A stretch of 64,000 nucleotides of DNA from an uncultured Verrucomicrobiae bacterium (GTDB lineage: Bacteria > Verrucomicrobiota > Verrucomicrobiia > Palsa-1439). Shown here piece by piece: positions 1 through 64,000 of this stretch (its first letter is position 1; each line of letters begins with the position of its first letter). The notes under the pieces are model-generated. The model had not been told where the DNA came from, did not search any database, and saw nothing but the letters and a program-made list of their open reading frames with translations. The stretch lies in assembly GCA_963812605.1 (NCBI GenBank), contig CAWEWF010000008.1, positions 96,001-160,000 of the forward strand, read 5' to 3'. The translations under genes were made by a program, and so were the position numbers.

Positions 1-974
1 GGCGGCGAGGTCGGCGGCTTTGGTACTCCATGTTGTGAATATGTGACCGATGATCTTCGGGTTGTCGTGTAGGGCCCGGCAATACTCGATCAATGCTTCT
101 GTGGCGGCAACGTCTCCCAGCTCGCCGGCAATACGCGAAAACCTTTGCTCGTGAGATATGGAATCGACGGATAAGCGTCCTGCTTGCTGTAATGCCACGG
201 ACATAGAATGATGTCCTTCGGGATGAGGTCGGCGGCGGGCGCAGTGCCGTTATGCGAGGCTTCCCATTCGCCGAGCTGGAGTTGCTTGCCGTCGATGAGG
301 CGGTCGGCCCACATCAACATCTGCACGTGGCATTGCCGGGTCAGGTGCGCGTAGTATTCGTTGATGGCTTTAGCGAGAATCTGCGCGGGATCTTTGCCTT
401 CGGTTGCCGGGGATTGTTTCGTGCCGAGCAGGAAAATCTCGTCCATGCCCACGTCCAGGGCGTCGGCCTGGAAGGCGTCGATGAGTTCGTCCATCAAGGG
501 GAAGATGATCTTGTTGACGCGCGGGTCGAGCGGATTCCATTCCCGGCAATAGAGGTCTTTGTTGCCGGGGAACGCGCCGGGGGTGAGATCGAGTTCGGGA
601 TACTTCGTGAGCAGGGGGTCGGTGTGCTCCTTCCACGATTGATGGCCGAGGCATTGAAATTCCGGGATGACACGGATGCCGTTCTTCCGGCACTTGGCCA
701 CGAACTGCCGCGCGCCGGCTACGGTGATCGGCGTGGCGTTGGCGCGGAGCTCGGGGTGCGACTTGTACTCGAAGTTGTAGTCGACTTCGAAGATGATGAC
801 GTTGATGCCCAGTTGGGCGAGCTGCGGGACTTGTTTGTCGAGCGTGACGAGATCGGCTTCGTGCCCGCAGAAGAGATGCACGGCGCGCCATTGATGATTG
901 GATGTTTGGGCGGCAACAGACCAACAAAGCATGAAGGTCAACGTCACGCAAGCGATTGCACGAAGGTGGCGCAT
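1..974 (-). CDS. Secreted family 20 glycoside hydrolase-like (hexosaminidase-like) protein; runs off the window edge, frameshift near 115
   Basis: Signal peptide MRHLRAIACV...SVAA; GIRVIPEFQCLGH and VGMDE (catalytic DE) motifs; after a 1-base shift the frame continues DVAATEALIEYC...IIGHIFTTWS to position 1. Confidence 0.75.
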
Positions 975-1038
975 GCCGAAAGGATAACATACCGGGAGGG
1001 AACCTGTCACGTGGTCGTGGCGTGAGTCGCCAGCAACG

Positions 1039-1125
1039 ATTCGAGTTGTGCGCGCGTACCTTCAGAAACCGTTCAGTCTACAAGACCTCGCCCAAAAAGT
1101 GAGGGACGCCATCAATGCCCTGTAG
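1039..1125 (+). pseudogene. C-terminal remnant of a response-regulator receiver domain
   Basis: Translates IRVVRAYLQKPFSLQDLAQKVRDAINAL*, the typical KPF-helix end of receiver domains; rest of domain absent. Confidence 0.6.
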
Positions 1126-1753
1126 TTCTAACTGCGGGGGCACAATCGCCTGCCCGATTAGACAGAGAAGGGATTTCGGAATGCCATTAGCGGTTGATAA
1201 CAACGGACAATCAAACGCGGTCGAGTCCGCCAGCAGCAACATAATCCATCATACCCTAGCGCGACGGGGGAACACCTCGAAGGGGCGGACCATGAGTCCA
1301 CCGCGGCTCCTCGGTCAAATCCCCCTTGGCCATCACTCCTCCTCCTTGTGGGAGGCAGCGTATCATAAGAAATCGGCATTTATGAGACGGCTTCTACACC
1401 GGCGACCTGACAGAAGTGCAATGGACACCTCTGTTCAAGTGTAAAGCTCACTGAAGACTCGTCCCGTCATTTTCCTTGCCTGTCTGGCGCTCGGGAATAC
1501 CACAACTACCCATCCCAGAATCATTTAGCGCCTGGCAATCAAGCAGCCAGCGAAGGTTCATATTGTGTGGCATAGAAGGCGCTCATATCCATGAATAATA
1601 ACGGAAACGTGATGTCCACGAGATACATAACGCATGAGTCATTTGTGCCCCGAGGGGGGCTTATTATTTCTCCATCGGTCATGGTGAAGTCTTCGTGCGC
1701 AGCCCGCAGTGTGGAGAAGTTTGCCGTAAATCAGACAAACGGGAATCTCTACC

Positions 1754-4700
1754 ATGAAGAATAACGATGTACGCAAGGGCCAATTGTCTGCTTGCCGGGT
1801 CAAAAGACGCACCCTGCCACTGCTGTTATTTTCACTCTTGTGCGCGGCGCTGGCAGGTCCGCAAGCGTTTGCCAATCCATCGCCCTCGATTAGTTCGCTG
1901 TCTCCTTCGGACACGAATCTTTGCGCCGGCGCGTTTACGCTAACGATGAACGGCTCCAGTTTTCAGAACGGCGCGACTGTGAGCTTCGGCGCGAACAATC
2001 GATCGACGACGTTTGTAAGCTCCAGCAAACTCACGGTCAGCATTCTGACGAACGATGTGGGTGCCGCAGGTAGTTTCACGGTCAAGATTACGAACCCGGA
2101 CGGTAAGACCGACAGCACAACCTTCACAGTCGACAAAGCCACGACTACCACCGCTGTGACGTCGTCGGCGAATCCCTCGTGTACTGGCAATCCGGTGAAT
2201 TTCACGGCGACAGTGAGCAGTCCAACCACATGTACCAATCTGACCGGAACTGTGCAATTCAAGATCGACGGTTCCAACTTTGGGACGGCGGTCACTCTCG
2301 CAAGCGGTAACGCCACCAGTGCGACGACCAATTCGCTTCCGCCGGGAAGCCATACGGTCACGGCCATATACAACGGTGACGGCAACTTCAACACCAGCAG
2401 CAATTCGGTTTCCGGCGGTCAGATTGTTACCGGCACCGTGGCGAGCAACAATGGTTCGATCTGTGCGGGCAGCACGTTGAATCTGACCGCTTCAACAGTC
2501 GCTGGCGCGACCTACAGTTGGACGGGTCCGAACGGTTTCAGCACCTCGGCGCAGAATCCCTCCATCGCCAACGCGACCACAGCAGCCTCCGGCATCTATA
2601 CTGTTGCGGTGACTGTGGCGGGTTGCACCCCGGTACCGGCAACCACTACCGCCACAGTCAACGCGATACCGGCAGCTCCAACGGCTGGCAATAGCGGCCC
2701 GATCTGTATGGGTAGCACATTGAACTTGACGGCCTCGACAGTTGCCGGTGCGACCTACAGTTGGACGGGTCCCAACAGCTTCAGTTCCTCGGCGCAGAAT
2801 CCCTCCATCGCCAACGCAACCACTGCGGCTTCCGGTATCTACAGTGTCGCGGTGACCGTGGTGGGTTGCACCTCGACCGCGGCTACGACCACCGTTACAG
2901 TCAATGCGATTCCGTCTGCACCCACTGCCGGGAACAATGGGCCAATCTGCGCCGGCAGTGCGTTGAACCTGACCGCCACGACTGTTTCCGGTGCGACCTA
3001 CAGCTGGACAGGTCCCAATAGCTTCAGTTCCTCAGCACAGAACCCTTCAATCCCCAGCGCCACCACTGCCGCCTCGGGTACTTACAGCGTCACCGTCACG
3101 GTCAACGGTTGCACTTCCGCGGCCGCAACAACCGCTGCGACGGTTAAGGCGATTCCGTCTGCACCGACGGCTGGCAACAATGGTCCGATCTGCGCGGGCA
3201 GTACGTTAAACCTGACCGCTTCGACTGTCGCTGGCGCGACCTATAGTTGGACGGGCCCCAACAGCTTCAGTTCTTCAGCCCAGAATCCTTCGATCCCCAG
3301 CGCCACCACTGCCGCCTCCGGCACCTACAACGTAACGGTCACGGTCAATGGCTGCACTTCCGCCGCCGCAACAACCATGCGACGGTCAATGCGAAACCGT
3401 CCTCGCCGACGGCTGGTAACAACGGTCCGATCTGCGCCGGCAGTACGTTGAACCTGACGGCCACGACTGTCGCCGGTGCGACCTACACCTGGACGGGTCC
3501 CAACAGCTTTAATTCTTCAGCGCAGAATCCTTCGATCAACAATGCGACCACGGCGGCCTCGGGCACCTATAGCGTAACCGTGACCGTGAACGGCTGCACC
3601 TCGACAGCGGGCACCACAACCGCGACGGTCAATGCGATCCCGGCCGCACCCACTGCGGGTAACAACGGCCCGATCTGCGCGGGCAGTACGTTAAACCTGA
3701 CCGCTTCGACTGTCGCTGGCGCGACCTATAGTTGGACGGGTCCCAACAGCTTCAGTTCTTCAGCCCAGAATCCTTCGATCAACAATGCGACCACGGCGGC
3801 TTCCGGCACCTATAGCGTGACGGTGACTGTGAACGGCTGCACTTCAGCCGCGGGCACCACCGCCGCAACAGTCAACGCGATTCCAGCCACACCGACGGCT
3901 GGCAACAGTGGCCCGATTTGCGAGGGCAGCACGTTGAACCTGACCGCTTCCACGATCGCCGGCGCAACCTATAGCTGGACCGGACCGAACAGCTTTAGCT
4001 CTTCAGGGCAGAATCCTTCGATCAACAACGCGACCACGGCAGCTTCCGGCACCTATAGCGTAACCGTGACCGTGAACGGCTGCACCTCGACAGCGGGCAG
4101 CACAACCGCGACGGTCAATGCGATCCCGGCCGCACCCACTGCGGGTAACAACGGCCCGATCTGCGCGGGCAGTACGTTAAACCTAACCGCCACGACTGTT
4201 GCCGGCGCTACCTACAGTTGGACGGGCCCTAATGGGTTTACCTCGGCTGATCAGAACCCGTCGATTTCGAATGTAACCGCATCAGCCTCCGGGTCCTATA
4301 GCGTGAGCGTGACCGTTAACGGCTGCCCCTCGACCGCGGCTACGACCATTGCGACTATCAACAGCGTGCCAGTCATCACCGGGCAAACATCCGGGGCGAC
4401 CAATTGCGTCGGCCAGATGATCGCGTTCTCTGTGACAGCCAGCGGGGACGGACTGACCTACCAGTGGAGCAAGGATGGAAACGGCATCGACGGCGCGACC
4501 AACAGCAGCTATGCGATTGCATCGGTCAGTAGCGGCGACGCCGGCAGCTACGACTGCGTCGTGAGCGGTACTTGCAGCCCAACTCTCACCTCGGGTCCCA
4601 TGATACTTACGGTCAGTCCCGCCGCGATTGGCGGGGCGGCGACGGTCACGGCAGCGAGTGTTTGCAGCGGCGACAGCATGACGATCACGCTGTCGGGCTA

Positions 4701-7700
4701 TCTGGGCTCGATTCAGTGGCAGTCCTCGACCGACAACGTGACGTTCGCTGATATCAGCAGTGCCACCAATGAAACATTGAGCACAGGGCCGGTGGTCATG
4801 GCGCTGTATTTCCAAGCGGTTGTCACCAGCAGCCCTTGCAGCTCGGCGACTTCCAGCGTGGCGGTGGTGACGGTGAACACCACGGCACCCCGGGTCAGTG
4901 CGGGGCCGATCGGCACGAATGTTTGTGAGGGCAGTACGACGACCTTCTCCGTGGCGGCGACCGGCAACGGTTCGCTCGGCTATGCGTGGCGCAAGCGCGG
5001 CACCGGCTGGGCCAACGGCTGGACCTTGAATGCCGGCGATGGCGGCTTCTTCACCGCCAGTTCGACCGGGAATGACAATGCGCAGGCGGCCTCCAATAGT
5101 GGGCAGGACATCGACACGGGCGGCAGCGCCTGGGGCTTGTCCAATGCCGGGCCAAATGTGACGGAAGCGCTACGCCTGTTCGATGCGCCCCTGTCGGTGG
5201 GCCAGACTTTCGCGATTGATATGGACAACGGCGCCAGCGTCGTGGGAACGGTCGGATTCGGGCTGCAGGATTCCAGCAGCGGGTCGAACCGGTTGGAGGT
5301 TTACTTTGTCGGCGGTCGGAGCAACTACACGATCAACGACGCCAACGGCGAGCACGACAGCGGTGTGCCGTTCACGTGGGCGGGATCAATGTGCAGGTGC
5401 GCCTGACCAGCACCAACACCTACGCGGTGACCATCACCCGTTACATCGATGGGCAGAGCGGCAGTTTCGCGGGCACCCTGAACAACGCCGGTGTGGTGGA
5501 TCGCCTGCGGCTGTTCGACGCCAACGGCGCGGGTGGCCCCAATAACGATCTGTATTTCAACAGCCTCCGAGTGGCTTCGGCTGATGACAACGCCGCGGAT
5601 GCAGCCTACAGCAGCGGCTGGTCCAATGGCGCAAATGGCGGCCAGGTGCCGTTGGTTGATGGCGGTGATGTCGTCGGGTCGGGCACGTCCACACTAACGA
5701 TCTCACCCGCCGCCATGGCAGACGGCGGCTCCTATGATGTTTCGGTGGTCGATGGCTGCGGCCTGGTCGCGATTTCCAGCGCAGCAGGATTGACGGTGAA
5801 CCCGAACCCGACGGCGTTCAACCTGACGGGCGGCGGTTCGTACTGCAACGGTGGCAGCGGAGTGCTGGTTGGGTTGGATGGCTCACAATCGAATGTCAAC
5901 TATCAGTTGGAGCTGAACAACGTCAACACCGGTTCGCCGGTGACGGGCACGGGCGACGCGCTCTCGTTTGGCAACCAGACAACGGCGGGCGCGTACACGG
6001 TGGTCGCGACGGATGCCGGCACCGGTTGCACTACATCGATGAGCGGCAGCGCGGTGGTCACGATCAACCCCTTGCCGACGGTATTCAATGTAACGGGCGG
6101 TGGAACGTATTGCTCGGGTGGCAGCGGAGGGCTGGTTGGGTTGGATGGTTCGCAGCCCAACGTCAACTATCAGTTGCAGCTTAACAACGTCAACGACGGT
6201 TCGCCGGTGACGGGCACGGGCAGCGCTCTGTCGTTTGGTAATCAAACAGCAGCGGGCGTGTACACCGTGGTGGCCAGTGATGGCACGACGGGCTGCACTT
6301 CATCGATGGCCGGTAGCGCGACGGTCACAATCAATCCGACCCCGAGTTGCACGGTCAGTCCGACTAGCGCAACGATCTGCGCTGGTGGGTCCCAGACCTT
6401 CACGGTAAACCCGAGTGGCGGCACGCCGGGTTACACCTATCTCTGGAGCGACCGCACAACGGGAATGAGCATCACCACGAATGCAGCCGGCACGTACTCT
6501 GTGACCGTGACGGATTCCGACGGCTGCACAACGACGTGTAGTGTGACCCTGACGGTCAATCCGCTCCCAGTGGCCTTCAATGTGACCGGCGGCGGAGCGT
6601 ATTGCGCAGGCGGCAGCGGAGTAACGGTTGGGCTGGATGGTTCGCAGTCCGGGGTCAATTACCAGTTGCAGATCAACGCTGTCGACACCGGCTCGCCCGT
6701 CTCTGGCACGGGTGTCGCACTGTCCTTTGGCAACCAGACGGGAACAGGCACGTACACCGTGGTGGCCATCGACGGTACCCACCGGCTGCACCTCGTCGAT
6801 GACCGGGAGCACGACCGTCACGATCAATCCGACGCCGAACGTCACCAGCGGACCGAATCCGCAAGCAGTCTGCGCGAGTGGTAATGCCAACTTCGCGATC
6901 ACAGCCAGCGGTACTGGTTTGAGCTATCAGTGGCGTGAGAACGGGTCACCGATCAGCGACGGCGGCACCATCGGCGGTTCGACCACAACGAATCTGGTGC
7001 TCACCGGCGTGGCGACGGGCGATTCCGGCAACAGCTTTGATTGCGTGGTCAGCGGCACGTGCAGTCCGCCGGCGACCTCCAGCGCGGCGACCTTGACGGT
7101 GAATGCCGGCGCGGTCGGCGGCAGCGCGGCGGCGACACTGACCAGCCTTTGCCTTGGCGACGGCACGACCGTCACGCTGTCCGGCAGCACCGGAGATATC
7201 CAATGGCAGTCCTCAACGGACAACGTGGTGTACGCCAACATCAGCGGTGCGACCAACACGACGGTGAACATCGGAGCGCTGCTGGCAACGACCTACTTCC
7301 AGGCTTTGCTGAGCAGTCCGTGCAGCTCGGCGACTTCCAGCGTGGCCACCGTCTCGGTCAACACCACCGCGCCCAGTATCAGTGCGGAGCCGGCCAGCAC
7401 GAATGTTTGCCAGGGCGGCACCGCGAGCTTCTCGGTCAGCGCCACCGGTAACGGCACGCTGGGTTATGCCTGGCGCAAGCGGGGCACCGGCTGGGCCAAC
7501 GGCTGGAGCTTGAATAGCGGCGATGGCGGCTTCTTTACCGCCAGTTCCACCGGCAATGACAATTCCCAGCCGGCCTCCAATGGCGGGCAGGACATTAACA
7601 CCGGCGGTATCGCCTGGGGCATGTTCAATACCGGGCCGGGTGTGACCGAAGCACTCCGGCAGTTCAATGCGCCTTTGCCCGTGGGCCAGACTTTCGCGAT

Positions 7701-10230
7701 GGACATGGACAACGGCGCCAGCGTCGTGGGAACGGTCGGATTCGGGCTGCAGGATTCCAGCAGCGGGTCGAACCGGTTGGAGGTCTACTTCGTCGGGGGC
7801 CGCAGCGATTACACGATCAACGACGCCAACGGCGAACACGACAGCGGTGTGCCGTTCATGTGGGCCGGGATCAATGTGCAGGTGCGCCTGACCAGCACCA
7901 ACACTTACGCGGTGACCATCACCCGTTACATCGACGGACAGAGCGGCAGTTTCGCGGGCACGCTGAACAACGTCGGTGTGGTGGATCGCCTGCGGCTGTT
8001 CGACGCCAACGGCGCAGGTGGCTCCGCCAACGATCTGTACTTCAACAGTCTGCGAGTGGCTTCGGCTGATGACAACGCTGCGGACGCGGCCTACAGTGGT
8101 GGGTGGACCGATGGCGCAAATGGCGGCCAGATGCCGTTGGTTGATGGCGGCGATGTCGTCGGGTCGGGCACGTCCATACTAACGATCTCACCCGCCGCCA
8201 TGGCGGACAGCGGCTCCTATGATGTTTCGGTGGTCGATGGCTGCGGCCTGGTCACGATTTCCAGTGCAGCAGGATTGACGGTGAACCCGAACCCGACGGC
8301 GTTCAACCTGACGGGCGGCGGCGCGTATTGCGACGGTGGCAGTGGAGTGCTGGTTGGGTTGGATGGCTCACAATCGAATGTCAACTATCAGTTGGAGCTT
8401 AACAACGTCAACACGAGTTCACCGGTGACGGGCACGGGCAGCGCCCTGTCGTTTGGTAATCAAACAGCAGCGGGTGCGTACACCGTGGTGGCCAGCGATA
8501 GCACAACGGGTTGCATCTCGACCATGAGCGGCGGTGCGACCGTCACGATCAATCCAGTACCGACGGTGTTCAATGTTACGGGCGGTGGAACGTATTGCGC
8601 GGGTGGCAGCGGAGAGCTGGTTGGGTTGGATGGCTCACAATCGAATGTCAACTATCAGTTGGAGCTTAACAACGTCAACACGGGTTCACCGGTGACGGGC
8701 ACGGGCAGCGCCCTGTCGTTTGGTAATCAAACAGCAGCGGGTGCGTACACCGTGGTGGCCAGCGATAGCACAACGGGTTGCATCTCGACCATGAGCGGCG
8801 GTGCGACCGTCACGATCAATCCAGTACCGACGGTGTTCAATATTACGGGCGGTGGCACGTATTGCGCGGGTGGCAGTGGAATGCTGATTGGATTGGATGG
8901 TTCGCAATCGAACGTCAACTATCAGTTGCAACTGAACAACGTCGCCACCAGCTCGCCGGTGGCGGGCACGGGCAGCGCCCTGTCGTTTGGCAACGAAACA
9001 GCGGCGGGTACGTACACGGTGGTCGCGACGGATGCCAGCACCGGCTGTGCCTCGTCGATGGCCAGCAGCGCTACGGTCGCGATCAATCCCTTGCCGACGG
9101 CATTCAATATCACCGGCGGTGGCGCCTATTGTGCGGGTGGTGGCGGGGTACCAGTCGGGTTGGATGGGTCGCAGTCCGGGGTCAACTATCAGTTGCAACG
9201 CGACAATGTCAATACCGGCTCACCTGTCCCTGGCACCAGAAGCGCACTGTCATTTGGCAACCAGACGGCAGTGGGTACGTACGCGGTGGTGGCCACGGAT
9301 GGCGGGACGGGTTGCATCTCGACGATGGGCGGCAGCGCGACCGTCACAATCAATCCGACCCCGAGTTGCACGGTCAGTCCGACTAGCGCAACGATCTGCG
9401 CTGGTGGGTCCCAGACCTTCACGGTAAACCCGGGCGGCGGCACGCCGGGTTACACCTATCTCTGGAGCGACCGCACAACAGGATTGAGCATCACCACGAA
9501 CGCAGCCGGCACATACTCTGTGACCATGACGAATTCCGACGGCTGCACAACGACGTGTAGTGTGACCCTGACGGTCAATCCGCTCCCAGTGGCCTTCAAT
9601 GTGACCGGCGGCGGAGCGTATTGCGCAGGCGGCAGCGGAGTAACGGTTGGGCTGGATGGTTCGCAGTCCGGGATCAATTACCAACTGCAGATCAACGCTG
9701 TCGACACCGGCTCGCCTGTCGCTGGCACGGGTGCCGCACTGTCCTTCGGGAACCAAACGGGCGTCGGTACCTACACGGTCGTGGCCACCGATGGCACGAC
9801 GGGTTGCATTTCATCGATGACTGGTAGCGCGACGGTTTCATTCACCGATCCATTCCCATGCTGGCAATTGCAGTACTTTGGCTGCACCAACTGCCCGCAG
9901 GCGGATGCAGCGGCAGATCCCGATGGCGATGGCCAGAACAACCTGGCGGAGTTTCTCGCGGGCACCGACCCGACCAACAGCGCGTCGGTATTGCGCATTA
10001 TCTCGGTGGTGCCGCAGGGCTCCGACCTGACGATTACCTGGACGACTGCCGGCGGGCACACCAATGCGCTGCAGGCTACGGTGGGTAACCCCGGTTACAA
10101 CACCAACTTCGCGGATATTAGCGACCCGATCATCATCACCGGCAGTGGGGACGCGACAACCAACTACATGGATCTTGGTGGAGTGACCAATGCGCCGGCG
10201 CGGTTCTATCGAGTGCGGCTGGTGCCGTAG
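1754..10230 (+). CDS. Giant (~2,800 aa) secreted Ig-like repeat surface protein (IPT/TIG, Big_3-like, tandem GNNGPICAG repeats, Ig domains, C-terminal DxDGDG + RFYRV domain); three frameshifts (~3378, ~5380, ~6779)
   Basis: ORFs 1754-3451, 3247-5406, 5376-6884 and 6628-10230 join into one repeat array; each break is a 1-base indel relative to a sister repeat copy; N-terminal signal peptide; ends ARFYRVRLVP. Confidence 0.85.
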
Positions 10231-10257
10231 TGGTGGCGGCTAGCCAGGCTAGGATTA

Positions 10258-10428
10258 TTAACGAACACACCGATCACATCGATTGGCGTGCACCGGACAT
10301 CCGTGCTTCCGTTCCTTGTGTCCAGGTTTCCCGTGGCAGACGTGAAGGAAATATTTCCATTCACGCCGGCAGATGGCGACACGGCAATGCCGTCGCCGCA
10401 GTGTTTTTATTCGACGGGCGTTCTTCAT
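10258..10428 (-). CDS. Small basic Cys/His-rich protein (56 aa), possible Zn-binding
   Basis: ATGA overlap with the nuclease stop, GGAGG Shine-Dalgarno upstream; MKNARRIKTLRRRHCRVAICRREWKYFLHVCHGKPGHKERKHGCPVHANRCDRCVR, ends TAA TAA. Confidence 0.5.
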   Translation of the reverse strand: MKNARRIKTLRRRHCRVAICRREWKYFLHVCHGKPGHKERKHGCPVHANRCDRCVR

Positions 10429-11138
10429 ATTGTTGCCTCCGTAGCGAGTTGGATCAGGTCCTTCAGTCGCTGACAGTCTTTGCAGTCACTACGACCTGCC
10501 GGGGGCTCCGACATATTCGCGATCTGGCGCACCTTGGCCAGCAGCGGCAGGATGCCTTTCGCGTGGAGTTCTACCGGCACGATCTTGGCAGCGAAATTCA
10601 TCGAGAACCCATTGTTGCGGTACAGAGCGAGCGGATTGCTATTGTCGAGTGGCTGTGGTTCACAATAAATCAACCACAGCGACGAGACCCGTCCCAGGCC
10701 AAGCTGCTCGGTGATCGTCGCGTAGCCGTTTAACTGCGCGTGATACAGCGGCAAGAGCGCGTCCGCGTTCTCGGTGTATTTCGCAGTTTTGTAATCCAGG
10801 ATGCTGATGCTGCCGTCGGAGCAACGTGTCATTTCGTCTGGGGCGCCCACCAGCAATATGTCGGTGGCTTCATCCAGCCACCCGAATTTTGACCAGTGCG
10901 GTACTGCCAGGGGTGTACCCAAGTCGGGCGGCAACCAAGACGGAAGGTGGCTGTGTGCCGCAAAATGAGCGGCGACGACGCGCTTAACATGGCTGTCCAG
11001 CGTACTGAAAATCCCCGGGAAAAAAGTGAATGGCATTCGCCACCCGCACCGCAGTTGAAGCCAGAAGCACCGCGCACAGAAGTTCGGCATGGCCAACTCC
11101 CCAAGATGTTTAGCCGAGATGCGAATTGGTTGGTTCAT
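10425..11138 (-). CDS. PD-(D/E)XK nuclease, RecB/Cas4-like
   Basis: GAPDE...ILDYKT and QLNGY motifs; N-terminal CARC and C-terminal CKDC; GGAGG RBS. Confidence 0.8.
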   Translation of the reverse strand: MNQPIRISAKHLGELAMPNFCARCFWLQLRCGWRMPFTFFPGIFSTLDSHVKRVVAAHFAAHSHLPSWLPPDLGTPLAVPHWSKFGWLDEATDILLVGAPDEMTRCSDGSISILDYKTAKYTENADALLPLYHAQLNGYATITEQLGLGRVSSLWLIYCEPQPLDNSNPLALYRNNGFSMNFAAKIVPVELHAKGILPLLAKVRQIANMSEPPAGRSDCKDCQRLKDLIQLATEATI

Positions 11139-11274
11139 CGTTCGCCCTCCGCCGCGGCCTGCAGCAGCCGGTCATTCAGCACTTGGGAGATTCGGCTGGG
11201 ATCCCGTCAGCCGCGGCGCCGAAAGGCTTGGCGACCTGCTTGAGATCCGTTGAGAGCGTGTAGCGACCGCACAT
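11135..11274 (-). pseudogene. N-terminal fragment of SRAP (SOS response-associated peptidase) joined to the tail of an HTH-like gene
   Basis: ATG at 11274 gives MCGRYTLSTDLKQVAKPFG (SRAP signature) then an early stop; another frame gives DPSRISQVLNDRLLQAAAEGER* overlapping the nuclease ATG. Confidence 0.6.
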
Positions 11275-11520
11275 ACTGCGATTGTTGTCCCGCCGCCGAA
11301 GAATTTCAAGCGGACAACGGCTTTGCTCGCTCGTCCACTGAATATTCCTCCGGCAGGCACGAGGCACGGTTCAGTCGCCGAGTCCCGGTCACGGCGATTC
11401 GCTGGAGGAGTTCAAGCCGTGTCGCCACCGGCACTTCCTGCCATGCCGGCATTCTCTCCAGGGTCAGTGCTTCGTCCCGACGAACCAGCAGACCCCAGTG
11501 CAACGGCACCTCGTGAACCT

Positions 11521-12300
11521 TTAGAATTCCGTCCTCGACAACCAGGAAGCAGAGGTTCGCGCACTGGTAGCGCGCGACCTTGTCGAACTTGGTCTTGCCA
11601 TATAGCCCACGAGCATCTCAAGGCCGCCTTCATCGAGCTTGGGCCAGCCGTCGCTCGCCGTCCTGAATGTGATCCCCTTTGGCGGGCGCGCATCGCCGAG
11701 CATTTCTTTCAGGCGTTTTTGAATCCGTCGGCCCGTATCTTCCAGCGCCAGTACCAGTATCTCATGAATCCTGTCGCTCGCCTTCGGGCCGAGATTCAGC
11801 GCCCCGGCGGCAGCAAAGGTGATGCTCAGAATTAAATAACTTTTCCCCAATTTGGGCGGTCCTGCCACAACGGCCGTGCCCCGGTCGGGTAATACGAGTT
11901 CAATGACCCAAGTCACGGGTTCAAATGTTTCATCGTAAATCTCCTCAGCCGACCAGAAGCGCCCGCCGTCTTGTGCGACGGGTACCAGCGCAGCCGAGGG
12001 GCTGGTGAAGCTCGGTGCGACGCCCACGCTGTTGGAATCGAGCCAGAGGAGCTTCTGCCAGGCGCCATCTTTGTCGACACGACGAGAGCCAGGAAGTCGG
12101 CACGGCTGACTGGCGGTGAACATCTCCGTATCAAATCCCCACGCGGAAACTATAGTTTTAAGTTCGGCAACAACCTCCTCGGATGGATAATCGAACCAGG
12201 CGTGCAAGCTTTTGCCTGCCGTGTTCACGATCGCTCGCAGGCGCATGAATCGTCTGCAGCATTTATAAACAGCGAGCACCTGTTCGTGCGTGGCGTTGTC
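11521..12300 (-). pseudogene. Truncated primase / AAA_25 (RepA-like) helicase of phage or plasmid type
   Basis: TAGKSLHAWF and SQPCRLPG primase-type motifs, then Walker A AGPPKLGKSY and LALED; 5' end replaced by IS630 sequence, 3' end decays. Confidence 0.7.
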
Positions 12301-12895
12301 GTGTTCCAATGGCCTTGGGGGCTCTGGGCGTGGACACGCTGCCCCTTGGGGGCACGCCCGCACAGACGGGTCAGGTTGGTCTTGGCACCCGATTCGTCCA
12401 GGAAGATCAATCGGGCGGGGTCGAAGCTGGCTTGTCGGCGGCGCCACGTGCGGCGCGCCCGCGTGATATCCGCACGGTCTTGCTCGCTGGCCCGGAGCGT
12501 CTTTTTTTACATGTCAGTCCCCTCCGCTGCAGCGCGTAATGGATGGCGGGCAGCGAGCAGTTCAGCGCCACCGCCACGCGGAGTTCTTTCAAGGTGAGGT
12601 TGGGTTTGCGACTCAGCAGCGTCCGCATCTGGCGCTGATGGGCCGCCAGGATCAGGGGCTTGCGCCCGGAGCAGTGATGACGCGGGGCGATGTCTCCGAT
12701 CCGGCGGCGCTGCTGCAAGAGCTTCTTGACCATGCCCAGCGACACGCCGTAGCGATTCGCGACCTCATCTCGCGTGCCCTCCTCACGGTCGTAGGAAGTC
12801 AAAATCCGTTCGCGCAGGTCCAACGATAAGGTTCGCATCAGTCCAGTCTGTCACAGACGAGACTAGATGGCTACACTTTTATTTAAAATGCTCTA
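12296..12895 (-). mobile_element. Truncated IS630-family insertion sequence
   Basis: orfA MRTLSLDLRERIL (HTH, 12838 start), A7G slippery site at ~12501-12508, orfB start IFLDESG...GRAPKGQR...GHWNTTT then lost; end begins TAGAGCATTTT at 12895. Confidence 0.8.
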
Positions 12896-12997
12896 AATGG
12901 CCAAGAGGAATATTTTTCCAAGGAGTGCCGGGGAGATCACCGATTGGTCAGCGGACGGAGCAAGGCCGCCGACGCAGTACCATACATCGACCGCAGC

Positions 12998-13291
12998 TCA
13001 TTTACAGGATGGTCTGGAGAATGCCTGAGCTTTTAAGTCCTGGCTGCGCGTGATGCCGAATCGCTTGAGGGCTTCCGCACGGTTGATGAAATCGCCTTTT
13101 TCGGTGACGAAGCCGTGGTTGTTATCATCGCCGGTCCAAGCGTCGAGCGTGTCGGCGGGCACCAGAATGTCCCGCAGCAGACGCAGGTACAACATGATGT
13201 GACTCTCTCTCGGAATGCCAACATACACCTTGCCTTCGATGGTGAACGCAACTGCGCGCACCTTGTCGTGGTCTGCCCCGTCATTGATCAT
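12998..13291 (-). CDS. Small phage-like hypothetical protein
   Basis: Clean ORF with GFVTEKGDFINRAEA motif resembling small phage proteins; lies in the decayed element. Confidence 0.55.
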   Translation of the reverse strand: MINDGADHDKVRAVAFTIEGKVYVGIPRESHIMLYLRLLRDILVPADTLDAWTGDDNNHGFVTEKGDFINRAEALKRFGITRSQDLKAQAFSRPSCK

Positions 13292-13803
13292 AAGAAACTC
13301 CGATCGATGAAGTCGCGCCCCGACGCGCAACGTGGCGCGGCCACGGGGTGGCGGGGGGACTGGTTTTTCGTTTCACAAACCGCGGACAATACGCCGCGAA
13401 GCCTGACCGGTACTATGGGGTGTTCACCCCATATACAGGATTTGGTGAATCCAGCGCCTACGGCAGCAACCGCACGCGGCAGAGGCGGGGGGAAGTGGAG
13501 TGCCGCCCATTCCGTGCGCAATGGTGTGCAGCACGGCGGTCACCAAAAGGTGGTAAATATTTACCACTCAATGGCGCGAGGGGCCTCAGTCGCCACCGAG
13601 TCGTGGTCAGTCAACGACCTTGGGGGATTCAGTGTCTACGGCACCAGACGCACGCCGTAGTAGCGGGCGGGCTCAACATAGCCTTCCTCGCTTAAACAGT
13701 CCGCTTCGAAACCAATTCTCAACCTGCGTGCTCCGTCCGCCGGGTACGGTTCAACTTTCCTTTTTCAACTTCTGCCCAAGCCGGTGGCGTGCTCGACCCT
13801 CCG

Positions 13804-16800
13804 CTACTTCGCTGTTCCGGATTTATCGGCTGTGGCGGTGTAAAGCAGCACGCTGTCGTCAGCGAATGCCTCATCTCCAACCATGAGCACCGCCGGCAGC
13901 GACACGGTAACGCCAGGGTGTGGTGTCGTGGCGTTGGTCAAACCGTAGGCGGCCCATGAACTGGCAAATGAACCATGACTCAATTTGACCGTCACCGTCC
14001 AGACGGCGGGCCGCGTCTTCGTCGCTTTGCGTAATGCGAGCCGACAAGTCCCTTGGGCGTTCACACCGCGTCCCTGGCTGTCGAGCGTAAACGTCTCTTG
14101 CGCTTCCCCGATGTCCAAGGCCAGCGTTTGACCGGCCGGGCAGGAAATCGGGACTCAGTTCCGGCGTGGCGGTGAGACTGCAACTGTCGGAATTCGCCTT
14201 CGCGAAGTTCAACTTTGCCTGCAACTTGGTGACGGCAAGCTGGCAGGCTACCGCAACCGTCAGGTTGCTGGTGATCGAAGCTCCGCCGGCGCTCACGGTA
14301 ACGCTGGCCGTGGCCGGCCCGCAATTGGTGGTGGCATAGACATGCAGCGCGGTGCTGAGGGACGACTCGGCGTTGGTCACATCGTCCCCGAATTGCCACT
14401 GATAACTGAGTGGCTGGCCCACCGGACCGGTCGCGCCGACATTGAAGACATTCGTCTCGCCCACCATGACCACGGAAACGTTTGGAATGTTCAGCAGTGC
14501 ATTTGTGACGACGGGCGCCGAGACAATGAGCAAGGCTTGATTGGTTGGCGCCAGCACGGCGTGGACAATGAGGTTGGTCATGCTCAAGCCGCCGTAACCG
14601 AAAACCGTCAGCGTGACCGAGTAGATGCCGGCGTTCGAATACGTATGGCTCGGGCTGGTCAGGGGGCTCGTACCCTCGTCATCAAAGGTCCACAAGCGGC
14701 CGGTGATAATGCCACTGGACGCATCGGTGAAGTTCACCAATAGCGGCGCTGTGCCCATTGTCGGACTGGCCGTGAAACCCGCCACCGGTGGCGGCGCCAG
14801 AACCGTACCGGGACCGACGGGGTAGGTAGAGAACGAGACGGTGCCATTGTTGGCATTGATCAGGCCGTTATTGACCACCGGCCCGGCGAAGAAGGTGCTC
14901 GCCCCGCTGCTGACCACGATGGTGCCGTTGTTGGTGACGAGACCGGCAAAGTTCAATGTGCCGCACTCATTCGTGATCGTTCCCAGGTTGATCACGGCGC
15001 CATTGATCGTGCCGCAGCCGTTGAGCATGGCTCCGGCATTCACCGTCAACCCGGCATCGAAGGCATGGGTGCCGCCCAGCAGCGTCATGGTGGCCGCATG
15101 GATGCCGTCGCCCACCACGAAGGGCTGGCCGTTGGAGTTGGTCGTCGCCATGACCGTGAGTTGGCCTTGCCCAAAAACAAATCGACCTTGCGGGCTGATC
15201 GTGAGCGGGCCGGTTAATGTGCCGCCCTGGATGGACAGGGTGCCCGGGTTGCTACTGTTGCTGACGACCACCCGGGAAGCCGTCACGGTGCCGTTGGAGA
15301 TCGTCATCTGCCCGACTCCGTCGTTGCCGATGAAGGTGGTGTTGTTGGTGGCCAGCAGATCGCCACCGGTCATCCAGACCACACCGGTGGAATCCGGGTC
15401 TTCCCCGACATGCAGTAACGAGACCACCGATAGTGTGCCCCCGTCGATCAGCATGGAACCATTATCGTTGTAGCCGATGTAGATGTCCTCGCAGAAGATC
15501 AAGCCGTTGGACAGGGTCACCCCTCCCGGATGCGTCTGCCCGCCGTAAATGGTGCCGTTGGTAAGAATCAGCTCACCGCCATCCACGGTCAGGTCGTTGG
15601 CCACTAGGGCGGTATTGGTGCCGGCCGAACTGAACCCAAAATCGACAGTGCCACCGCTGCTGATGGTCAGATCGCCATGACCTCCGGCGCTACTGCCCAA
15701 CAGGATCGTACTGGCCAGTACTGTGCCGTTGGAGACCATCATATGACCCACGCCCACGCCATTGGTGCTGGTGCCATCATTGCCGATGCCGATGACGCCG
15801 TTGGTCACGATAAGCTGGCCGCCAACCACCTGTAGGGCATCCGTCGAGCCAATACCGGCGCCGAATTGTGTGTTCGTGCCGATATTCACCGTTCCGCCGG
15901 TTATATGGACGAATGCTTGGAAGTTCGTTGCTAAAGTCGTGCTGCCGTTAAGTTGTGACAGGACTGTTAAAGTCCCACCGGAGACCGTCAGGGTTCCTTG
16001 ACTCTGAATGTTCGTTGAGATTGCTAGCGAACTGCACAATACCGAACCATTCGACAGTGTGAGCGAAGCGCTGCCGATGTTGATAAATCCCAACCCGTTG
16101 GTGACGACGAGGGTCCCGCCGGTCACCCAAACGGTGCCGGTCGTGCCCCCAAGCACACCGGCCTCGATAAAGTCGCTCGATTCCAGGTATCCACTCCCTG
16201 AGACAGTGAGCGTCCCGTCGCTACCAGGGTTGCTGCCGATGCGCAAGCTGATCATAAGGACAGTGCCGCCAGTGACCGTCATTTCCCCCGCGCCACCCAC
16301 GCCCAACAAGGTGGGGGCGTCTTGGGCGATGAGAGTTCCTCCCGTCACGAGCACCGTGCCTAGCGCACCTGGCGCCCCGCCGACCTCTAAGTCGAAGGCG
16401 CCTGGGATGCAATTCGCGAATTGGAGCGTGCCGCCGGACAAGTTGAGCGTGCCTTGCGAGCCGCTATTGTTGCCCACACTAATGCTGAAGGACACCATCT
16501 CGCCGCCCTGGATGGTCAACGTACCGGTGCCATTCAGGCCAACGTCCAATCGAAAGGATTCACAAATAGAATTGGTCGTAGTAAGCACGCCGCTGGCCAG
16601 GGTCAGGGCCCCATCCAAGTAGAGGGGATTTACCCCGGGCGGGTAATCGAAATACGGGAAACCATAATACTCGACGGCCGAGTTGGTGATGTAGAGTAGC
16701 CCGCCGTTGGTAATAACGAGCGAGTTCAAGATCCGCAGCGGCACGTTTGTGCCGGCATTGTTCAGTAACAGTTCGTTCACCGACCCAGCGGGCGCTCCCA

Positions 16801-17071
16801 GAAAGAGGCTGTTGATGGTCAGGCTATTTGAAAAGCTGCCGGACGTTGTGGCGTCGATCGTGACGGTTTTGGAGACGGTATTGGTGATCAGGTCGGCTGC
16901 ATCGCTGGTGGATGGTGCGGTGCCCAGCGACCAGTTGGCCCCCGTCTCCCATTTGCCGCTGGCGGTGTTAGTGTAACTGTTGACCTGGGCTTGGGCGGAG
17001 GACAGAAACGTGCTCGTAACGCTTCCGCAAAGCACGAGAACAAACCCGATTGTCAGGGCCTTTGAGTGCAT
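13804..17071 (-). CDS. Secreted beta-helix repeat surface protein 1 with two PKD domains and KLNFAK-type C-terminal domain; frameshift ~14139
   Basis: Signal peptide; GKWE..NWSLG N-module; G.G.LT..GG repeats; PKD motifs (FTASP...WTFDD, YQWQFGD); ORFs 13871-17071 and 13804-14118 join. Confidence 0.8.
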
Positions 17072-17147
17072 CGGTCCACTTCTGACTGAGGATGAAAAGC
17101 TGCCAACTTCCGCCGCTCGCCTGCGGCGTATCTTTCCACAGGCGCCG

Positions 17148-17176
17148 AGTTAATCAAAATTGGGAACGGCTGTCCA
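17148..17176 (-). promoter_or_regulatory. Sigma70-like promoter, copy 1 of 3
   Basis: TGGACA-N17-TTAACT with TG upstream of -10; conserved upstream of three paralogous genes. Confidence 0.55.
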
Positions 17177-17210
17177 GAGGGAACGGCGCTCCGCGATGCT
17201 TGCTTCGGCG

Positions 17211-20200
17211 CTACTGGAGGAAGAGCCTGATGGAGACCTTCTCGGCGGTGGCGTTGGTGCCCTTCAACGAAAGGCGCCCGGCGCTGAATGTGCCGGAGAA
17301 GTTGATCGGCTGTCTGTCGAAGGTGATGTACCCGTACACCTTGCTGCGGGAGGTCACCAGCAATTGTCCCACCATCATGTCCGGAGCGTCGCTCGTGGCG
17401 ATGTTGAAGATGCCAACATCATTGGCATTGGTGGTGATGAGGTAGCTCATATTCATCGGGGTCTTGACTACCGTCACCGCTCCCGACCAAGTGCCGCTAA
17501 TATCCGGGGGCATCGTCGTCGCCGGGATGCCCTTCCAGTGGAAGGTGCCGATCGTAGTGGACGCCACCCCGCTGAGACTCTTGCGGCTCTTGACCGGACC
17601 CACGAACGTGCCGGTCCAATTCATGGTGCTGCCGGTCACTTCGGAGAATGATCCCGTCACTTGCCCCGCGGCATTCGTGCCCCACAGGCCCGAGATGTCG
17701 TCGAGCCCAAAGGTCTGATTTCGAATCCCATAGCCGCTGGCAGTGAAATCATCCGCGAAGCTCAGGAACTGGGCGCCTTTGTCAAAGCTGCTGATCGTGA
17801 CCTCCCAATCACCGAGCGGCGAGTTCTTGGCGCCGACGTAGATCCTCACCACGGACGATGTGCCGATCTCGCCGACCAGGTCGGTGGCGCGAGCGAAAAG
17901 GGTATGAGTGCCGGGTGTGGAACCGACCGCGAAGTTTGTTGTTCCCGGGTTGGACGCAGTCTCCCCGATCTTCGCGCCGTCGGCAAAGAACTCGATCTTG
18001 CTGATGGCCCCGCCGTTGTGGGCCGTGGCGCTCGCGACAATCGTGATCGAGTTTGTCAACGGATACAACATGCCATCGGCGGGACGGATGGTTATGGTTG
18101 GCGGAGCATTCGTCACCGTGATCAGGTTGGCGAGGTTGGTCACGCTCGAACCGCCCGGGCCCGAGACCGTCAGCGTAACCGAATAGACGCCAGCGGTGGA
18201 GTAGATGTGGCTCGGGCTGATCAAGGTGCTGATACCGCCGTCATCAAAGGTCCACACGCGGCCGGTGATGATGCCGCTCGAGGCATCGGTGAAGTTCACC
18301 AATAGCGGCGTCGTGCCCGTTGTCGGACTGGCCGTGAAACCCGCCACCGGTGGCGGCGCCAGAACCGTACCGGGACCGACGGGGTAGGTAGAGAACGAGA
18401 CGGTGCCATTGTTGACATTGATCAGCCCGTTGTTGACCACCGGGCCCGAGAAATTGATCGTCGCCCCGCTGCTGACCACGATGGTGCCGTTGTTGGTGAC
18501 AAGATTGGTAAAGCTTAGCGGGCCGCATTCATTCGTGATCGTTCCCAGATTCACCACGGTGCCATTGATCGTGCCGCAGCCGGTGAGCAGGGCGTTGGTG
18601 GACACCGTCAACCCGGCATCGAAGGAATGGGTTCCGCCCAGCAGCGTCATGGTGGCTGCATGGGTGCCATCACCGACCACGAAGGACTGGCCGTTGGAAC
18701 TGGTCGTCGCCGTGACCACCAGTCGCCCCTGGCCGAAAACAAATCGACCGTGCGGGCTGATGGTGAGGTCAGCGGTCAGTATGCCGCCCTGGATCGACAG
18801 CGTGCCCGGGTTGCTGCTGTTGCTGACCATGACCCGGGAAGCCGTCACCGTGCCGTTGGAGATCGTCATTTGCCCGACTCCAGCATTGCCGATGAAGGTG
18901 GCATTGTTGTTGGTGAGTTGAAGATCGCCGCCATTGATCCAGACCGAACCGCTGGAACTGGGGCCTTCACCGATGAACAATTGCGAGGTCACCGACATGG
19001 TGCCGTTGTCCATGGTCAAGGTGCCGGCGTCATCATCGCCGACATTCACCACGATGCAGTTCGCCGTTCCGTCGACGATCGTCACGGTACCCGCATGGGC
19101 GTTGCCACAGTCCAAAGGTACCGTTAAAAATGTCCAGTTCTCCCCCTTGGATCGTCACGTCGTTGGGCACCAGCAACGCGTTAGAACCGATCAGGCTGAC
19201 CAGCCCGTTGCTCAGGATGGTCAGGTCGCCATGACCTCCGGTACTGCTGCCCAACAACATCGTATTGGCTAGTACCATGGCGTTGGAAACCAGCATGCTG
19301 CCCATGCCCACACCATTGGTGCTGGTGCCATCATTGCCAACGCCGATGACGCCGTTGGTCGCGGTCAACTGGCCACCCATCACGGCGACGGTGCCGGTGG
19401 AGCTGGAAGCAGAGCCTACAGTCATATTGCTGTTGACCATCATCTGTCCGCCGCTCATCGCCAGGCTACCGAACGAGTTGGTGACGGTCCCAATCAGCGC
19501 CTGACCGACGACTGCCATTCCACCGTTGGAAACAGTCAAGCTGCCAGATCCGGCATTTCCGAGTACCAGCGGAGCATTTCCGAATAACAAGTGGCCGCTG
19601 TTCACCTCAACCGAGCCGGTGACTCCCGCGCCGGATCCCACTACCAGACCATTCGTGCCGGCCAGGATCTGGACGGTTCCGCCGGCGACGGTCAGAGTGC
19701 CCACTACGCCAAAATTCGTAGCGATTTGGCTGCCCACGAAGATCGACCGAGCCATCAGGGTGGCGTTGTTGGAGACAGTGACGCTGGCAGTGGCACCCTC
19801 AAGGCCACCCAAGCCAATGTTGACATGCCCGGCGGGCTCCGCATTCGTTACGACCAATTGTCCGCCTGTCAGTAAGATCTCCGCATGAAACTGACCAACC
19901 ATGGTGAGATTGGAAGAGAGGCTGACTGTGCCTGCCTCGTCGATCTCCAGGAAGCCCGATGCTCCGAAAGTGTCGCCGAAGTCAGCCATCCTCATGCCTT
20001 GCCCCTGGACAGTCGCGTTGCTAACCATCATGGTGCCAGAACCGCCGCCGACACCCAAACTGATGTCACCATTTGTGACGATGAGTTGACCACCAGTCAC
20101 GAAGATCGCACCGATTGCGCTACGCGTGAGAGCAACGCCAAGCCCCCCGCTCAGAGTCATCGTGCCACCCGCGACGGTTAGCGTCCCCGAGGCCCCTAGG

Positions 20201-22551
20201 CCGCCCTCAGGAATACTCACGCCGCCGGCTTCCACCGTGCCATTTGAAAGAGTCAGTTGTCCATCGGGGGTATCGATCCCCGCAATGCCCCCCACGTTAA
20301 TGGTCCCGCCGGTTACAACGAGGCTTCCACCAACGACCCAAATAGCTCCCGGCGAATGGAATCCGTCGACCCCTATATTGGGCGCGGTACCCATGACAAC
20401 GCCCCCGGATTGGATTGTGACCGTTCCGCCTACCTGAAATCCTGATCCAACCTGAAGACTGGAATTGGAGACAACCAATTGGGCGCCTTGATCGTCCAGG
20501 CTGAGATTGCCGATAATGTTGAGCGGTGTATTGGTTCCGGCGTTGCTCAGGAATAGAGTATTGGTTGCGAGCAGCGTATTCAAGATTGGCGCTAAAGAGC
20601 CGGAGATTTCCAGGTTGCTGATCGTCATCGTCGCCGGAGAGCCGCCCGAGGTTGCACCGTCAATCGTGACGGTTTTGGTGACCGGATTGGCAATGGAAAT
20701 TGCGCTCTGTGTGGAATTTGGCGGTGTTCCGAGCGACCAGTTCGGGCCATCTTCCCACTTGCCGCTCACGGAACTGATGTAACTGTTGGCCGTGCCATTT
20801 GTTACGTCAATCAAACCGGCTTGGATGTTCGTACTCACTCCCAGCGGACCACTCGCGATAAGGCTCACCGGGTAGGTCCCGGGCGCCACGTAGGTGTGCA
20901 AAACAAAGCGAAAGCTATTCGTCCCGTAATCGATATTGGTGCTGCTCCCATCTCCGAATGACCAGAACCAGTTGGTGATCGTGCCGGTTGAGGTATCAGC
21001 AAAAAAGACATCTAACGGCGCGGGACCACTGGTCGATGTCTCTGTGTCGAAATCCGCCACCGGCGGAACGCTGCCCACGCCGATTAAGAGCGTTGCGAAA
21101 ATGTCGCCGTTTGCGTCAACCAGTAAGTTTTCCTGGGATCCGCCGGCAGAGGATGGACTAAAGCTCACCACTACATTCATTGAATTGTTGGGGGGGAGGC
21201 TGAATGGACCACCGCCAGAGACGATAGCAAAGGGATCCACGACACTCTGGACGTGGCCAGTGACGGTCATGGCACCAACATTGGTCACCAAAAAGCTGGC
21301 CTGGCCGATTGTTCCCGTGGGGATATATGAAAAGTCCACGGTCTCTGGAAGTATGCTGACAGTTCCCGCAATGAGGAGACTGCCGCTATTCGTAATCGTC
21401 GAGTTGAATTGGACGCTGCCGCCAAGAGTATTGATCAGGCCGTTGTTGATAACTGGACCATTAAAAACGAGGGTCGCCCCGTTGGTGGCGACAATGCGGG
21501 CGTTATTGGTGACCGCGCAATCAAAGGTGAGCGTGCCACCCTGGCAATCATTAGTGATCGTCCCAAAGTTTACGACAAAGGCAGCGTCAACGGTGCCGCA
21601 CCCCGTGAGAAAGGCGTTGGAGACTACAATCATTCCACCGCTGGCGCTGGCGCTTCCATTTTCAATCAATTCCAACGTCGCGGGGTGATTTCCATCTCCG
21701 ATATCAAAGTCCGTATTCTCGAAATACTGGAACGTGGCAGTTTCTATTCGTCCCGAGCCGAATGCTAAGAATGTATCCAGCGTGCTCACCTGCCCGGAAA
21801 CTGAGCCACCCTGGATGGACAATGTGCCTCCCTCCTGGCTTATCGTGCCAGCAACGAACCCGTTGGAAATCGTCAGTTGGGCAATTTCGGTACTGTTTTC
21901 AAGATTGCCTAGGATTATTTCAGAGTCGATTTGGCCACCATTTATCCAGACGATTGCCGATCCGCTGCCTTGAAAGATTCCAGCAGACTCGATGACGGAG
22001 TTGCCATTCACAGTCAATGTGCCCGTCGATCCACCGAAATTACCTAATATGATCTGATCATCGGTCACAATCGCTCCGCTATTCATCGTCAAGGAGCCTT
22101 GTCCGTTATTGCCGATAACGAGGTTGGGATTTCCACTAGCGGGTCCAACCACATTGTCCACAACCAACGCAGAGTTCGAGACGAGCAACGCCCCGCCACT
22201 GCCAATCGTCAGTGCATTGAGCACTTGTAATGGAGGTGTCGGACCTGTGTTGGTCAACAGTAAAGTGTTGACCACTCCGCTGCCGGAGAGCGTCAGGCTA
22301 TTGACGGTCATCGTTGACGGGAAGTTACTCGAAGTCGTGCTGTCAATCGTCACCGTTTTGTTGGCGGCATTGGTGATGAAGATGGATTGAGTGTTGGTCG
22401 GCGAAAGATCAAGCGACCAGTTGGCGGGCGTTTCCCATTTGCCACCTGCGGTATTGGTGTAACTGTTTACCTGAGCTTGAACGGGGCACAAAAACGTGGT
22501 GCTTCCGGAAAGCGTGAGATAGAATCCGATTGCCAGAGCTTTTGATTGCAT
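17211..22551 (-). CDS. Secreted beta-helix repeat surface protein 2 (ASH-like Ig, PKD, Big-like, GDWEVTIS-type C-terminal domain); frameshift ~19115
   Basis: ORFs 19033-22551 and 17211-19115 join at NGT|LDCGN as in the paralog at ~37210; signal peptide; PKD motifs. Confidence 0.8.
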
Positions 22552-22624
22552 TGGTCTGCTTCCGACTGACGATAAGCCGCCAACTTTCGCCGCTCGCCTG
22601 CGGCGGGCTTCTCCAGGCGCGCCA

Positions 22625-22653
22625 AGTTAATCAAAACCGGGGGCGGCTGTCCA
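22625..22653 (-). promoter_or_regulatory. Sigma70-like promoter, copy 2 of 3
   Basis: TGGACA-N17-TTAACT followed by the same leader hairpin CGCCGC-AGGCGA-GCGGCG as copy 1. Confidence 0.55.
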
Positions 22654-22742
22654 GAGGGAATGGCGCTCCACATCACACACTTCGCGGAGTTGGGTTTCTT
22701 GAACAGGTCGCAGATTTTGGCGCAACGCGCGAGTAATTTGGC

Positions 22743-22770
22743 TTGCTTCACACTCGGGCGCAATTATGAT
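22743..22770 (+). promoter_or_regulatory. Sigma70-like promoter of tpsA operon 1 with TTGC-N13-GCAA dyad
   Basis: TTGCTT-N16-TATGAT; same layout at 42159-42186. Confidence 0.55.
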
Positions 22771-22795
22771 GACCCACGGCAGGGGAATTCGCGGC

Positions 22796-25279
22796 ATGAT
22801 GAATCGGAAGAGTGCGCGCTATTCGTTGTTGCTGATCAGCCTTTTGTGGCCGCTTCTGCATACCACCCCATGTTCCTCACAAGGTCATGTCGTTCTTGAC
22901 GGAACACTGGGCAGCAGCGGTCCGTTATCGGGTCCCAATTTTAACATCACCTCGGGACTCGGCAAGACCGTCGGCAATAATCTCTTTCAAAGTTTCAGCC
23001 AGTTCGATCTGGTCAATGGTGACGTGGCAACTTTTTCCGGTCCGGCCAATATCCATAACGTCCTGGCCAGGGTGACGGGCGGGAGTCTTTCTTCGATCGA
23101 CGGGACGATTGAATCGAGCATCCAGGGGGCCAATCTGTTTTTTATCAATCCGTTCGGCGTGCTGTTCGAATCCAACGCCAAGATCAATGTCAGCGGTTCG
23201 TTCGCGGTCACCACCGCCAGTTACATCAAGCTGGCCGATGGCGGGAGATTTGACGCGGTCAATCCGGGCGACAGCATCTTGACCGCTGCTCCGGTGAGCG
23301 CCTTTGGATTCTCCGGCACGCCGGGGAGCATTTCTTTTGCCGCGAATCAAGGCACGCTGGGCGTGAACGCCGGCCAGAGCTTCTCCGTGATCGGCGGTGA
23401 CATCATGATAAATGGGGCAACGATTCAAGCGCCGGGTGGCCGCGTCAACCTCGTCAGCGTCAAATCCGCCGGAGAACTGGCGCTGGATGTGACGGACTTC
23501 ACGGCTCTTCCTAACACGACAGCTTTCAGCAGCCTGGGCCAGATTACCGTACAGAATCAGAGCGTGATTAATGCGAGTGCAGATGGCGGCGGGCAGGTAG
23601 TGATTCGTGGCGGAACGCTGATGGTGCAAAACTCCCTGATTGAAGCGAATACCCTCGGCGCGTTTGATGGCAAGGGGATCGATATTAATGTGACCGGTAA
23701 TCTCGTTGTAAACGGCGGCGCAATTAGTACAGACACTTCAGGCTCGGGGGATGGAGGCTCGCTCAATATCACGGCGGGTGCGATCACTCTTAACGCAGAG
23801 GGAAGTACTACCCTATTCGGAATTCTCTCTGATGACGTAAGCGGGAGCGGAAACGGTGGGAACGTCAACATTGCCACCCCGACTCTTGATATATTGAATG
23901 GGGCGCGAGTCTCAGCCGCGACGGGCGGCGTGGGTAATGGCGGTAACGTCACGGTTTCCGCCAACAGAATCGATATCGATGCCCAGAATGCCCAAGGACC
24001 AGAGGCGCCGTTGACGGGGTTCGCCGTGAGTTCCCAGTCAATGGATGCGGGTGGTGGCAATGCTGGCAGCATCGTTATTCGCCCGCTGAGCGGCGCGCTC
24101 AGTCTACAGGTTGTCAACGGCGGATTGATCTCCGCGAACACACAGGGCGGCGGTGCCGGAGGCGGCATTGATATCATCGCCGATTCCATTCTATTGGACG
24201 GACAGGGCGCTTCCATTGGCACAGGAATCGCCGCGACGACCTTCTCAACGGGTGCGGCCGGCGAAATTACCATTCACCAAACTCGCACACTCACCATGCT
24301 GAACGGCGCAACGATTGATGCCGAAACCCATGGTTCCGGAGCCGGAGGCGACATCGACATCGCGGCGAAGACCATTGACATGGAAAGTTCTTCCGCGATT
24401 TCTGCCGGGACAATAGGCCATGGACCGGGGGGCGGAATCACCTTGACTGCCAAAACGATTCATGTGGATGGAAACAACACCCAAGTGACCGCCGGCAACG
24501 ACGATGGCTTTGATGGTGATGCGCCCGCGGGTGATATTATCATTCGGACCGGTTCCCTCGATGTTCTGAATGGCGCAGCGGTCTCTGCCCTGGTAAAGGC
24601 CGGTAATGGAGGCAACATCAGCATTACCGCCCATTCCAGCATCGACGTCCTGAATGCCGGCATCACTGCTTCGGCACCTAAGGGTGATGGGGGCAACGTC
24701 ACCATCATTGCCGGTGATTTTCAATCGGTGGACAGCCAAATCACTGCCAACGCAGCTCAGATCGGCGGCAACATTAGCCTGAGTGTGCTGTCAACGATTA
24801 GCCTTGAGAATAGCCCGATCACCGCTATCGCTGGCGCGACGAGCCCGAACGCCAGGATGAGTGCCAGCATTATGGGTGGCAACATTTTTATTGGCCCACC
24901 GCTCCTTCTCTTTGATGCCGCGTTCACGGGATCCGCGGACCCGCAGTCCACGATCAACGCCAGCGCCAAGGGTATGGGAAGCGTGGGAGGCAACGTTACA
25001 TTTGCGCGAAACTTCACCTATGTCAACGTATTGCATTCAGGAGACTTTGAGAACGGCACGCTGAAAATTGGCGGACCAATTCTTGATTTGACGGGAATTG
25101 TGGCTCCGTTGCCCGGGTCACTGTTGGACGTCGAGGCAGAGCTTCAGCCTTACTGCGGAATGAATCTGGCCGGTGACGTCAGCAGTTTCCTCGTGCGCGG
25201 CAGCGGGGGAGTGGTCTTGGAGCCGTTCGGCGTGTCGCCGAGCTTCGGATGGCCGGTTTTCGATGACAAGAGGCGATAG
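22796..25279 (+). CDS. TpsA-type exoprotein 1 (filamentous haemagglutinin N-terminal/TPS domain, beta-helix repeats)
   Basis: Signal peptide; GNNLFQSFSQF, NVLARVTGG, ANLFFINPFG TPS motifs; GGNI.I repeats; conserved C-tail LQPYC...SSFLVRGSGG. Confidence 0.9.
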   Translation: MMNRKSARYSLLLISLLWPLLHTTPCSSQGHVVLDGTLGSSGPLSGPNFNITSGLGKTVGNNLFQSFSQFDLVNGDVATFSGPANIHNVLARVTGGSLSSIDGTIESSIQGANLFFINPFGVLFESNAKINVSGSFAVTTASYIKLADGGRFDAVNPGDSILTAAPVSAFGFSGTPGSISFAANQGTLGVNAGQSFSVIGGDIMINGATIQAPGGRVNLVSVKSAGELALDVTDFTALPNTTAFSSLGQITVQNQSVINASADGGGQVVIRGGTLMVQNSLIEANTLGAFDGKGIDINVTGNLVVNGGAISTDTSGSGDGGSLNITAGAITLNAEGSTTLFGILSDDVSGSGNGGNVNIATPTLDILNGARVSAATGGVGNGGNVTVSANRIDIDAQNAQGPEAPLTGFAVSSQSMDAGGGNAGSIVIRPLSGALSLQVVNGGLISANTQGGGAGGGIDIIADSILLDGQGASIGTGIAATTFSTGAAGEITIHQTRTLTMLNGATIDAETHGSGAGGDIDIAAKTIDMESSSAISAGTIGHGPGGGITLTAKTIHVDGNNTQVTAGNDDGFDGDAPAGDIIIRTGSLDVLNGAAVSALVKAGNGGNISITAHSSIDVLNAGITASAPKGDGGNVTIIAGDFQSVDSQITANAAQIGGNISLSVLSTISLENSPITAIAGATSPNARMSASIMGGNIFIGPPLLLFDAAFTGSADPQSTINASAKGMGSVGGNVTFARNFTYVNVLHSGDFENGTLKIGGPILDLTGIVAPLPGSLLDVEAELQPYCGMNLAGDVSSFLVRGSGGVVLEPFGVSPSFGWPVFDDKRR

Positions 25280-25331
25280 GACGATTTTCGATGGCAACGG
25301 CAATGGCCAATCTTCATTCAAGAGCAACTTC

Positions 25332-27696
25332 ATGGTGGCGATACAGATGATCGAGCGAATGGTGGCCTTCTCTCCCGCCCGATTTCACACAGGGCGGGCT
25401 TGGTTAACAGTTCTTTCCGCCGTTCTGATCACAGTCACTCTTTGCTGCCGGAGTTGCTCGGCCTGGAACGGGTCGGACGAGGGCCGGCAGCAGACCTTGG
25501 AGGGTTTGCAGGCCTTTGAAAGAGGCGCCCTGGATCAAGCGGTCTCGCATTGGGAAAAGGCGGCGAAATTCTGCCACGCGCAGCATGACAGCCCAGGCGA
25601 AATCGATTCCCAAGTTTGTCTGGCCCATGCTTATGAGGCCCTGGGGCAATTCAGTGACGCCATCAAACTGCTCCATGACGCTGTGGACCTCGCCGTAGCG
25701 GCGAAAGACAACCAACGCATCATTCTCACCAAGGGCAGCCTGGGAGAAGCCTACTCATTTACCCATCGCTCCGATTTGGCTGAAAGCAATCTCCGGGAGG
25801 CTCTGGCCTTGGCCTTTCAGGATGGCGACCAACACGCTGCCGCCAGAATTGATAACAGCCTGGGAAATCTGCTCGCCTCGCAAGATAAGTTTGCCGACGC
25901 ACTGGATGCCTATCGGCAAAGCGCGTCTCTCGCACGGCAGACTCAGGACCGATTACTGACTGCCAAAGCGCTCGGCAATGCCGCTTCAATCGCCGTTGAC
26001 ACGGCGGCGGCACCCTATGCCACCAGTCTGAATGATTCGGCCTGCGAAGAAGCCCGTCAGGTTCAAGACAGCCACGAAAAAGCGTTTATCCTGACCATCT
26101 GTGGCCAAACATACCAGCGGTTGCTGGGGAGCCAACCTGGATCGCAAGACCTGCTATTTGCCAGCGCAACGAACGCCTACTCGACAGCGCTTCAGACCGC
26201 CCTCACGATCGGTGACGACCGTGCGGCTTCCTACGCTCTGGGAGAGCTGGGGCGGCTCTATGAACAAGACTCGCGCTACACCGAGGCTCTGGATTTGACG
26301 CGCCAGGCGGTGTTCTTCGCCCAGAAGACACAGGCCAAGGAGGCGCTGTACCGCTGGGAATGGCAAACCGGACGCTTGCTGAAGGCACTGAATCAACCCG
26401 CGGCAGCCATCAAAGCATACAGCCGCGCCGTTCAATCCCTGCACGGCATCCGCAATGATTTATTTCTCACCTACGCTAACCGTCCCGTCCCGACGTCATT
26501 TCGGGAGACGATTGGGCCGGTGTATTACGAACTGGCCGACTTGTTGTTGCGGCAGGCTGACACGCTAAAGGACGACAAGCAGATCCAGCAGTGTTTACTG
26601 GAGGCGCGCGACGTCGTGGAACAGCTCAAATCCGCCGAGTTGGAAGATTACTTCCAGGATAAATGCGTCAATCTTGCCAGAAAAACGCGGGTCGAGAACG
26701 TTTCCCGAGATGCAGCGGTGATCTACCTCATCCCACTGCCGGACCGCACCGAGGTGTTGGTTGGGTTTTCCACGGGACTCCAGAAACTAACGGTTCCTGT
26801 GGGATCTCAAAGGCTGGCGACCGTGGTGCAACAATTCCGCAAGAACCTCGAAACGCGCACCTCGTATGAATATCTGGAACAAGCGCGGGAACTGTATGAT
26901 TGGCTGATTCGTCCCATGAAGGAAGAACTCGTGCGCCGGAAGATCCAGACGCTTGTCTTCATACCCGACGGGGCTCTCCAGACCATTCCCTTCGCCGCCC
27001 TCCAAGACGGCCAACGGTTCCTGATTGAGGATTTTGCGGTGGCTGTGACGCCGGGTCTGACTCTGACCGCTTCACGGTCTGCCCGTCGGGCCGACCAGCA
27101 AATGCTGCTCGCGGGTTTGTCCCAAGCGGCACAGACCTTCCCTCCCTTGGACTATGTGCCGACTGAGCTTCAGAACCTGAAACTTCTGTATCGAGGTGAA
27201 GAACTGCTAGATAAGGATTTCCTGAAAGCGACATTTGAAAAGGATTTTGAGCAGAAACAATACTCCATCGTTCACATCGCATCCCATGGGCAATTTGAAC
27301 CCGACATTAGCAAGACCTTTATATTAACATACGATACCAACCTCAACCTGGATGCGCTAGAGCACCTGATTCGCCCAAGCCAGTTCCGGAAGGAGCCAGT
27401 CGAACTGTTGACCCTCAGTGCCTGCGAGACGGCGGAGGGGGATGATCGTGCCGCGCTGGGCCTTGCCCGGTGTGGCAGTTAAAGCCGGCGCGCATAGCGC
27501 CTTGGCCACGCTCTGGTCTGTGAATGACCAGGCAAGCACATTTCTGATCTCAGAGTTTTATTCTCATTGGGCAAGTGATAGGTCAATTTCAAAAGCCAGG
27601 GCACTTCAATTGGCCCAGATCACAATGCTGGCTCATAAGCGTTACCATCACCCGTGTTATTGGGCCCCCTACCTGCTGATTGGCAATTGGCTGTGA
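25332..27696 (+). CDS. Exported TPR + CHAT (caspase HetF-associated) protease 1; frameshift ~27465
   Basis: Hydrophobic N-terminal segment; TPR repeats; LVFIPDGALQTIPFAAL, HIASHG (His), LSACET (Cys), ATLWSVND, HPCYWAPYLLIGNWL. Confidence 0.9.
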
Positions 27697-27712
27697 GCCC
27701 GCAGGCCGGAAT

Positions 27713-29650
27713 GTGAAACGCTTCTTCGGACAGACCTGGCCTCCTCAGTTCGCGAGCGTACTGCTGGCCGTGGTCTCATTACTGCTGATGCTCTGGGTGT
27801 GCCACTTCCAAAAGTTTCAGCATCTTGAACTTATCTGGTACGATAAGTTGATTTGTTGGCGAGCGACACAGGGCCGCCCTGATCCGCGGATTGTTCTTGT
27901 GACAATCACTGAAAAGGACATTACGGACCCGCAACTTCCTGATTGGCCTCTGTGGAACGATCAGCTCGCACGTCTCTTGCAAACTATCGAAAAACACGAG
28001 CCGGCAGTTATCGGGCTGGATCTCCTGCGCGATATTTCCGTGCCAAAAGCCAATATCGATCAATTCCAAAGACTGAACGCGATGCTGTCAAATAACGCCA
28101 ACATCGTTTGTACCTTTATATTCGGTGGTACGCCCCCTCCTCCGGCATTACAGGGCCTTAAGGATCGGATCGGCTTTGCTGACAGTCCGATCGACTATAA
28201 AATTGACGGGGTTGTTCGCCGCGGTTTTCTGTACCTGGACGACGAAACGACTTGGTATCAGTCTTTTGCGTTGAGTGTGGCAGCGCTCTATCTGGCGCCG
28301 CGAGGGATTGTTCCTGCGGCTGATCCAGCCAATAGCAACTGTGTTCAGCTAGGACGAGCGACGTTCTGTCCTCTGGAGTCAAACTACGGCCCTTACCGTG
28401 GAATGAATGCAAGTGGCTTCCAGTTTCTGATCGACTTCAAGGGGCCGCGTCGTTTTCGGGAGTTTACGTTGGGACAAGCGCTGCGAGATGAGTTCAGTTC
28501 GGAAGACCTAAGCAACAAAATTGTGCTAATTGGAGCCACGGCCGAGAGCGTCCACGACTACAACGCCACGCCCCTTGATGAGCAACATCATGGGCTATAC
28601 CAACAAGCCCTCTTGGTGAACCAGCTTCTGCGGGCGGCACTCGACGGGGACCAACCTTTGCGCGTCTGGCCACCGTCGGTCGAGTGTGCCTGGATTCTAT
28701 TGTGGTGCCTGGCAGGAGCTGGGATCGGCTTGTGGGCGCGCTCGATCTGGTTGTCCATAACGTTGATCGTCGGGGGTCTCGTTGGGATTGCATCTATCGC
28801 ATGGGCTGCATTCGCATCTGGTTGGTGGCTGATTGTCGCCGCCCCGGCCGGGGCGTTCCTGTTGTCCTCCTTTATGGTGTTCGCGTACTCCTCAGTGTAC
28901 GAGTGGTTGCAACGAAGGATTGTCATGCGGTTGTTTTCGCAAAACGTCTCTCCCGAAGTCGCCAAGGAAATCTGGGACCAACGCGAAGCCTTTCTGGATG
29001 GGAACAGACCACGTTCCCAGCAGGTGAAAGCCACGGTGCTGTTCACCGACTTAAAAGGCTTCACCACTTTGGCTGAAAAATTGGAGCCCGACCAGGTGCT
29101 GGAGTGGCTGAATGGATACATGGCCGCGATGTCGAAGGTTGTCATGGAGCATCGCGGGGTGGTGGAGAAATACATCGGTGATTCAATCATGGCTGTTTTC
29201 GGCGTCCCGGTTCCGCGCAATGTCGCCCAACAAGTCCAACAAGATGCAATCCATGCCGTTTCCGCCGCCTTGGCCATGCGCGACCGCATCATGCAGTTAA
29301 ATGACGACTGGAAAGAGGAGGAAAAGCCAACGGCCATGATGCGTGTAGGCGTTCACTCGGGCCTGCTGGTTGCTGGTTGTCTGGGAGGCGCCGATCGCAT
29401 GGAATACACCGTGATTGGCGACACTGTCAATATCGCGTCTCGACTGGAAAGCTACAAAGAGGATCCCGCTGACCCCGGGTTGTCGGTTGGCGGCTGCCGT
29501 ATCTTGATTAGCGATGGCACATGGCAACTGGTGAACGAGCGGTTTCAAACCGAGATTGTGGGTGAAATACTATTGAAAGGGAAAGAGAAGCCCGTTAAAA
29601 TCTATTCGGTGTTGGCGCAATCCACAGTCCCGGAGGCAGCCGCCCGTTGA
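27713..29650 (+). CDS. CHASE2-domain class III adenylyl cyclase 1
   Basis: DPRIVLV.I, VIGLD, KIVLIG CHASE2 motifs; three TM helices; LFTDLKGFT, EKYIGD, YTVIGDTVNIASRLE (K/T = ATP-type, N/R catalytic). Confidence 0.92.
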   Translation: MKRFFGQTWPPQFASVLLAVVSLLLMLWVCHFQKFQHLELIWYDKLICWRATQGRPDPRIVLVTITEKDITDPQLPDWPLWNDQLARLLQTIEKHEPAVIGLDLLRDISVPKANIDQFQRLNAMLSNNANIVCTFIFGGTPPPPALQGLKDRIGFADSPIDYKIDGVVRRGFLYLDDETTWYQSFALSVAALYLAPRGIVPAADPANSNCVQLGRATFCPLESNYGPYRGMNASGFQFLIDFKGPRRFREFTLGQALRDEFSSEDLSNKIVLIGATAESVHDYNATPLDEQHHGLYQQALLVNQLLRAALDGDQPLRVWPPSVECAWILLWCLAGAGIGLWARSIWLSITLIVGGLVGIASIAWAAFASGWWLIVAAPAGAFLLSSFMVFAYSSVYEWLQRRIVMRLFSQNVSPEVAKEIWDQREAFLDGNRPRSQQVKATVLFTDLKGFTTLAEKLEPDQVLEWLNGYMAAMSKVVMEHRGVVEKYIGDSIMAVFGVPVPRNVAQQVQQDAIHAVSAALAMRDRIMQLNDDWKEEEKPTAMMRVGVHSGLLVAGCLGGADRMEYTVIGDTVNIASRLESYKEDPADPGLSVGGCRILISDGTWQLVNERFQTEIVGEILLKGKEKPVKIYSVLAQSTVPEAAAR

Positions 29651-30417
29651 AAGTTCACCTTTCAATTCTGCTGGTCTTGATTGTTGGCGTGATATCGGGG
29701 GCCCCACGTTTGTGCGCCACTGAAAGCAACCAGCCTCCGGCTGCGCCAGCTATTCCCCAGCCAACGGGCGCCCCTGGCACAGCCGCTGTAGCACGGGTCG
29801 TCTTTACGCCTCCGAAGCGCCTCGCCCCACCTGAGAACGAGCGCGTCGATCACACCTCACGAGGCAGCGGGATTTCACTCACCTGCTTGAATGTGCTCGC
29901 TCCGGACAGCACTGCATTGACCATTCAAGAGCAGCCCTCCCTGCTCTGGTATCAGTCGCAGCCGGCGGATGTGCCCTTCGAGCTGAGCATTCTGGTGGAC
30001 AATGAAGTTCACCCGTTGCTCCGAGTTCGGCTTCCAAATGCCAGGAATTTCGGGATTCAGCGTATAAACCTCGCGGATTATAATGTCCGACTTTCTCCCA
30101 ATATTGAATATGAATGGGTTGTGGCCCTTGTGGCCTACCCGGTTAACCGCTCCAAAGATGTGGTTGCCAATGGCTGGATCGAACGCGTCGAGTCTTCGCA
30201 GTCATTGCGATCCAAGCTTGCGACTACCCCAAAGGAGGGCTGGACCTATGTCTACGCCGAGGAAGGGATTTGGGTGGACGCCTTGGCAGCACTTTCCGAC
30301 CTGATTAAGGCGCGACCAACTGACAAAGACTTGCACGAAAACCTCGCGGCGTTGCTGGAGCAGGCTGGTCTGACCAACGCCGCAAACTACGCTGCCTCCA
30401 TGACCTTGAAGGAATAG
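29647..30417 (+). CDS. Exported DUF928 protein 1
   Basis: Signal peptide, Pro-rich linker, SRG motif, LT..QPSLLWY, EYEWVVAL, GWIERV, YAEEGIWVDAL. Confidence 0.85.
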   Translation: MKVHLSILLVLIVGVISGAPRLCATESNQPPAAPAIPQPTGAPGTAAVARVVFTPPKRLAPPENERVDHTSRGSGISLTCLNVLAPDSTALTIQEQPSLLWYQSQPADVPFELSILVDNEVHPLLRVRLPNARNFGIQRINLADYNVRLSPNIEYEWVVALVAYPVNRSKDVVANGWIERVESSQSLRSKLATTPKEGWTYVYAEEGIWVDALAALSDLIKARPTDKDLHENLAALLEQAGLTNAANYAASMTLKE

Positions 30418-30598
30418 AGGCCAAAAAAAGCGCCGGAGAAACCGCTCAAAAGGCTTCGCAGTTCACTTTCCGCTGCTTCTCGTCCGTGACAACCTGCAAC
30501 AATCCGGGACAATCCGATACTAAATCTTGTGAGCGCCGGTGTGAATATAGCCATATTTCCATTCAAATTCCTCAATGAAATCGCAAAAGGGGTCGACT

Positions 30599-31237
30599 TC
30601 AAGCCCCGTCACTCCCGCCAGTTTCTTTCTTGCGACAATCCGGGACCCCATGCAGAACTGCGTACCCCATCACGCGTTTCAAACTCTCAATATCCATGTT
30701 GACCGTTCGACTTGACACTCGCGCCGCATGTCTCGTCGCCCAATGCTCGCATTCCAACCGAGAGATTCCCGCAACGCTTTCCCCGCCAATCCCCTTCGCG
30801 ACCACTTGGATGCTGTAGCGGCGGCGACGGACTGTTGATTGCCGTAAATTGTGTTGAGTAGCCAACCAAGCATCTCCGACAACCATGAACGACTTTCCTG
30901 CGAGCCGATTGGGCAACAATGATTCCGGCGGCGCGGGACGAAACGCGGATCGCATTAAAGTTCCAGGATGCGTTCCATCGGACGGGGGACTGTTCAAACC
31001 GGAGCGGAATTCAGCGAGTTTATGACCTGCATCTCGGAGATCAGTGGTTCCAAGAGACTTCTTGAACTGCTTCTTTTTTCCTAAAATTGTCCGCTTGATG
31101 ATTGCGTAGATGATGCCGGTCGACACATCGCGCCAAAGGCATTCGCCGCAGTTCTTGAGGATTTGGCGGTAAGAACCAGCGGTGGCGGGACTGACTTTGG
31201 GGTTACGAGTCGAGACTTGCGCGAACTTGGAGAACAT
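30599..31237 (-). pseudogene. N-terminal (arm/core-binding) part of a tyrosine integrase
   Basis: LWRDVSTGIIYAII...KKSLGTTD and [20 protein letters not shown]; no catalytic domain; adjacent to tRNA. Confidence 0.65.
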
Positions 31238-31272
31238 AACATTCTTTCCAAGTCGCTCCGTTGTTTGGATTT

Positions 31273-31349
<77 letters not shown>

Positions 31350-31549
31350 TTTTCATGCCGCTGCAGGGCAGTATTTTTAAGGCGTATAAGGCATCCTCCT
31401 GAAGCGAGGTTTTTTCCACCAAAAAAGACATCACCCGTGGCACTCACCCTGAAAGAAAAGTGGAGCTTGTGATATGAAGGATCCAGCGTCAACCAGGAGG
31501 TCAGCGTCGTTGTCGGAGAGCGTGAACTCCTTTTGCGGGCCGTCAGGGT

Positions 31550-31828
31550 GAAAGTCATCTTGGCGGCCATGGCCCGGCTTTGTTCATCCTGCGGGTGTCC
31601 GTAAACCAGGGCAACCAGCACCCCGCCGTCCGCCTGAACATAATCCCGATGCCACATGCGATTGGTCATTGCCGTTCGGGCCGTGCCGCGCCAACGAATC
31701 GAGATCTGATGGGCTACTTCTTCGGCCAGGTCGAACGCGAGCTTGGTTGCCGCGTTCGAGATAATCTGTTGAAGATCTGCATCACTGTAGGGTTCGAGCG
31801 CGATGATCCATTCTTCGCCCTCCGTGCT
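31550..31828 (-). pseudogene. In-frame fusion of a RuvB-like AAA+ lid fragment and an integrase C-terminal tail
   Basis: LEPYSDADLQQII...ISIRWRGTARTA...RDYVQ (RuvB-like) then DGGVLVALVYGHPQDEQSRAMAAKMTF (integrase catalytic-Tyr region). Confidence 0.55.
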
Positions 31829-31944
31829 CTAATGGTTGGTTATCCAACCAGACCAAGAACCCGCCAAAAGTGCGAAACCAGTCCTACGTTATCGTTGACT
31901 TCGCCTTCCGGCGCAAATATTCTTTCGGACACTCGATAAATCAA

Positions 31945-33883
31945 ATGGACATGATGACACCGAGTCAAAGTAATCTTAAAACAGTCCTCGAGCTTGATCT
32001 TGCCGCGTATAGTGACATCGCGCGCGCGCTCGAAGAAAATCTCGATGTTCAGGCCGTTAAAAGTTTTGAGGATCAGATACAATCTTTCCTGGAAGAAGGT
32101 TTTAAACAACTCGGCATTCGCAAGGACGACGTTCTTTTTTGCCACCGCGGGAGATAATGCCCTGCTTATTTTTGATGATGCGGCTGTTATGCACAAACTC
32201 GCAAAATTTGTGCAGGAGGCTACGCTCGAACATAACCGCCACAAGTCTGTCGAATCTGCCAAACGGTGGTTCCGCATGGGGGCGGCCACCGGTCCTGTTT
32301 TAGTCATTGCCGAGGAACGGCGCATCGTAGGCACAACCGTCGCAAGGGCCGTTCGACTGGAAGCGGGGGCGGAAAAGGGCGAGCTTTTAATTGACGCAGA
32401 AACCTTTAATGCCCTGCCAAAAGAACTGAAAGCATATTACGGCGATGAAGAAACCATCGCTGGCAAGCGTGACGAACTATTTACGGCGAGACGTTGCGCC
32501 TTTATATCTCCGGTTGACCGCTTGGTGAAGCCCCAAGGCAACGCAAAACAGAACGATCCGGACAAGAATTCTAAGAATAAAAATTCTGGAAGATCGTCGG
32601 TTGTTACGTCTCTCGTTGCAGCTTTGGTTCTGGCTGTAGCTGTGATGAAAATGTGGCCAAGGATTGTGGGGACCGGACCGACAACTTCAGGGTCCGGTTC
32701 AAATGCAAATGTAACGGTACAAGGTAATTCTCCTGCCCCACAAACGACACCACCACCCGTCCCTCCTCCACCGGAGCCCCCACCCGTGTCGGTAACCCAG
32801 GCGGCCCCGCCCGCGACGGTGAGCGAGGCGACGCTCCGTGCGGCAGGCATCGATCCCTCAGCTATGCCCCCGCCCGAATCCGAACCTGTGCCCCCACCTG
32901 ATGTGCCTCAACCCGCTGCCGCATCGCCGGGAGTAAACTTTGCTGGTTTTCGCGAGCAACTAGCGCCGTATGGTAGTTGGGTGCAAGTGGCGGGTGTTTC
33001 GTGCTGGCACCCAGACACGGCTTACGCACTGAATCCGGATTGGCGCCCCTACTGTGATATGGGGCAATGGGTTTACACCGACAATGGTTGGTTTTGGCAG
33101 TCAGATTACGCTTGGGGAGCAATCCCCTTCCACTATGGCCGGTGGTATAGAGATGTCAATCATGGCTGGCTCTGGGTGCCGGATTATACCTGGGGCCCGG
33201 CCTGGGTTTGCTGGCGTCATGCCGAAGGTTATTACGGTTGGGCGCCTTTGCCGCCGGGCGCGTCCTTTGATGGAGTCGCATGGGTCTTCAACGGTCGTCG
33301 TATTGCCGTTGGTGTCGATTTCGGGTTTGGCCTGGGTGAAGGCTATTTCACATTTGTTGGTTACGACCATTTCCGAGAGCATTTCTATGGCTATCAGGGG
33401 AGAGACTATTACCGCTTCGTGTTGCCTCGGGAGCGGTTGCATGAGATTTATCAAATCAGCAAGATTGAGAATCATTACCGAATGGAAAATGGGCGGTTCT
33501 TGAATGACGGACCACGTAAACACATCGAACTTGTTGATGGTGGAGCCATAAAACCGGTTCGTGTAAACGACCGGAAAATAGTCACGCCTGGGAGGGAGAC
33601 GGTCAAGCCAAGGGAGTTGGTTCGCCAGCAGGAAGAGCAACAGAAGGAAGTGCGCAACCAGCGGCAGGTTGAGGAAGACAACGCTCGCAAACAGCCGCCT
33701 CAGGAACCGAAAATTCGCCCGCCAGAAGTGCAGCCCAGGGCTCAACACGGCGCGTTTCAGGTCTCTGGAAGTGGCTCAATGGCGAAGGCGACCAGCGACC
33801 GTGGCGCGGCCAGCCGTGCCAGTGCCGCGAATCCCGTGGCAGTCGAGCGCAAGGACCAGAAAGACGGTAGGCCGAGTCCGTAG
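31945..33883 (+). CDS. Divergent class III nucleotide cyclase - TM - Pro-rich - DUF6600-like (YG.W/WRPY/GPAWV) fusion; frameshift ~32140
   Basis: LELDLAAYS, AGDNAL, FRMGAATG, AVRLE cyclase motifs; TM SLVAALVLAVAV; WRPY..G.W...GW.W.S.Y.WG.IPFHYGRW...WGPAWV.WR...GWAPLPP. Confidence 0.75.
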
Positions 33884-34006
33884 GAATGAAGCATGAACGT
33901 CTTGCCAGCCGTGGCCGTTCGACGAATCCTTTGAGCCGACAGGCTATCGCGCAACTTGAAACGCATACTCAGGGCGTTTCACATCTGAAAGGAGAGAAGA
34001 TTTAAG

Positions 34007-34957
34007 GTGAGTAGGACTACACTCATAGCGCAAGCGGTACTCATCGCTGTGTTGGTTTACATTTTGGTGGTGCCAGTTGCCCTGCAAGCAGCGGACAACG
34101 ACGAAACACCCCTTTTCGCCTCCCCGGATCAGGCTGTAACGACCTTGCGGGCGGCGGTGAAAACCCAGGACACAAACGCAATGCGGAACGTGTTCGGTCC
34201 GGCGATAAGCGAAATAGCCAACCCTGATCCCGTCGAACGCGCGCATAACCTCGCGACCTTTGCCAGGCGTCTGGCCGAATTCGTCGAATTATCCACCCAA
34301 AAGAATGGAAACGTCGTTCTCGACATCGGCAATGAGCACTGGCCGTTTCCAATCCCGCTGGTCAAGAAGGGCGACCAATGGTTCTTTGACATCCAAGCTG
34401 GTAAAGAAGAGATTCTCAACCGCCGCGTTGGCCAAAACGAATTGAGCGCTATTGAGGTTTGCCACACCTACGTTCAAGCGCAACGCGAATACGCGATGAA
34501 AGACCGCGCCGGCAACGGGATAATAGAATACGCACAGAAGATGAGAAGCACACCCGGAACAAAAGACGGGTTATACTGGGAAGCCAAGCCGGATGAGGAG
34601 CAAAGCCCGTTCGGCCCCTTGGTGGCCAGGGCGCACGAAGAAGGCTACGGCAAAAAAAAGGATGGCGCGGATACTCAGAAAACCCACAACCCGTTCCATG
34701 GCTACTTCCTCAGAATTCTGACGAAGCAAGGCGAAAGCGCCCCGGGCGGAAAGTACGATTACATCATCAACGGCCACATGGTCGCGGGCTTTGCGTTTCT
34801 CGCCCACCCCGCCCAGTGGGGTAACTCCGGGGTGATGACCTTCATCGTAAACCAGCATGGCCAGGTCTATCAGAAAAACCTCGGCGAAAAGACCACCGAG
34901 TTGGCCAATGAGATTACAGAATACAACCCCGACGAAACCTGGAAGCCGGCTGAGTAG
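34007..34957 (+). CDS. DUF2950 family exported protein
   Basis: FASPDQA, WPFPIPLVK, RRVGQNEL, DGLYW, PFHGYFLRIL, GNSGVMTFIVN motifs. Confidence 0.9.
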   Translation: MSRTTLIAQAVLIAVLVYILVVPVALQAADNDETPLFASPDQAVTTLRAAVKTQDTNAMRNVFGPAISEIANPDPVERAHNLATFARRLAEFVELSTQKNGNVVLDIGNEHWPFPIPLVKKGDQWFFDIQAGKEEILNRRVGQNELSAIEVCHTYVQAQREYAMKDRAGNGIIEYAQKMRSTPGTKDGLYWEAKPDEEQSPFGPLVARAHEEGYGKKKDGADTQKTHNPFHGYFLRILTKQGESAPGGKYDYIINGHMVAGFAFLAHPAQWGNSGVMTFIVNQHGQVYQKNLGEKTTELANEITEYNPDETWKPAE

Positions 34958-35067
34958 CGAGCATATTGCAGTTCTGGATTCCAGATCGTGGATTTCAATC
35001 GCCGCAGAATCGCCGTGAATTCCCGGATTTTTCCGCACTTCCGGACCAAACGGATGGAAACCACAGA

Positions 35068-35116
35068 TGGCCTCCGGAGCCAAAGGTTGTGGGATCAAAT
35101 CCCGCCGGGCGTACCA
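35068..35116 (+). repeat. 3'-half copy of tRNA-Arg (att-like site)
   Basis: TGGCCTCCGGAGCCAAAGGTTGTGGGATCAAATCCCGCCGGGCGTACCA matches 31301-31349; no 5' half upstream. Confidence 0.8.
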
Positions 35117-35304
35117 ATTTCATGCCGCTGTAGGGCAGTATTTTCAAGGCGTATACAGCATCCCGCCAAGACGAGGTTTTTTCCTCCAACAAGGACATCA
35201 CCCGAAGCACTCACCCCAGCTCTTTTAGACAACCAAGAAATTACGATTACATCGAAGAAATAGCCCCGCAACGAATGAGAAAAATCAGAAGCGTGGCTTG
35301 GAGA

Positions 35305-38300
35305 CTACTGTGGGGAGGAGAGCTTGATGGTGACCTTCTCGCCGGCGGCGTCCGTGCCTTTCAACGAAAGGCGCGTGGCGCTGAAAGTGCCGGAGAAGTT
35401 GATCGGCTGGTTGTCGATGGTGATGTACCCGAACACCTTGCTGCGGGAGGTCACCAGCAATTGTCCCACCACCATGTCCGGAGCGTCGCTGGTCGCGATG
35501 TCGAAGACGGCGGCATCGTCGGCATTGGTGGTAATCCGGTAGATCATCTGCGTCGCGGTCTTGACCACCGTCACCGCTCCTGACCAGGTACCGCTAATAT
35601 CCGGAAACGTCGTCATCGGGATGCCCTTCCAGTGGAAGGGGCCAAAGCCATTGGTCGGTACTGTCCCGCTGAGACTCTTAAGGCTCTTTACTGTCGCCAA
35701 CAACATACTATTCCAGTTCGTCACGCCGTCGGTCTGCTCGACGAACTGTCCGGTCACTTGCCCCGCGGCATTCGTGCTCCACTGACCCGAAACCTCATCG
35801 AGCCCAAAGGTCTTGAGGCGAATCCCATAGCCGCTGGCGCTGAAGTCATCCCCGAAGCTCAGGAATTGGGCGCCTTTGTCGAACCCACTGATCGTGACTT
35901 CCCAATCGCCCAATGGCGAGTTCTTGGCGCCGACAGTGATCATGACCGCCGTGGAGGTGTTGGTCGCCCCGAAGGTGTCGGTGGCGCGCGCTGTGAGCGT
36001 ATGAGTGGCGAGTGTGGAACTGACCATGAAGTTTGTTGTCCCTGGGCTGGATGTGGTCTCCCCGATCTTCGTGCCGTCCCCAAAGAACTCGATCTTGCTG
36101 ATGGCCCCGCCGTCGTTGGCCGTGGCGCTGGCGACAACGGTGATCGAGTTTGTCTGCGGATACAACATGCCGTTGGCTGGACGGAGGATGGTCACTGTTG
36201 GTGGCGTGTTGGTCACGGTAATCAGGTTGGAACGGCTCAAGGTATTGGAACCACCGGGACCGGATACCGTCAGCGTGACCGAATAGACGCCGGCGGTGGA
36301 ATACGTGTGGCTCGGGCTGCTGGACAAGCTGGTGGCATTGTCGCCAAAGGTCCACTCATGGTCGGTGATCGTGCCGGTCGAGGCGTCAAGGAAGTTGACC
36401 AACAGCGGTGTGGCGCCATTTGTCGGACTGGCGGTGAACTCCGCCACCGGTTGGGGCGGTAGCAGAATGGTGCCGGTGTTGTTGGTGGTGGAGTTGAAAT
36501 GGACGATGCCATTGGCGGCATCAATGGTGCCGCTGTTGACCAACGGTCCGTTGAAATCCAGGATCGCACCCGGGGCCGCGATGATGGTGGCGGTGTTGGT
36601 GATAACGCCGTTGAAGCTCAATGTGCCGCAATCATTCGTGATCGTTCCCAGGTTGACCACCGTACCATTGATCGTGCCGCAGCCGGTGAGCAGGGCGTTG
36701 GTATTCACCGTCAACCCGGCATCGAAGGCATGGGTCCCGCCCAGCAGCGTCATGGTGGCCGAATCGATGCCGATCCCGATCACGAAGGTCTGGCCATTAG
36801 CGTTGGTCGTCGCGCTGGCCACCAGTCGCCCCTGGCCGAAAACGAAATCGACCGGCGGGCTTGATGGTGAGATTGGCGATCAAGGTGCCGCCCTGAATCG
36901 ACAGCGTGCCCGCACTGCTGTTGCTGACCACCATCTGGGAGGCCGTCACCGTGCCGTTGGACAAGACCATCTGCCCGACGCCCAGGTTGCCGATGAGGGT
37001 GGGCAGGTCGCTCAGCACCATTGCGCCGCCGGCGATCCAGACCTGGCCGGTGGAGTTCGGAAGTTGACCAATGACCAACAGAGTGGAGACGTTCATCTGG
37101 CCCCCGGAAATCGTCAAGGTGCCGGTGTCATCGTCGCCGACATACACAATCATCGCAGTCCGCGGTTCCGTTGTTGGCAACGGTGACCGCACCCGTGTGG
37201 GCGTTGCCACAGTCCAGGGTGCCGTTGAAAATATCCAACTCTCCCCCCTGGATCGTCACGTCGTTGGGCACCAGCAAGGCGTTGGAACCGATCAGGCTGA
37301 CCAGCCCGTTGCTCAGGATGGTCAGGTCACCATGACCTCCCGCGCTGCTGCCCAAGAGGATCGTGCTGGCCAGCACTGTGGCGTTGGAGACCATCATATG
37401 ACCCACGCCCACGCCATTGGTGCTGGTGCCGTCATTGCCGATGCCGATGACGCCATTGGTCGCATTCAGTTGGCCGCCGACCACTTGCAACACGCCCGTC
37501 GTGCCAAGACCAGCGGCAAGTTGCAAGTTCGTACCGATATTCAGGGTTCCGCCGGTTATATGGATGAATGCTTGGGTGTTCGTTGCAAAAATCGAGCTGC
37601 CGTTGAGTTGTGACAGGATTGTTAATGTTCCACCAGCGACGGTGACAGTTCCTTGACTCTGAAGGTTAGTGGAGATTTGAAGAAAGCTGCACGTTACCGA
37701 ACCCCCGGCGATGGTCAGCGTGCCTGCCGAGCCGGGGTTGCCTCCGTTGCCTCCCAACACTATATTATCGGCCAGCACGCTGCCGTTGGACACGGTCATT
37801 TGGCCGGGGCCTAGAAGCCCTATGTAGACTTCCAGGCCTACGTTGTTGTTGGTGATCGTGAGTTGCCCCCCGGTCACCCACACGGCACCTGTCCCATTCG
37901 GTTCCCCACCTACTGCGAGACCTGATAGAAGTGAGGTCGTTCCCCCATCAATGGTCAGTGTACCTGTTGAGCCAGCCTCGCCTCCCACACCTATGAGGTT
38001 GGCAAGCACGCTGCCATTGGATACCGTCATTTGACCGATACCTTCAAAGCCCAAGGAGATCTCACTTTTCACGTCGTTGGTGCACGTGAGTTGTCCGCCG
38101 GTCACCCACACGGCACCTGTCGTATTGGCAAATTCACCAACGTCGAGAGTGGTGATGAGAATGAGTTCGTTCCCCCTGCAATGGTCAGCGTGCCATCCAC
38201 AACCGCCTGCTCAACGTTCTGCAGTGTGCCATTGGAAACTACGACCCCGCCCCCGGCATTAATCGCAAAAAAACCGCCCGCCAAACCAGTCACGAGCAGG

Positions 38301-39358
38301 GCCGAGTTGGTCACCACCAGCAAACCGTTGGAGTTGACGGTCAAGCCGTTTAGAATATCCAATGGTGTAGCCAACCCCGCGCCGCTCAAGAGCAGCGTGT
38401 TGGTCGAACCTGATGGGGCCGACAATGTCAGGTTACTGATCGTCATCGTGCTGGGGAAATTGCTTGATGTGACGGCGTCGATCGTGACGGTCTTGGAGGC
38501 CGCGTTGGTAATGTAAATGCCGACCTGCGTTGAATCCGGCGGCACACCGAGCGACCAGTTCACACCCTGTTCCCACTTGCCGCTCGATGGACTGATGTAG
38601 CTGTTACCGGGTGGCACCACAATGAGGTTCACTTGTGTATTCGTGGCCGAACCCGCTGGACCGCTCACGATGAGGGTCACGGTAAATGTTCCGGCTTCCT
38701 GATAGAAATGATCTGGGAATTCATCCTGCCCGTTCGTGCTTGTGCCGTCCCCGAAATCCCAGAAAATATTGGTGATGCTTCCACTTGTGGAGCCGTCAAA
38801 GAACACCTCCAGCGGCGCAGCGCCATTCGTGGGAGACGCACTAAAACTGGCAACGGGAGGGACAAGGCTTGTCGTGATGAGGTTCGCTTGTGTGTTCGTG
38901 GCCGAGCCCGCTGGACCGCTGACTATGAGGGTCACAGTAAATGTTCCTGCTCCTTGATAGGTATGTTCTACGGAGAAATCATCCTCGCTGAAGGTTGTGC
39001 CATCTCCGAAATCCCAGAAATGGTTGCTGATGCTCCCACTTGAGAAATCGTTAAAAAACACCAGCAGTGGCGCAGGGCCATTCGTGGGGCTCGCCGTGTA
39101 ATTGGCTGACACTTGTCCGTGGGCGCTCAGGGTCATTACCAGCAGCAGAAAGGCAACGAGCCAGAGGATTCGTTGGAATCGCGCGCCCGCTTTTCGCCAA
39201 GCGGCTATGCTCTGGGCAAAAAAGCAGCCAGATGGCCTGGGCCCGGGTTGGAAAATACCTCGTTCCAAGTTACGCCATTCCTCTCGCCCTATACTACGAA
39301 CCAGCCGGCGTCGCGGATGCACTGCGGCTTGCTTCTCCAAGCGCGGCCAATTAACCAA
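35305..39358 (-). CDS. Secreted beta-helix repeat surface protein 3 (two N-terminal PKD, PKD, Big-like, GDWEVTIS-type C-domain); several frameshifts; exact start uncertain
   Basis: ORFs 38102-39358, 37128-38111, 36797-37210 and 35305-36822 are colinear with the paralog at 17211-22551; signal-like ILWLVAFLLLVMTLSAHG. Confidence 0.75.
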
Positions 39359-39377
39359 AGGCGGGGATGGCTGTCGA
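39349..39377 (-). promoter_or_regulatory. Sigma70-like promoter, copy 3 of 3
   Basis: TCGACA-N17-TTAATT in a diverged copy of the same upstream block. Confidence 0.5.
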
Positions 39378-39556
39378 GAAGAAATTGCGCTTCGCAGCGC
39401 GTCCTTCGCGAACTCACAAACGGTGGGACAGGCTTCTTGTGCCTGTCAAAAATCTATACACAGGCCCCGAAAGCTTTCGGGGTGCCACCACTTCTTCTAT
39501 TTATTGCAAGAGCTTGATGCAGACCGTCTCGGGGGTGGCAGACTTGCCCTTGAGGG

Positions 39557-41503
39557 TCATTGCGTAACAACGCCGACGTGATAGTAGCGTGATGGGTGGT
39601 TCGTCGCGCCGCCGGAATCCGTGACGGTCAGGGTCCCGCCCGTCCCGGTCACGTTCGTCAACGTCATCCACGGGCCGGTCGCGTTGAAGGACTTGTTGGT
39701 TTCGTACTCGACGGTGTACGGGCCGTTGGTGCACGTGGTGAAGGTGACGTGGATATCCGTGACGACCTTCTGGATGGCCGTGATCGTCGGGACGCAGTTG
39801 CTGGTCAGGACGACCCCGCTGCCCGCCAGCGTGGAATTGAAGATCACGCCGCCACTGAGCGCGTCGATCACCCCATCATTGACTACCGCGCCATCGAACT
39901 GCAGCACATTGCCGTCGAGCGCCAGCATCGTCCCATTGTTGGTGACGATGCCGGTGAAGGTCAGCGTGCCGCAAGAGACGACGACAACGCCGCCGGTATC
40001 GTTCACCGCGTTGCCTTCGATGGTGCCGCAGCCGGAGAGGGTGCCATTGTTGGCAAGCTCCAGGTTGTTGGCGAAGGAATGCACGCCACCGTCGAGCAGG
40101 AACGTAGCGGCATCGGTGCCATCGCCGACAAGGAAGAGCTGGTTGTTGGACACCACCGTGTAGCCGCTGCTGAGCGTGCCACCGGGAAAGGCGAACTGAC
40201 TGTCGTCGCCATTGGTCAAGACCAGGCCGCCGGCGTTCACCATGCCGTTGGAGATGGTGAGCTGACCAATCGTGTTGCTGCCCATGCTGACGATGGGGGA
40301 ACAACCGTTGCTGTCGATGATGCCGGGATCCCCGATTATACCATCTGGGATCACCGCCGACGGACAGAGGGAGCACGTACCGGCGTTAATGATTATATTG
40401 GCTGCGGGAACGTTCAGGGTCCCGCCCTTCACGTACACCCAGCCACTGCCACCGTTCTCGCCGATAACCAGCTTGGAAAACGTCGCGGTGCTGCCGGTGG
40501 CCAGGGTGAGTGTGCCGACACCGTAGTCGCCGACGATGGTGGTGAGAACGTTGGCTATCAACTTGCCGCCAGTCATCGGCACCGTGCCTCTGCCGCTCGA
40601 CAGGGTCCCGCCGATGATCAGCGACGAAGAGACGGTCATCTGGCCCGCGGATATGTTCACCGTGCCATAGTTATTGACCCCGACATATAAGGTCTGACAG
40701 GAAAGCGTGCCACCGGAAATGTTTATGGTGTCCGTGCCCCCCTGCCCGACTGGGAAGACACCGTTCTCACTAATCAGCTGGCCACCGGGGATAGTCACGG
40801 TCCCGGTGTCGGCCACCAGCATGGCGTTGGAGCCGACCAAGTGGACCAGCCCGTTGGTCAGGATGTTCAACGTTGCCTGGCCGCCGACGCAACTGCCCAG
40901 CAGCATCGTGTTGGCCAGCACCGTGGCGTTGGAGACGGTCATGGTCCCCACGCCTAACCCGTTGGTGATCGTGCCGTCGTTGCCGATGCTGATGATGCCG
41001 TTCGTGGCGACCAGTTGGCCGCCGGTGACGTTGACGGTGCCCGTGGAATTGTCGGAGACGGCGACCAGCAGATTGGAGGACAACTGCGTGGTGCCGCTGG
41101 CGGAAGTCAGCGTGCCCTGGTCAATCTCCACCGGACCCGTGATGTTGAAGGTGCCGCCATCGTTGAGAAGGCTGGCGCCGTTGGTGAGGAAAAATTGATT
41201 GAGGATATTAAACGACACGGTGCCGACATTGGTGAGTTGCAGCGTGTTGGCGCCGAGGATGAGACTCTTGATGATCATGGAAGACGGGAAACTGCCCGCG
41301 GTGGTAGAATCGATGGTGATCGTAATGCGGTTCGTACCGGTGATGACGTCGGCGATGTCGTTGGTGGACGGGGCGACACTTCGCGACCAACTGTTGCTGG
41401 TTTCCCATTTGCCATTGCCGTCGATGTAATTGTTGGTCTGCGCTTGGGTGGAGGTGATGAGCGCAAGGCCGAGCGCGATGCTGGCGAGTAGTTTGCTTTT
41501 CAT
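39557..41503 (-). CDS. Secreted beta-helix repeat surface protein 4 with RFYR-like C-terminal domain
   Basis: MKSKLLASIALGLALITSTQA signal; GKWE..SWS module; ends TDSGGATNHPSRYYHVGVVTQ. Confidence 0.85.
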   Translation of the reverse strand: MKSKLLASIALGLALITSTQAQTNNYIDGNGKWETSNSWSRSVAPSTNDIADVITGTNRITITIDSTTAGSFPSSMIIKSLILGANTLQLTNVGTVSFNILNQFFLTNGASLLNDGGTFNITGPVEIDQGTLTSASGTTQLSSNLLVAVSDNSTGTVNVTGGQLVATNGIISIGNDGTITNGLGVGTMTVSNATVLANTMLLGSCVGGQATLNILTNGLVHLVGSNAMLVADTGTVTIPGGQLISENGVFPVGQGGTDTINISGGTLSCQTLYVGVNNYGTVNISAGQMTVSSSLIIGGTLSSGRGTVPMTGGKLIANVLTTIVGDYGVGTLTLATGSTATFSKLVIGENGGSGWVYVKGGTLNVPAANIIINAGTCSLCPSAVIPDGIIGDPGIIDSNGCSPIVSMGSNTIGQLTISNGMVNAGGLVLTNGDDSQFAFPGGTLSSGYTVVSNNQLFLVGDGTDAATFLLDGGVHSFANNLELANNGTLSGCGTIEGNAVNDTGGVVVVSCGTLTFTGIVTNNGTMLALDGNVLQFDGAVVNDGVIDALSGGVIFNSTLAGSGVVLTSNCVPTITAIQKVVTDIHVTFTTCTNGPYTVEYETNKSFNATGPWMTLTNVTGTGGTLTVTDSGGATNHPSRYYHVGVVTQ

Positions 41504-41751
41504 GATTGGCGTTCTTTCGCTGGCGCAGGGATCTGCGCTGGGGTGTGCAAGCAAACCAAGAGCGTTGCGTCTTGATAAACCGCCCGCCGGTGCGACCCGC
41601 GTGATCCGTTGAACTTCATTGTTCCTCCGACAGTGAAAACCGCCGCAAAGCCCGGACTCTACGCTTTCTCGGAAAAAACTATTAAAACCCCAGACCGCAT
41701 ATAAGTCAAGCTTTTCCAGACTTGGGCGGTGGTACGTTTTTGAGAATTCCA

Positions 41752-41835
41752 TGTCACCCTGAGCGAAGCGAAGGGTCTCGCTATGCTGTTGGCGAGCGCG
41801 CAAAAGAGAGATTCTTCGCTTCGCTCAGAATGACA
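41752..41835. repeat. REP-like miniature inverted repeat
   Basis: TGTCACCCTGAGCGAAGCGAAGGGTCT ... AGATTCTTCGCTTCGCTCAGAATGACA terminal inverted repeats. Confidence 0.8.
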
Positions 41836-42158
41836 GAGCGAAGAAGGTTTCAGTGATTTCGAATAATGTAATGTTCAAAACGTGCCAGTACCCAGCCTTG
41901 CGTAACCAGGGGGGTTATGGAGGCACGACAACCCGCGCCTTGGAACTTCCAGGGTAGAACGGCAACTCCTGAATCGACGGCGCTCACAATGGCGCCGGTG
42001 CCGACGGCAATATTTGGTCAAGATAATCCAACGGCTATTGACCAGATTATTTCCCGCATCCCGTGTGCGACACGCTTCCAAAGCGACAATTGGAGCAAGG
42101 GACAAGGGCACGCTCCGGTACAACCGGATTTCCCGCGTAGCCGCCGCGAGGATTTGGC

Positions 42159-42186
42159 TTGCATCGCACCTGGGTGCAACTATGAT
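42159..42186 (+). promoter_or_regulatory. Sigma70-like promoter of tpsA operon 2 with TTGC-N13-GCAA dyad
   Basis: TTGCAT-N16-TATGAT; paralogous to 22743-22770. Confidence 0.55.
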
Positions 42187-42214
42187 AAATTGTTGGCGTG
42201 GAGATCGCAGCGTT

Positions 42215-44939
42215 ATGAATCGGATGATGACCCGCTATTCGCTGTTGCTGATCGGTCTTTCGTGGACGCTTGCGCATAGTACTCCTTGTCCCGGACAAGG
42301 TCATGTCGTTCTCGACGGAACACTGGGCAGCAGCGGACCGTTATCAGGCCCCAATTTCAACATCACCTCGGGACTCGGCAAGACCGTCGGCAATAATCTC
42401 TTCCAAAGTTTCAGCCAGTTCAATCTGGTCAATGGTGACGTGGCCACTTTTTCCGGGCCGGCCAACATCCAGAACATCCTGGCGAGGGTGACGGGCGGCA
42501 GTCCTTCTTCGATCGATGGGATAGTCCAATCGAGCATCCAGGGGGCCAATCTGTTTTTCATCAATCCATTCGGGGTGCTGTTCGGATCGCATGCCCTGGT
42601 GAATGTCAGCGGCTCATTCGCGGTGACCTCGGCGAGTTACCTCAAGCTGGCCGATGGCGGCAGATTTGACGCGGCCAATCCAGCCAACGACGTGCTCACG
42701 GCCGCCCCCGTCAGCGCCTTTGGATTCTCCAGCCTGCCGGGAACCATTTCTTTTGACCAAAGCACGCTGGCCGTGCCCGATGGGCAAAGCTTTTCCGTGG
42801 TCGGCGGGGACATCACGATGAATGGGGCGACGATTCGAGCGCCGGGTGGCCGCGTCAACCTCGTCAGCGTCAAGTCCGCCGGAGAACTGGCGCTGGATGT
42901 GACGGACTTCACGGCCCTCCCTAACACGGGGGCTTTCAGCGCCCTGGGCCAGATTACCGTGCAGAATGCCGGTGCTGTTCAAAGTACGGTTGATGCGAGT
43001 GGAGATGGCGGCGGCCAGGTGGTGATTCGTGGCGGAACGCTGGTGGTGCAAAACTCCGTGATCGCAGCCAATACCCTGGGGGAATCCGCTGGGAAAGGCA
43101 TCGACATCAACGTGACAGGCGACTTGATCGTGTCGGGAGGGGCAATTGCCACGGACACCTCCGGCTCTGGAAATGGAGGCGCGCTGAACGTCACCGCCGG
43201 TTCGATAACCCTGAACGCCGCAGGTAATAGCGTCTCGGGGATTCTCTCCGACACCGAAGCGGGCGCAAGCGGAAACGGTGGGACCGTCAGCATTACGACC
43301 CCGACCCTCGATATACTGAATGGGGCGCGAGTCTCGGCGGCGACGGGCGGCATGGGCAACGGCGGCAACGTAACGGTCAATGCCAGCACGATTAATCTCA
43401 ACGGGGGAAACGCGCAGGGGTTCGGCTCCTCGATCACCGGAATCTCTGTCAGCAGCTTGAATGACCCCGGCGGCAATGCCGGTAGCATCGTCATTCAACC
43501 GTTGAGCGGAGGAGCGCTCAGCCTGAAGGTCGTCAATGGCGCGCAGGTGGCCGCGGAGACGGACGGCAGCGGGGCGGGTGGCAGTATCAATATCGTCGCC
43601 GACTCCATTCAATTGGACGGACAGACATCCTTCCAGCTCACGGGAATTGAAGCGATGACCTTTGGCGCAGGCCAGGGTGGCGACATCCAGATTCAAACCC
43701 GCGCGCTGACACTGGCGAATGGCTCGGTACTCAGCACGGCCACCTTCGGCAACGGAGGCGGCGGTGACATCACCGTAAATGCCAACACGATCACCGTCCA
43801 AACTTCTTCCTCGATCAACGCGCAGACGTTTGGGCTGGGGCCGGAGGAAATATCGATCTTACCGCGACAACCTCGCTCATCCTGGACGGCCAACAGGCAA
43901 ACGGGTCGCCCGGATTCGCTGAGATCGCGGCGAGCAACCCCTTCGGCGTGGAAGGAAATGCCCCGCCGGAAACATCACCATCACCACACCGTTGTTGGAG
44001 GTGTTGAACGGTGCGGATATCTCGGCTTCCGCCGACGGACCCAGCCCCGGGGGTAACATCACCATCAAAGCGGGGGCGGTGACTCTCGATAACGGTGCTT
44101 CCATCTCCTGCTCGAGCGTCAGCGCACCGGCCGGCGGCATTACCATTACCGCCATGCAGACCATTCAGCTCGGTGGCGCGAGCGTTATCAGCGTATCGGC
44201 TGCCGACAGCGACGCGGGCGACATCACTGCGTCTGCGGGCGGGGATATCCGCGTGACCGACAGCCAAATCACTGCCACAGCGTCTCAGAATGGCGGCAAC
44301 ATCACCCTGAATTCGCTGTCTTTGATTTACCTGCGCAACAGCCAAATTGATGCCTCCGCGGGTAATAACGGCGGCAACGTCACGCTGGACCCACTGTCGG
44401 TAGTCTTGAACAACAGCACGATCACGACAAGCGCGGGAGGGGGAATCGGCGGCAATATCACCGTGCAGACTGCGCATCTCGTCGATCTTCTTGACAGCGC
44501 CTTGAAGGCTGAATCCACGAGCGGAAACGGCGGCAACATTACGGTTGGTCCGCCAAATGGCGAAGGCGCCGCCACGGTTGGTCGGCCAGTTGTGGCCTTG
44601 AATCAGAGCGATGTCTCAGCCAATGCCCCGGAGGGACAAGGTGGGAACATCACATTCGTTACAAGGGGTTTCCTTCGATCAGGAGGCACCATTACGGCAA
44701 CGGGGTCGAAGAATGGCACGGTTACGATCCAGTCACCCAATGTTGATTTGACGGGAATTGTGGCTCCTTTGCCCGGATCGCTGTTGGACGCCGAGGCGCA
44801 GCTTCAACCTTACTGCGAAATGAAACTGACTGGTAACGTCAGCAGTTTCCTGGTGCGCGGCAAAGGCGGAGTGGCCCTGGAGCCGTCGGGAGCGTCGCCA
44901 AGTTTCGAATTGCCGCCTTCCGATAATGAAACCCGATAG
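42215..44939 (+). CDS. TpsA-type exoprotein 2; frameshifts ~43840-43970
   Basis: Near-identical TPS domain to copy 1; ORFs 42014-44056 and 43992-44939 join; same C-tail LQPYC...SSFLVRGKGG. Confidence 0.88.
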
Positions 44940-47353
44940 AAGAATCCCGGTCGCAGTCGCAAAGGCGCTTTGGGGCAACTTCAGAATGATGATGCAGACC
45001 GCCGGGCTGGTTTCGAACTTCCGTCCTTGGCGCTTTTGTCCCAGGCGAATGTCTGTCGCGCTCCTGGCCGTCGCCCTGTTGCCTCTGGGGATTTGCCGGG
45101 GGAGTGACTCTGCCGGGGGCAATAATAATATGGAGCTGGGGCGGAAAGAAACCGCAGAAGGGATTGGGGCCTTTGATAAAGGCGCTTTCGAGGAGGCGAT
45201 CTCTCATTGGGAAAAGGCCATACGGTTCTATCAAGCGCGACATGACAACCCGGGCCTGATCGATTCCCAAGTTCGTCTGGCCGCTGCCTACGAGGCCATC
45301 GGGCAATTCAGCGAGGCGATCAAACTCCTGGGTGACGCGGCGAATCTCGCCGCCAGTATCGGTGACCGGAAACGCATTATTCTGGCCAAGACCAACCTTG
45401 GAGAAGCGCGGTCGTACACGCGCCGTGCTGATCTCGCCGAGGCCGACTTGCGTGAAGCCCTTGCCTTGGCGCTCAAGGATGAAGACCCGAAAGCCGCCAG
45501 TTCCATTTACAACAGCCTGGGCAATCTGTTGGTTGCGGAGGGCAAGTTTGGGGATGCCCTGGAGGCTTATCGCGAGGGAGCTTCGATGGCACGGCAGATA
45601 CACGATCGACTGCTGGCTGCCAAAGCGCTCAGCAACGCCGCTGCCATGACGACACGCACGGGCACACCGGCCGATGGCACAAGCCTGAATGATTCCGCGA
45701 TGGAAGAGGCCCATCAAGCTCCCGACGGCCACGAAAAGGCTTCTGTCATGATCATCTGCGGACAGACGTACGGACAGTTGCTGGGGCGCGAGCCGGGCTC
45801 GCATGACACACTCTTTGCCGCCGCCACAAACGCCTACGACCAAGCTTTCCAGATCGCCCAGAAGATCGGCGACAAGCGCGCCGCTTCCTACGCCCTGGGA
45901 GGGCTGGGAGGAATTTATACGCAAGATTTACGCTATGCCGAAGCTCTGGAGCCGACGCGCCAGGCCGCCTTTCTTGCCCAGGAGACACAAAACACCGAGG
46001 CGCTCTACCGCTGGGAGTGGCAGACCGGTCGCCTGTTCAGAGCGCTCAATCAGCCCGTCGAGGCCATCGCCGCCTACCGGCGCGCGGTCCAGTCCCTGCA
46101 ATTGATTCGGAATGATCTTTTCCTCACCTATGCGAACCGTCCCGTGCTGGGGTCATTTCGAGATGCGGTCGGCCCGGTGTACTATCGAGCTGGCTGATTT
46201 GTTGTTGCGGCAGACGGATACCCTGACGAATCCGAAACAGATCCAGCAGAATTTGCGGGATGCGCGGGACATCGTCGAGCAACTCAAATCCGCTGAGTTG
46301 GAAGATTACTTTCGTGATGAATGCGTCAATCTCGCCAAGCAGACACGTGTCGAGGACGTTTCCCCGGACGCTGCGGTCATCTATGTCATCCCGTTGATGG
46401 ACCGCACGGAGGTGTTGCTGGGGTTCTCCACAGGACTGGAACGCTTTAAAGTCCCCGTTGGATCCGAGGAATTGACAGCCGAAGTGCAGCAATTCCGTAA
46501 GAACCTTGAAAAACGCACGACGTACGAATATCTGGAACAGTCGCGGAAACTCTATGATTGGCTGATTCGCCCCATCAAGGACGAACTCATACGCCGTCAC
46601 GTTCAAACGCTTGTTTTCATACCGGATGGAGCCCTCCAAACAATCTCCTTTGCCGCACTTCAAGATGGCGAAAGGTTTTTAATTGAGGACTTTTCCGTGG
46701 CCGTAACCCCGGGTCTGACCCTGACCGCGCCGCGATCGGCGCGCCGAGGAGGCCAACAAATGTTGCTCGCGGGTTTGTCCCAAGCGGTGCAGGGATTCCC
46801 TCCCCTGGACTATGTGCCGATCGAACTTGAACATTTGCGGCTTCTATATCCGGGCCAGGAGTTGTTCAACAAAGATTTCCTGAATGCGGCGTTGGAGAAG
46901 GATTTTGGGGAGCGGCAGTATTCGATCGTTCACATCGCCTCCCACGGTCAATTTGAACACGATGTCACCAATACCTTCGTTTTGACGTATAAAGGTACAC
47001 TCAACCTCGATGGGCTGGAGCGCCTGATTCGCCCGAGCCAATTCCGCAGCGAGCCGGTCGAACTCCTGACCCTGAGCGCCTGCCAGACGGCAGCCGGGGA
47101 TGACCGCGCCGCTCTTGGCCTGGCCGGGGTGGCGGTCAAGGCCGGCGCCCGCAGTGCGCTCGCGACCCTCTGGTTCGTGAACGACCAGGCCAGCACGTCG
47201 CTGATGTCGGAGTTTTACTCTCAGTTGGCCGGCGATCAGTCAATTTCAAAGGCGCGGGCACTGCAATTGGCGCAACAGAAAATGCTCGCGGATCGGCGGT
47301 ATCACCACCCGTGCTACTGGGCGCCTTACTTATTGATTGGGAACTGGCTGTGA
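44926..47353 (+). CDS. Exported TPR + CHAT protease 2; frameshift ~46185; real start probably downstream
   Basis: MSVALLAVALLPLGIC signal-like segment; TPRs; HIASHG, LSACQT, HPCYWAPYLLIGNWL. Confidence 0.9.
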
Positions 47354-47369
47354 AACCGGTGGGCGCGGT

Positions 47370-49322
47370 GTGAAGCCGAGGCCGAAACGGCTGTGGCCGG
47401 CGTGGTGCGTTAGCTTATTGATCACCGGCATGATTTTCGCCGTGGTGGTGGGCCTGCGACGCATCGGATGTATCCAGCGCTTGGAATTCTTTGCATATGA
47501 CTTTTTCGTCAGGGAGCAAGCTCCGTCGATGTCCAAGGATCCTCGGATCGTGCTCGTTTGTATCGACGAGGCTGATATCCAGACAACGAACCTTGACCTT
47601 GACTATCCCGTTCCCGACGAAACCTTGGCGCAACTGCTGGAAAAAATCGAGGCGCAACGCCCGCGAGTGATTGGACTCGATATCTACCGAGACAAGCCGG
47701 TGGCGTCCTGTGCGGAGGGCCAGAACCTCTCCTGTGACGAGCAACATCAACTCCTAAATCAGGTTCTGCTCTCAAACGCCAATATCATCTGCATTTTCCG
47801 AATACCGGATCCGAACGATCTTGAGGGAGTGAAACCTCCGCCGGTGATCGCCGACCAACCGGATCGAATCGCGTTCAACGATCTGCCCAACGATGGCAAC
47901 GAAGTCCGGCGCAGCTTGGTGGCCCAATCCGTCGGGACCACCCAATTCTTATCATTGGCTTGGAGTGCGGCCATTCAATATATTGAGCAAGAGGACAGTA
48001 ATCATCTGTTCGAGCCAGATCCGGCCCATCCAGGGCGATCGCGACCGGTATTGCGCTTTCTCGAACACAATGACGGCCCGTATGTGAACCTCGATGCAGC
48101 AGGAGAACAATTTCTGATGGATTTTCGTGGGCCACGCACGTTTCAAACCATTTCAGGGACGGAGCTTATCCGAGAAAGATTGCCGACTAATACATTTAGC
48201 GACAAGGTTGTACTCGTTGGAATGACCGCTCACAGCGTGAAAGACGACTTGTACACGCCTTTAAAGCGACCACTCCGTGGCATAGAGATTCACGCCCAAG
48301 TAATCAATCAGTTGCTCCGGATTGCTCTGAACGGCGACCGCCAGCTTGCGTTCTGGGCCGATTGGCAGAAGGACGCCTGGACTCTGCTCTGGTGTTTGGT
48401 TGGAGGGGCTGTCGGGTATGCCGTTCGTTCTCCGTGGCGTTCCTCCGGGCTGCTTGGCGCCGCGTTGGTTGTTCTGGGTGGTTTGGCCTGGTGGGCGTTT
48501 TCCGTGGGATGGTGGATTCCCGTTGCCACCCCTGCGATCGCTTGCATTGCCACCGCCGTTTCCGTCAATTGGTATATTTCCTATCAGGAAAAGATGCAAC
48601 GGCAAATGATCATGCAGTTGTTTTCCAAACAAGTGTCTCGCGAGGTTGCCGAGACGATCTGGGCGCAGCGCAACGAATTCTTGGAAGGCGGACGCCCGCG
48701 GGCGCAGCAGCTCAAGGCCACGGTGCTCTACACGGATTTGGAGGGCTATTCGTCCTTGGCCGAGTCCCTCGAGCCGGCTGTGGTAATGGATTGGTTGAAC
48801 GAATACATGGGCATGATGGCCGAGGCGGTGATTGGCCATCACGGTGTGATCGACAAATTTATCGGGGACGCAGTCATGGCACTGTTTGGAGTTCCATTGG
48901 CACGCAAGACTGACGGAGAGGTCAAAGAGGATGCCGTCAATGCGGTCCGCTGCGCGCTGGCAATGGAACAGGGTTTGGCTCGACTCAACACCGTGTGGGC
49001 GGGACAGCGTCTGCCGACCTGCAGAATGCGAGTCGGAATCCACACGGGCCATTTGGTGGCTGGCAGTGTGGGCGGCACGGAGCGTATGGAGTATACTGTG
49101 ATCGGAGATACGGTCAACACGGCTTCCCGTTTGGAAAGCTTCGACAAGGACCGTCGTGAACCGGATCTTGCGGGTCGCTGTTGTCGGGTATTGATTGGCG
49201 AGAGCACGCGGGATCTTGCGGGAGATCAATTTGAGACAAGGCGTGTTGGACAGGCCAAGCTGAAGGGTAAAGACCAAGAGGTGACCATCTATCTGGTGTT
49301 GAAAGAGATCTCTCAAACGTGA
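47370..49322 (+). CDS. CHASE2-domain class III adenylyl cyclase 2
   Basis: CHASE2 motifs, three TMs, LYTDLEGYS, DKFIGD, YTVIGDTVNTASRLE. Confidence 0.92.
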   Translation: MKPRPKRLWPAWCVSLLITGMIFAVVVGLRRIGCIQRLEFFAYDFFVREQAPSMSKDPRIVLVCIDEADIQTTNLDLDYPVPDETLAQLLEKIEAQRPRVIGLDIYRDKPVASCAEGQNLSCDEQHQLLNQVLLSNANIICIFRIPDPNDLEGVKPPPVIADQPDRIAFNDLPNDGNEVRRSLVAQSVGTTQFLSLAWSAAIQYIEQEDSNHLFEPDPAHPGRSRPVLRFLEHNDGPYVNLDAAGEQFLMDFRGPRTFQTISGTELIRERLPTNTFSDKVVLVGMTAHSVKDDLYTPLKRPLRGIEIHAQVINQLLRIALNGDRQLAFWADWQKDAWTLLWCLVGGAVGYAVRSPWRSSGLLGAALVVLGGLAWWAFSVGWWIPVATPAIACIATAVSVNWYISYQEKMQRQMIMQLFSKQVSREVAETIWAQRNEFLEGGRPRAQQLKATVLYTDLEGYSSLAESLEPAVVMDWLNEYMGMMAEAVIGHHGVIDKFIGDAVMALFGVPLARKTDGEVKEDAVNAVRCALAMEQGLARLNTVWAGQRLPTCRMRVGIHTGHLVAGSVGGTERMEYTVIGDTVNTASRLESFDKDRREPDLAGRCCRVLIGESTRDLAGDQFETRRVGQAKLKGKDQEVTIYLVLKEISQT

Positions 49323-49334
49323 GGTGGAAAAATT

Positions 49335-50156
49335 ATGACACGCAGTTTTTTTAAAGTTTTGTTTGCGGCCTTGGGATTGAGCCTGCTGTTCGTCGTGGCG
49401 CTCCGATCACAAGAGGCCGCGCCGCCCGCACCCGTCGAGAAGCCCAAGGAGGCGCCAACGTCTCCACCGCCTTCCACCACCGAGAAACCGAAAGAAGGGA
49501 CGAAGACACAACCCGCTCCAACCGTCAAACCGAAGATTCTTTACCAACTTCCTCCGCGAGGGACACCAGTTGCCAGACTTGACGGTGGCTCCCGCGGCAA
49601 TGGCATTTCCCTGATTTGTCTGACCGCTCTGGTTCCCGACAGTACCGCCTTGACGGTTCTGGAACAACCGTCCTTGTTCTGGTATCAATCGCGGGCTGCC
49701 GACGTTCCGTTGGAGTTGACCATCCTGATCGACAACACGATTCAGCCATTACTTCAAGTCCAGCTGCCCGACGCCCGCAAGGCAGGAATTCAGCGGCTGA
49801 ATTTGGCGGACCATAACGTCAAGCTTGCTACCGGCGTTGAATATGAATGGGTAGTGGCGCTCGTGGTCGATTCTGAAAACCGATCAAAGGATGTCATCGC
49901 CAGCGGGTGGATCAAGCGGGTTGACCCCTCCCCATCGCTGAGATCGCAACTGGATAATGCCGCGAGGGAGAATTTGCCGTTTGTCTACGCCGGGGGAGGC
50001 ATCTGGCTGGACACGTTGACGGCGATATCCGACCTGATTGAGACGCGACCGAAGGACAGATCGTTGCGGGAAGGGCGCGCCACGTTGCTGGCGCAAGTGG
50101 GTTTAACCAATGCCGCCGTATATGTCACCTCGCAAGGCGCAATCGATGGAGAATGA
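49335..50156 (+). CDS. Exported DUF928 protein 2
   Basis: Signal peptide, Pro-rich linker, GGSRG, QPSLFWY, EYEWVVAL, GWIKRV, YAGGGIWLD. Confidence 0.85.
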   Translation: MTRSFFKVLFAALGLSLLFVVALRSQEAAPPAPVEKPKEAPTSPPPSTTEKPKEGTKTQPAPTVKPKILYQLPPRGTPVARLDGGSRGNGISLICLTALVPDSTALTVLEQPSLFWYQSRAADVPLELTILIDNTIQPLLQVQLPDARKAGIQRLNLADHNVKLATGVEYEWVVALVVDSENRSKDVIASGWIKRVDPSPSLRSQLDNAARENLPFVYAGGGIWLDTLTAISDLIETRPKDRSLREGRATLLAQVGLTNAAVYVTSQGAIDGE

Positions 50157-50189
50157 GCACGGACCAAAATCCGGCTGAATTGAATCCGC

Positions 50190-51930
50190 TTAGAAGGCCT
50201 CGTAGCTCACTTTAAAATAGATGCCCAGGTCCTGCGCATCATCATTGGGAGTGGTGACCCTGTGGAGTCGGTAGCCCCAATACAGCTGCGCGTTCAGGTG
50301 CCGATTCGGGCTGATCAACAGCCCCATCCCGGCACTGAAAATCGTGGTTGGGTCCGGTGTATGTTCATCCAGGTTCCTCGCCGCGCCGAAATCGAAAAAA
50401 GGGGCCAACTGCACGACGGGAGTTCCCGTCCTGTCGAAAAGTACCGGCAAGTGGAGTTCGGCGGAACTAAAGACCCCTTCGTCTCGGACAATCTGGTTCT
50501 CCCGATAACCTCGGACGCTGTCGGCGCCACCCAAAGTGAATTGCTCCAGCGATAACAACGGTCGGTCTGTCAATTGAACATCGGTGCGCAAGATCAACTG
50601 GTTGGGGGTGCCAAAGAGACGGCGCACATAGTGGGCCTGGCCAAGCCACGCAAAGAAGTTTGCGTTCCGATCAGTGCCGTTATCCGTTACGTCGAACGCA
50701 TCGAGTCCCACGCTGAACGTGGAGCGCAAGGCCAGCACTTGTTCCTGACTGCGGTCAGTCCATTCCTGAATAATGCGCAGGGCCGAGATTTCGGTGACGC
50801 CATTGGTGGAGCCGGGAGAGATATCGAACGGGACCCCCAACAAGAAAGTCTTGCTGTACTCCCGTTCAAAGGAGACGGCAAGCGCCAGTTCCCGATTTGC
50901 CGTTTGGTAGATGGGCTGGCGAAGTGTCGCGCCAGCACGATACGACTCACTGGTAACGTCCAGAGGATTGAATGGTTCCTCAATCACCGCATAATCGTTC
51001 TTGTTACCGTAGATCCGAAGCGTCGTATCATAGGGGGTTAACGGAATCCGGTAGGAGGCCGAAACGTTGTTAAAGTCCGAGAATTTGTAGCCAGGGTTCC
51101 CTCCCTCGGCGATGCCGTAGGAAACCTCCAGGGGGTCAGCGTGCCCCGTGAGATTGATGTCCCGCGCGATGAGCAGAATCTCGTCGGAGCCGACACTTGG
51201 AGGACGGTCGTTGTCCACTTGAAGCCCGACTCGAAATGGCTGCTCGTCTCTCACATGAACGTCCAGCACACTTTTCCCCGGCATAACGTCAGGCCGGAGA
51301 CTCCGCGTTGATTTGGGTGATGTTCGGATCCTGCCGCAATAGTTGCAGCCCCTCCTTCAAATCGTCGGTATTCAGCGGGGTGCCGGCCCATCTCTCGACT
51401 CGGCCCCTAATGTAGCTATCGCGGAGCCATTTGTTTTCCGTCGTAATGTTGGTGGCGGAGATCACGCCTTCGATAATCTGCATGGTGACGACCCCATCTC
51501 GAGGATCCTGGTCCGGCAAAACAGCCCCGGAATTGATATAGCCGTGGCTGACGTAATATTCCGTCACGGCGCGGCGGGCCTCCTCCAATTCCTGGCTCGT
51601 GATTTGCCGCCCGACGTACGCCGCCGTGACTTTCGCGAGTTGCTGCGAGGAGAATACCTTGTTCCCTTGAAACCGGAATTCACGCACGTAGAGGCGAGGC
51701 ATCGAGGAAAGCTTGCTCTGCTCGACCGGAAGCCGCAAGGGCGGAGCAACCAATTCTTGCCCCTTCACGGGGATCGCCAGCAGGACCAGCGCACAGAAGA
51801 CAAGCCACTGCGGCTTGTCAAAAGAGGCACCGATCACCCGGCTTCCTGGGAGAGCCGCCAGACCAGCGGTGAAGACAGTCTCAGGTCGCTCGATTGTGCG
51901 GCCCGCTTGATCCGTTTTCGCCATGCGCAT
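50190..51930 (-). CDS. TpsB (ShlB/FhaC/HecB) two-partner secretion transporter; frameshift ~51297
   Basis: POTRA motifs (FRFQGNKVFS, YYVSHGYINS, IIEG), VRGY motif (GGADSVRGYRE), C-terminal Phe. Confidence 0.9.
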
Positions 51931-52098
51931 AGAACCAGTGTTCGTGCCAGTCAAACCGACTGCGCCTCTCCGCTTGGAAATCGGCTGATTAATAGCCCAA
52001 ACCGCCCCTAACACAAGAACTTTCTCAGTGCGGCGACAGATGGATTTTGAGGATTGAATTAAGAGCCAATTTTGGTGATTCTACCTCACGGCTGACTC

Positions 52099-52966
52099 AT
52101 GGCAAAAAAAAGCGACGGAGACACGGCACTCCCCACCGGTGCGCCCGCAGAAACATTGAGTTTCATTACAGCGCTCTTCTTGACTCACTTCCCGGAGCGC
52201 AACACCGCATTTCTCACCGAGGCATTCAACCAGGTCCGGAATGCATTTGACGGCACCTATCCGGGTTACCAGGGCTGCGACACGGCCTACCACGACTTGG
52301 CCCATACCTGTCAAGCCGCGGTCGCGGCAGTACGCATTCTCGATGGGCACTGCAAGAGCGGCCAACCGCCCGTCCTGACATCCCGCGACTATGAACTGAG
52401 TGTTGCCGGGATGCTGCTGCATGACATCGGATTTCTAAAGGAAGTCGGCGACAACCTGGGCACTGGCGCCAAGTACACTCTCACTCACGTCGATCGCGGC
52501 GCGGACTTCGCGGCGAAATTCCTTCCCTCTTTGGGAGCGACACGGGACGAAATCCGTCAGGTGCAATTGTTGATTCGCAGTACCGCCATGAACGTGGACA
52601 TGAGCAAGCTTCCGTTCCGCGATCCACGAGAACGATTCATTGGATGCGCCGTTGGCTCCGCTGATCTTCTGGGGCAAATGGCGGCCCTGGACTACCCGGA
52701 ACGTCTGCCGAAGCTTTACCGCGAGTTCGCAGAGGCCGGCATGTTCTCACATCTGGCCAAAGGCGGATTGGCCTCATGCCAAAGCGCCGAAGATCTGTTG
52801 CGGGACACCCGGGATTTTTATCGCGGATACGCGCGACGCATGCTCGATCACGAGTGGGACGGTGTTTACCAATTGCTGAAATATCATTTCCCAGACGGTC
52901 GCAACCATTATGTGGAAGCGATCAGACGCCAATCTGGATCGGATCGATCAACTTTTGGGGAAATAA
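52099..52966 (+). CDS. HD-domain metal-dependent phosphohydrolase; frameshift ~52924
   Basis: YHDLAHT, LLHDIGF, THVDRG, ADLLGQ motifs; corrected end AIDANLDRIDQLLGK*. Confidence 0.8.
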
Positions 52967-52983
52967 CGGAGGGGCGTGGAGGT

Positions 52984-54122
52984 TTACCTGGCCGACCCAG
53001 ATTGACCCAGCCGTCGTTCAAAAGATCGAACCGTTTCTGAGAATTGCCCGGGGGTTGAAATCGGGCACCGATTGGACAAGGCTGAAGAGCCGGTCCAAAT
53101 CCGTGCGCGAGGCCCGGACCTCTGGACCGAGCGAGTCAACCAGTCTGTCGAGGGCGAGCACCAGGCGTTCGGCTCGGCAGGCCTGGACCTCACCCGGAAT
53201 GTCCTCAGCGGCAAACACCGGCCCGGTTGCGGCAAGCCGCGCCAGCATCAGGCGGGAACGCGCCGCCGACCACTCGATGGCAGTGGCGCGTTTGGCAAAC
53301 TCGTCGGACAGTGTCTGGGCTTGCGTTGCGTTCTCGGGTGTTGGCTCCAGTTTAAGTGACGACAGTGGTGGCAGAGTGGGGTCGTCGTCGGCCTGCTGCA
53401 GCACCCAGAGCACGGAACTCCAACGGGCCTTCAGGCGTGCGGTGGGCTGCGGGTCGCGGGCGAGTTGCCAGCTCAGTTCACGCAAGGCGACGGCCTGGCC
53501 GACAAGCCAGGTCTGCGCACCCGACCAGTTTGGGGCTTCGCGCCAGTGTTTGGGCTCGGTGACGCATTGGCCGTCGAGCTCGAAAATCAATTCGGGATGC
53601 CCGGCGCGCAGAAGATCGGCCCCAACATTTTGATGGCAGGCGATACAAGTATTGGCGCGTACGTACAGGTTCTTCAGATCGCGCATCCCGGCGGCGACAC
53701 GGTCGGCATGCGAGTAATCGGGGCGCGTATGGGAGCGCAGCCAGAATTCGCCCGCGCCGTGGCAGGATTCACAGGATACGCCATTGGTTACGTCGGTGGA
53801 TAGTGCCCGATTCAGCTTAAGCAGGGTTTGAAAGGGCGTATGGCAGACGGTGCAGCGCTCGTTTTGCGTGGGAATCTTCGATTCTCAGCGCATCAGCGAT
53901 ACGCTGGGATCGGGCAATGGTTAGTGTCGCATAGGAGCGCGAGTGAAAGTCCTTCTTGGACCAAACCTGGAATTGATCGCGATTGGCCTTGGCGCTGCCG
54001 TGACAGCCCGCGGTGCTGCAATTCTGCGAACCGAGAAATTGCGGCGATGGTGGCGTTTCGGCGCGGGCGATATGACAAAAGACCAGCGCCGTAACAAACG
54101 CGGTTAGGGATTTACTCCGCAC
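52984..54122 (-). CDS. Exported multiheme c-type cytochrome (c554-like, ~4 haems); frameshifts
   Basis: CSTAGCH, CTVCH, CESCH, CIACH across joined frames; AGHPELIFEL; signal peptide. Confidence 0.8.
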
Positions 54123-54152
54123 CTCGGTTGTGTTAAACGAAGCACGCTGGAA

Positions 54153-55459
54153 ATGCAATCCATTATCGAGACGCTACAACGATGGACTGGCGGCAATCCG
54201 GGATTGGCAATCGGTTTTGTATTTCTCGGCGCTTTCACCATCCAGGTGGGAGCGCTGGCCATCTCCTCGGTAGCGCGCGCGTTCCATGATCACCGGCAGC
54301 GTTCGCTGGCGCGGGAACGCCTGCGGCTGCTCGTCCGGGCCGCGACACTGCATTGCGAGGAGGCCGGGCAGGCCCGTCTGCAGTGGAACGGCTATCGCAA
54401 GTTTCAGATTGCCCGCAAAGTCCGGGAGTGCGAAGGGGTCTGTTCGTTCTACCTGCAACCGCATGATCGCAAACCATTGCCTTCGTTCAAGCCCGGGCAA
54501 TACCTGACTTTTCAGCTCAACTGTCCGGGCCGCGACAAACCGGTCGTGCGTTGCTACTCCATCTCCGACAGCCCCCATCACACCGATTATTACCGCGTCA
54601 CGATCAAACGCGAAGGGCCGCCGCCGGATCAGCCCGACCTGCCGCCGGGTATCGCGTCCTCGCACTTCTGCGACGTCCTGCGCGAAGGTGACATCATCGA
54701 TGCCAAGGCCCCCGCCGGCCACTTCTGCCTGGACCTGGAAAAGACAACTCCGGTCGTGCTGATCTCCGCCGGGGTGGGAGTAACGCCGATGTTGAGCATG
54801 GCCAATGCAATTGCCGCGGGCGACTCCCAACGCGAGTGCTGGTTCTTCTTCGGGGCCCGCAACGGCACCGAGCACATTCACCGTGACGAGATCGAAGCTC
54901 TCGCGCGCGGCCGCGATAACATTCCATGTTCACGTCTGCTACAGCCGGCCGCGGACGGAAGACCAGACGGGTGTGGATTACAACCACAATGGCCGTGTCA
55001 GCGTCGAGTTGTTCAAGGAACTGTTGCCGTCGAACAATTACGAGTTCTACCTGTGCGGCCCCGGTGCATTCATGACAAGCATCACGGATGGCCTGCGCGA
55101 ATGGGGCGTGCCTGACAGCGCGGTGTTTTCGAGGCGTTCGGTCCCGCCACAGTCAAAAAGGCTACGGCGCGTCAGCGCCGGCGGCGGGCGCGCCTGCCGC
55201 GCCCGGCTTTCAGGTCACGTTTGGCAAATCGAAAAAGACCTGCGTGTGGCGTCCCGACCTGGGATCGTTGCTGGAGTTTGCCGAGCGGCAGGGGATCCGG
55301 ATCGAAGCCGGCTGCCGGGCAGGCAGTTGCGGCACCTGCCTGGTGGCCATCAAATCGGGAGCGGTGGAATATCTGAGCAAGACGGAAGCGCAACCGGAAG
55401 ATGGCTCCTGCCTCACCTGCATCTGCAAACCAAAAGCCGACCTGGTGCTGGACGCCTGA
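54153..55459 (+). CDS. Membrane-anchored FAD/NAD(P) oxidoreductase (FNR family) with C-terminal 2Fe-2S ferredoxin; two frameshifts
   Basis: N-terminal TM; FKPGQY, RCYSIS, AGVGVTPM, YLCGP; CRAGSCGTC...LTC. Confidence 0.88.
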
Positions 55460-57186
55460 TGGCCACCACCGCCCTAATCGTTGACCGACCGAAACGCTGG
55501 GACTCCGCGTTCGATCCAGGAATGACGGATGCCGATGTCGCGCGGCTGCTGGCGCTGGCGCCCTTCAGCCAGATGAAGGCTGATCGGTTTCCGCTGCGCG
55601 ACATCCTGCGCAACGACGCGCGGCTGCGCCGATTTCGCGCGGGCGAAATCATCGTGCGCGAAGGCGATTACGGCACGTCGGCGTTCATGATCATTCAGGG
55701 CGCCGCCTGCGTGGTGATCGCGCCGGGACTGCCTGAAGCACTGCTGGGCCGGCGCCCTCGACGCCGCAAAAACCCCTTGGCCGTGCTTGCGCAACTCTGG
55801 GCCAATGCCCGCCATCCGGAAGTCCGCCGGCCAGCCGAGTTGCGTGTGGACGAACGCTTGGGACAACGGGACGCCGGAGATGACGAGGTCCGCGTGTTCC
55901 TGCAAGACGTGCCGCGCGTGTTGGATGGCCGTCGCACGGCGTCGCTGGCGGCCGGTGAATTCTTCGGGGAAATCGCCGCGCTCAGTCGCGTGCCGCGCAC
56001 CGCCACCGTGTTCGCCGAAGTGGACGACACGGAGTTGCTGGAGATCCGCTGGCAGGGCCTGCGCGACATCATGAAAAAGGATGATGCGCTGCGCCGGCAC
56101 ATCGAGGACAAGTATCGTGAACGATCCTTGGAGACCTATTTACGCGCGTTGCCAATGCTGCGTCATCTCACGGATGCGCAACTGCAGGAGCTGATGCGCC
56201 AGACCGAGTTTGCCACCTTCGGCGAGTACGACTGGTCGGGCGATTACAAACGCCTGCTGCGCTCGGGCGGGATTGCGGGTCCCGGCAAGGAACCGGTGAT
56301 CGCGCAGGAAGGTGATTACCCCAACGGCGTCGTGTTCGTCCGCGCCGGGTTTGCGCGCCTGGGCCGGCGGTTCGGCCGCGGACAGCGCACGCTGAGCTAC
56401 CTCGGCGCCGGGCAGCACTATGGGTTTGAGGAAATCGCGCACAACTGGCGACGGAAGGACGCGCCCGTGCCGCTCCAACTCACCTTGCAGGCCATCGGTT
56501 ACACCCACGTCCTGATCATCCCAACGGCGGTGATGGAGGAACTGGTGTTGCCGACCCTTCCGCCGTCGCTGTTGCCTCCCCTGGTTGAAGCCGAGGCTGC
56601 GGCAGTTATTGAACCCCCGCGGCTGGGACAGCGCGATGCGTCGGCCAAACTCGGGCCGGACTTGCTGGAGTTTTTGACGGAGAATCGCTTCTTCAACGGG
56701 ACCGCCGCCATGCTGATCAATCTGGATCTATGCACACGCTGTGACGATTGTGTGCGCGCCTGTGCGGCAACCCACGACAATAATCCACGCTTTCTCCGCC
56801 ACGGGCCGGCCAGCGGCCCCGTCATGGTCGCCAACGCCTGCATGCACTGCGCCGACCCGGTGTGCATGATCGGCTGCCCCACGGGCGCGATCTATCGCAC
56901 GACATTTGGCGGACAGGTGGTCATCAATCAGGCCACGTGCATCGGCTGCGCCATCTGCTCCAACAATTGTCCTTACGACGCAATCCGTATGGTGGATATC
57001 CGCGGAACCGACGGCGCATTTCTCGTGGACAAAGACATGCGAGCGATCCAGAAAGCAACCAAGTGTGACCTGTGCGTCGACCAATACGGCGGCCCCGCCT
57101 GCCAGAGGGCCTGCCCGCATGGCGCACTGATCCGCGCCGACATGAGCGATGCGGATGCGCTGGCGACGTGGCTGGGGCGAGGATGA
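55459..57186 (+). CDS. Tandem cyclic-nucleotide-binding domains fused to a 4Fe-4S dicluster (DmsB/NrfC-like) domain
   Basis: IVREGDYG, FFGEIAAL...RTATV phosphate-binding cassette; second degenerate CNB; CTRCDDC..AC, CMHC..PVC..GCP, CIGC..C..NCP, KCDLC...PAC..ACP. Confidence 0.9.
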   Translation: MATTALIVDRPKRWDSAFDPGMTDADVARLLALAPFSQMKADRFPLRDILRNDARLRRFRAGEIIVREGDYGTSAFMIIQGAACVVIAPGLPEALLGRRPRRRKNPLAVLAQLWANARHPEVRRPAELRVDERLGQRDAGDDEVRVFLQDVPRVLDGRRTASLAAGEFFGEIAALSRVPRTATVFAEVDDTELLEIRWQGLRDIMKKDDALRRHIEDKYRERSLETYLRALPMLRHLTDAQLQELMRQTEFATFGEYDWSGDYKRLLRSGGIAGPGKEPVIAQEGDYPNGVVFVRAGFARLGRRFGRGQRTLSYLGAGQHYGFEEIAHNWRRKDAPVPLQLTLQAIGYTHVLIIPTAVMEELVLPTLPPSLLPPLVEAEAAAVIEPPRLGQRDASAKLGPDLLEFLTENRFFNGTAAMLINLDLCTRCDDCVRACAATHDNNPRFLRHGPASGPVMVANACMHCADPVCMIGCPTGAIYRTTFGGQVVINQATCIGCAICSNNCPYDAIRMVDIRGTDGAFLVDKDMRAIQKATKCDLCVDQYGGPACQRACPHGALIRADMSDADALATWLGRG

Positions 57187-57983
57187 ATTTCACTCTTAGA
57201 CGGGGGCTCAGCATCGCGGTCTTGATTACCGCAACGGTGGCAGTAGTCCTGTGGCGTCCGGCAACCGCGTATGCCAGCGGCTGGCTCTTGTTTACACTGA
57301 TGATCGCCCTGACCGTATTCAACGCGCGCAAGAAGCTGCCCTTCCTGCCGTTGATAAGTTCCGAGGCGTGGCTTCAGTTCCATATTTATGCCGGGTTGTT
57401 CTCGGCGGCGGTGTTTTTCGTCCACATCGGCTGGCGCGTGCCGCATGGCTGGTTCCAGGGCACGCTGACGGCGCTCTATGTTCTGGTGATGCTCAGCGGC
57501 ATCGTCGGGCTGGTGTGGTCGCGCACGTTCCCGAAACGGCTGACGACCCGTGGCGGGGAAGTGCTCTACGAACGGATTCCCGCGATTCGCCGCGCCCTGC
57601 AGGAACAGGCCGAGGCGCTGGCGCTGCCGCCAGTTGCCGAGGCGCGCTCGGTCATTCTCGTGGATTTCTATGCGGAGAATCTCGCGGGGTTTTTTGACGG
57701 CGCGCATAATTTCTGGCGCCACCTGCTGGAGTCCCGCGCTCCGCTCAACGAGTTGCTTGCCCGGACCGACAATCTCACCCGCTACCTCAACGACACCGAA
57801 CGTTCCACGATGGACAAAATCGCGGCGCTCGTGCGCCAGAAGGACGGGTTGGACTATCAGTATGCGTTGCAGGCAACTCTCAAAGGCTGGTTGTTCGTGC
57901 ATATTCCGCTGACATACAGTTTGCTCCTGGTTTCGGTCGTGCACATCGTGCTCGTGTACGCATTCTCCGGAGGCGCGCCGTGA
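57183..57983 (+). CDS. Polytopic membrane protein with conserved His (possible haem b-binding)
   Basis: Several TM helices; WLQFHIYAG...VH and WLFVHIPL...VH His pairs. Confidence 0.75.
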   Translation: MNFTLRRGLSIAVLITATVAVVLWRPATAYASGWLLFTLMIALTVFNARKKLPFLPLISSEAWLQFHIYAGLFSAAVFFVHIGWRVPHGWFQGTLTALYVLVMLSGIVGLVWSRTFPKRLTTRGGEVLYERIPAIRRALQEQAEALALPPVAEARSVILVDFYAENLAGFFDGAHNFWRHLLESRAPLNELLARTDNLTRYLNDTERSTMDKIAALVRQKDGLDYQYALQATLKGWLFVHIPLTYSLLLVSVVHIVLVYAFSGGAP

Positions 57984-59668
57984 GCGAACAGTTGCCGGCG
58001 CCTGAATTCGACGCTACGCAGTACGAACGTCCCAATTGCAGATGGATCTGCGGGCGGGCGGCGGAGGGCCATCCCTGCCGCATCGGGCCGGGGCCGCGCG
58101 GCGACTGCCGCGCCACGTCCGAATGCACGCCCGCGTTGCAGATCAAGCCGGGCGAAACCAAGGGCCGTTGGCGCTGTACCCGGCCCAAAAGCGCCGGCGG
58201 CCCGTGCTCCGAAGGACCTCTCCCCAATGGCGCTTGCAGCCATGTGATCCCGCCCTGCCAGCCGGTGCGCAGTCTGCGGGCCAAACGCGCTCTCGCCACC
58301 CTGTGGACGGTGGCTTTGACTCTCGGTGGTCTGCTCGTCGCGTTGTACGGCAATGCACGGTGGAATTTCATCACGCCCCGCGAACTTTCATCGCACCACA
58401 CTGGCGCCGCGTTTGAAAAATCGGTGAAACTCGCCCGCCGGGAAATAATTGCGCTGCCTGCCACACCGCCGCCCGCCGTGGTCCCGCAGGATGGGTTCAG
58501 GCGGCGTTGCTTGCCGAGCCGGGTCCGTTAGAGTGGGGGAAATTGTCAAGCGTCCCTGCGAAAACAATCACCCGGCTGGACCAGTCGTGTGAGCGCTGTC
58601 ACGCGTTGCACGAGTTTCACCAACCCAACGTCGGATGGAATTATTCGTGCTCCGCCTGCCACCGCGAACACGAGGGCGCCGGGCCGATGAAGGCGCCTGC
58701 GAACGCCGAGTGCTTGAGTTGTCACGGCAACGCCTCGGTGATGCAGGCATCGGTCGAAAAAGCCAGGACATTGCCGTCAGAAGCCTTTCACTATCACACG
58801 GTCGGAACCCGCGTCGCCTTCCAGACACCTCGGCCGCCGAGCGGGTACACCCAGGTGTTTCACTCGTTCGCAGATCATCCCGAATTTCAGGTGGTCGCGG
58901 AACATTTGCGCGATCCGGATACGCTGAAATTCAATCACCAAACACACTTGACCGGCAACATCCCGCTGCTCGATGGGCATAAGCTCGCGTGCGCCGATTG
59001 CCACAAACCGGACGCCACGGGCGCGTACATGCGGCCCGTCACCTACGAGGCCAACTCCCGGTCCTGCCACGCGTTGCAATTCGACGTGAACAACCCGGAG
59101 CTTCAACTTCCCCACGGAAATGCTGCCGCCGTCCGCGCCTTCCTGCGCAGTTTGCAGACCCAGTACGCCGACTTTGGCCGGCGCGTCAAAGGGATTACCC
59201 AGCAGCCGGCGCTGGAGGAATTCGTAGGACAGCAGATGGCCGCCCTTCACCAACAGGTACCGGACGGAGAAGAACTTGAACGCGAGGCCTATTTTAATAC
59301 GGCGCGCCAGGGTCCCGAATGGCCGGCCGCGCTACGCGGGCTGCGCCTATTGCCATGAGGTCAAACCAATGGGCGAGGGAACGCCTCTGGTCACGCCTCC
59401 GGTAATGCCCGACCGCTGGCTAACGGGCGGACGATTCGACCACGCCCGGCATGCCACGATGGCCTGCGCGACCTGCCACGACGCGCTGCACAGCCACGAA
59501 ACCGCCGACATCCTGCTGCCCTCCAAACAAGTATGCGCTTCCTGCCACAGTCCGCAGGGTGGCGCGTCCTCATCGTGTGCGAGTTGCCACAACTATCACA
59601 ATACACCGGTCACAGTGACGGATTTCGCGGGAACTTGGCGTACGGCGGACGCGCGCCCCGGAAAATGA
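57980..59668 (+). CDS. Membrane-anchored cytochrome c3-like multiheme protein (9 CxxCH + 1 degenerate) with N-terminal Cys-rich domain; frameshifts
   Basis: CAACH, CERCH, CSACH, CLSCH, CADCH, (SRSCH), CAYCH, CATCH, CASCH, CASCH; KFNH..H and RFDH..H motifs; TM at ~58300. Confidence 0.85.
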
Positions 59669-61242
59669 TCTGGTCAGAGCGCAGCGCGGCGGGTGGCGCG
59701 AAAAGCGCCGCGCCTGACGCGGCAATCAGATCGTCCTGATCGACACCGTCGCCGCTGACGCCGAGCGCCCCAATCAGTACGCCGTTGGTGTACAAGGGAA
59801 ATCCGCCGGGAAAAATGGTGATGCCGTTTGGCAGGTTCGCTTGAACCCCGGGCGGTATGGTGACGCCGTTTGGCAGGTTCGTTTGACCCCCGGGCGATAC
59901 CGTGAGCAGCGCGTTATTCAGCGGATTGGTGGTCCCCGCAGGAAACGCCGAGAAATATTCCTGCAATCCCAAAAATGGCCCGTTGGTTGTCTTGGTGATC
60001 CCCGGTGGGTACAAGCTCTGCGCGAGAAACCCGACTGCCCGTGTGGAGTAGGCGCGATTCGCAGGCAAGTTGGGAGGAAATAGTCCCGCCGCCAGCGGGC
60101 TTGAGAAGAATAGTGCCGTTCGCGCCTTCTGCACCGAGACATCCCAACTGAAGATGGTGGCCTCGCCCACTCGAAACGTTCCGAGGACCTGGGGCGCGAC
60201 ACCGTCGGCGTTGGGGTTATTGATGACGGAGATGAACACTCTGGCCGATTGTCCTCGCGGCAAGCGGATGCCAGCCCTCGTCGTCGCGGCCCGCTGGGCC
60301 GCCACCAAAAGCATGTTGGTGACATCGGTCGCAGTCAACCGAGGCTGTCCATTGATCAGGCCCGGTAACGGGTCATCGATGATCGGCGAACGCACCTCGC
60401 CCGCCACGCCCCCCAGAACCAGCGGCGGATATTGCACGGTCGGCGAATTGGTCAGGGGGAAACCAGGCACGTTGGCCCCGATGCTGCCCAGTGACGCGGG
60501 AGGACTTGTCTCGGTGTGGCTCCGCACATACGGCAACCGGATGCCATTGATCAGCACGTGCGTCGCCAGGATCTTGCGGTCTGGCTGGAACCCCAGTTGG
60601 CCCGACAAGGCAACGTCTTCGTTGGTCGAGGGCTGGGATACATCTTTCACGAGGCTTTCCATATTACTGGCCATCGACAGGTCGTTGGGCTGTGCCACGC
60701 CCACGCCGCCAATTAGATTGGTGCTGTTCCTGTAAAGCGGAACGCCGCCGGGAATGCCATCCAGGCCACCCAATAGTGCGCCGATCACCGGCCCGCCGTT
60801 GGTTCCGCCGTTTTGTCCCGGCACATAGCCCGCCCGGATCCTTGTAGCGGTTGACATCCGAGAAGAAAAGGCTGGAGAAATTGACGCCCACCAACGGGCC
60901 GGTCGGGGTGTTGCGAATTCCGGGTGGAAAATGTTGTTGCACGATCATCAGGGCCGTGCGCGTGGTGAAGGCTTCCTGGTCGCTGCTCAGGAATGCCGCA
61001 GTGCCCGCTCGCGCGATCGCCTCAGCCGTGAGGCCGGTGGCCGGGAGCGAACCGTCGACGCTCCAGACGCCAAGCACGAACCCTTCCCGATCCACAACGG
61101 CAATAACGCTGTCGGGAGCGACGACGCTTGCTCTCGTGACAGCCTGGGAGATGACCGTCGTAACGTCGTTGGAGGTCATTTGTGAAAATACGATGGCGGC
61201 AGAGCCCAGCAGGACGCCGAGAACAAGGGTGAGCATTTTCAC
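59610..61242 (-). CDS. Exported haem-binding protein with two GlcG/HbpS-like domains; frameshift ~60850
   Basis: IAVVDREG, PGGVPLY...GGVGV, QKARTA, PGGFPLY...GALGVSGDGVDQDD. Confidence 0.85.
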
Positions 61243-61353
61243 AGCACGGAATTCTTACGACGAAGATTCCGTTGGCGGCAAGCCTAAACCGTCGTCGGGG
61301 ACCAGTTACAGCTTGATTTTTCCCGGCGATTGCAACACCCTCCTCACCTTAGA

Positions 61354-63559
61354 ATGACTAGGCGAGGAGGCGTTCTCGGCGTTTCATTAGGTTTTGCGGT
61401 CATCGCATCAGGCGTGTTGGCAGAACAGGCCGATCCGGACCGCCTCAAACCGCATCAGATTGTCAGCCATGGAACTCCGCCCATTTCCCCTGTCGCCTTC
61501 AGCCCCGATCCTCAGGGACTTCCCATACTCCCGCAGCCGCTCGAGGCCGCGCCGCTCACCTTGGAGGTCACGAATACCGTCAGTTCCGGCGCGCCGCCAT
61601 TGCCCCCGTCGCAGTTCAATCCCGATCCGGGCGCTACCCAAGTCCAAACGCCCGCTCCTCCCCCTCCGTTCTTCAAGCCGGAGTTTAGGCTGGGGCCGCT
61701 CTATGGCGAGGAGCCGGTCCCGGGAGCGTTCGCGCTGCCACGCTTCAGGACCGAAATGAAGGAAATCGTCGAGGTTGAACCGCGCTCCCCGCCCGATCCG
61801 CGACGCGAGCCGTTACCCCCGGTGCTCCAGCTCCCGCGCACAGAGGTGCGCGCCAATGAACGAATTCCCAATAAATGGGAGGAACCGGAATACACGCGCC
61901 AGCGCGAGCCGTTCGAGATCCCGACCAATACCGTTCCCGTGATTGACCGCTGGAAAGTGCCGTTTACTCCATGGCAGCGCTATACGGATCGCCCTGCCGA
62001 GACGCCCTACCAGCAAGCAAAGACGGCGTTGTGGGATCCGTACCAGCAGAGCGTCCTCAAGGGTGATGCGCCTATCATCGGCCAGGATATTTTTTTGGAC
62101 CTCACCGCTGTTTCCGATACGCTCTTTCAGGCGAGACGGTTGCCCACTCCCAGCGGTGTCAGCGCCCAGTCACCCGGCAGCGCGGACTTTTTTGGCAACG
62201 GCGATGAAGTGTTCATGTCCCAGAACTTCTCGTTTACCGCCGATCTGTTCAAGGGCGAGACGGTCTTCCAGCCGGTCCACTGGATGATCCGACTTGAGCC
62301 CGTCTATAATATCAACTATCTCTCAACCCAGGAGCGTGGTGTGGTCAGTCCCAACCCCGTGGACGGCATCGACCGGCTCCGGGAATATTTCGCCCTGCAG
62401 CAGGTCTTCGCCGAACTGCACCTCGGCGATCTGTCGGACAATTACGATTTCATCGCTTGCCGTGCGGGCAATCAGCCCTTCATTAGCGATTTCCGCGGAT
62501 TCATCTTCGATGATGTCAATCTCGGCGCAAGAGTTTTTGGGAATGCAGATAATAACCGCTGGCAGTATAATGTGATCGTGTTGCCGATGCGCGAAAAAGA
62601 CACTGATTCCGGTCTCAATACATTTAACGACCGCGATCAGTATGTGTTCATTGCCAATGCCTACCGCCAGGACTTTTTCACCCCGGGGTACACCACCCAG
62701 TTTAGCTTCCACGCCAACATTGACGATGGCCGCATCCATTACGACAGCAACGGCAATATCGTCAGGCCCTCCCCGCTCGGCACCGTTGTTCAGCATAGAC
62801 GTCCACGCCTATTACCTGGGGTGGACAGGCGACGGTCACATCGGCCGTCTCAATATCACCCACGCATTCTACGAGGCACTCGGACGCGACGACTTCAACG
62901 GGTTGGCGGGCAGACCCGTCACCATCAACGCCCAAATGGCCGCCGCTGAACTGTCCTACGATCGCGATTGGATCCGTTATAAACTGTCCTTGTTTTATGC
63001 CTCCGGCGACCACAACGCAGAAAACGGCACCGCTACCGGCTTCGACGGCATTGTCGACAACCCGGCTTTTGCCGGCGCGCCGTTCAGTTATTGGATCAGC
63101 CAGGGAATCAACCTCGCCGGCACTTCCGTCGCGCTGAAACAACCCGACAGCCTCCTGCCTAATTTGCGCACGAGCAAGACGGAGGGCCAGGCCAACTTCG
63201 TGAACCCAGGCCTGCTCCTTGCCGGCGTTGGCACGGATGTGGATATAACCCCAAAACTGCGGGGGTTTTTCAACGTGAATTATCTCCGGTTCGCCGATAC
63301 CGACGCGATCAAGACCGCGCTTCTGACCGACAAGGTCGATGGTGAAATCGGTTTCGATTGCAGTATCGGCGTGCGTTATCGGCCCCTGCTTACGGACAAT
63401 ATCGTCATTACCGCCGGCTTTGGCGTTCTTTTACCCGGCAGTGGATTTCGGGATATTTACGGGCGCGGCCCCATTCCCACGTCCAGCGGCGGGAGCCGCA
63501 ACGGCCAAACGGATGATTTCTTATACAGCGGTTTGGTGAAACTCACGTTCACCTATTAG
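61354..63559 (+). CDS. Putative outer-membrane beta-barrel protein with Pro-rich N-terminus; frameshift ~62795
   Basis: Signal peptide; amphipathic beta-strand pattern; ends LVKLTFTY. Confidence 0.7.
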
Positions 63560-63562
63560 CCC

Positions 63563-64000
63563 ATGAACAAAAGTATACGCGCGGTTCTGTGTGGGACGGC
63601 CTTCGTGGTTGCCGCCACGCACGCCGTCTATGCTCAAAATGATGGATTCGGACCGCCCATCGCGGTATCGCGGGATCAACCCCCGCCCGTGACCAAACCG
63701 CATAATTGGATCGACCAGACTCCCCAAGAGGCAATGGCCAAGAGCCGCGGTTGCCTCGAATGCCACAAGGGCATCGAGGAGATGCACGCCTCGCCCTATG
63801 TGGTCCTCGGGTGCACCGATTGTCACGGAGGCAATGCCACCCCGGGCCTGACGATGCGCAAAGCCCACGTCCCCCCCAGCAATCCGATCTTCTGGCAGTC
63901 TTCGGCAAAACCCGTTATGTCCGACGTATTGCTCAATCATGAGACGAAGGAGTTCATCCAGTTCGTCAACCCCGCCGACCTGCGCGTCGCCCAGCAGGCT
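63563..64000 (+). CDS. Exported multiheme cytochrome c, partial (runs off window)
   Basis: MNKSIRAVLCGTAFVVAATHAVYA signal; GCLECH, GCTDCH; FVNPADLRVA. Confidence 0.85.
   Translation, partial: MNKSIRAVLCGTAFVVAATHAVYAQNDGFGPPIAVSRDQPPPVTKPHNWIDQTPQEAMAKSRGCLECHKGIEEMHASPYVVLGCTDCHGGNATPGLTMRKAHVPPSNPIFWQSSAKPVMSDVLLNHETKEFIQFVNPADLRVAQQA

Follow-up and report, generated by a model that had tools for sequence, protein, structure and literature searches.

A two-partner secretion module with an exported CHAT protease, DUF928, and a CHASE2 adenylyl cyclase that may signal across the cell envelope

In the two-partner secretion system FhaB/FhaC of Bordetella, FhaB is processed by periplasmic and surface proteases, and a C-terminal part of it is proposed to be retained in the periplasm and cut off by proteases. 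Csx29 of the type III-E CRISPR system consists of TPRs and a CHAT protease that is restrained until a partner binds. The available parts of two reports on S. meliloti (PMC13001267, PMC7529298) describe the CHASE2 cyclases CyaK and CyaD1/D2, which answer a protein signal via outer-membrane NsrA. EACC2-caspase proteins, whose variable C-terminal sensors include CHASE2, are found with an ECF sigma factor and DUF1822, according to the accessible text of Kaur et al. 2021 (eLife, PMC8195603). Since that text, as far as it was available, makes no mention of periplasm, FhaB, or two-partner and was not among the papers listed for DUF928, this trio is not tied there to TpsA, an exported TPR-CHAT protein, or DUF928. 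In magnetotactic bacteria, the gene after mtxA (MGR_0208) encodes a CHASE2 adenylate cyclase; in the accessible portion of their report, its authors give MtxA no homologs and no function (PMC4439547).

The locus considered here lies in the window, i.e., the whole 64,000-nucleotide stretch of DNA that was analyzed, which comes from a soil Verrucomicrobium MAG (4.17 Mb, 89.96% complete). A set of four genes, encoding TpsA, a TPR-CHAT protein with a signal peptide, a CHASE2 adenylyl cyclase, and DUF928, is found in two copies, at 22796-30417 and 42215-50156, and a single TpsB gene at 50190-51930, on the minus strand, is convergent with operon 2. The window thus contains one locus that is complete (operon 2 and TpsB) and operon 1 as a second, diverged copy. 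The original prediction of one four-gene operon present twice with one TpsB stands, as a Pfam search of the window recovers both sets; it had not noticed that 4 of the 9 genes are frameshifted in the assembly, and the gene starts that it gave fit internal Met codons that precede signal-like segments. Above the family cut-offs, all matches in the whole MAG fall inside the window (2 DUF928, 2 TPS, 2 CHASE2, and 1 ShlB), as do its two CHAT genes, of which one is split in two. Hence, the assembled part of the genome has one TpsB for two TpsAs, and operon 1 probably shares the TpsB of operon 2. Protein identity between the copies is 71% in the N part and 40% in the C part of TpsA, 56% in the TPRs and 78% in the CHAT domain of the protease, 43% in the cyclase, and 50% in DUF928; judging by their sequences, the two sets are old paralogs.

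As in this module, Bordetella FhaC is a TpsB that exports a β-helical TpsA. However, the FhaB-processing enzymes are serine proteases, not CHAT, and neither DUF928 nor a CHASE2 receptor nor a cAMP output is known in that system. Csx29 shares the TPR and CHAT architecture with the module protease but is a cytoplasmic, RNA-guided component of defense. The NsrA-CyaK/CyaD1/CyaD2-Clr system of S. meliloti, as presented in the available parts of its reports, also has inner-membrane CHASE2 cyclases activated from outside and cAMP that is read by a cNMP-binding regulator. Its NsrA partner is a single FecR-TPR-barrel protein, whereas the window has a TpsB/TpsA pair, and we know of no CHAT protease or DUF928 in the NsrA system. 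Among four ORFs scanned in S. meliloti GR4, a 1,221-aa ORF that contains FecR and TPRs extends into the start of a CHASE2 cyclase gene; these two are probably nsrA and cyaK.

TpsA1 (22796..25279, plus strand) is, by its domain content, a two-partner secretion exoprotein (Pfam TPS, E = 6e-36; TIGR01901, E = 5e-19), with a signal peptide, the TPS domain, a Gly/Asn-rich shaft that resembles a β-helix, and a conserved C-terminal tail. TpsA2 (42215..44939, plus strand; Pfam TPS, E = 1e-35) has frameshifts at 43842 and near 43970. The Pfam search of the window found no recognizable toxin or adhesin end domain in these short proteins (~830 aa). The two TpsA paralogs are closest to each other in the TPS domain (72 to 94%) and in the C-terminal tail (72%), with 32 to 60% in between. 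The tail has a single conserved Cys and the motif SSF..GRGG, and 37 of the 41 TpsAs in the cluster have the pattern C-x(5-14)-S-[ST]-[FL]. TpsB (50190..51930, minus strand) is an Omp85-family transporter with POTRA_2 (E = 3e-22) and a ShlB barrel (E = 6e-27), the only ShlB match in the assembled genome; its gene is frameshifted near 51290-51300.

The protease CHAT1 (25332..27696, plus strand; Pfam CHAT, E = 1e-34) starts with a hydrophobic segment. Its match covers profile positions 2-216 only, and the rest is in a second frame: the frame breaks near 27470, right behind the catalytic Cys, and the last 71 codons run on in the other frame up to the stop at 27696. CHAT2 (44926..47353, plus strand) comprises two overlapping ORFs (Pfam TPR_12, E = 3e-23, and CHAT, E = 6e-55), as a frameshift near 46190 separates the TPR part from the CHAT domain. 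As predicted originally, both copies retain the catalytic dyad, His (HIASHG) and Cys (LSAC), which is invariant among 57 sequences. In 48 of the 50 CHAT homologs, a signal-like hydrophobic N terminus directly precedes the TPRs, which argues against a cytoplasmic CHAT, and this caspase-clan cysteine protease seems to go to the periplasm, in line with the predicted export. A structure-chain search with the CHAT domain of the window gave no sequence match to any solved chain.

CHASE2 receptor adenylyl cyclases 1 (27680..29650; Pfam CHASE2, E = 3e-48; Guanylate_cyc, E = 2e-28) and 2 (47337..49322; CHASE2, E = 2e-53; Guanylate_cyc, E = 2e-22) are both encoded on the plus strand. Hydropathy indicates the order TM1, periplasmic CHASE2, a TM cluster, and the class III cyclase domain. 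The claim that both copies keep the catalytic residues holds: the metal Asp, GD, Asn, and Arg are conserved among 53 sequences, and both window cyclases have the Lys and Asp that we take to be the adenine-specifying residues.

DUF928_1 (29647..30417, plus strand; Pfam DUF928, E = 4e-32; alignment A1) pairs an Ig-like sandwich with a TPR-like helical domain and also has a signal peptide, a GGSRG motif, and a Pro-rich linker. DUF928_2 (49335..50156, plus strand; E = 1e-35) yielded an AF2 model with a pLDDT of 81.7, whose best structural match is MtxA (PDB 4z29; Foldseek E = 1.9e-5). In VIA comparison, DUF928 aligns with 4z29 over 159 residues with an rmsd of 4.5 and a Z score of 11.7, against a Z score of 6.8 for the next entry. 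Like DUF928, MtxA (4Z29) is an exported protein in which an Ig-like sandwich packs against a TPR-like helical domain, according to the accessible part of its report (PMC4439547). However, MtxA has no detectable sequence similarity to DUF928 and carries an extra N-terminal part of ~140 aa; a sequence search with the profile of alignment A1 did not retrieve 4z29, and the likeness is structural only. DUF928 is also found fused to a peptidoglycan-binding domain, and three proteins of 904 to 932 aa combine CHASE2, cyclase, and DUF928. The latter retain the hydrophobic leader of DUF928, possibly as an extra TM segment, and could be read-through or gene-calling artifacts of overlapping genes. Together with the MtxA precedent, they support a probable link between DUF928 and CHASE2 cyclases.

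CHAT and DUF928 were cofolded using the intact homologs from locus L010, in place of the interrupted window genes, and alignments built in this analysis. The pair obtained an ipSAE, which is a measure of model confidence, of 0.79 (0.81, 0.79, and 0.78 in individual runs), versus 0.00 for the best of 3 controls, a level that 116 of 157 solved complexes attained, but only 2 of 215 mismatched pairs. The runs share at least 90% of their contacts, with a partner pLDDT of 84. In this model, DUF928 is predicted to dock on the catalytic domain of CHAT: the interface includes A711 and W737-N740 of CHAT, adjoining the catalytic C707, and R89 and the NRSKD loop of DUF928. Conservation of at least 90% is seen for 7 of the 21 interface residues in CHAT (~23% overall) and 7 of 26 in DUF928 (~22% overall), exceeding the background only mildly.

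Conservation of the module was surveyed in 80 loci with the DUF928 domains most similar to those of the window; chosen by this likeness and mostly from Verrucomicrobiota MAGs, they are not independent. In the 40 full loci, those with at least 7 kb on each side of DUF928, CHAT is found in 38, the CHASE2 cyclase in 35, TPS/TpsA in 34, and ShlB/TpsB in 33; 26 loci have all five. CHAT, cyclase, and DUF928 keep this order among the loci, whose taxon labels include Verrucomicrobiota, Planctomycetota, Nitrospirota, Entotheonella, Rokubacteria, and Proteobacteria. As originally expected, the genes co-occur far more often than chance would allow, but the cyclase is not an obligatory member: in 4 of the 40 full loci (L029, L036, L042, and L049), CHAT, DUF928, TpsB, and TpsA are present and the cyclase is absent, which makes it an optional output and indicates that the other components are able to work without cAMP. 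Two other loci, L063 and L070, have the cyclase and DUF928 and no other module gene. Annotated cyanobacterial plasmids carry a variant in which TpsA, TPR-CHAT, and DUF928 accompany a CHASE2 protein with an N-terminal CHAT-like caspase domain, encoded beside a sigma factor gene and DUF1822. This variant matches the EACC2-caspase trio, as far as the available text describes it (PMC8195603), and CHASE2 is coupled to a cytoplasmic caspase in those proteins versus a cyclase in the window. The open literature searched contained no description of the module as a whole.

The predicted cAMP output looks real: cNMP-binding effectors flank the module elsewhere, and in the window an HD gene that resembles PDE genes comes after TpsB. 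ORFs with cNMP-binding domains are found in 27 of the 80 loci, in 23 at no more than 300 nt from a module gene; their fusion partners are glutaminase (13 loci), Ser/Thr kinase (4), Crp HTH (2), Fe-S (2), or histidine kinase (1) domains. The MAG has four such ORFs in total, two of them within 17 kb downstream of TpsB. One of the four, at 54153..57186 (plus strand; Pfam and NCBIfam matches; frameshift near 54950), joins two cNMP-binding domains to an FAD/NAD reductase and a 4Fe-4S domain; its cNMPx2+Fer4 architecture recurs near the module in L045 and L075, and it is a probable local cAMP receptor. The HD-superfamily protein (52099..53040, plus strand) is matched by NCBIfam NF045583 (E = 1.4e-12, below the cut-off) and Pfam HD (E = 0.08) and has the invariant residues H65, D66, H69, H108, D109, H130, and D189. 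The best 50 Foldseek matches listed for its predicted fold are all PDE catalytic domains (top E = 1.1e-3). Its relatives are found in 6 of the 80 loci, in four of these just beyond TpsB, and it is probably an accessory part that would reset the cAMP signal. The original prediction did not include these downstream genes.

The observed linkage, export signals, and catalytic residues, with the predicted DUF928 fold and the modeled CHAT-DUF928 interface, are consistent with outside-in envelope signaling, to which we give about even chances, and the S. meliloti CHASE2 cyclases provide a precedent; we infer which way the signal runs, what the protease acts on, and that DUF928 binds CHASE2. In the original prediction, CHAT would be switched on by the state of TpsA and would cleave DUF928 or the TpsA tail, with a putative cleavage product as the CHASE2 ligand; these steps are hypothetical. 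Outer-membrane TpsB would export the ~830-aa TpsA onto the cell surface, and CHAT would reside in the periplasm with DUF928 seated on its catalytic domain. The state of TpsA/TpsB (secretion, surface contact, or the conserved C-terminal tail) might set the activity of CHAT, which would act on or release DUF928. DUF928 could then serve as a periplasmic partner or ligand for the CHASE2 domain of the receptor, which would cross the inner membrane to its cytoplasmic class III cyclase. The resulting cAMP would be read by the adjoining cNMP-binding effectors and cleared by the adjoining HD enzyme.

CHAT, guided or restrained by DUF928, might instead serve TpsA maturation or quality control, trimming or releasing TpsA or degrading TpsA stalled in the periplasm, much as in the processing of Bordetella FhaB; the CHASE2 cyclase would then be an independent regulator with another input and a role in expression control only. 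The four full loci that lack only the cyclase would fit such a role, TPRs bind peptides, and the widespread tail of TpsA is one of its two best-conserved parts between the two paralogs, as expected for a processing or recognition site. However, this explanation, which we consider rather unlikely, does not account for the two loci with only cyclase and DUF928, the CHASE2-cyclase-DUF928 fusions, the position of MtxA beside a CHASE2 cyclase, or the cyanobacterial CHAT-CHASE2 protein, with its sigma factor and DUF1822, that accompanies the same TpsA, CHAT, and DUF928. A function in conflict or antiphage defense, with the caspase-like protease and the cyclase as sensor and effector in the manner of Pycsar or TPR-CHAT systems, is very improbable. 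Defense systems do include CHAT proteases and class III-like cyclases, PADLOC finds domain-level matches to PycC (E = 2e-29, cyclase domain) and, weakly, BovA (CHAT), and the distribution is patchy (of 300 other genomes that were sampled from the phylum, 2 have DUF928). Against this, PADLOC has no match for TpsA, TpsB, or DUF928, the protease and DUF928 have export signals, the cyclase sits in the membrane as a receptor whose sensor is periplasmic, and the adjoining effectors (glutaminase, kinase, Crp, Fe-S) have metabolic or regulatory roles and are not toxic.

The five frameshifts in CHAT1, TpsA2 (two), CHAT2, and TpsB could also be real, making these four genes pseudogenes of a module that is decaying in this MAG. 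Two of the sites are outside homopolymer runs, and only two of the five are contradicted by short reads. At these two, however, independent short-read contigs with at least 99% identity to the window show a difference of exactly one base that restores the frame: contigs of runs X1 and X2 have one extra G behind 43842, and a contig of X1 has one base fewer at 51300. This comparison, over a stretch that did not extend to 27470, gave no row for the sites near 43970 and 46190. Further indel differences at 37154, 38149, and 41804, along with these contradictions, indicate that the frameshifts are probably assembly errors. Other long genes in the window are split as well (1754-10230, 13871-22551, and 54153-57186), the module frames are otherwise clean, and the catalytic residues are kept; decay is distinctly unlikely. 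Undescribed in the open literature searched, the module is yet conserved in several phyla.

The module is encoded twice in the window, each time by four forward-strand genes, as called from the ORF listing and Pfam scans. Set 1 encodes a TpsA with a TPS domain (TpsA1, 22796 to 25279; PF05860, E = 6e-36), a TPR-CHAT protein (CHAT1, 25332 to 27696; PF12770, E = 1e-34), a CHASE2 protein with a class III cyclase domain (27680 to 29650; PF05226 and PF00211), and a DUF928 protein (29647 to 30417). Set 2 encodes TpsA2 (42215 to 44939; PF05860, E = 1e-35), CHAT2 (44926 to 47353; PF12770, E = 6e-55), a CHASE2-cyclase (47337 to 49322; PF05226 and PF00211), and DUF928_2 (49335 to 50156). It converges with a minus-strand gene for TpsB (50190 to 51930), which has a ShlB-type POTRA domain and a ShlB barrel (PF08479, E = 3e-22, and PF03865, E = 6e-27, mapped to 50190 to 52014 on the minus strand). 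TpsA also matches TIGR01901 (E = 5e-19) and carries a hydrophobic leader ahead of the TPS domain; in both CHAT genes, several TPR families are matched alongside the CHAT domain; and the DUF928 domains (PF06051) score 111.9 and 123.5 bits, with a cut-off of 26. Pfam thus confirms both sets of the original prediction and its single TpsB, with ShlB found once in G000, the 4.17-Mb, 89.96% complete metagenome-assembled genome (MAG) that contains the window as contig C8:96001-160000. All matches in this MAG above the family cut-offs (two DUF928, two TPS, two CHASE2, one ShlB, and two CHAT genes) lie inside the window. The DUF928 relatives of the window copies carry the name Verrucomicrobiia.

The proteins of the two sets share 71% identity in the N-terminal part of TpsA and 40% in its C-terminal part, 56% in the CHAT TPRs and 78% in the CHAT domain, 43% in the cyclase, and 50% in DUF928. 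On sequence grounds, the two sets are old paralogs rather than a recent duplication. Directly after operon 1 come a short integrase-like ORF and a tRNA gene: within 30599 to 31346, the minus-strand ORF has weak matches to DUF6538 (E = 0.006) and Phage_int_SAM_1 (E = 0.16) and abuts the tRNA at 31273 to 31346, the only feature found in an Rfam scan of 22000 to 53500. Operon 1 may lie on an integrated element instead of being a local duplicate. Adjoining DUF6600 (E = 1.5e-27) and DUF2950 (E = 7e-108) genes, located between the operons at 31994 to 34957 on the plus strand, are not conserved with the module.

The gene content described in the original prediction is real; however, it overlooked five frameshifts, which break four of the nine module genes as assembled. 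One is in CHAT1 near 27470, just past the catalytic Cys, so that the last 71 codons are in another frame, to 27696; two are in TpsA2, at 43842 and near 43970; one is in CHAT2, near 46190; and one is in TpsB, near 51290 to 51300. The assembly was compared over 32101 to 52100 with Logan contigs (depth only 2.5 to 3.3) from three soil-metagenome runs of one study, which may be the source of the window and hence does not represent an independent organism. Contigs of two of these short-read runs, X1 and X2, that otherwise match the window fully have one extra G behind 43842, and an X1 contig has one base fewer at 51300; checking the frames shows that both differences bring the gene back into frame where they occur. 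No indel difference is listed for the sites near 43970 and 46190. Further indel differences between contigs and window occur at 37154, 38149, and 41804, and other long genes of the window are also split, at 1754 to 10230, 13871 to 22551, and 54153 to 57186. The first two, on the plus and the minus strand, respectively, encode very large Ig/PKD-repeat surface proteins, each in 3 or 4 overlapping ORFs, which fits indel errors in the assembly. Given the contig indels that restore the frame, the further indels, and the other split genes, the window assembly contains indel errors and the module genes are probably intact. Upstream of TpsA2, at 41751 to 41838, there is a palindromic repeat (…GTCACCCTGAGCGAAGCGAAGGGTC… and its complement). 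Contig depth rises to 64 to 205 there and many contigs exit the window at 41804 to 41845, which indicates a dispersed short repeat, present in many genomes or in many copies.

The association of these families is conserved in other genomes. An alignment of 20 DUF928 proteins (A1) was scanned against one genome per species; 127 of the 164 pattern matches encode a relative, and the best 80 of these 127 loci were kept. Being the closest relatives of the window DUF928, they form a biased sample of loci that are related to one another. Neighbors were identified by phmmer searches of stop-to-stop ORFs with pieces of the window proteins as queries. Among the 40 full loci, those with at least 7 kb on both sides of DUF928, a CHAT gene is found within about 10 kb of DUF928 in 38, CHASE2 with a cyclase in 35, ShlB in 33, TPS in 34, and all five families in 26 (62, 61, 56, 48, and 28 of all 80 loci, respectively). 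With two CHAT and two CHASE2 genes per 4 Mb, as in a genome like G000, the chance expectation per 20-kb window is about 1%. Among these closest relatives, DUF928 thus lies beside CHAT and the CHASE2 cyclase far more often than by chance, as the original prediction would have it. CHAT precedes the cyclase and the cyclase precedes DUF928, the stop of one gene often overlapping the start of the next, and TpsB and TpsA adjoin them in varying orientation.

Exceptions among the full loci are L029, L036, L042, and L049 (L-numbers denote the DUF928 loci of relatives), which have CHAT, ShlB, and TPS without CHASE2; L063, where the cyclase is the sole partner; and L067, with neither CHAT nor CHASE2. Partners are absent altogether in 3 of the 80 loci (L054, L064, and L080). 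The record titles name Verrucomicrobiota, Scalindua, Tepidisphaerales, Nitrospira, Entotheonella, Rokubacteria, a Pyrinomonadaceae MAG, and beta-, gamma-, and deltaproteobacterial MAGs, a few of the titles being implausible bin labels. At E ≤ 1e-3, the DUF928 family has 6494 representative clusters, of which 1474 reach E ≤ 1e-30; its distribution is nevertheless patchy, and only 2 of 300 further genomes sampled from the phylum have a member. Several relatives (MAG pairs L009/L029, L005/L041, L008/L043, and L018/L046) encode two modules on separate contigs, only one of which includes the CHASE2 cyclase; in each of the four pairs, both modules own a TpsB, unlike operon 1 of the window.

A signal-like hydrophobic stretch lies directly ahead of the TPRs in 48 of the 50 full-length CHAT homologs, many of these leaders having a basic N-region and an AxA-like end. 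Both window copies also have the leader, which favors the periplasmic CHAT of the original prediction over a cytoplasmic one. The His of the HIASHG motif and the Cys of the LSAC motif, assigned as the CHAT catalytic dyad by analogy with the clan rather than from a structure, do not vary in an alignment of 57 sequences that contains the two window copies. Among PDB sequences, no match to the CHAT2 domain was found by single-sequence search. According to hydropathy, the cyclase consists of one TM segment (TM1, about residues 22 to 42), CHASE2, a TM cluster at about 333 to 408, and the catalytic domain. At least 95% of 53 sequences keep the metal-binding Asp and GD and the transition-state Asn and Arg, and both window cyclases have the Lys (DKF/EKY-IGD) and the Asp (IGDTVN), presumably the mark of an adenylyl cyclase. 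Both copies of the protease and of the cyclase keep these residues, as the original prediction states. PADLOC-DB 2.0 contains no system-level match and none for TpsA, TpsB, or DUF928; it gave only generic domain matches (PycC cyclase domain, TPR, and a weak BovA).

In these loci, TpsA is a short protein that lacks a recognizable end domain. The TpsA proteins have in common a C-terminal tail, LDL[ST]G..LP..LL.AE.QL.P.C.......SSF.V.GRGG.P..P., whose core, C-x(5-14)-S-[ST]-[FL], is found in 37 of the 41 complete TpsA ORFs, 3 of the 4 misses being ORFs cut by frameshifts. The window paralogs are 72 to 94% identical in the TPS domain, 32 to 60% in the shaft, and 72% in the tail. The high identity of the TPS domains fits the use of one TpsB by both TpsAs, and the conserved tail suggests a second common partner, possibly the CHAT TPRs.

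DUF928 proteins begin with a signal peptide, followed by a Pro-rich linker; one relative is fused to a peptidoglycan-binding domain. The AlphaFold2 model of DUF928_2 (pLDDT 81.7) shows an Ig-like sandwich (residues 95 to 195) packed on a helical domain (200 to 271). The top Foldseek match of this model is the C-terminal domain of MtxA (4z29_A; E = 1.9e-5, TMt 0.54), and VIA-align superimposes it on 4z29_B with a Z score of 11.7 (6.8 for the next entry) and an rmsd of 4.5, with 159 of 169 residues aligned. Thus, MtxA and the DUF928 model share a two-domain Ig and TPR-like fold, with no sequence likeness detected by profile search: the A1 profile finds no 4z29 chain among PDB sequences at E ≤ 10. 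The PDB rows that it does return, antibody light chains only, are at chance level (E = 0.1 or worse) and were discarded. According to its published description (PMC4439547), MtxA has a signal peptide, Ig-like and TPR-like domains, and no detectable homologs, and the next gene after mtxA encodes a protein in which CHASE2 and adenylate cyclase domains are combined. That the modeled DUF928/MtxA fold should stand beside a like receptor in Alphaproteobacteria by coincidence appears unlikely.

The GG[ST]R motif is invariant in DUF928 and, with an upstream Arg (R81 and R87 of DUF928_2), lies in the linker, modeled with a pLDDT of 54 to 61. It looks like a linear motif for a partner. An assignment of the motif to CHAT was rejected: the Arg-rich motif upstream of GGSRG is not confined to DUF928 genes that adjoin CHAT, and GG[ST]R likewise occurs in DUF928 proteins lacking such a neighbor and in Anabaena.

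Since both window CHAT genes are interrupted, the complex of CHAT and DUF928 was modeled with the intact homologs from locus L010 (CHAT residues 56 to 796 and DUF928 residues 70 to 279), using 30-row alignments made here (A2 and A3). The ipSAE is 0.79 (0.81, 0.79, and 0.78 in the runs), the best of 3 controls scoring 0.00; of 157 solved complexes, 116 attain the 0.79 mark, as do 2 of 215 mismatched pairs, figures that are only approximate here because the alignments are our own. At least 90% of contacts are common to the runs, and the partner pLDDT is 84. On the CHAT side, the predicted interface consists of K513, E516 to E522, L524, E525, G569, E570, A711, W737 to N740, D777 to R779, and C784, and so takes in the loop that follows the catalytic C707 as well as the strand leading up to the invariant D741. 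On the DUF928 side, it consists of P86 to I90, R89 among them, of one sandwich edge, and of residues 189 to 194, which form the conserved ENRSKD loop. Conservation of the interface is only mildly above background and is not counted as support. We know of no solved complex that resembles this one, so a high score owed to a memorized structure is less likely. A CHAT-DUF928 complex model had been proposed as a check on the original prediction; that of the L010 homologs supports, as a prediction, binding of the two.

Putative gene fusions connect DUF928 to the other side of the proposed relay. Three proteins of 904 to 932 aa, from different sources and 42 to 53% identical to the query, contain CHASE2, the cyclase, and DUF928 in one chain. 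It is possible that they are read-through artefacts of overlapping genes. The hydrophobic DUF928 leader is kept at the junction in each, and would put DUF928 back in the periplasm beside CHASE2. Two loci (L063 and L070) have the cyclase and DUF928 only. DUF928 thus accompanies either CHAT or CHASE2 by itself or the two together, the pattern expected for a link between CHAT and CHASE2.

A variant of the module with a different output is found in cyanobacteria, reached by tblastn of the cyclase against plasmids and then through annotated records. Anabaena cylindrica pANACY.04 encodes DUF1822, a CHASE2 protein, DUF928, a 957-aa TPR-CHAT protein, and TpsA; Nostoc punctiforme pNPUN03 encodes a sigma-70 family protein, DUF1822, a CHASE2 protein, TpsA, and a CHAT protein. 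The cyanobacterial neighborhoods mentioned in the original prediction thus exist as a variant. In Pfam scans, the CHASE2 proteins of both plasmids (L083 and L084) have an N-terminal CHAT-like domain in place of the cyclase. That the same front end (TpsA, exported TPR-CHAT, and DUF928) occurs with differing CHASE2 outputs argues that CHASE2 receives whatever this front end yields. A survey of WD40 proteins, the only mention of DUF928 found in the open literature, notes a cluster of WD40, CHASE2, and DUF928 in N. punctiforme. As described by Kaur et al. 2021 (PMC8195603), the EACC2-caspase proteins have variable C-terminal sensors and go with an ECF sigma factor and DUF1822, and the cyanobacterial plasmid loci match these EACC2-caspase-CHASE2/sigma/DUF1822 systems. 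The words periplasm, FhaB, and two-partner are absent from the text of that paper. EACC2-type features are missing in the window, where the CHASE2 proteins carry cyclase domains and Pfam scans of the ORFs detect no Sigma70 and no DUF1822.

The flanking genes point to cAMP. Clustering of the remaining flank ORFs gives one large group, in which the common element is a cNMP-binding domain, found by Pfam in 30 of its 41 ORFs (all 41 scanned). A kinase-WD40 family that had appeared to be the largest flank cluster is an artefact of single linkage. The architectures are Glutaminase-(STAS)-cNMP (13 loci), small cNMP-binding proteins (8), Ser/Thr kinase-cNMP (4), Crp-like regulators (2), two cNMP domains with Fe-S domains (2; L045 and L075), and histidine kinase-cNMP (1). 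A local HMM search finds cNMP-binding ORFs in 27 of the 80 loci and 17 of the 40 full loci; in 23 of the 80, such an ORF lies within 300 nt of a module gene, the case in L082 being possibly spurious. G000 has only four cNMP-binding ORFs, one at 54153 to 57186 of the window and another 3.5 kb past the window end. The former (plus strand, frameshift near 54950) joins two cNMP-binding domains and a 4Fe-4S dicluster to a FAD/NAD reductase of the flavohemoprotein type, an architecture also found near the module in L045 and L075; judging by these domains, its product would be a cAMP-gated redox protein. The glutaminase-STAS-cNMP fusion, of about 630 to 700 aa, is close to the module in its 13 loci (L018, L020 to L023, L026 to L028, L030, L031, L038, L053, and L066), mostly directly beside CHAT. 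Control of glutamine catabolism by cAMP is suggested as one output of the module.

Just downstream of TpsB is a previously unannotated plus-strand ORF, 52099 to 53040, whose family is present in 6 of the 80 loci, in 4 of them just beyond TpsB. It has invariant HD-type His and Asp residues and matches the NCBIfam HD metalloprotein family NF045583 (E = 1.4e-12), far below the family cut-off. All 50 Foldseek matches listed for its model (pLDDT 74) are catalytic domains of cyclic-nucleotide phosphodiesterases, and all are weak (best E = 1.1e-3, TM about 0.45 to 0.55); the class I cyclic-nucleotide phosphodiesterase fold, which the predicted one resembles, is rare in bacteria. Past about residue 275, its 3' end is unlike that of all relatives, which suggests another indel. 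The flanking cNMP-binding genes and this HD/phosphodiesterase-like ORF make cAMP a credible output of the module.

As far as the part of the literature considered here goes, the nearest studied system is the NsrA-CyaK cascade of Sinorhizobium meliloti. On an unannotated S. meliloti plasmid, Pfam detects a 1221-aa FecR-TPR ORF overlapping the start of a CHASE2 cyclase gene, which fits the available description of NsrA and is a candidate for it. NsrA is described as an outer-membrane protein with FecR, TPRs, and a barrel, whereas the window would have TpsB as the outer-membrane partner, with no FecR match among its ORFs scanned with Pfam; the four S. meliloti ORFs scanned include no TpsA/TpsB, CHAT, or DUF928. 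The published CHASE2-caspase work considered here deals only with caspase-CHASE2 fusions. Joint descriptions of CHASE2 with the CHAT domain, or of the CHAT domain with two-partner secretion, were absent from the open literature (subscription journals and supplements being outside its scope), and nothing related to CHASE2 with hemagglutinin was found there by title and abstract. The module most probably belongs with two known kinds of system, two-partner secretion and outer-membrane-dependent CHASE2 cyclase signaling. The reading under which the module is a distinct proteolytic cell-surface signaling system, with a TpsA antenna, a CHAT switch, and a DUF928-derived CHASE2 ligand, is put forward tentatively, as a fair but lesser possibility.

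To our knowledge, no direct ligand has been established for CHASE2, a widespread bacterial sensor domain, DUF928 has no known function, and exported CHAT proteases are unstudied. The originally predicted relay across the envelope is plausible and is better founded now, though we still infer its central steps. In this distinct system, the two-partner-secreted TpsA filament would be the antenna and the periplasmic caspase-like CHAT the switch. DUF928 would sit at the active site of CHAT, to be cut or set free when the state of TpsA/TpsB changes. CHASE2 would then bind as its ligand either free DUF928 or the N-terminal peptide of DUF928 that bears GGSRG. Depending on the lineage, this ligand would stimulate the synthesis of cAMP or act through a sigma factor and a cytoplasmic caspase, and in magnetotactic bacteria MtxA would take its place as the same protein.

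The locus joins CHASE2, DUF928, and an exported CHAT with a two-partner secretion pair, and so gives a testable wiring diagram. A structural handle is provided by MtxA (4Z29), which has the fold of the DUF928 model; there is also a predicted protease-partner interface with named residues, and the read-out would be cAMP, whose receptors and likely phosphodiesterase are encoded by neighboring genes. If true, the mechanism would connect a secreted surface filament to second-messenger signaling by an inward-directed proteolytic route, and would account both for the mtxA-cyclase operon of magnetotactic bacteria and for the CHAT-CHASE2-sigma factor loci of cyanobacteria.
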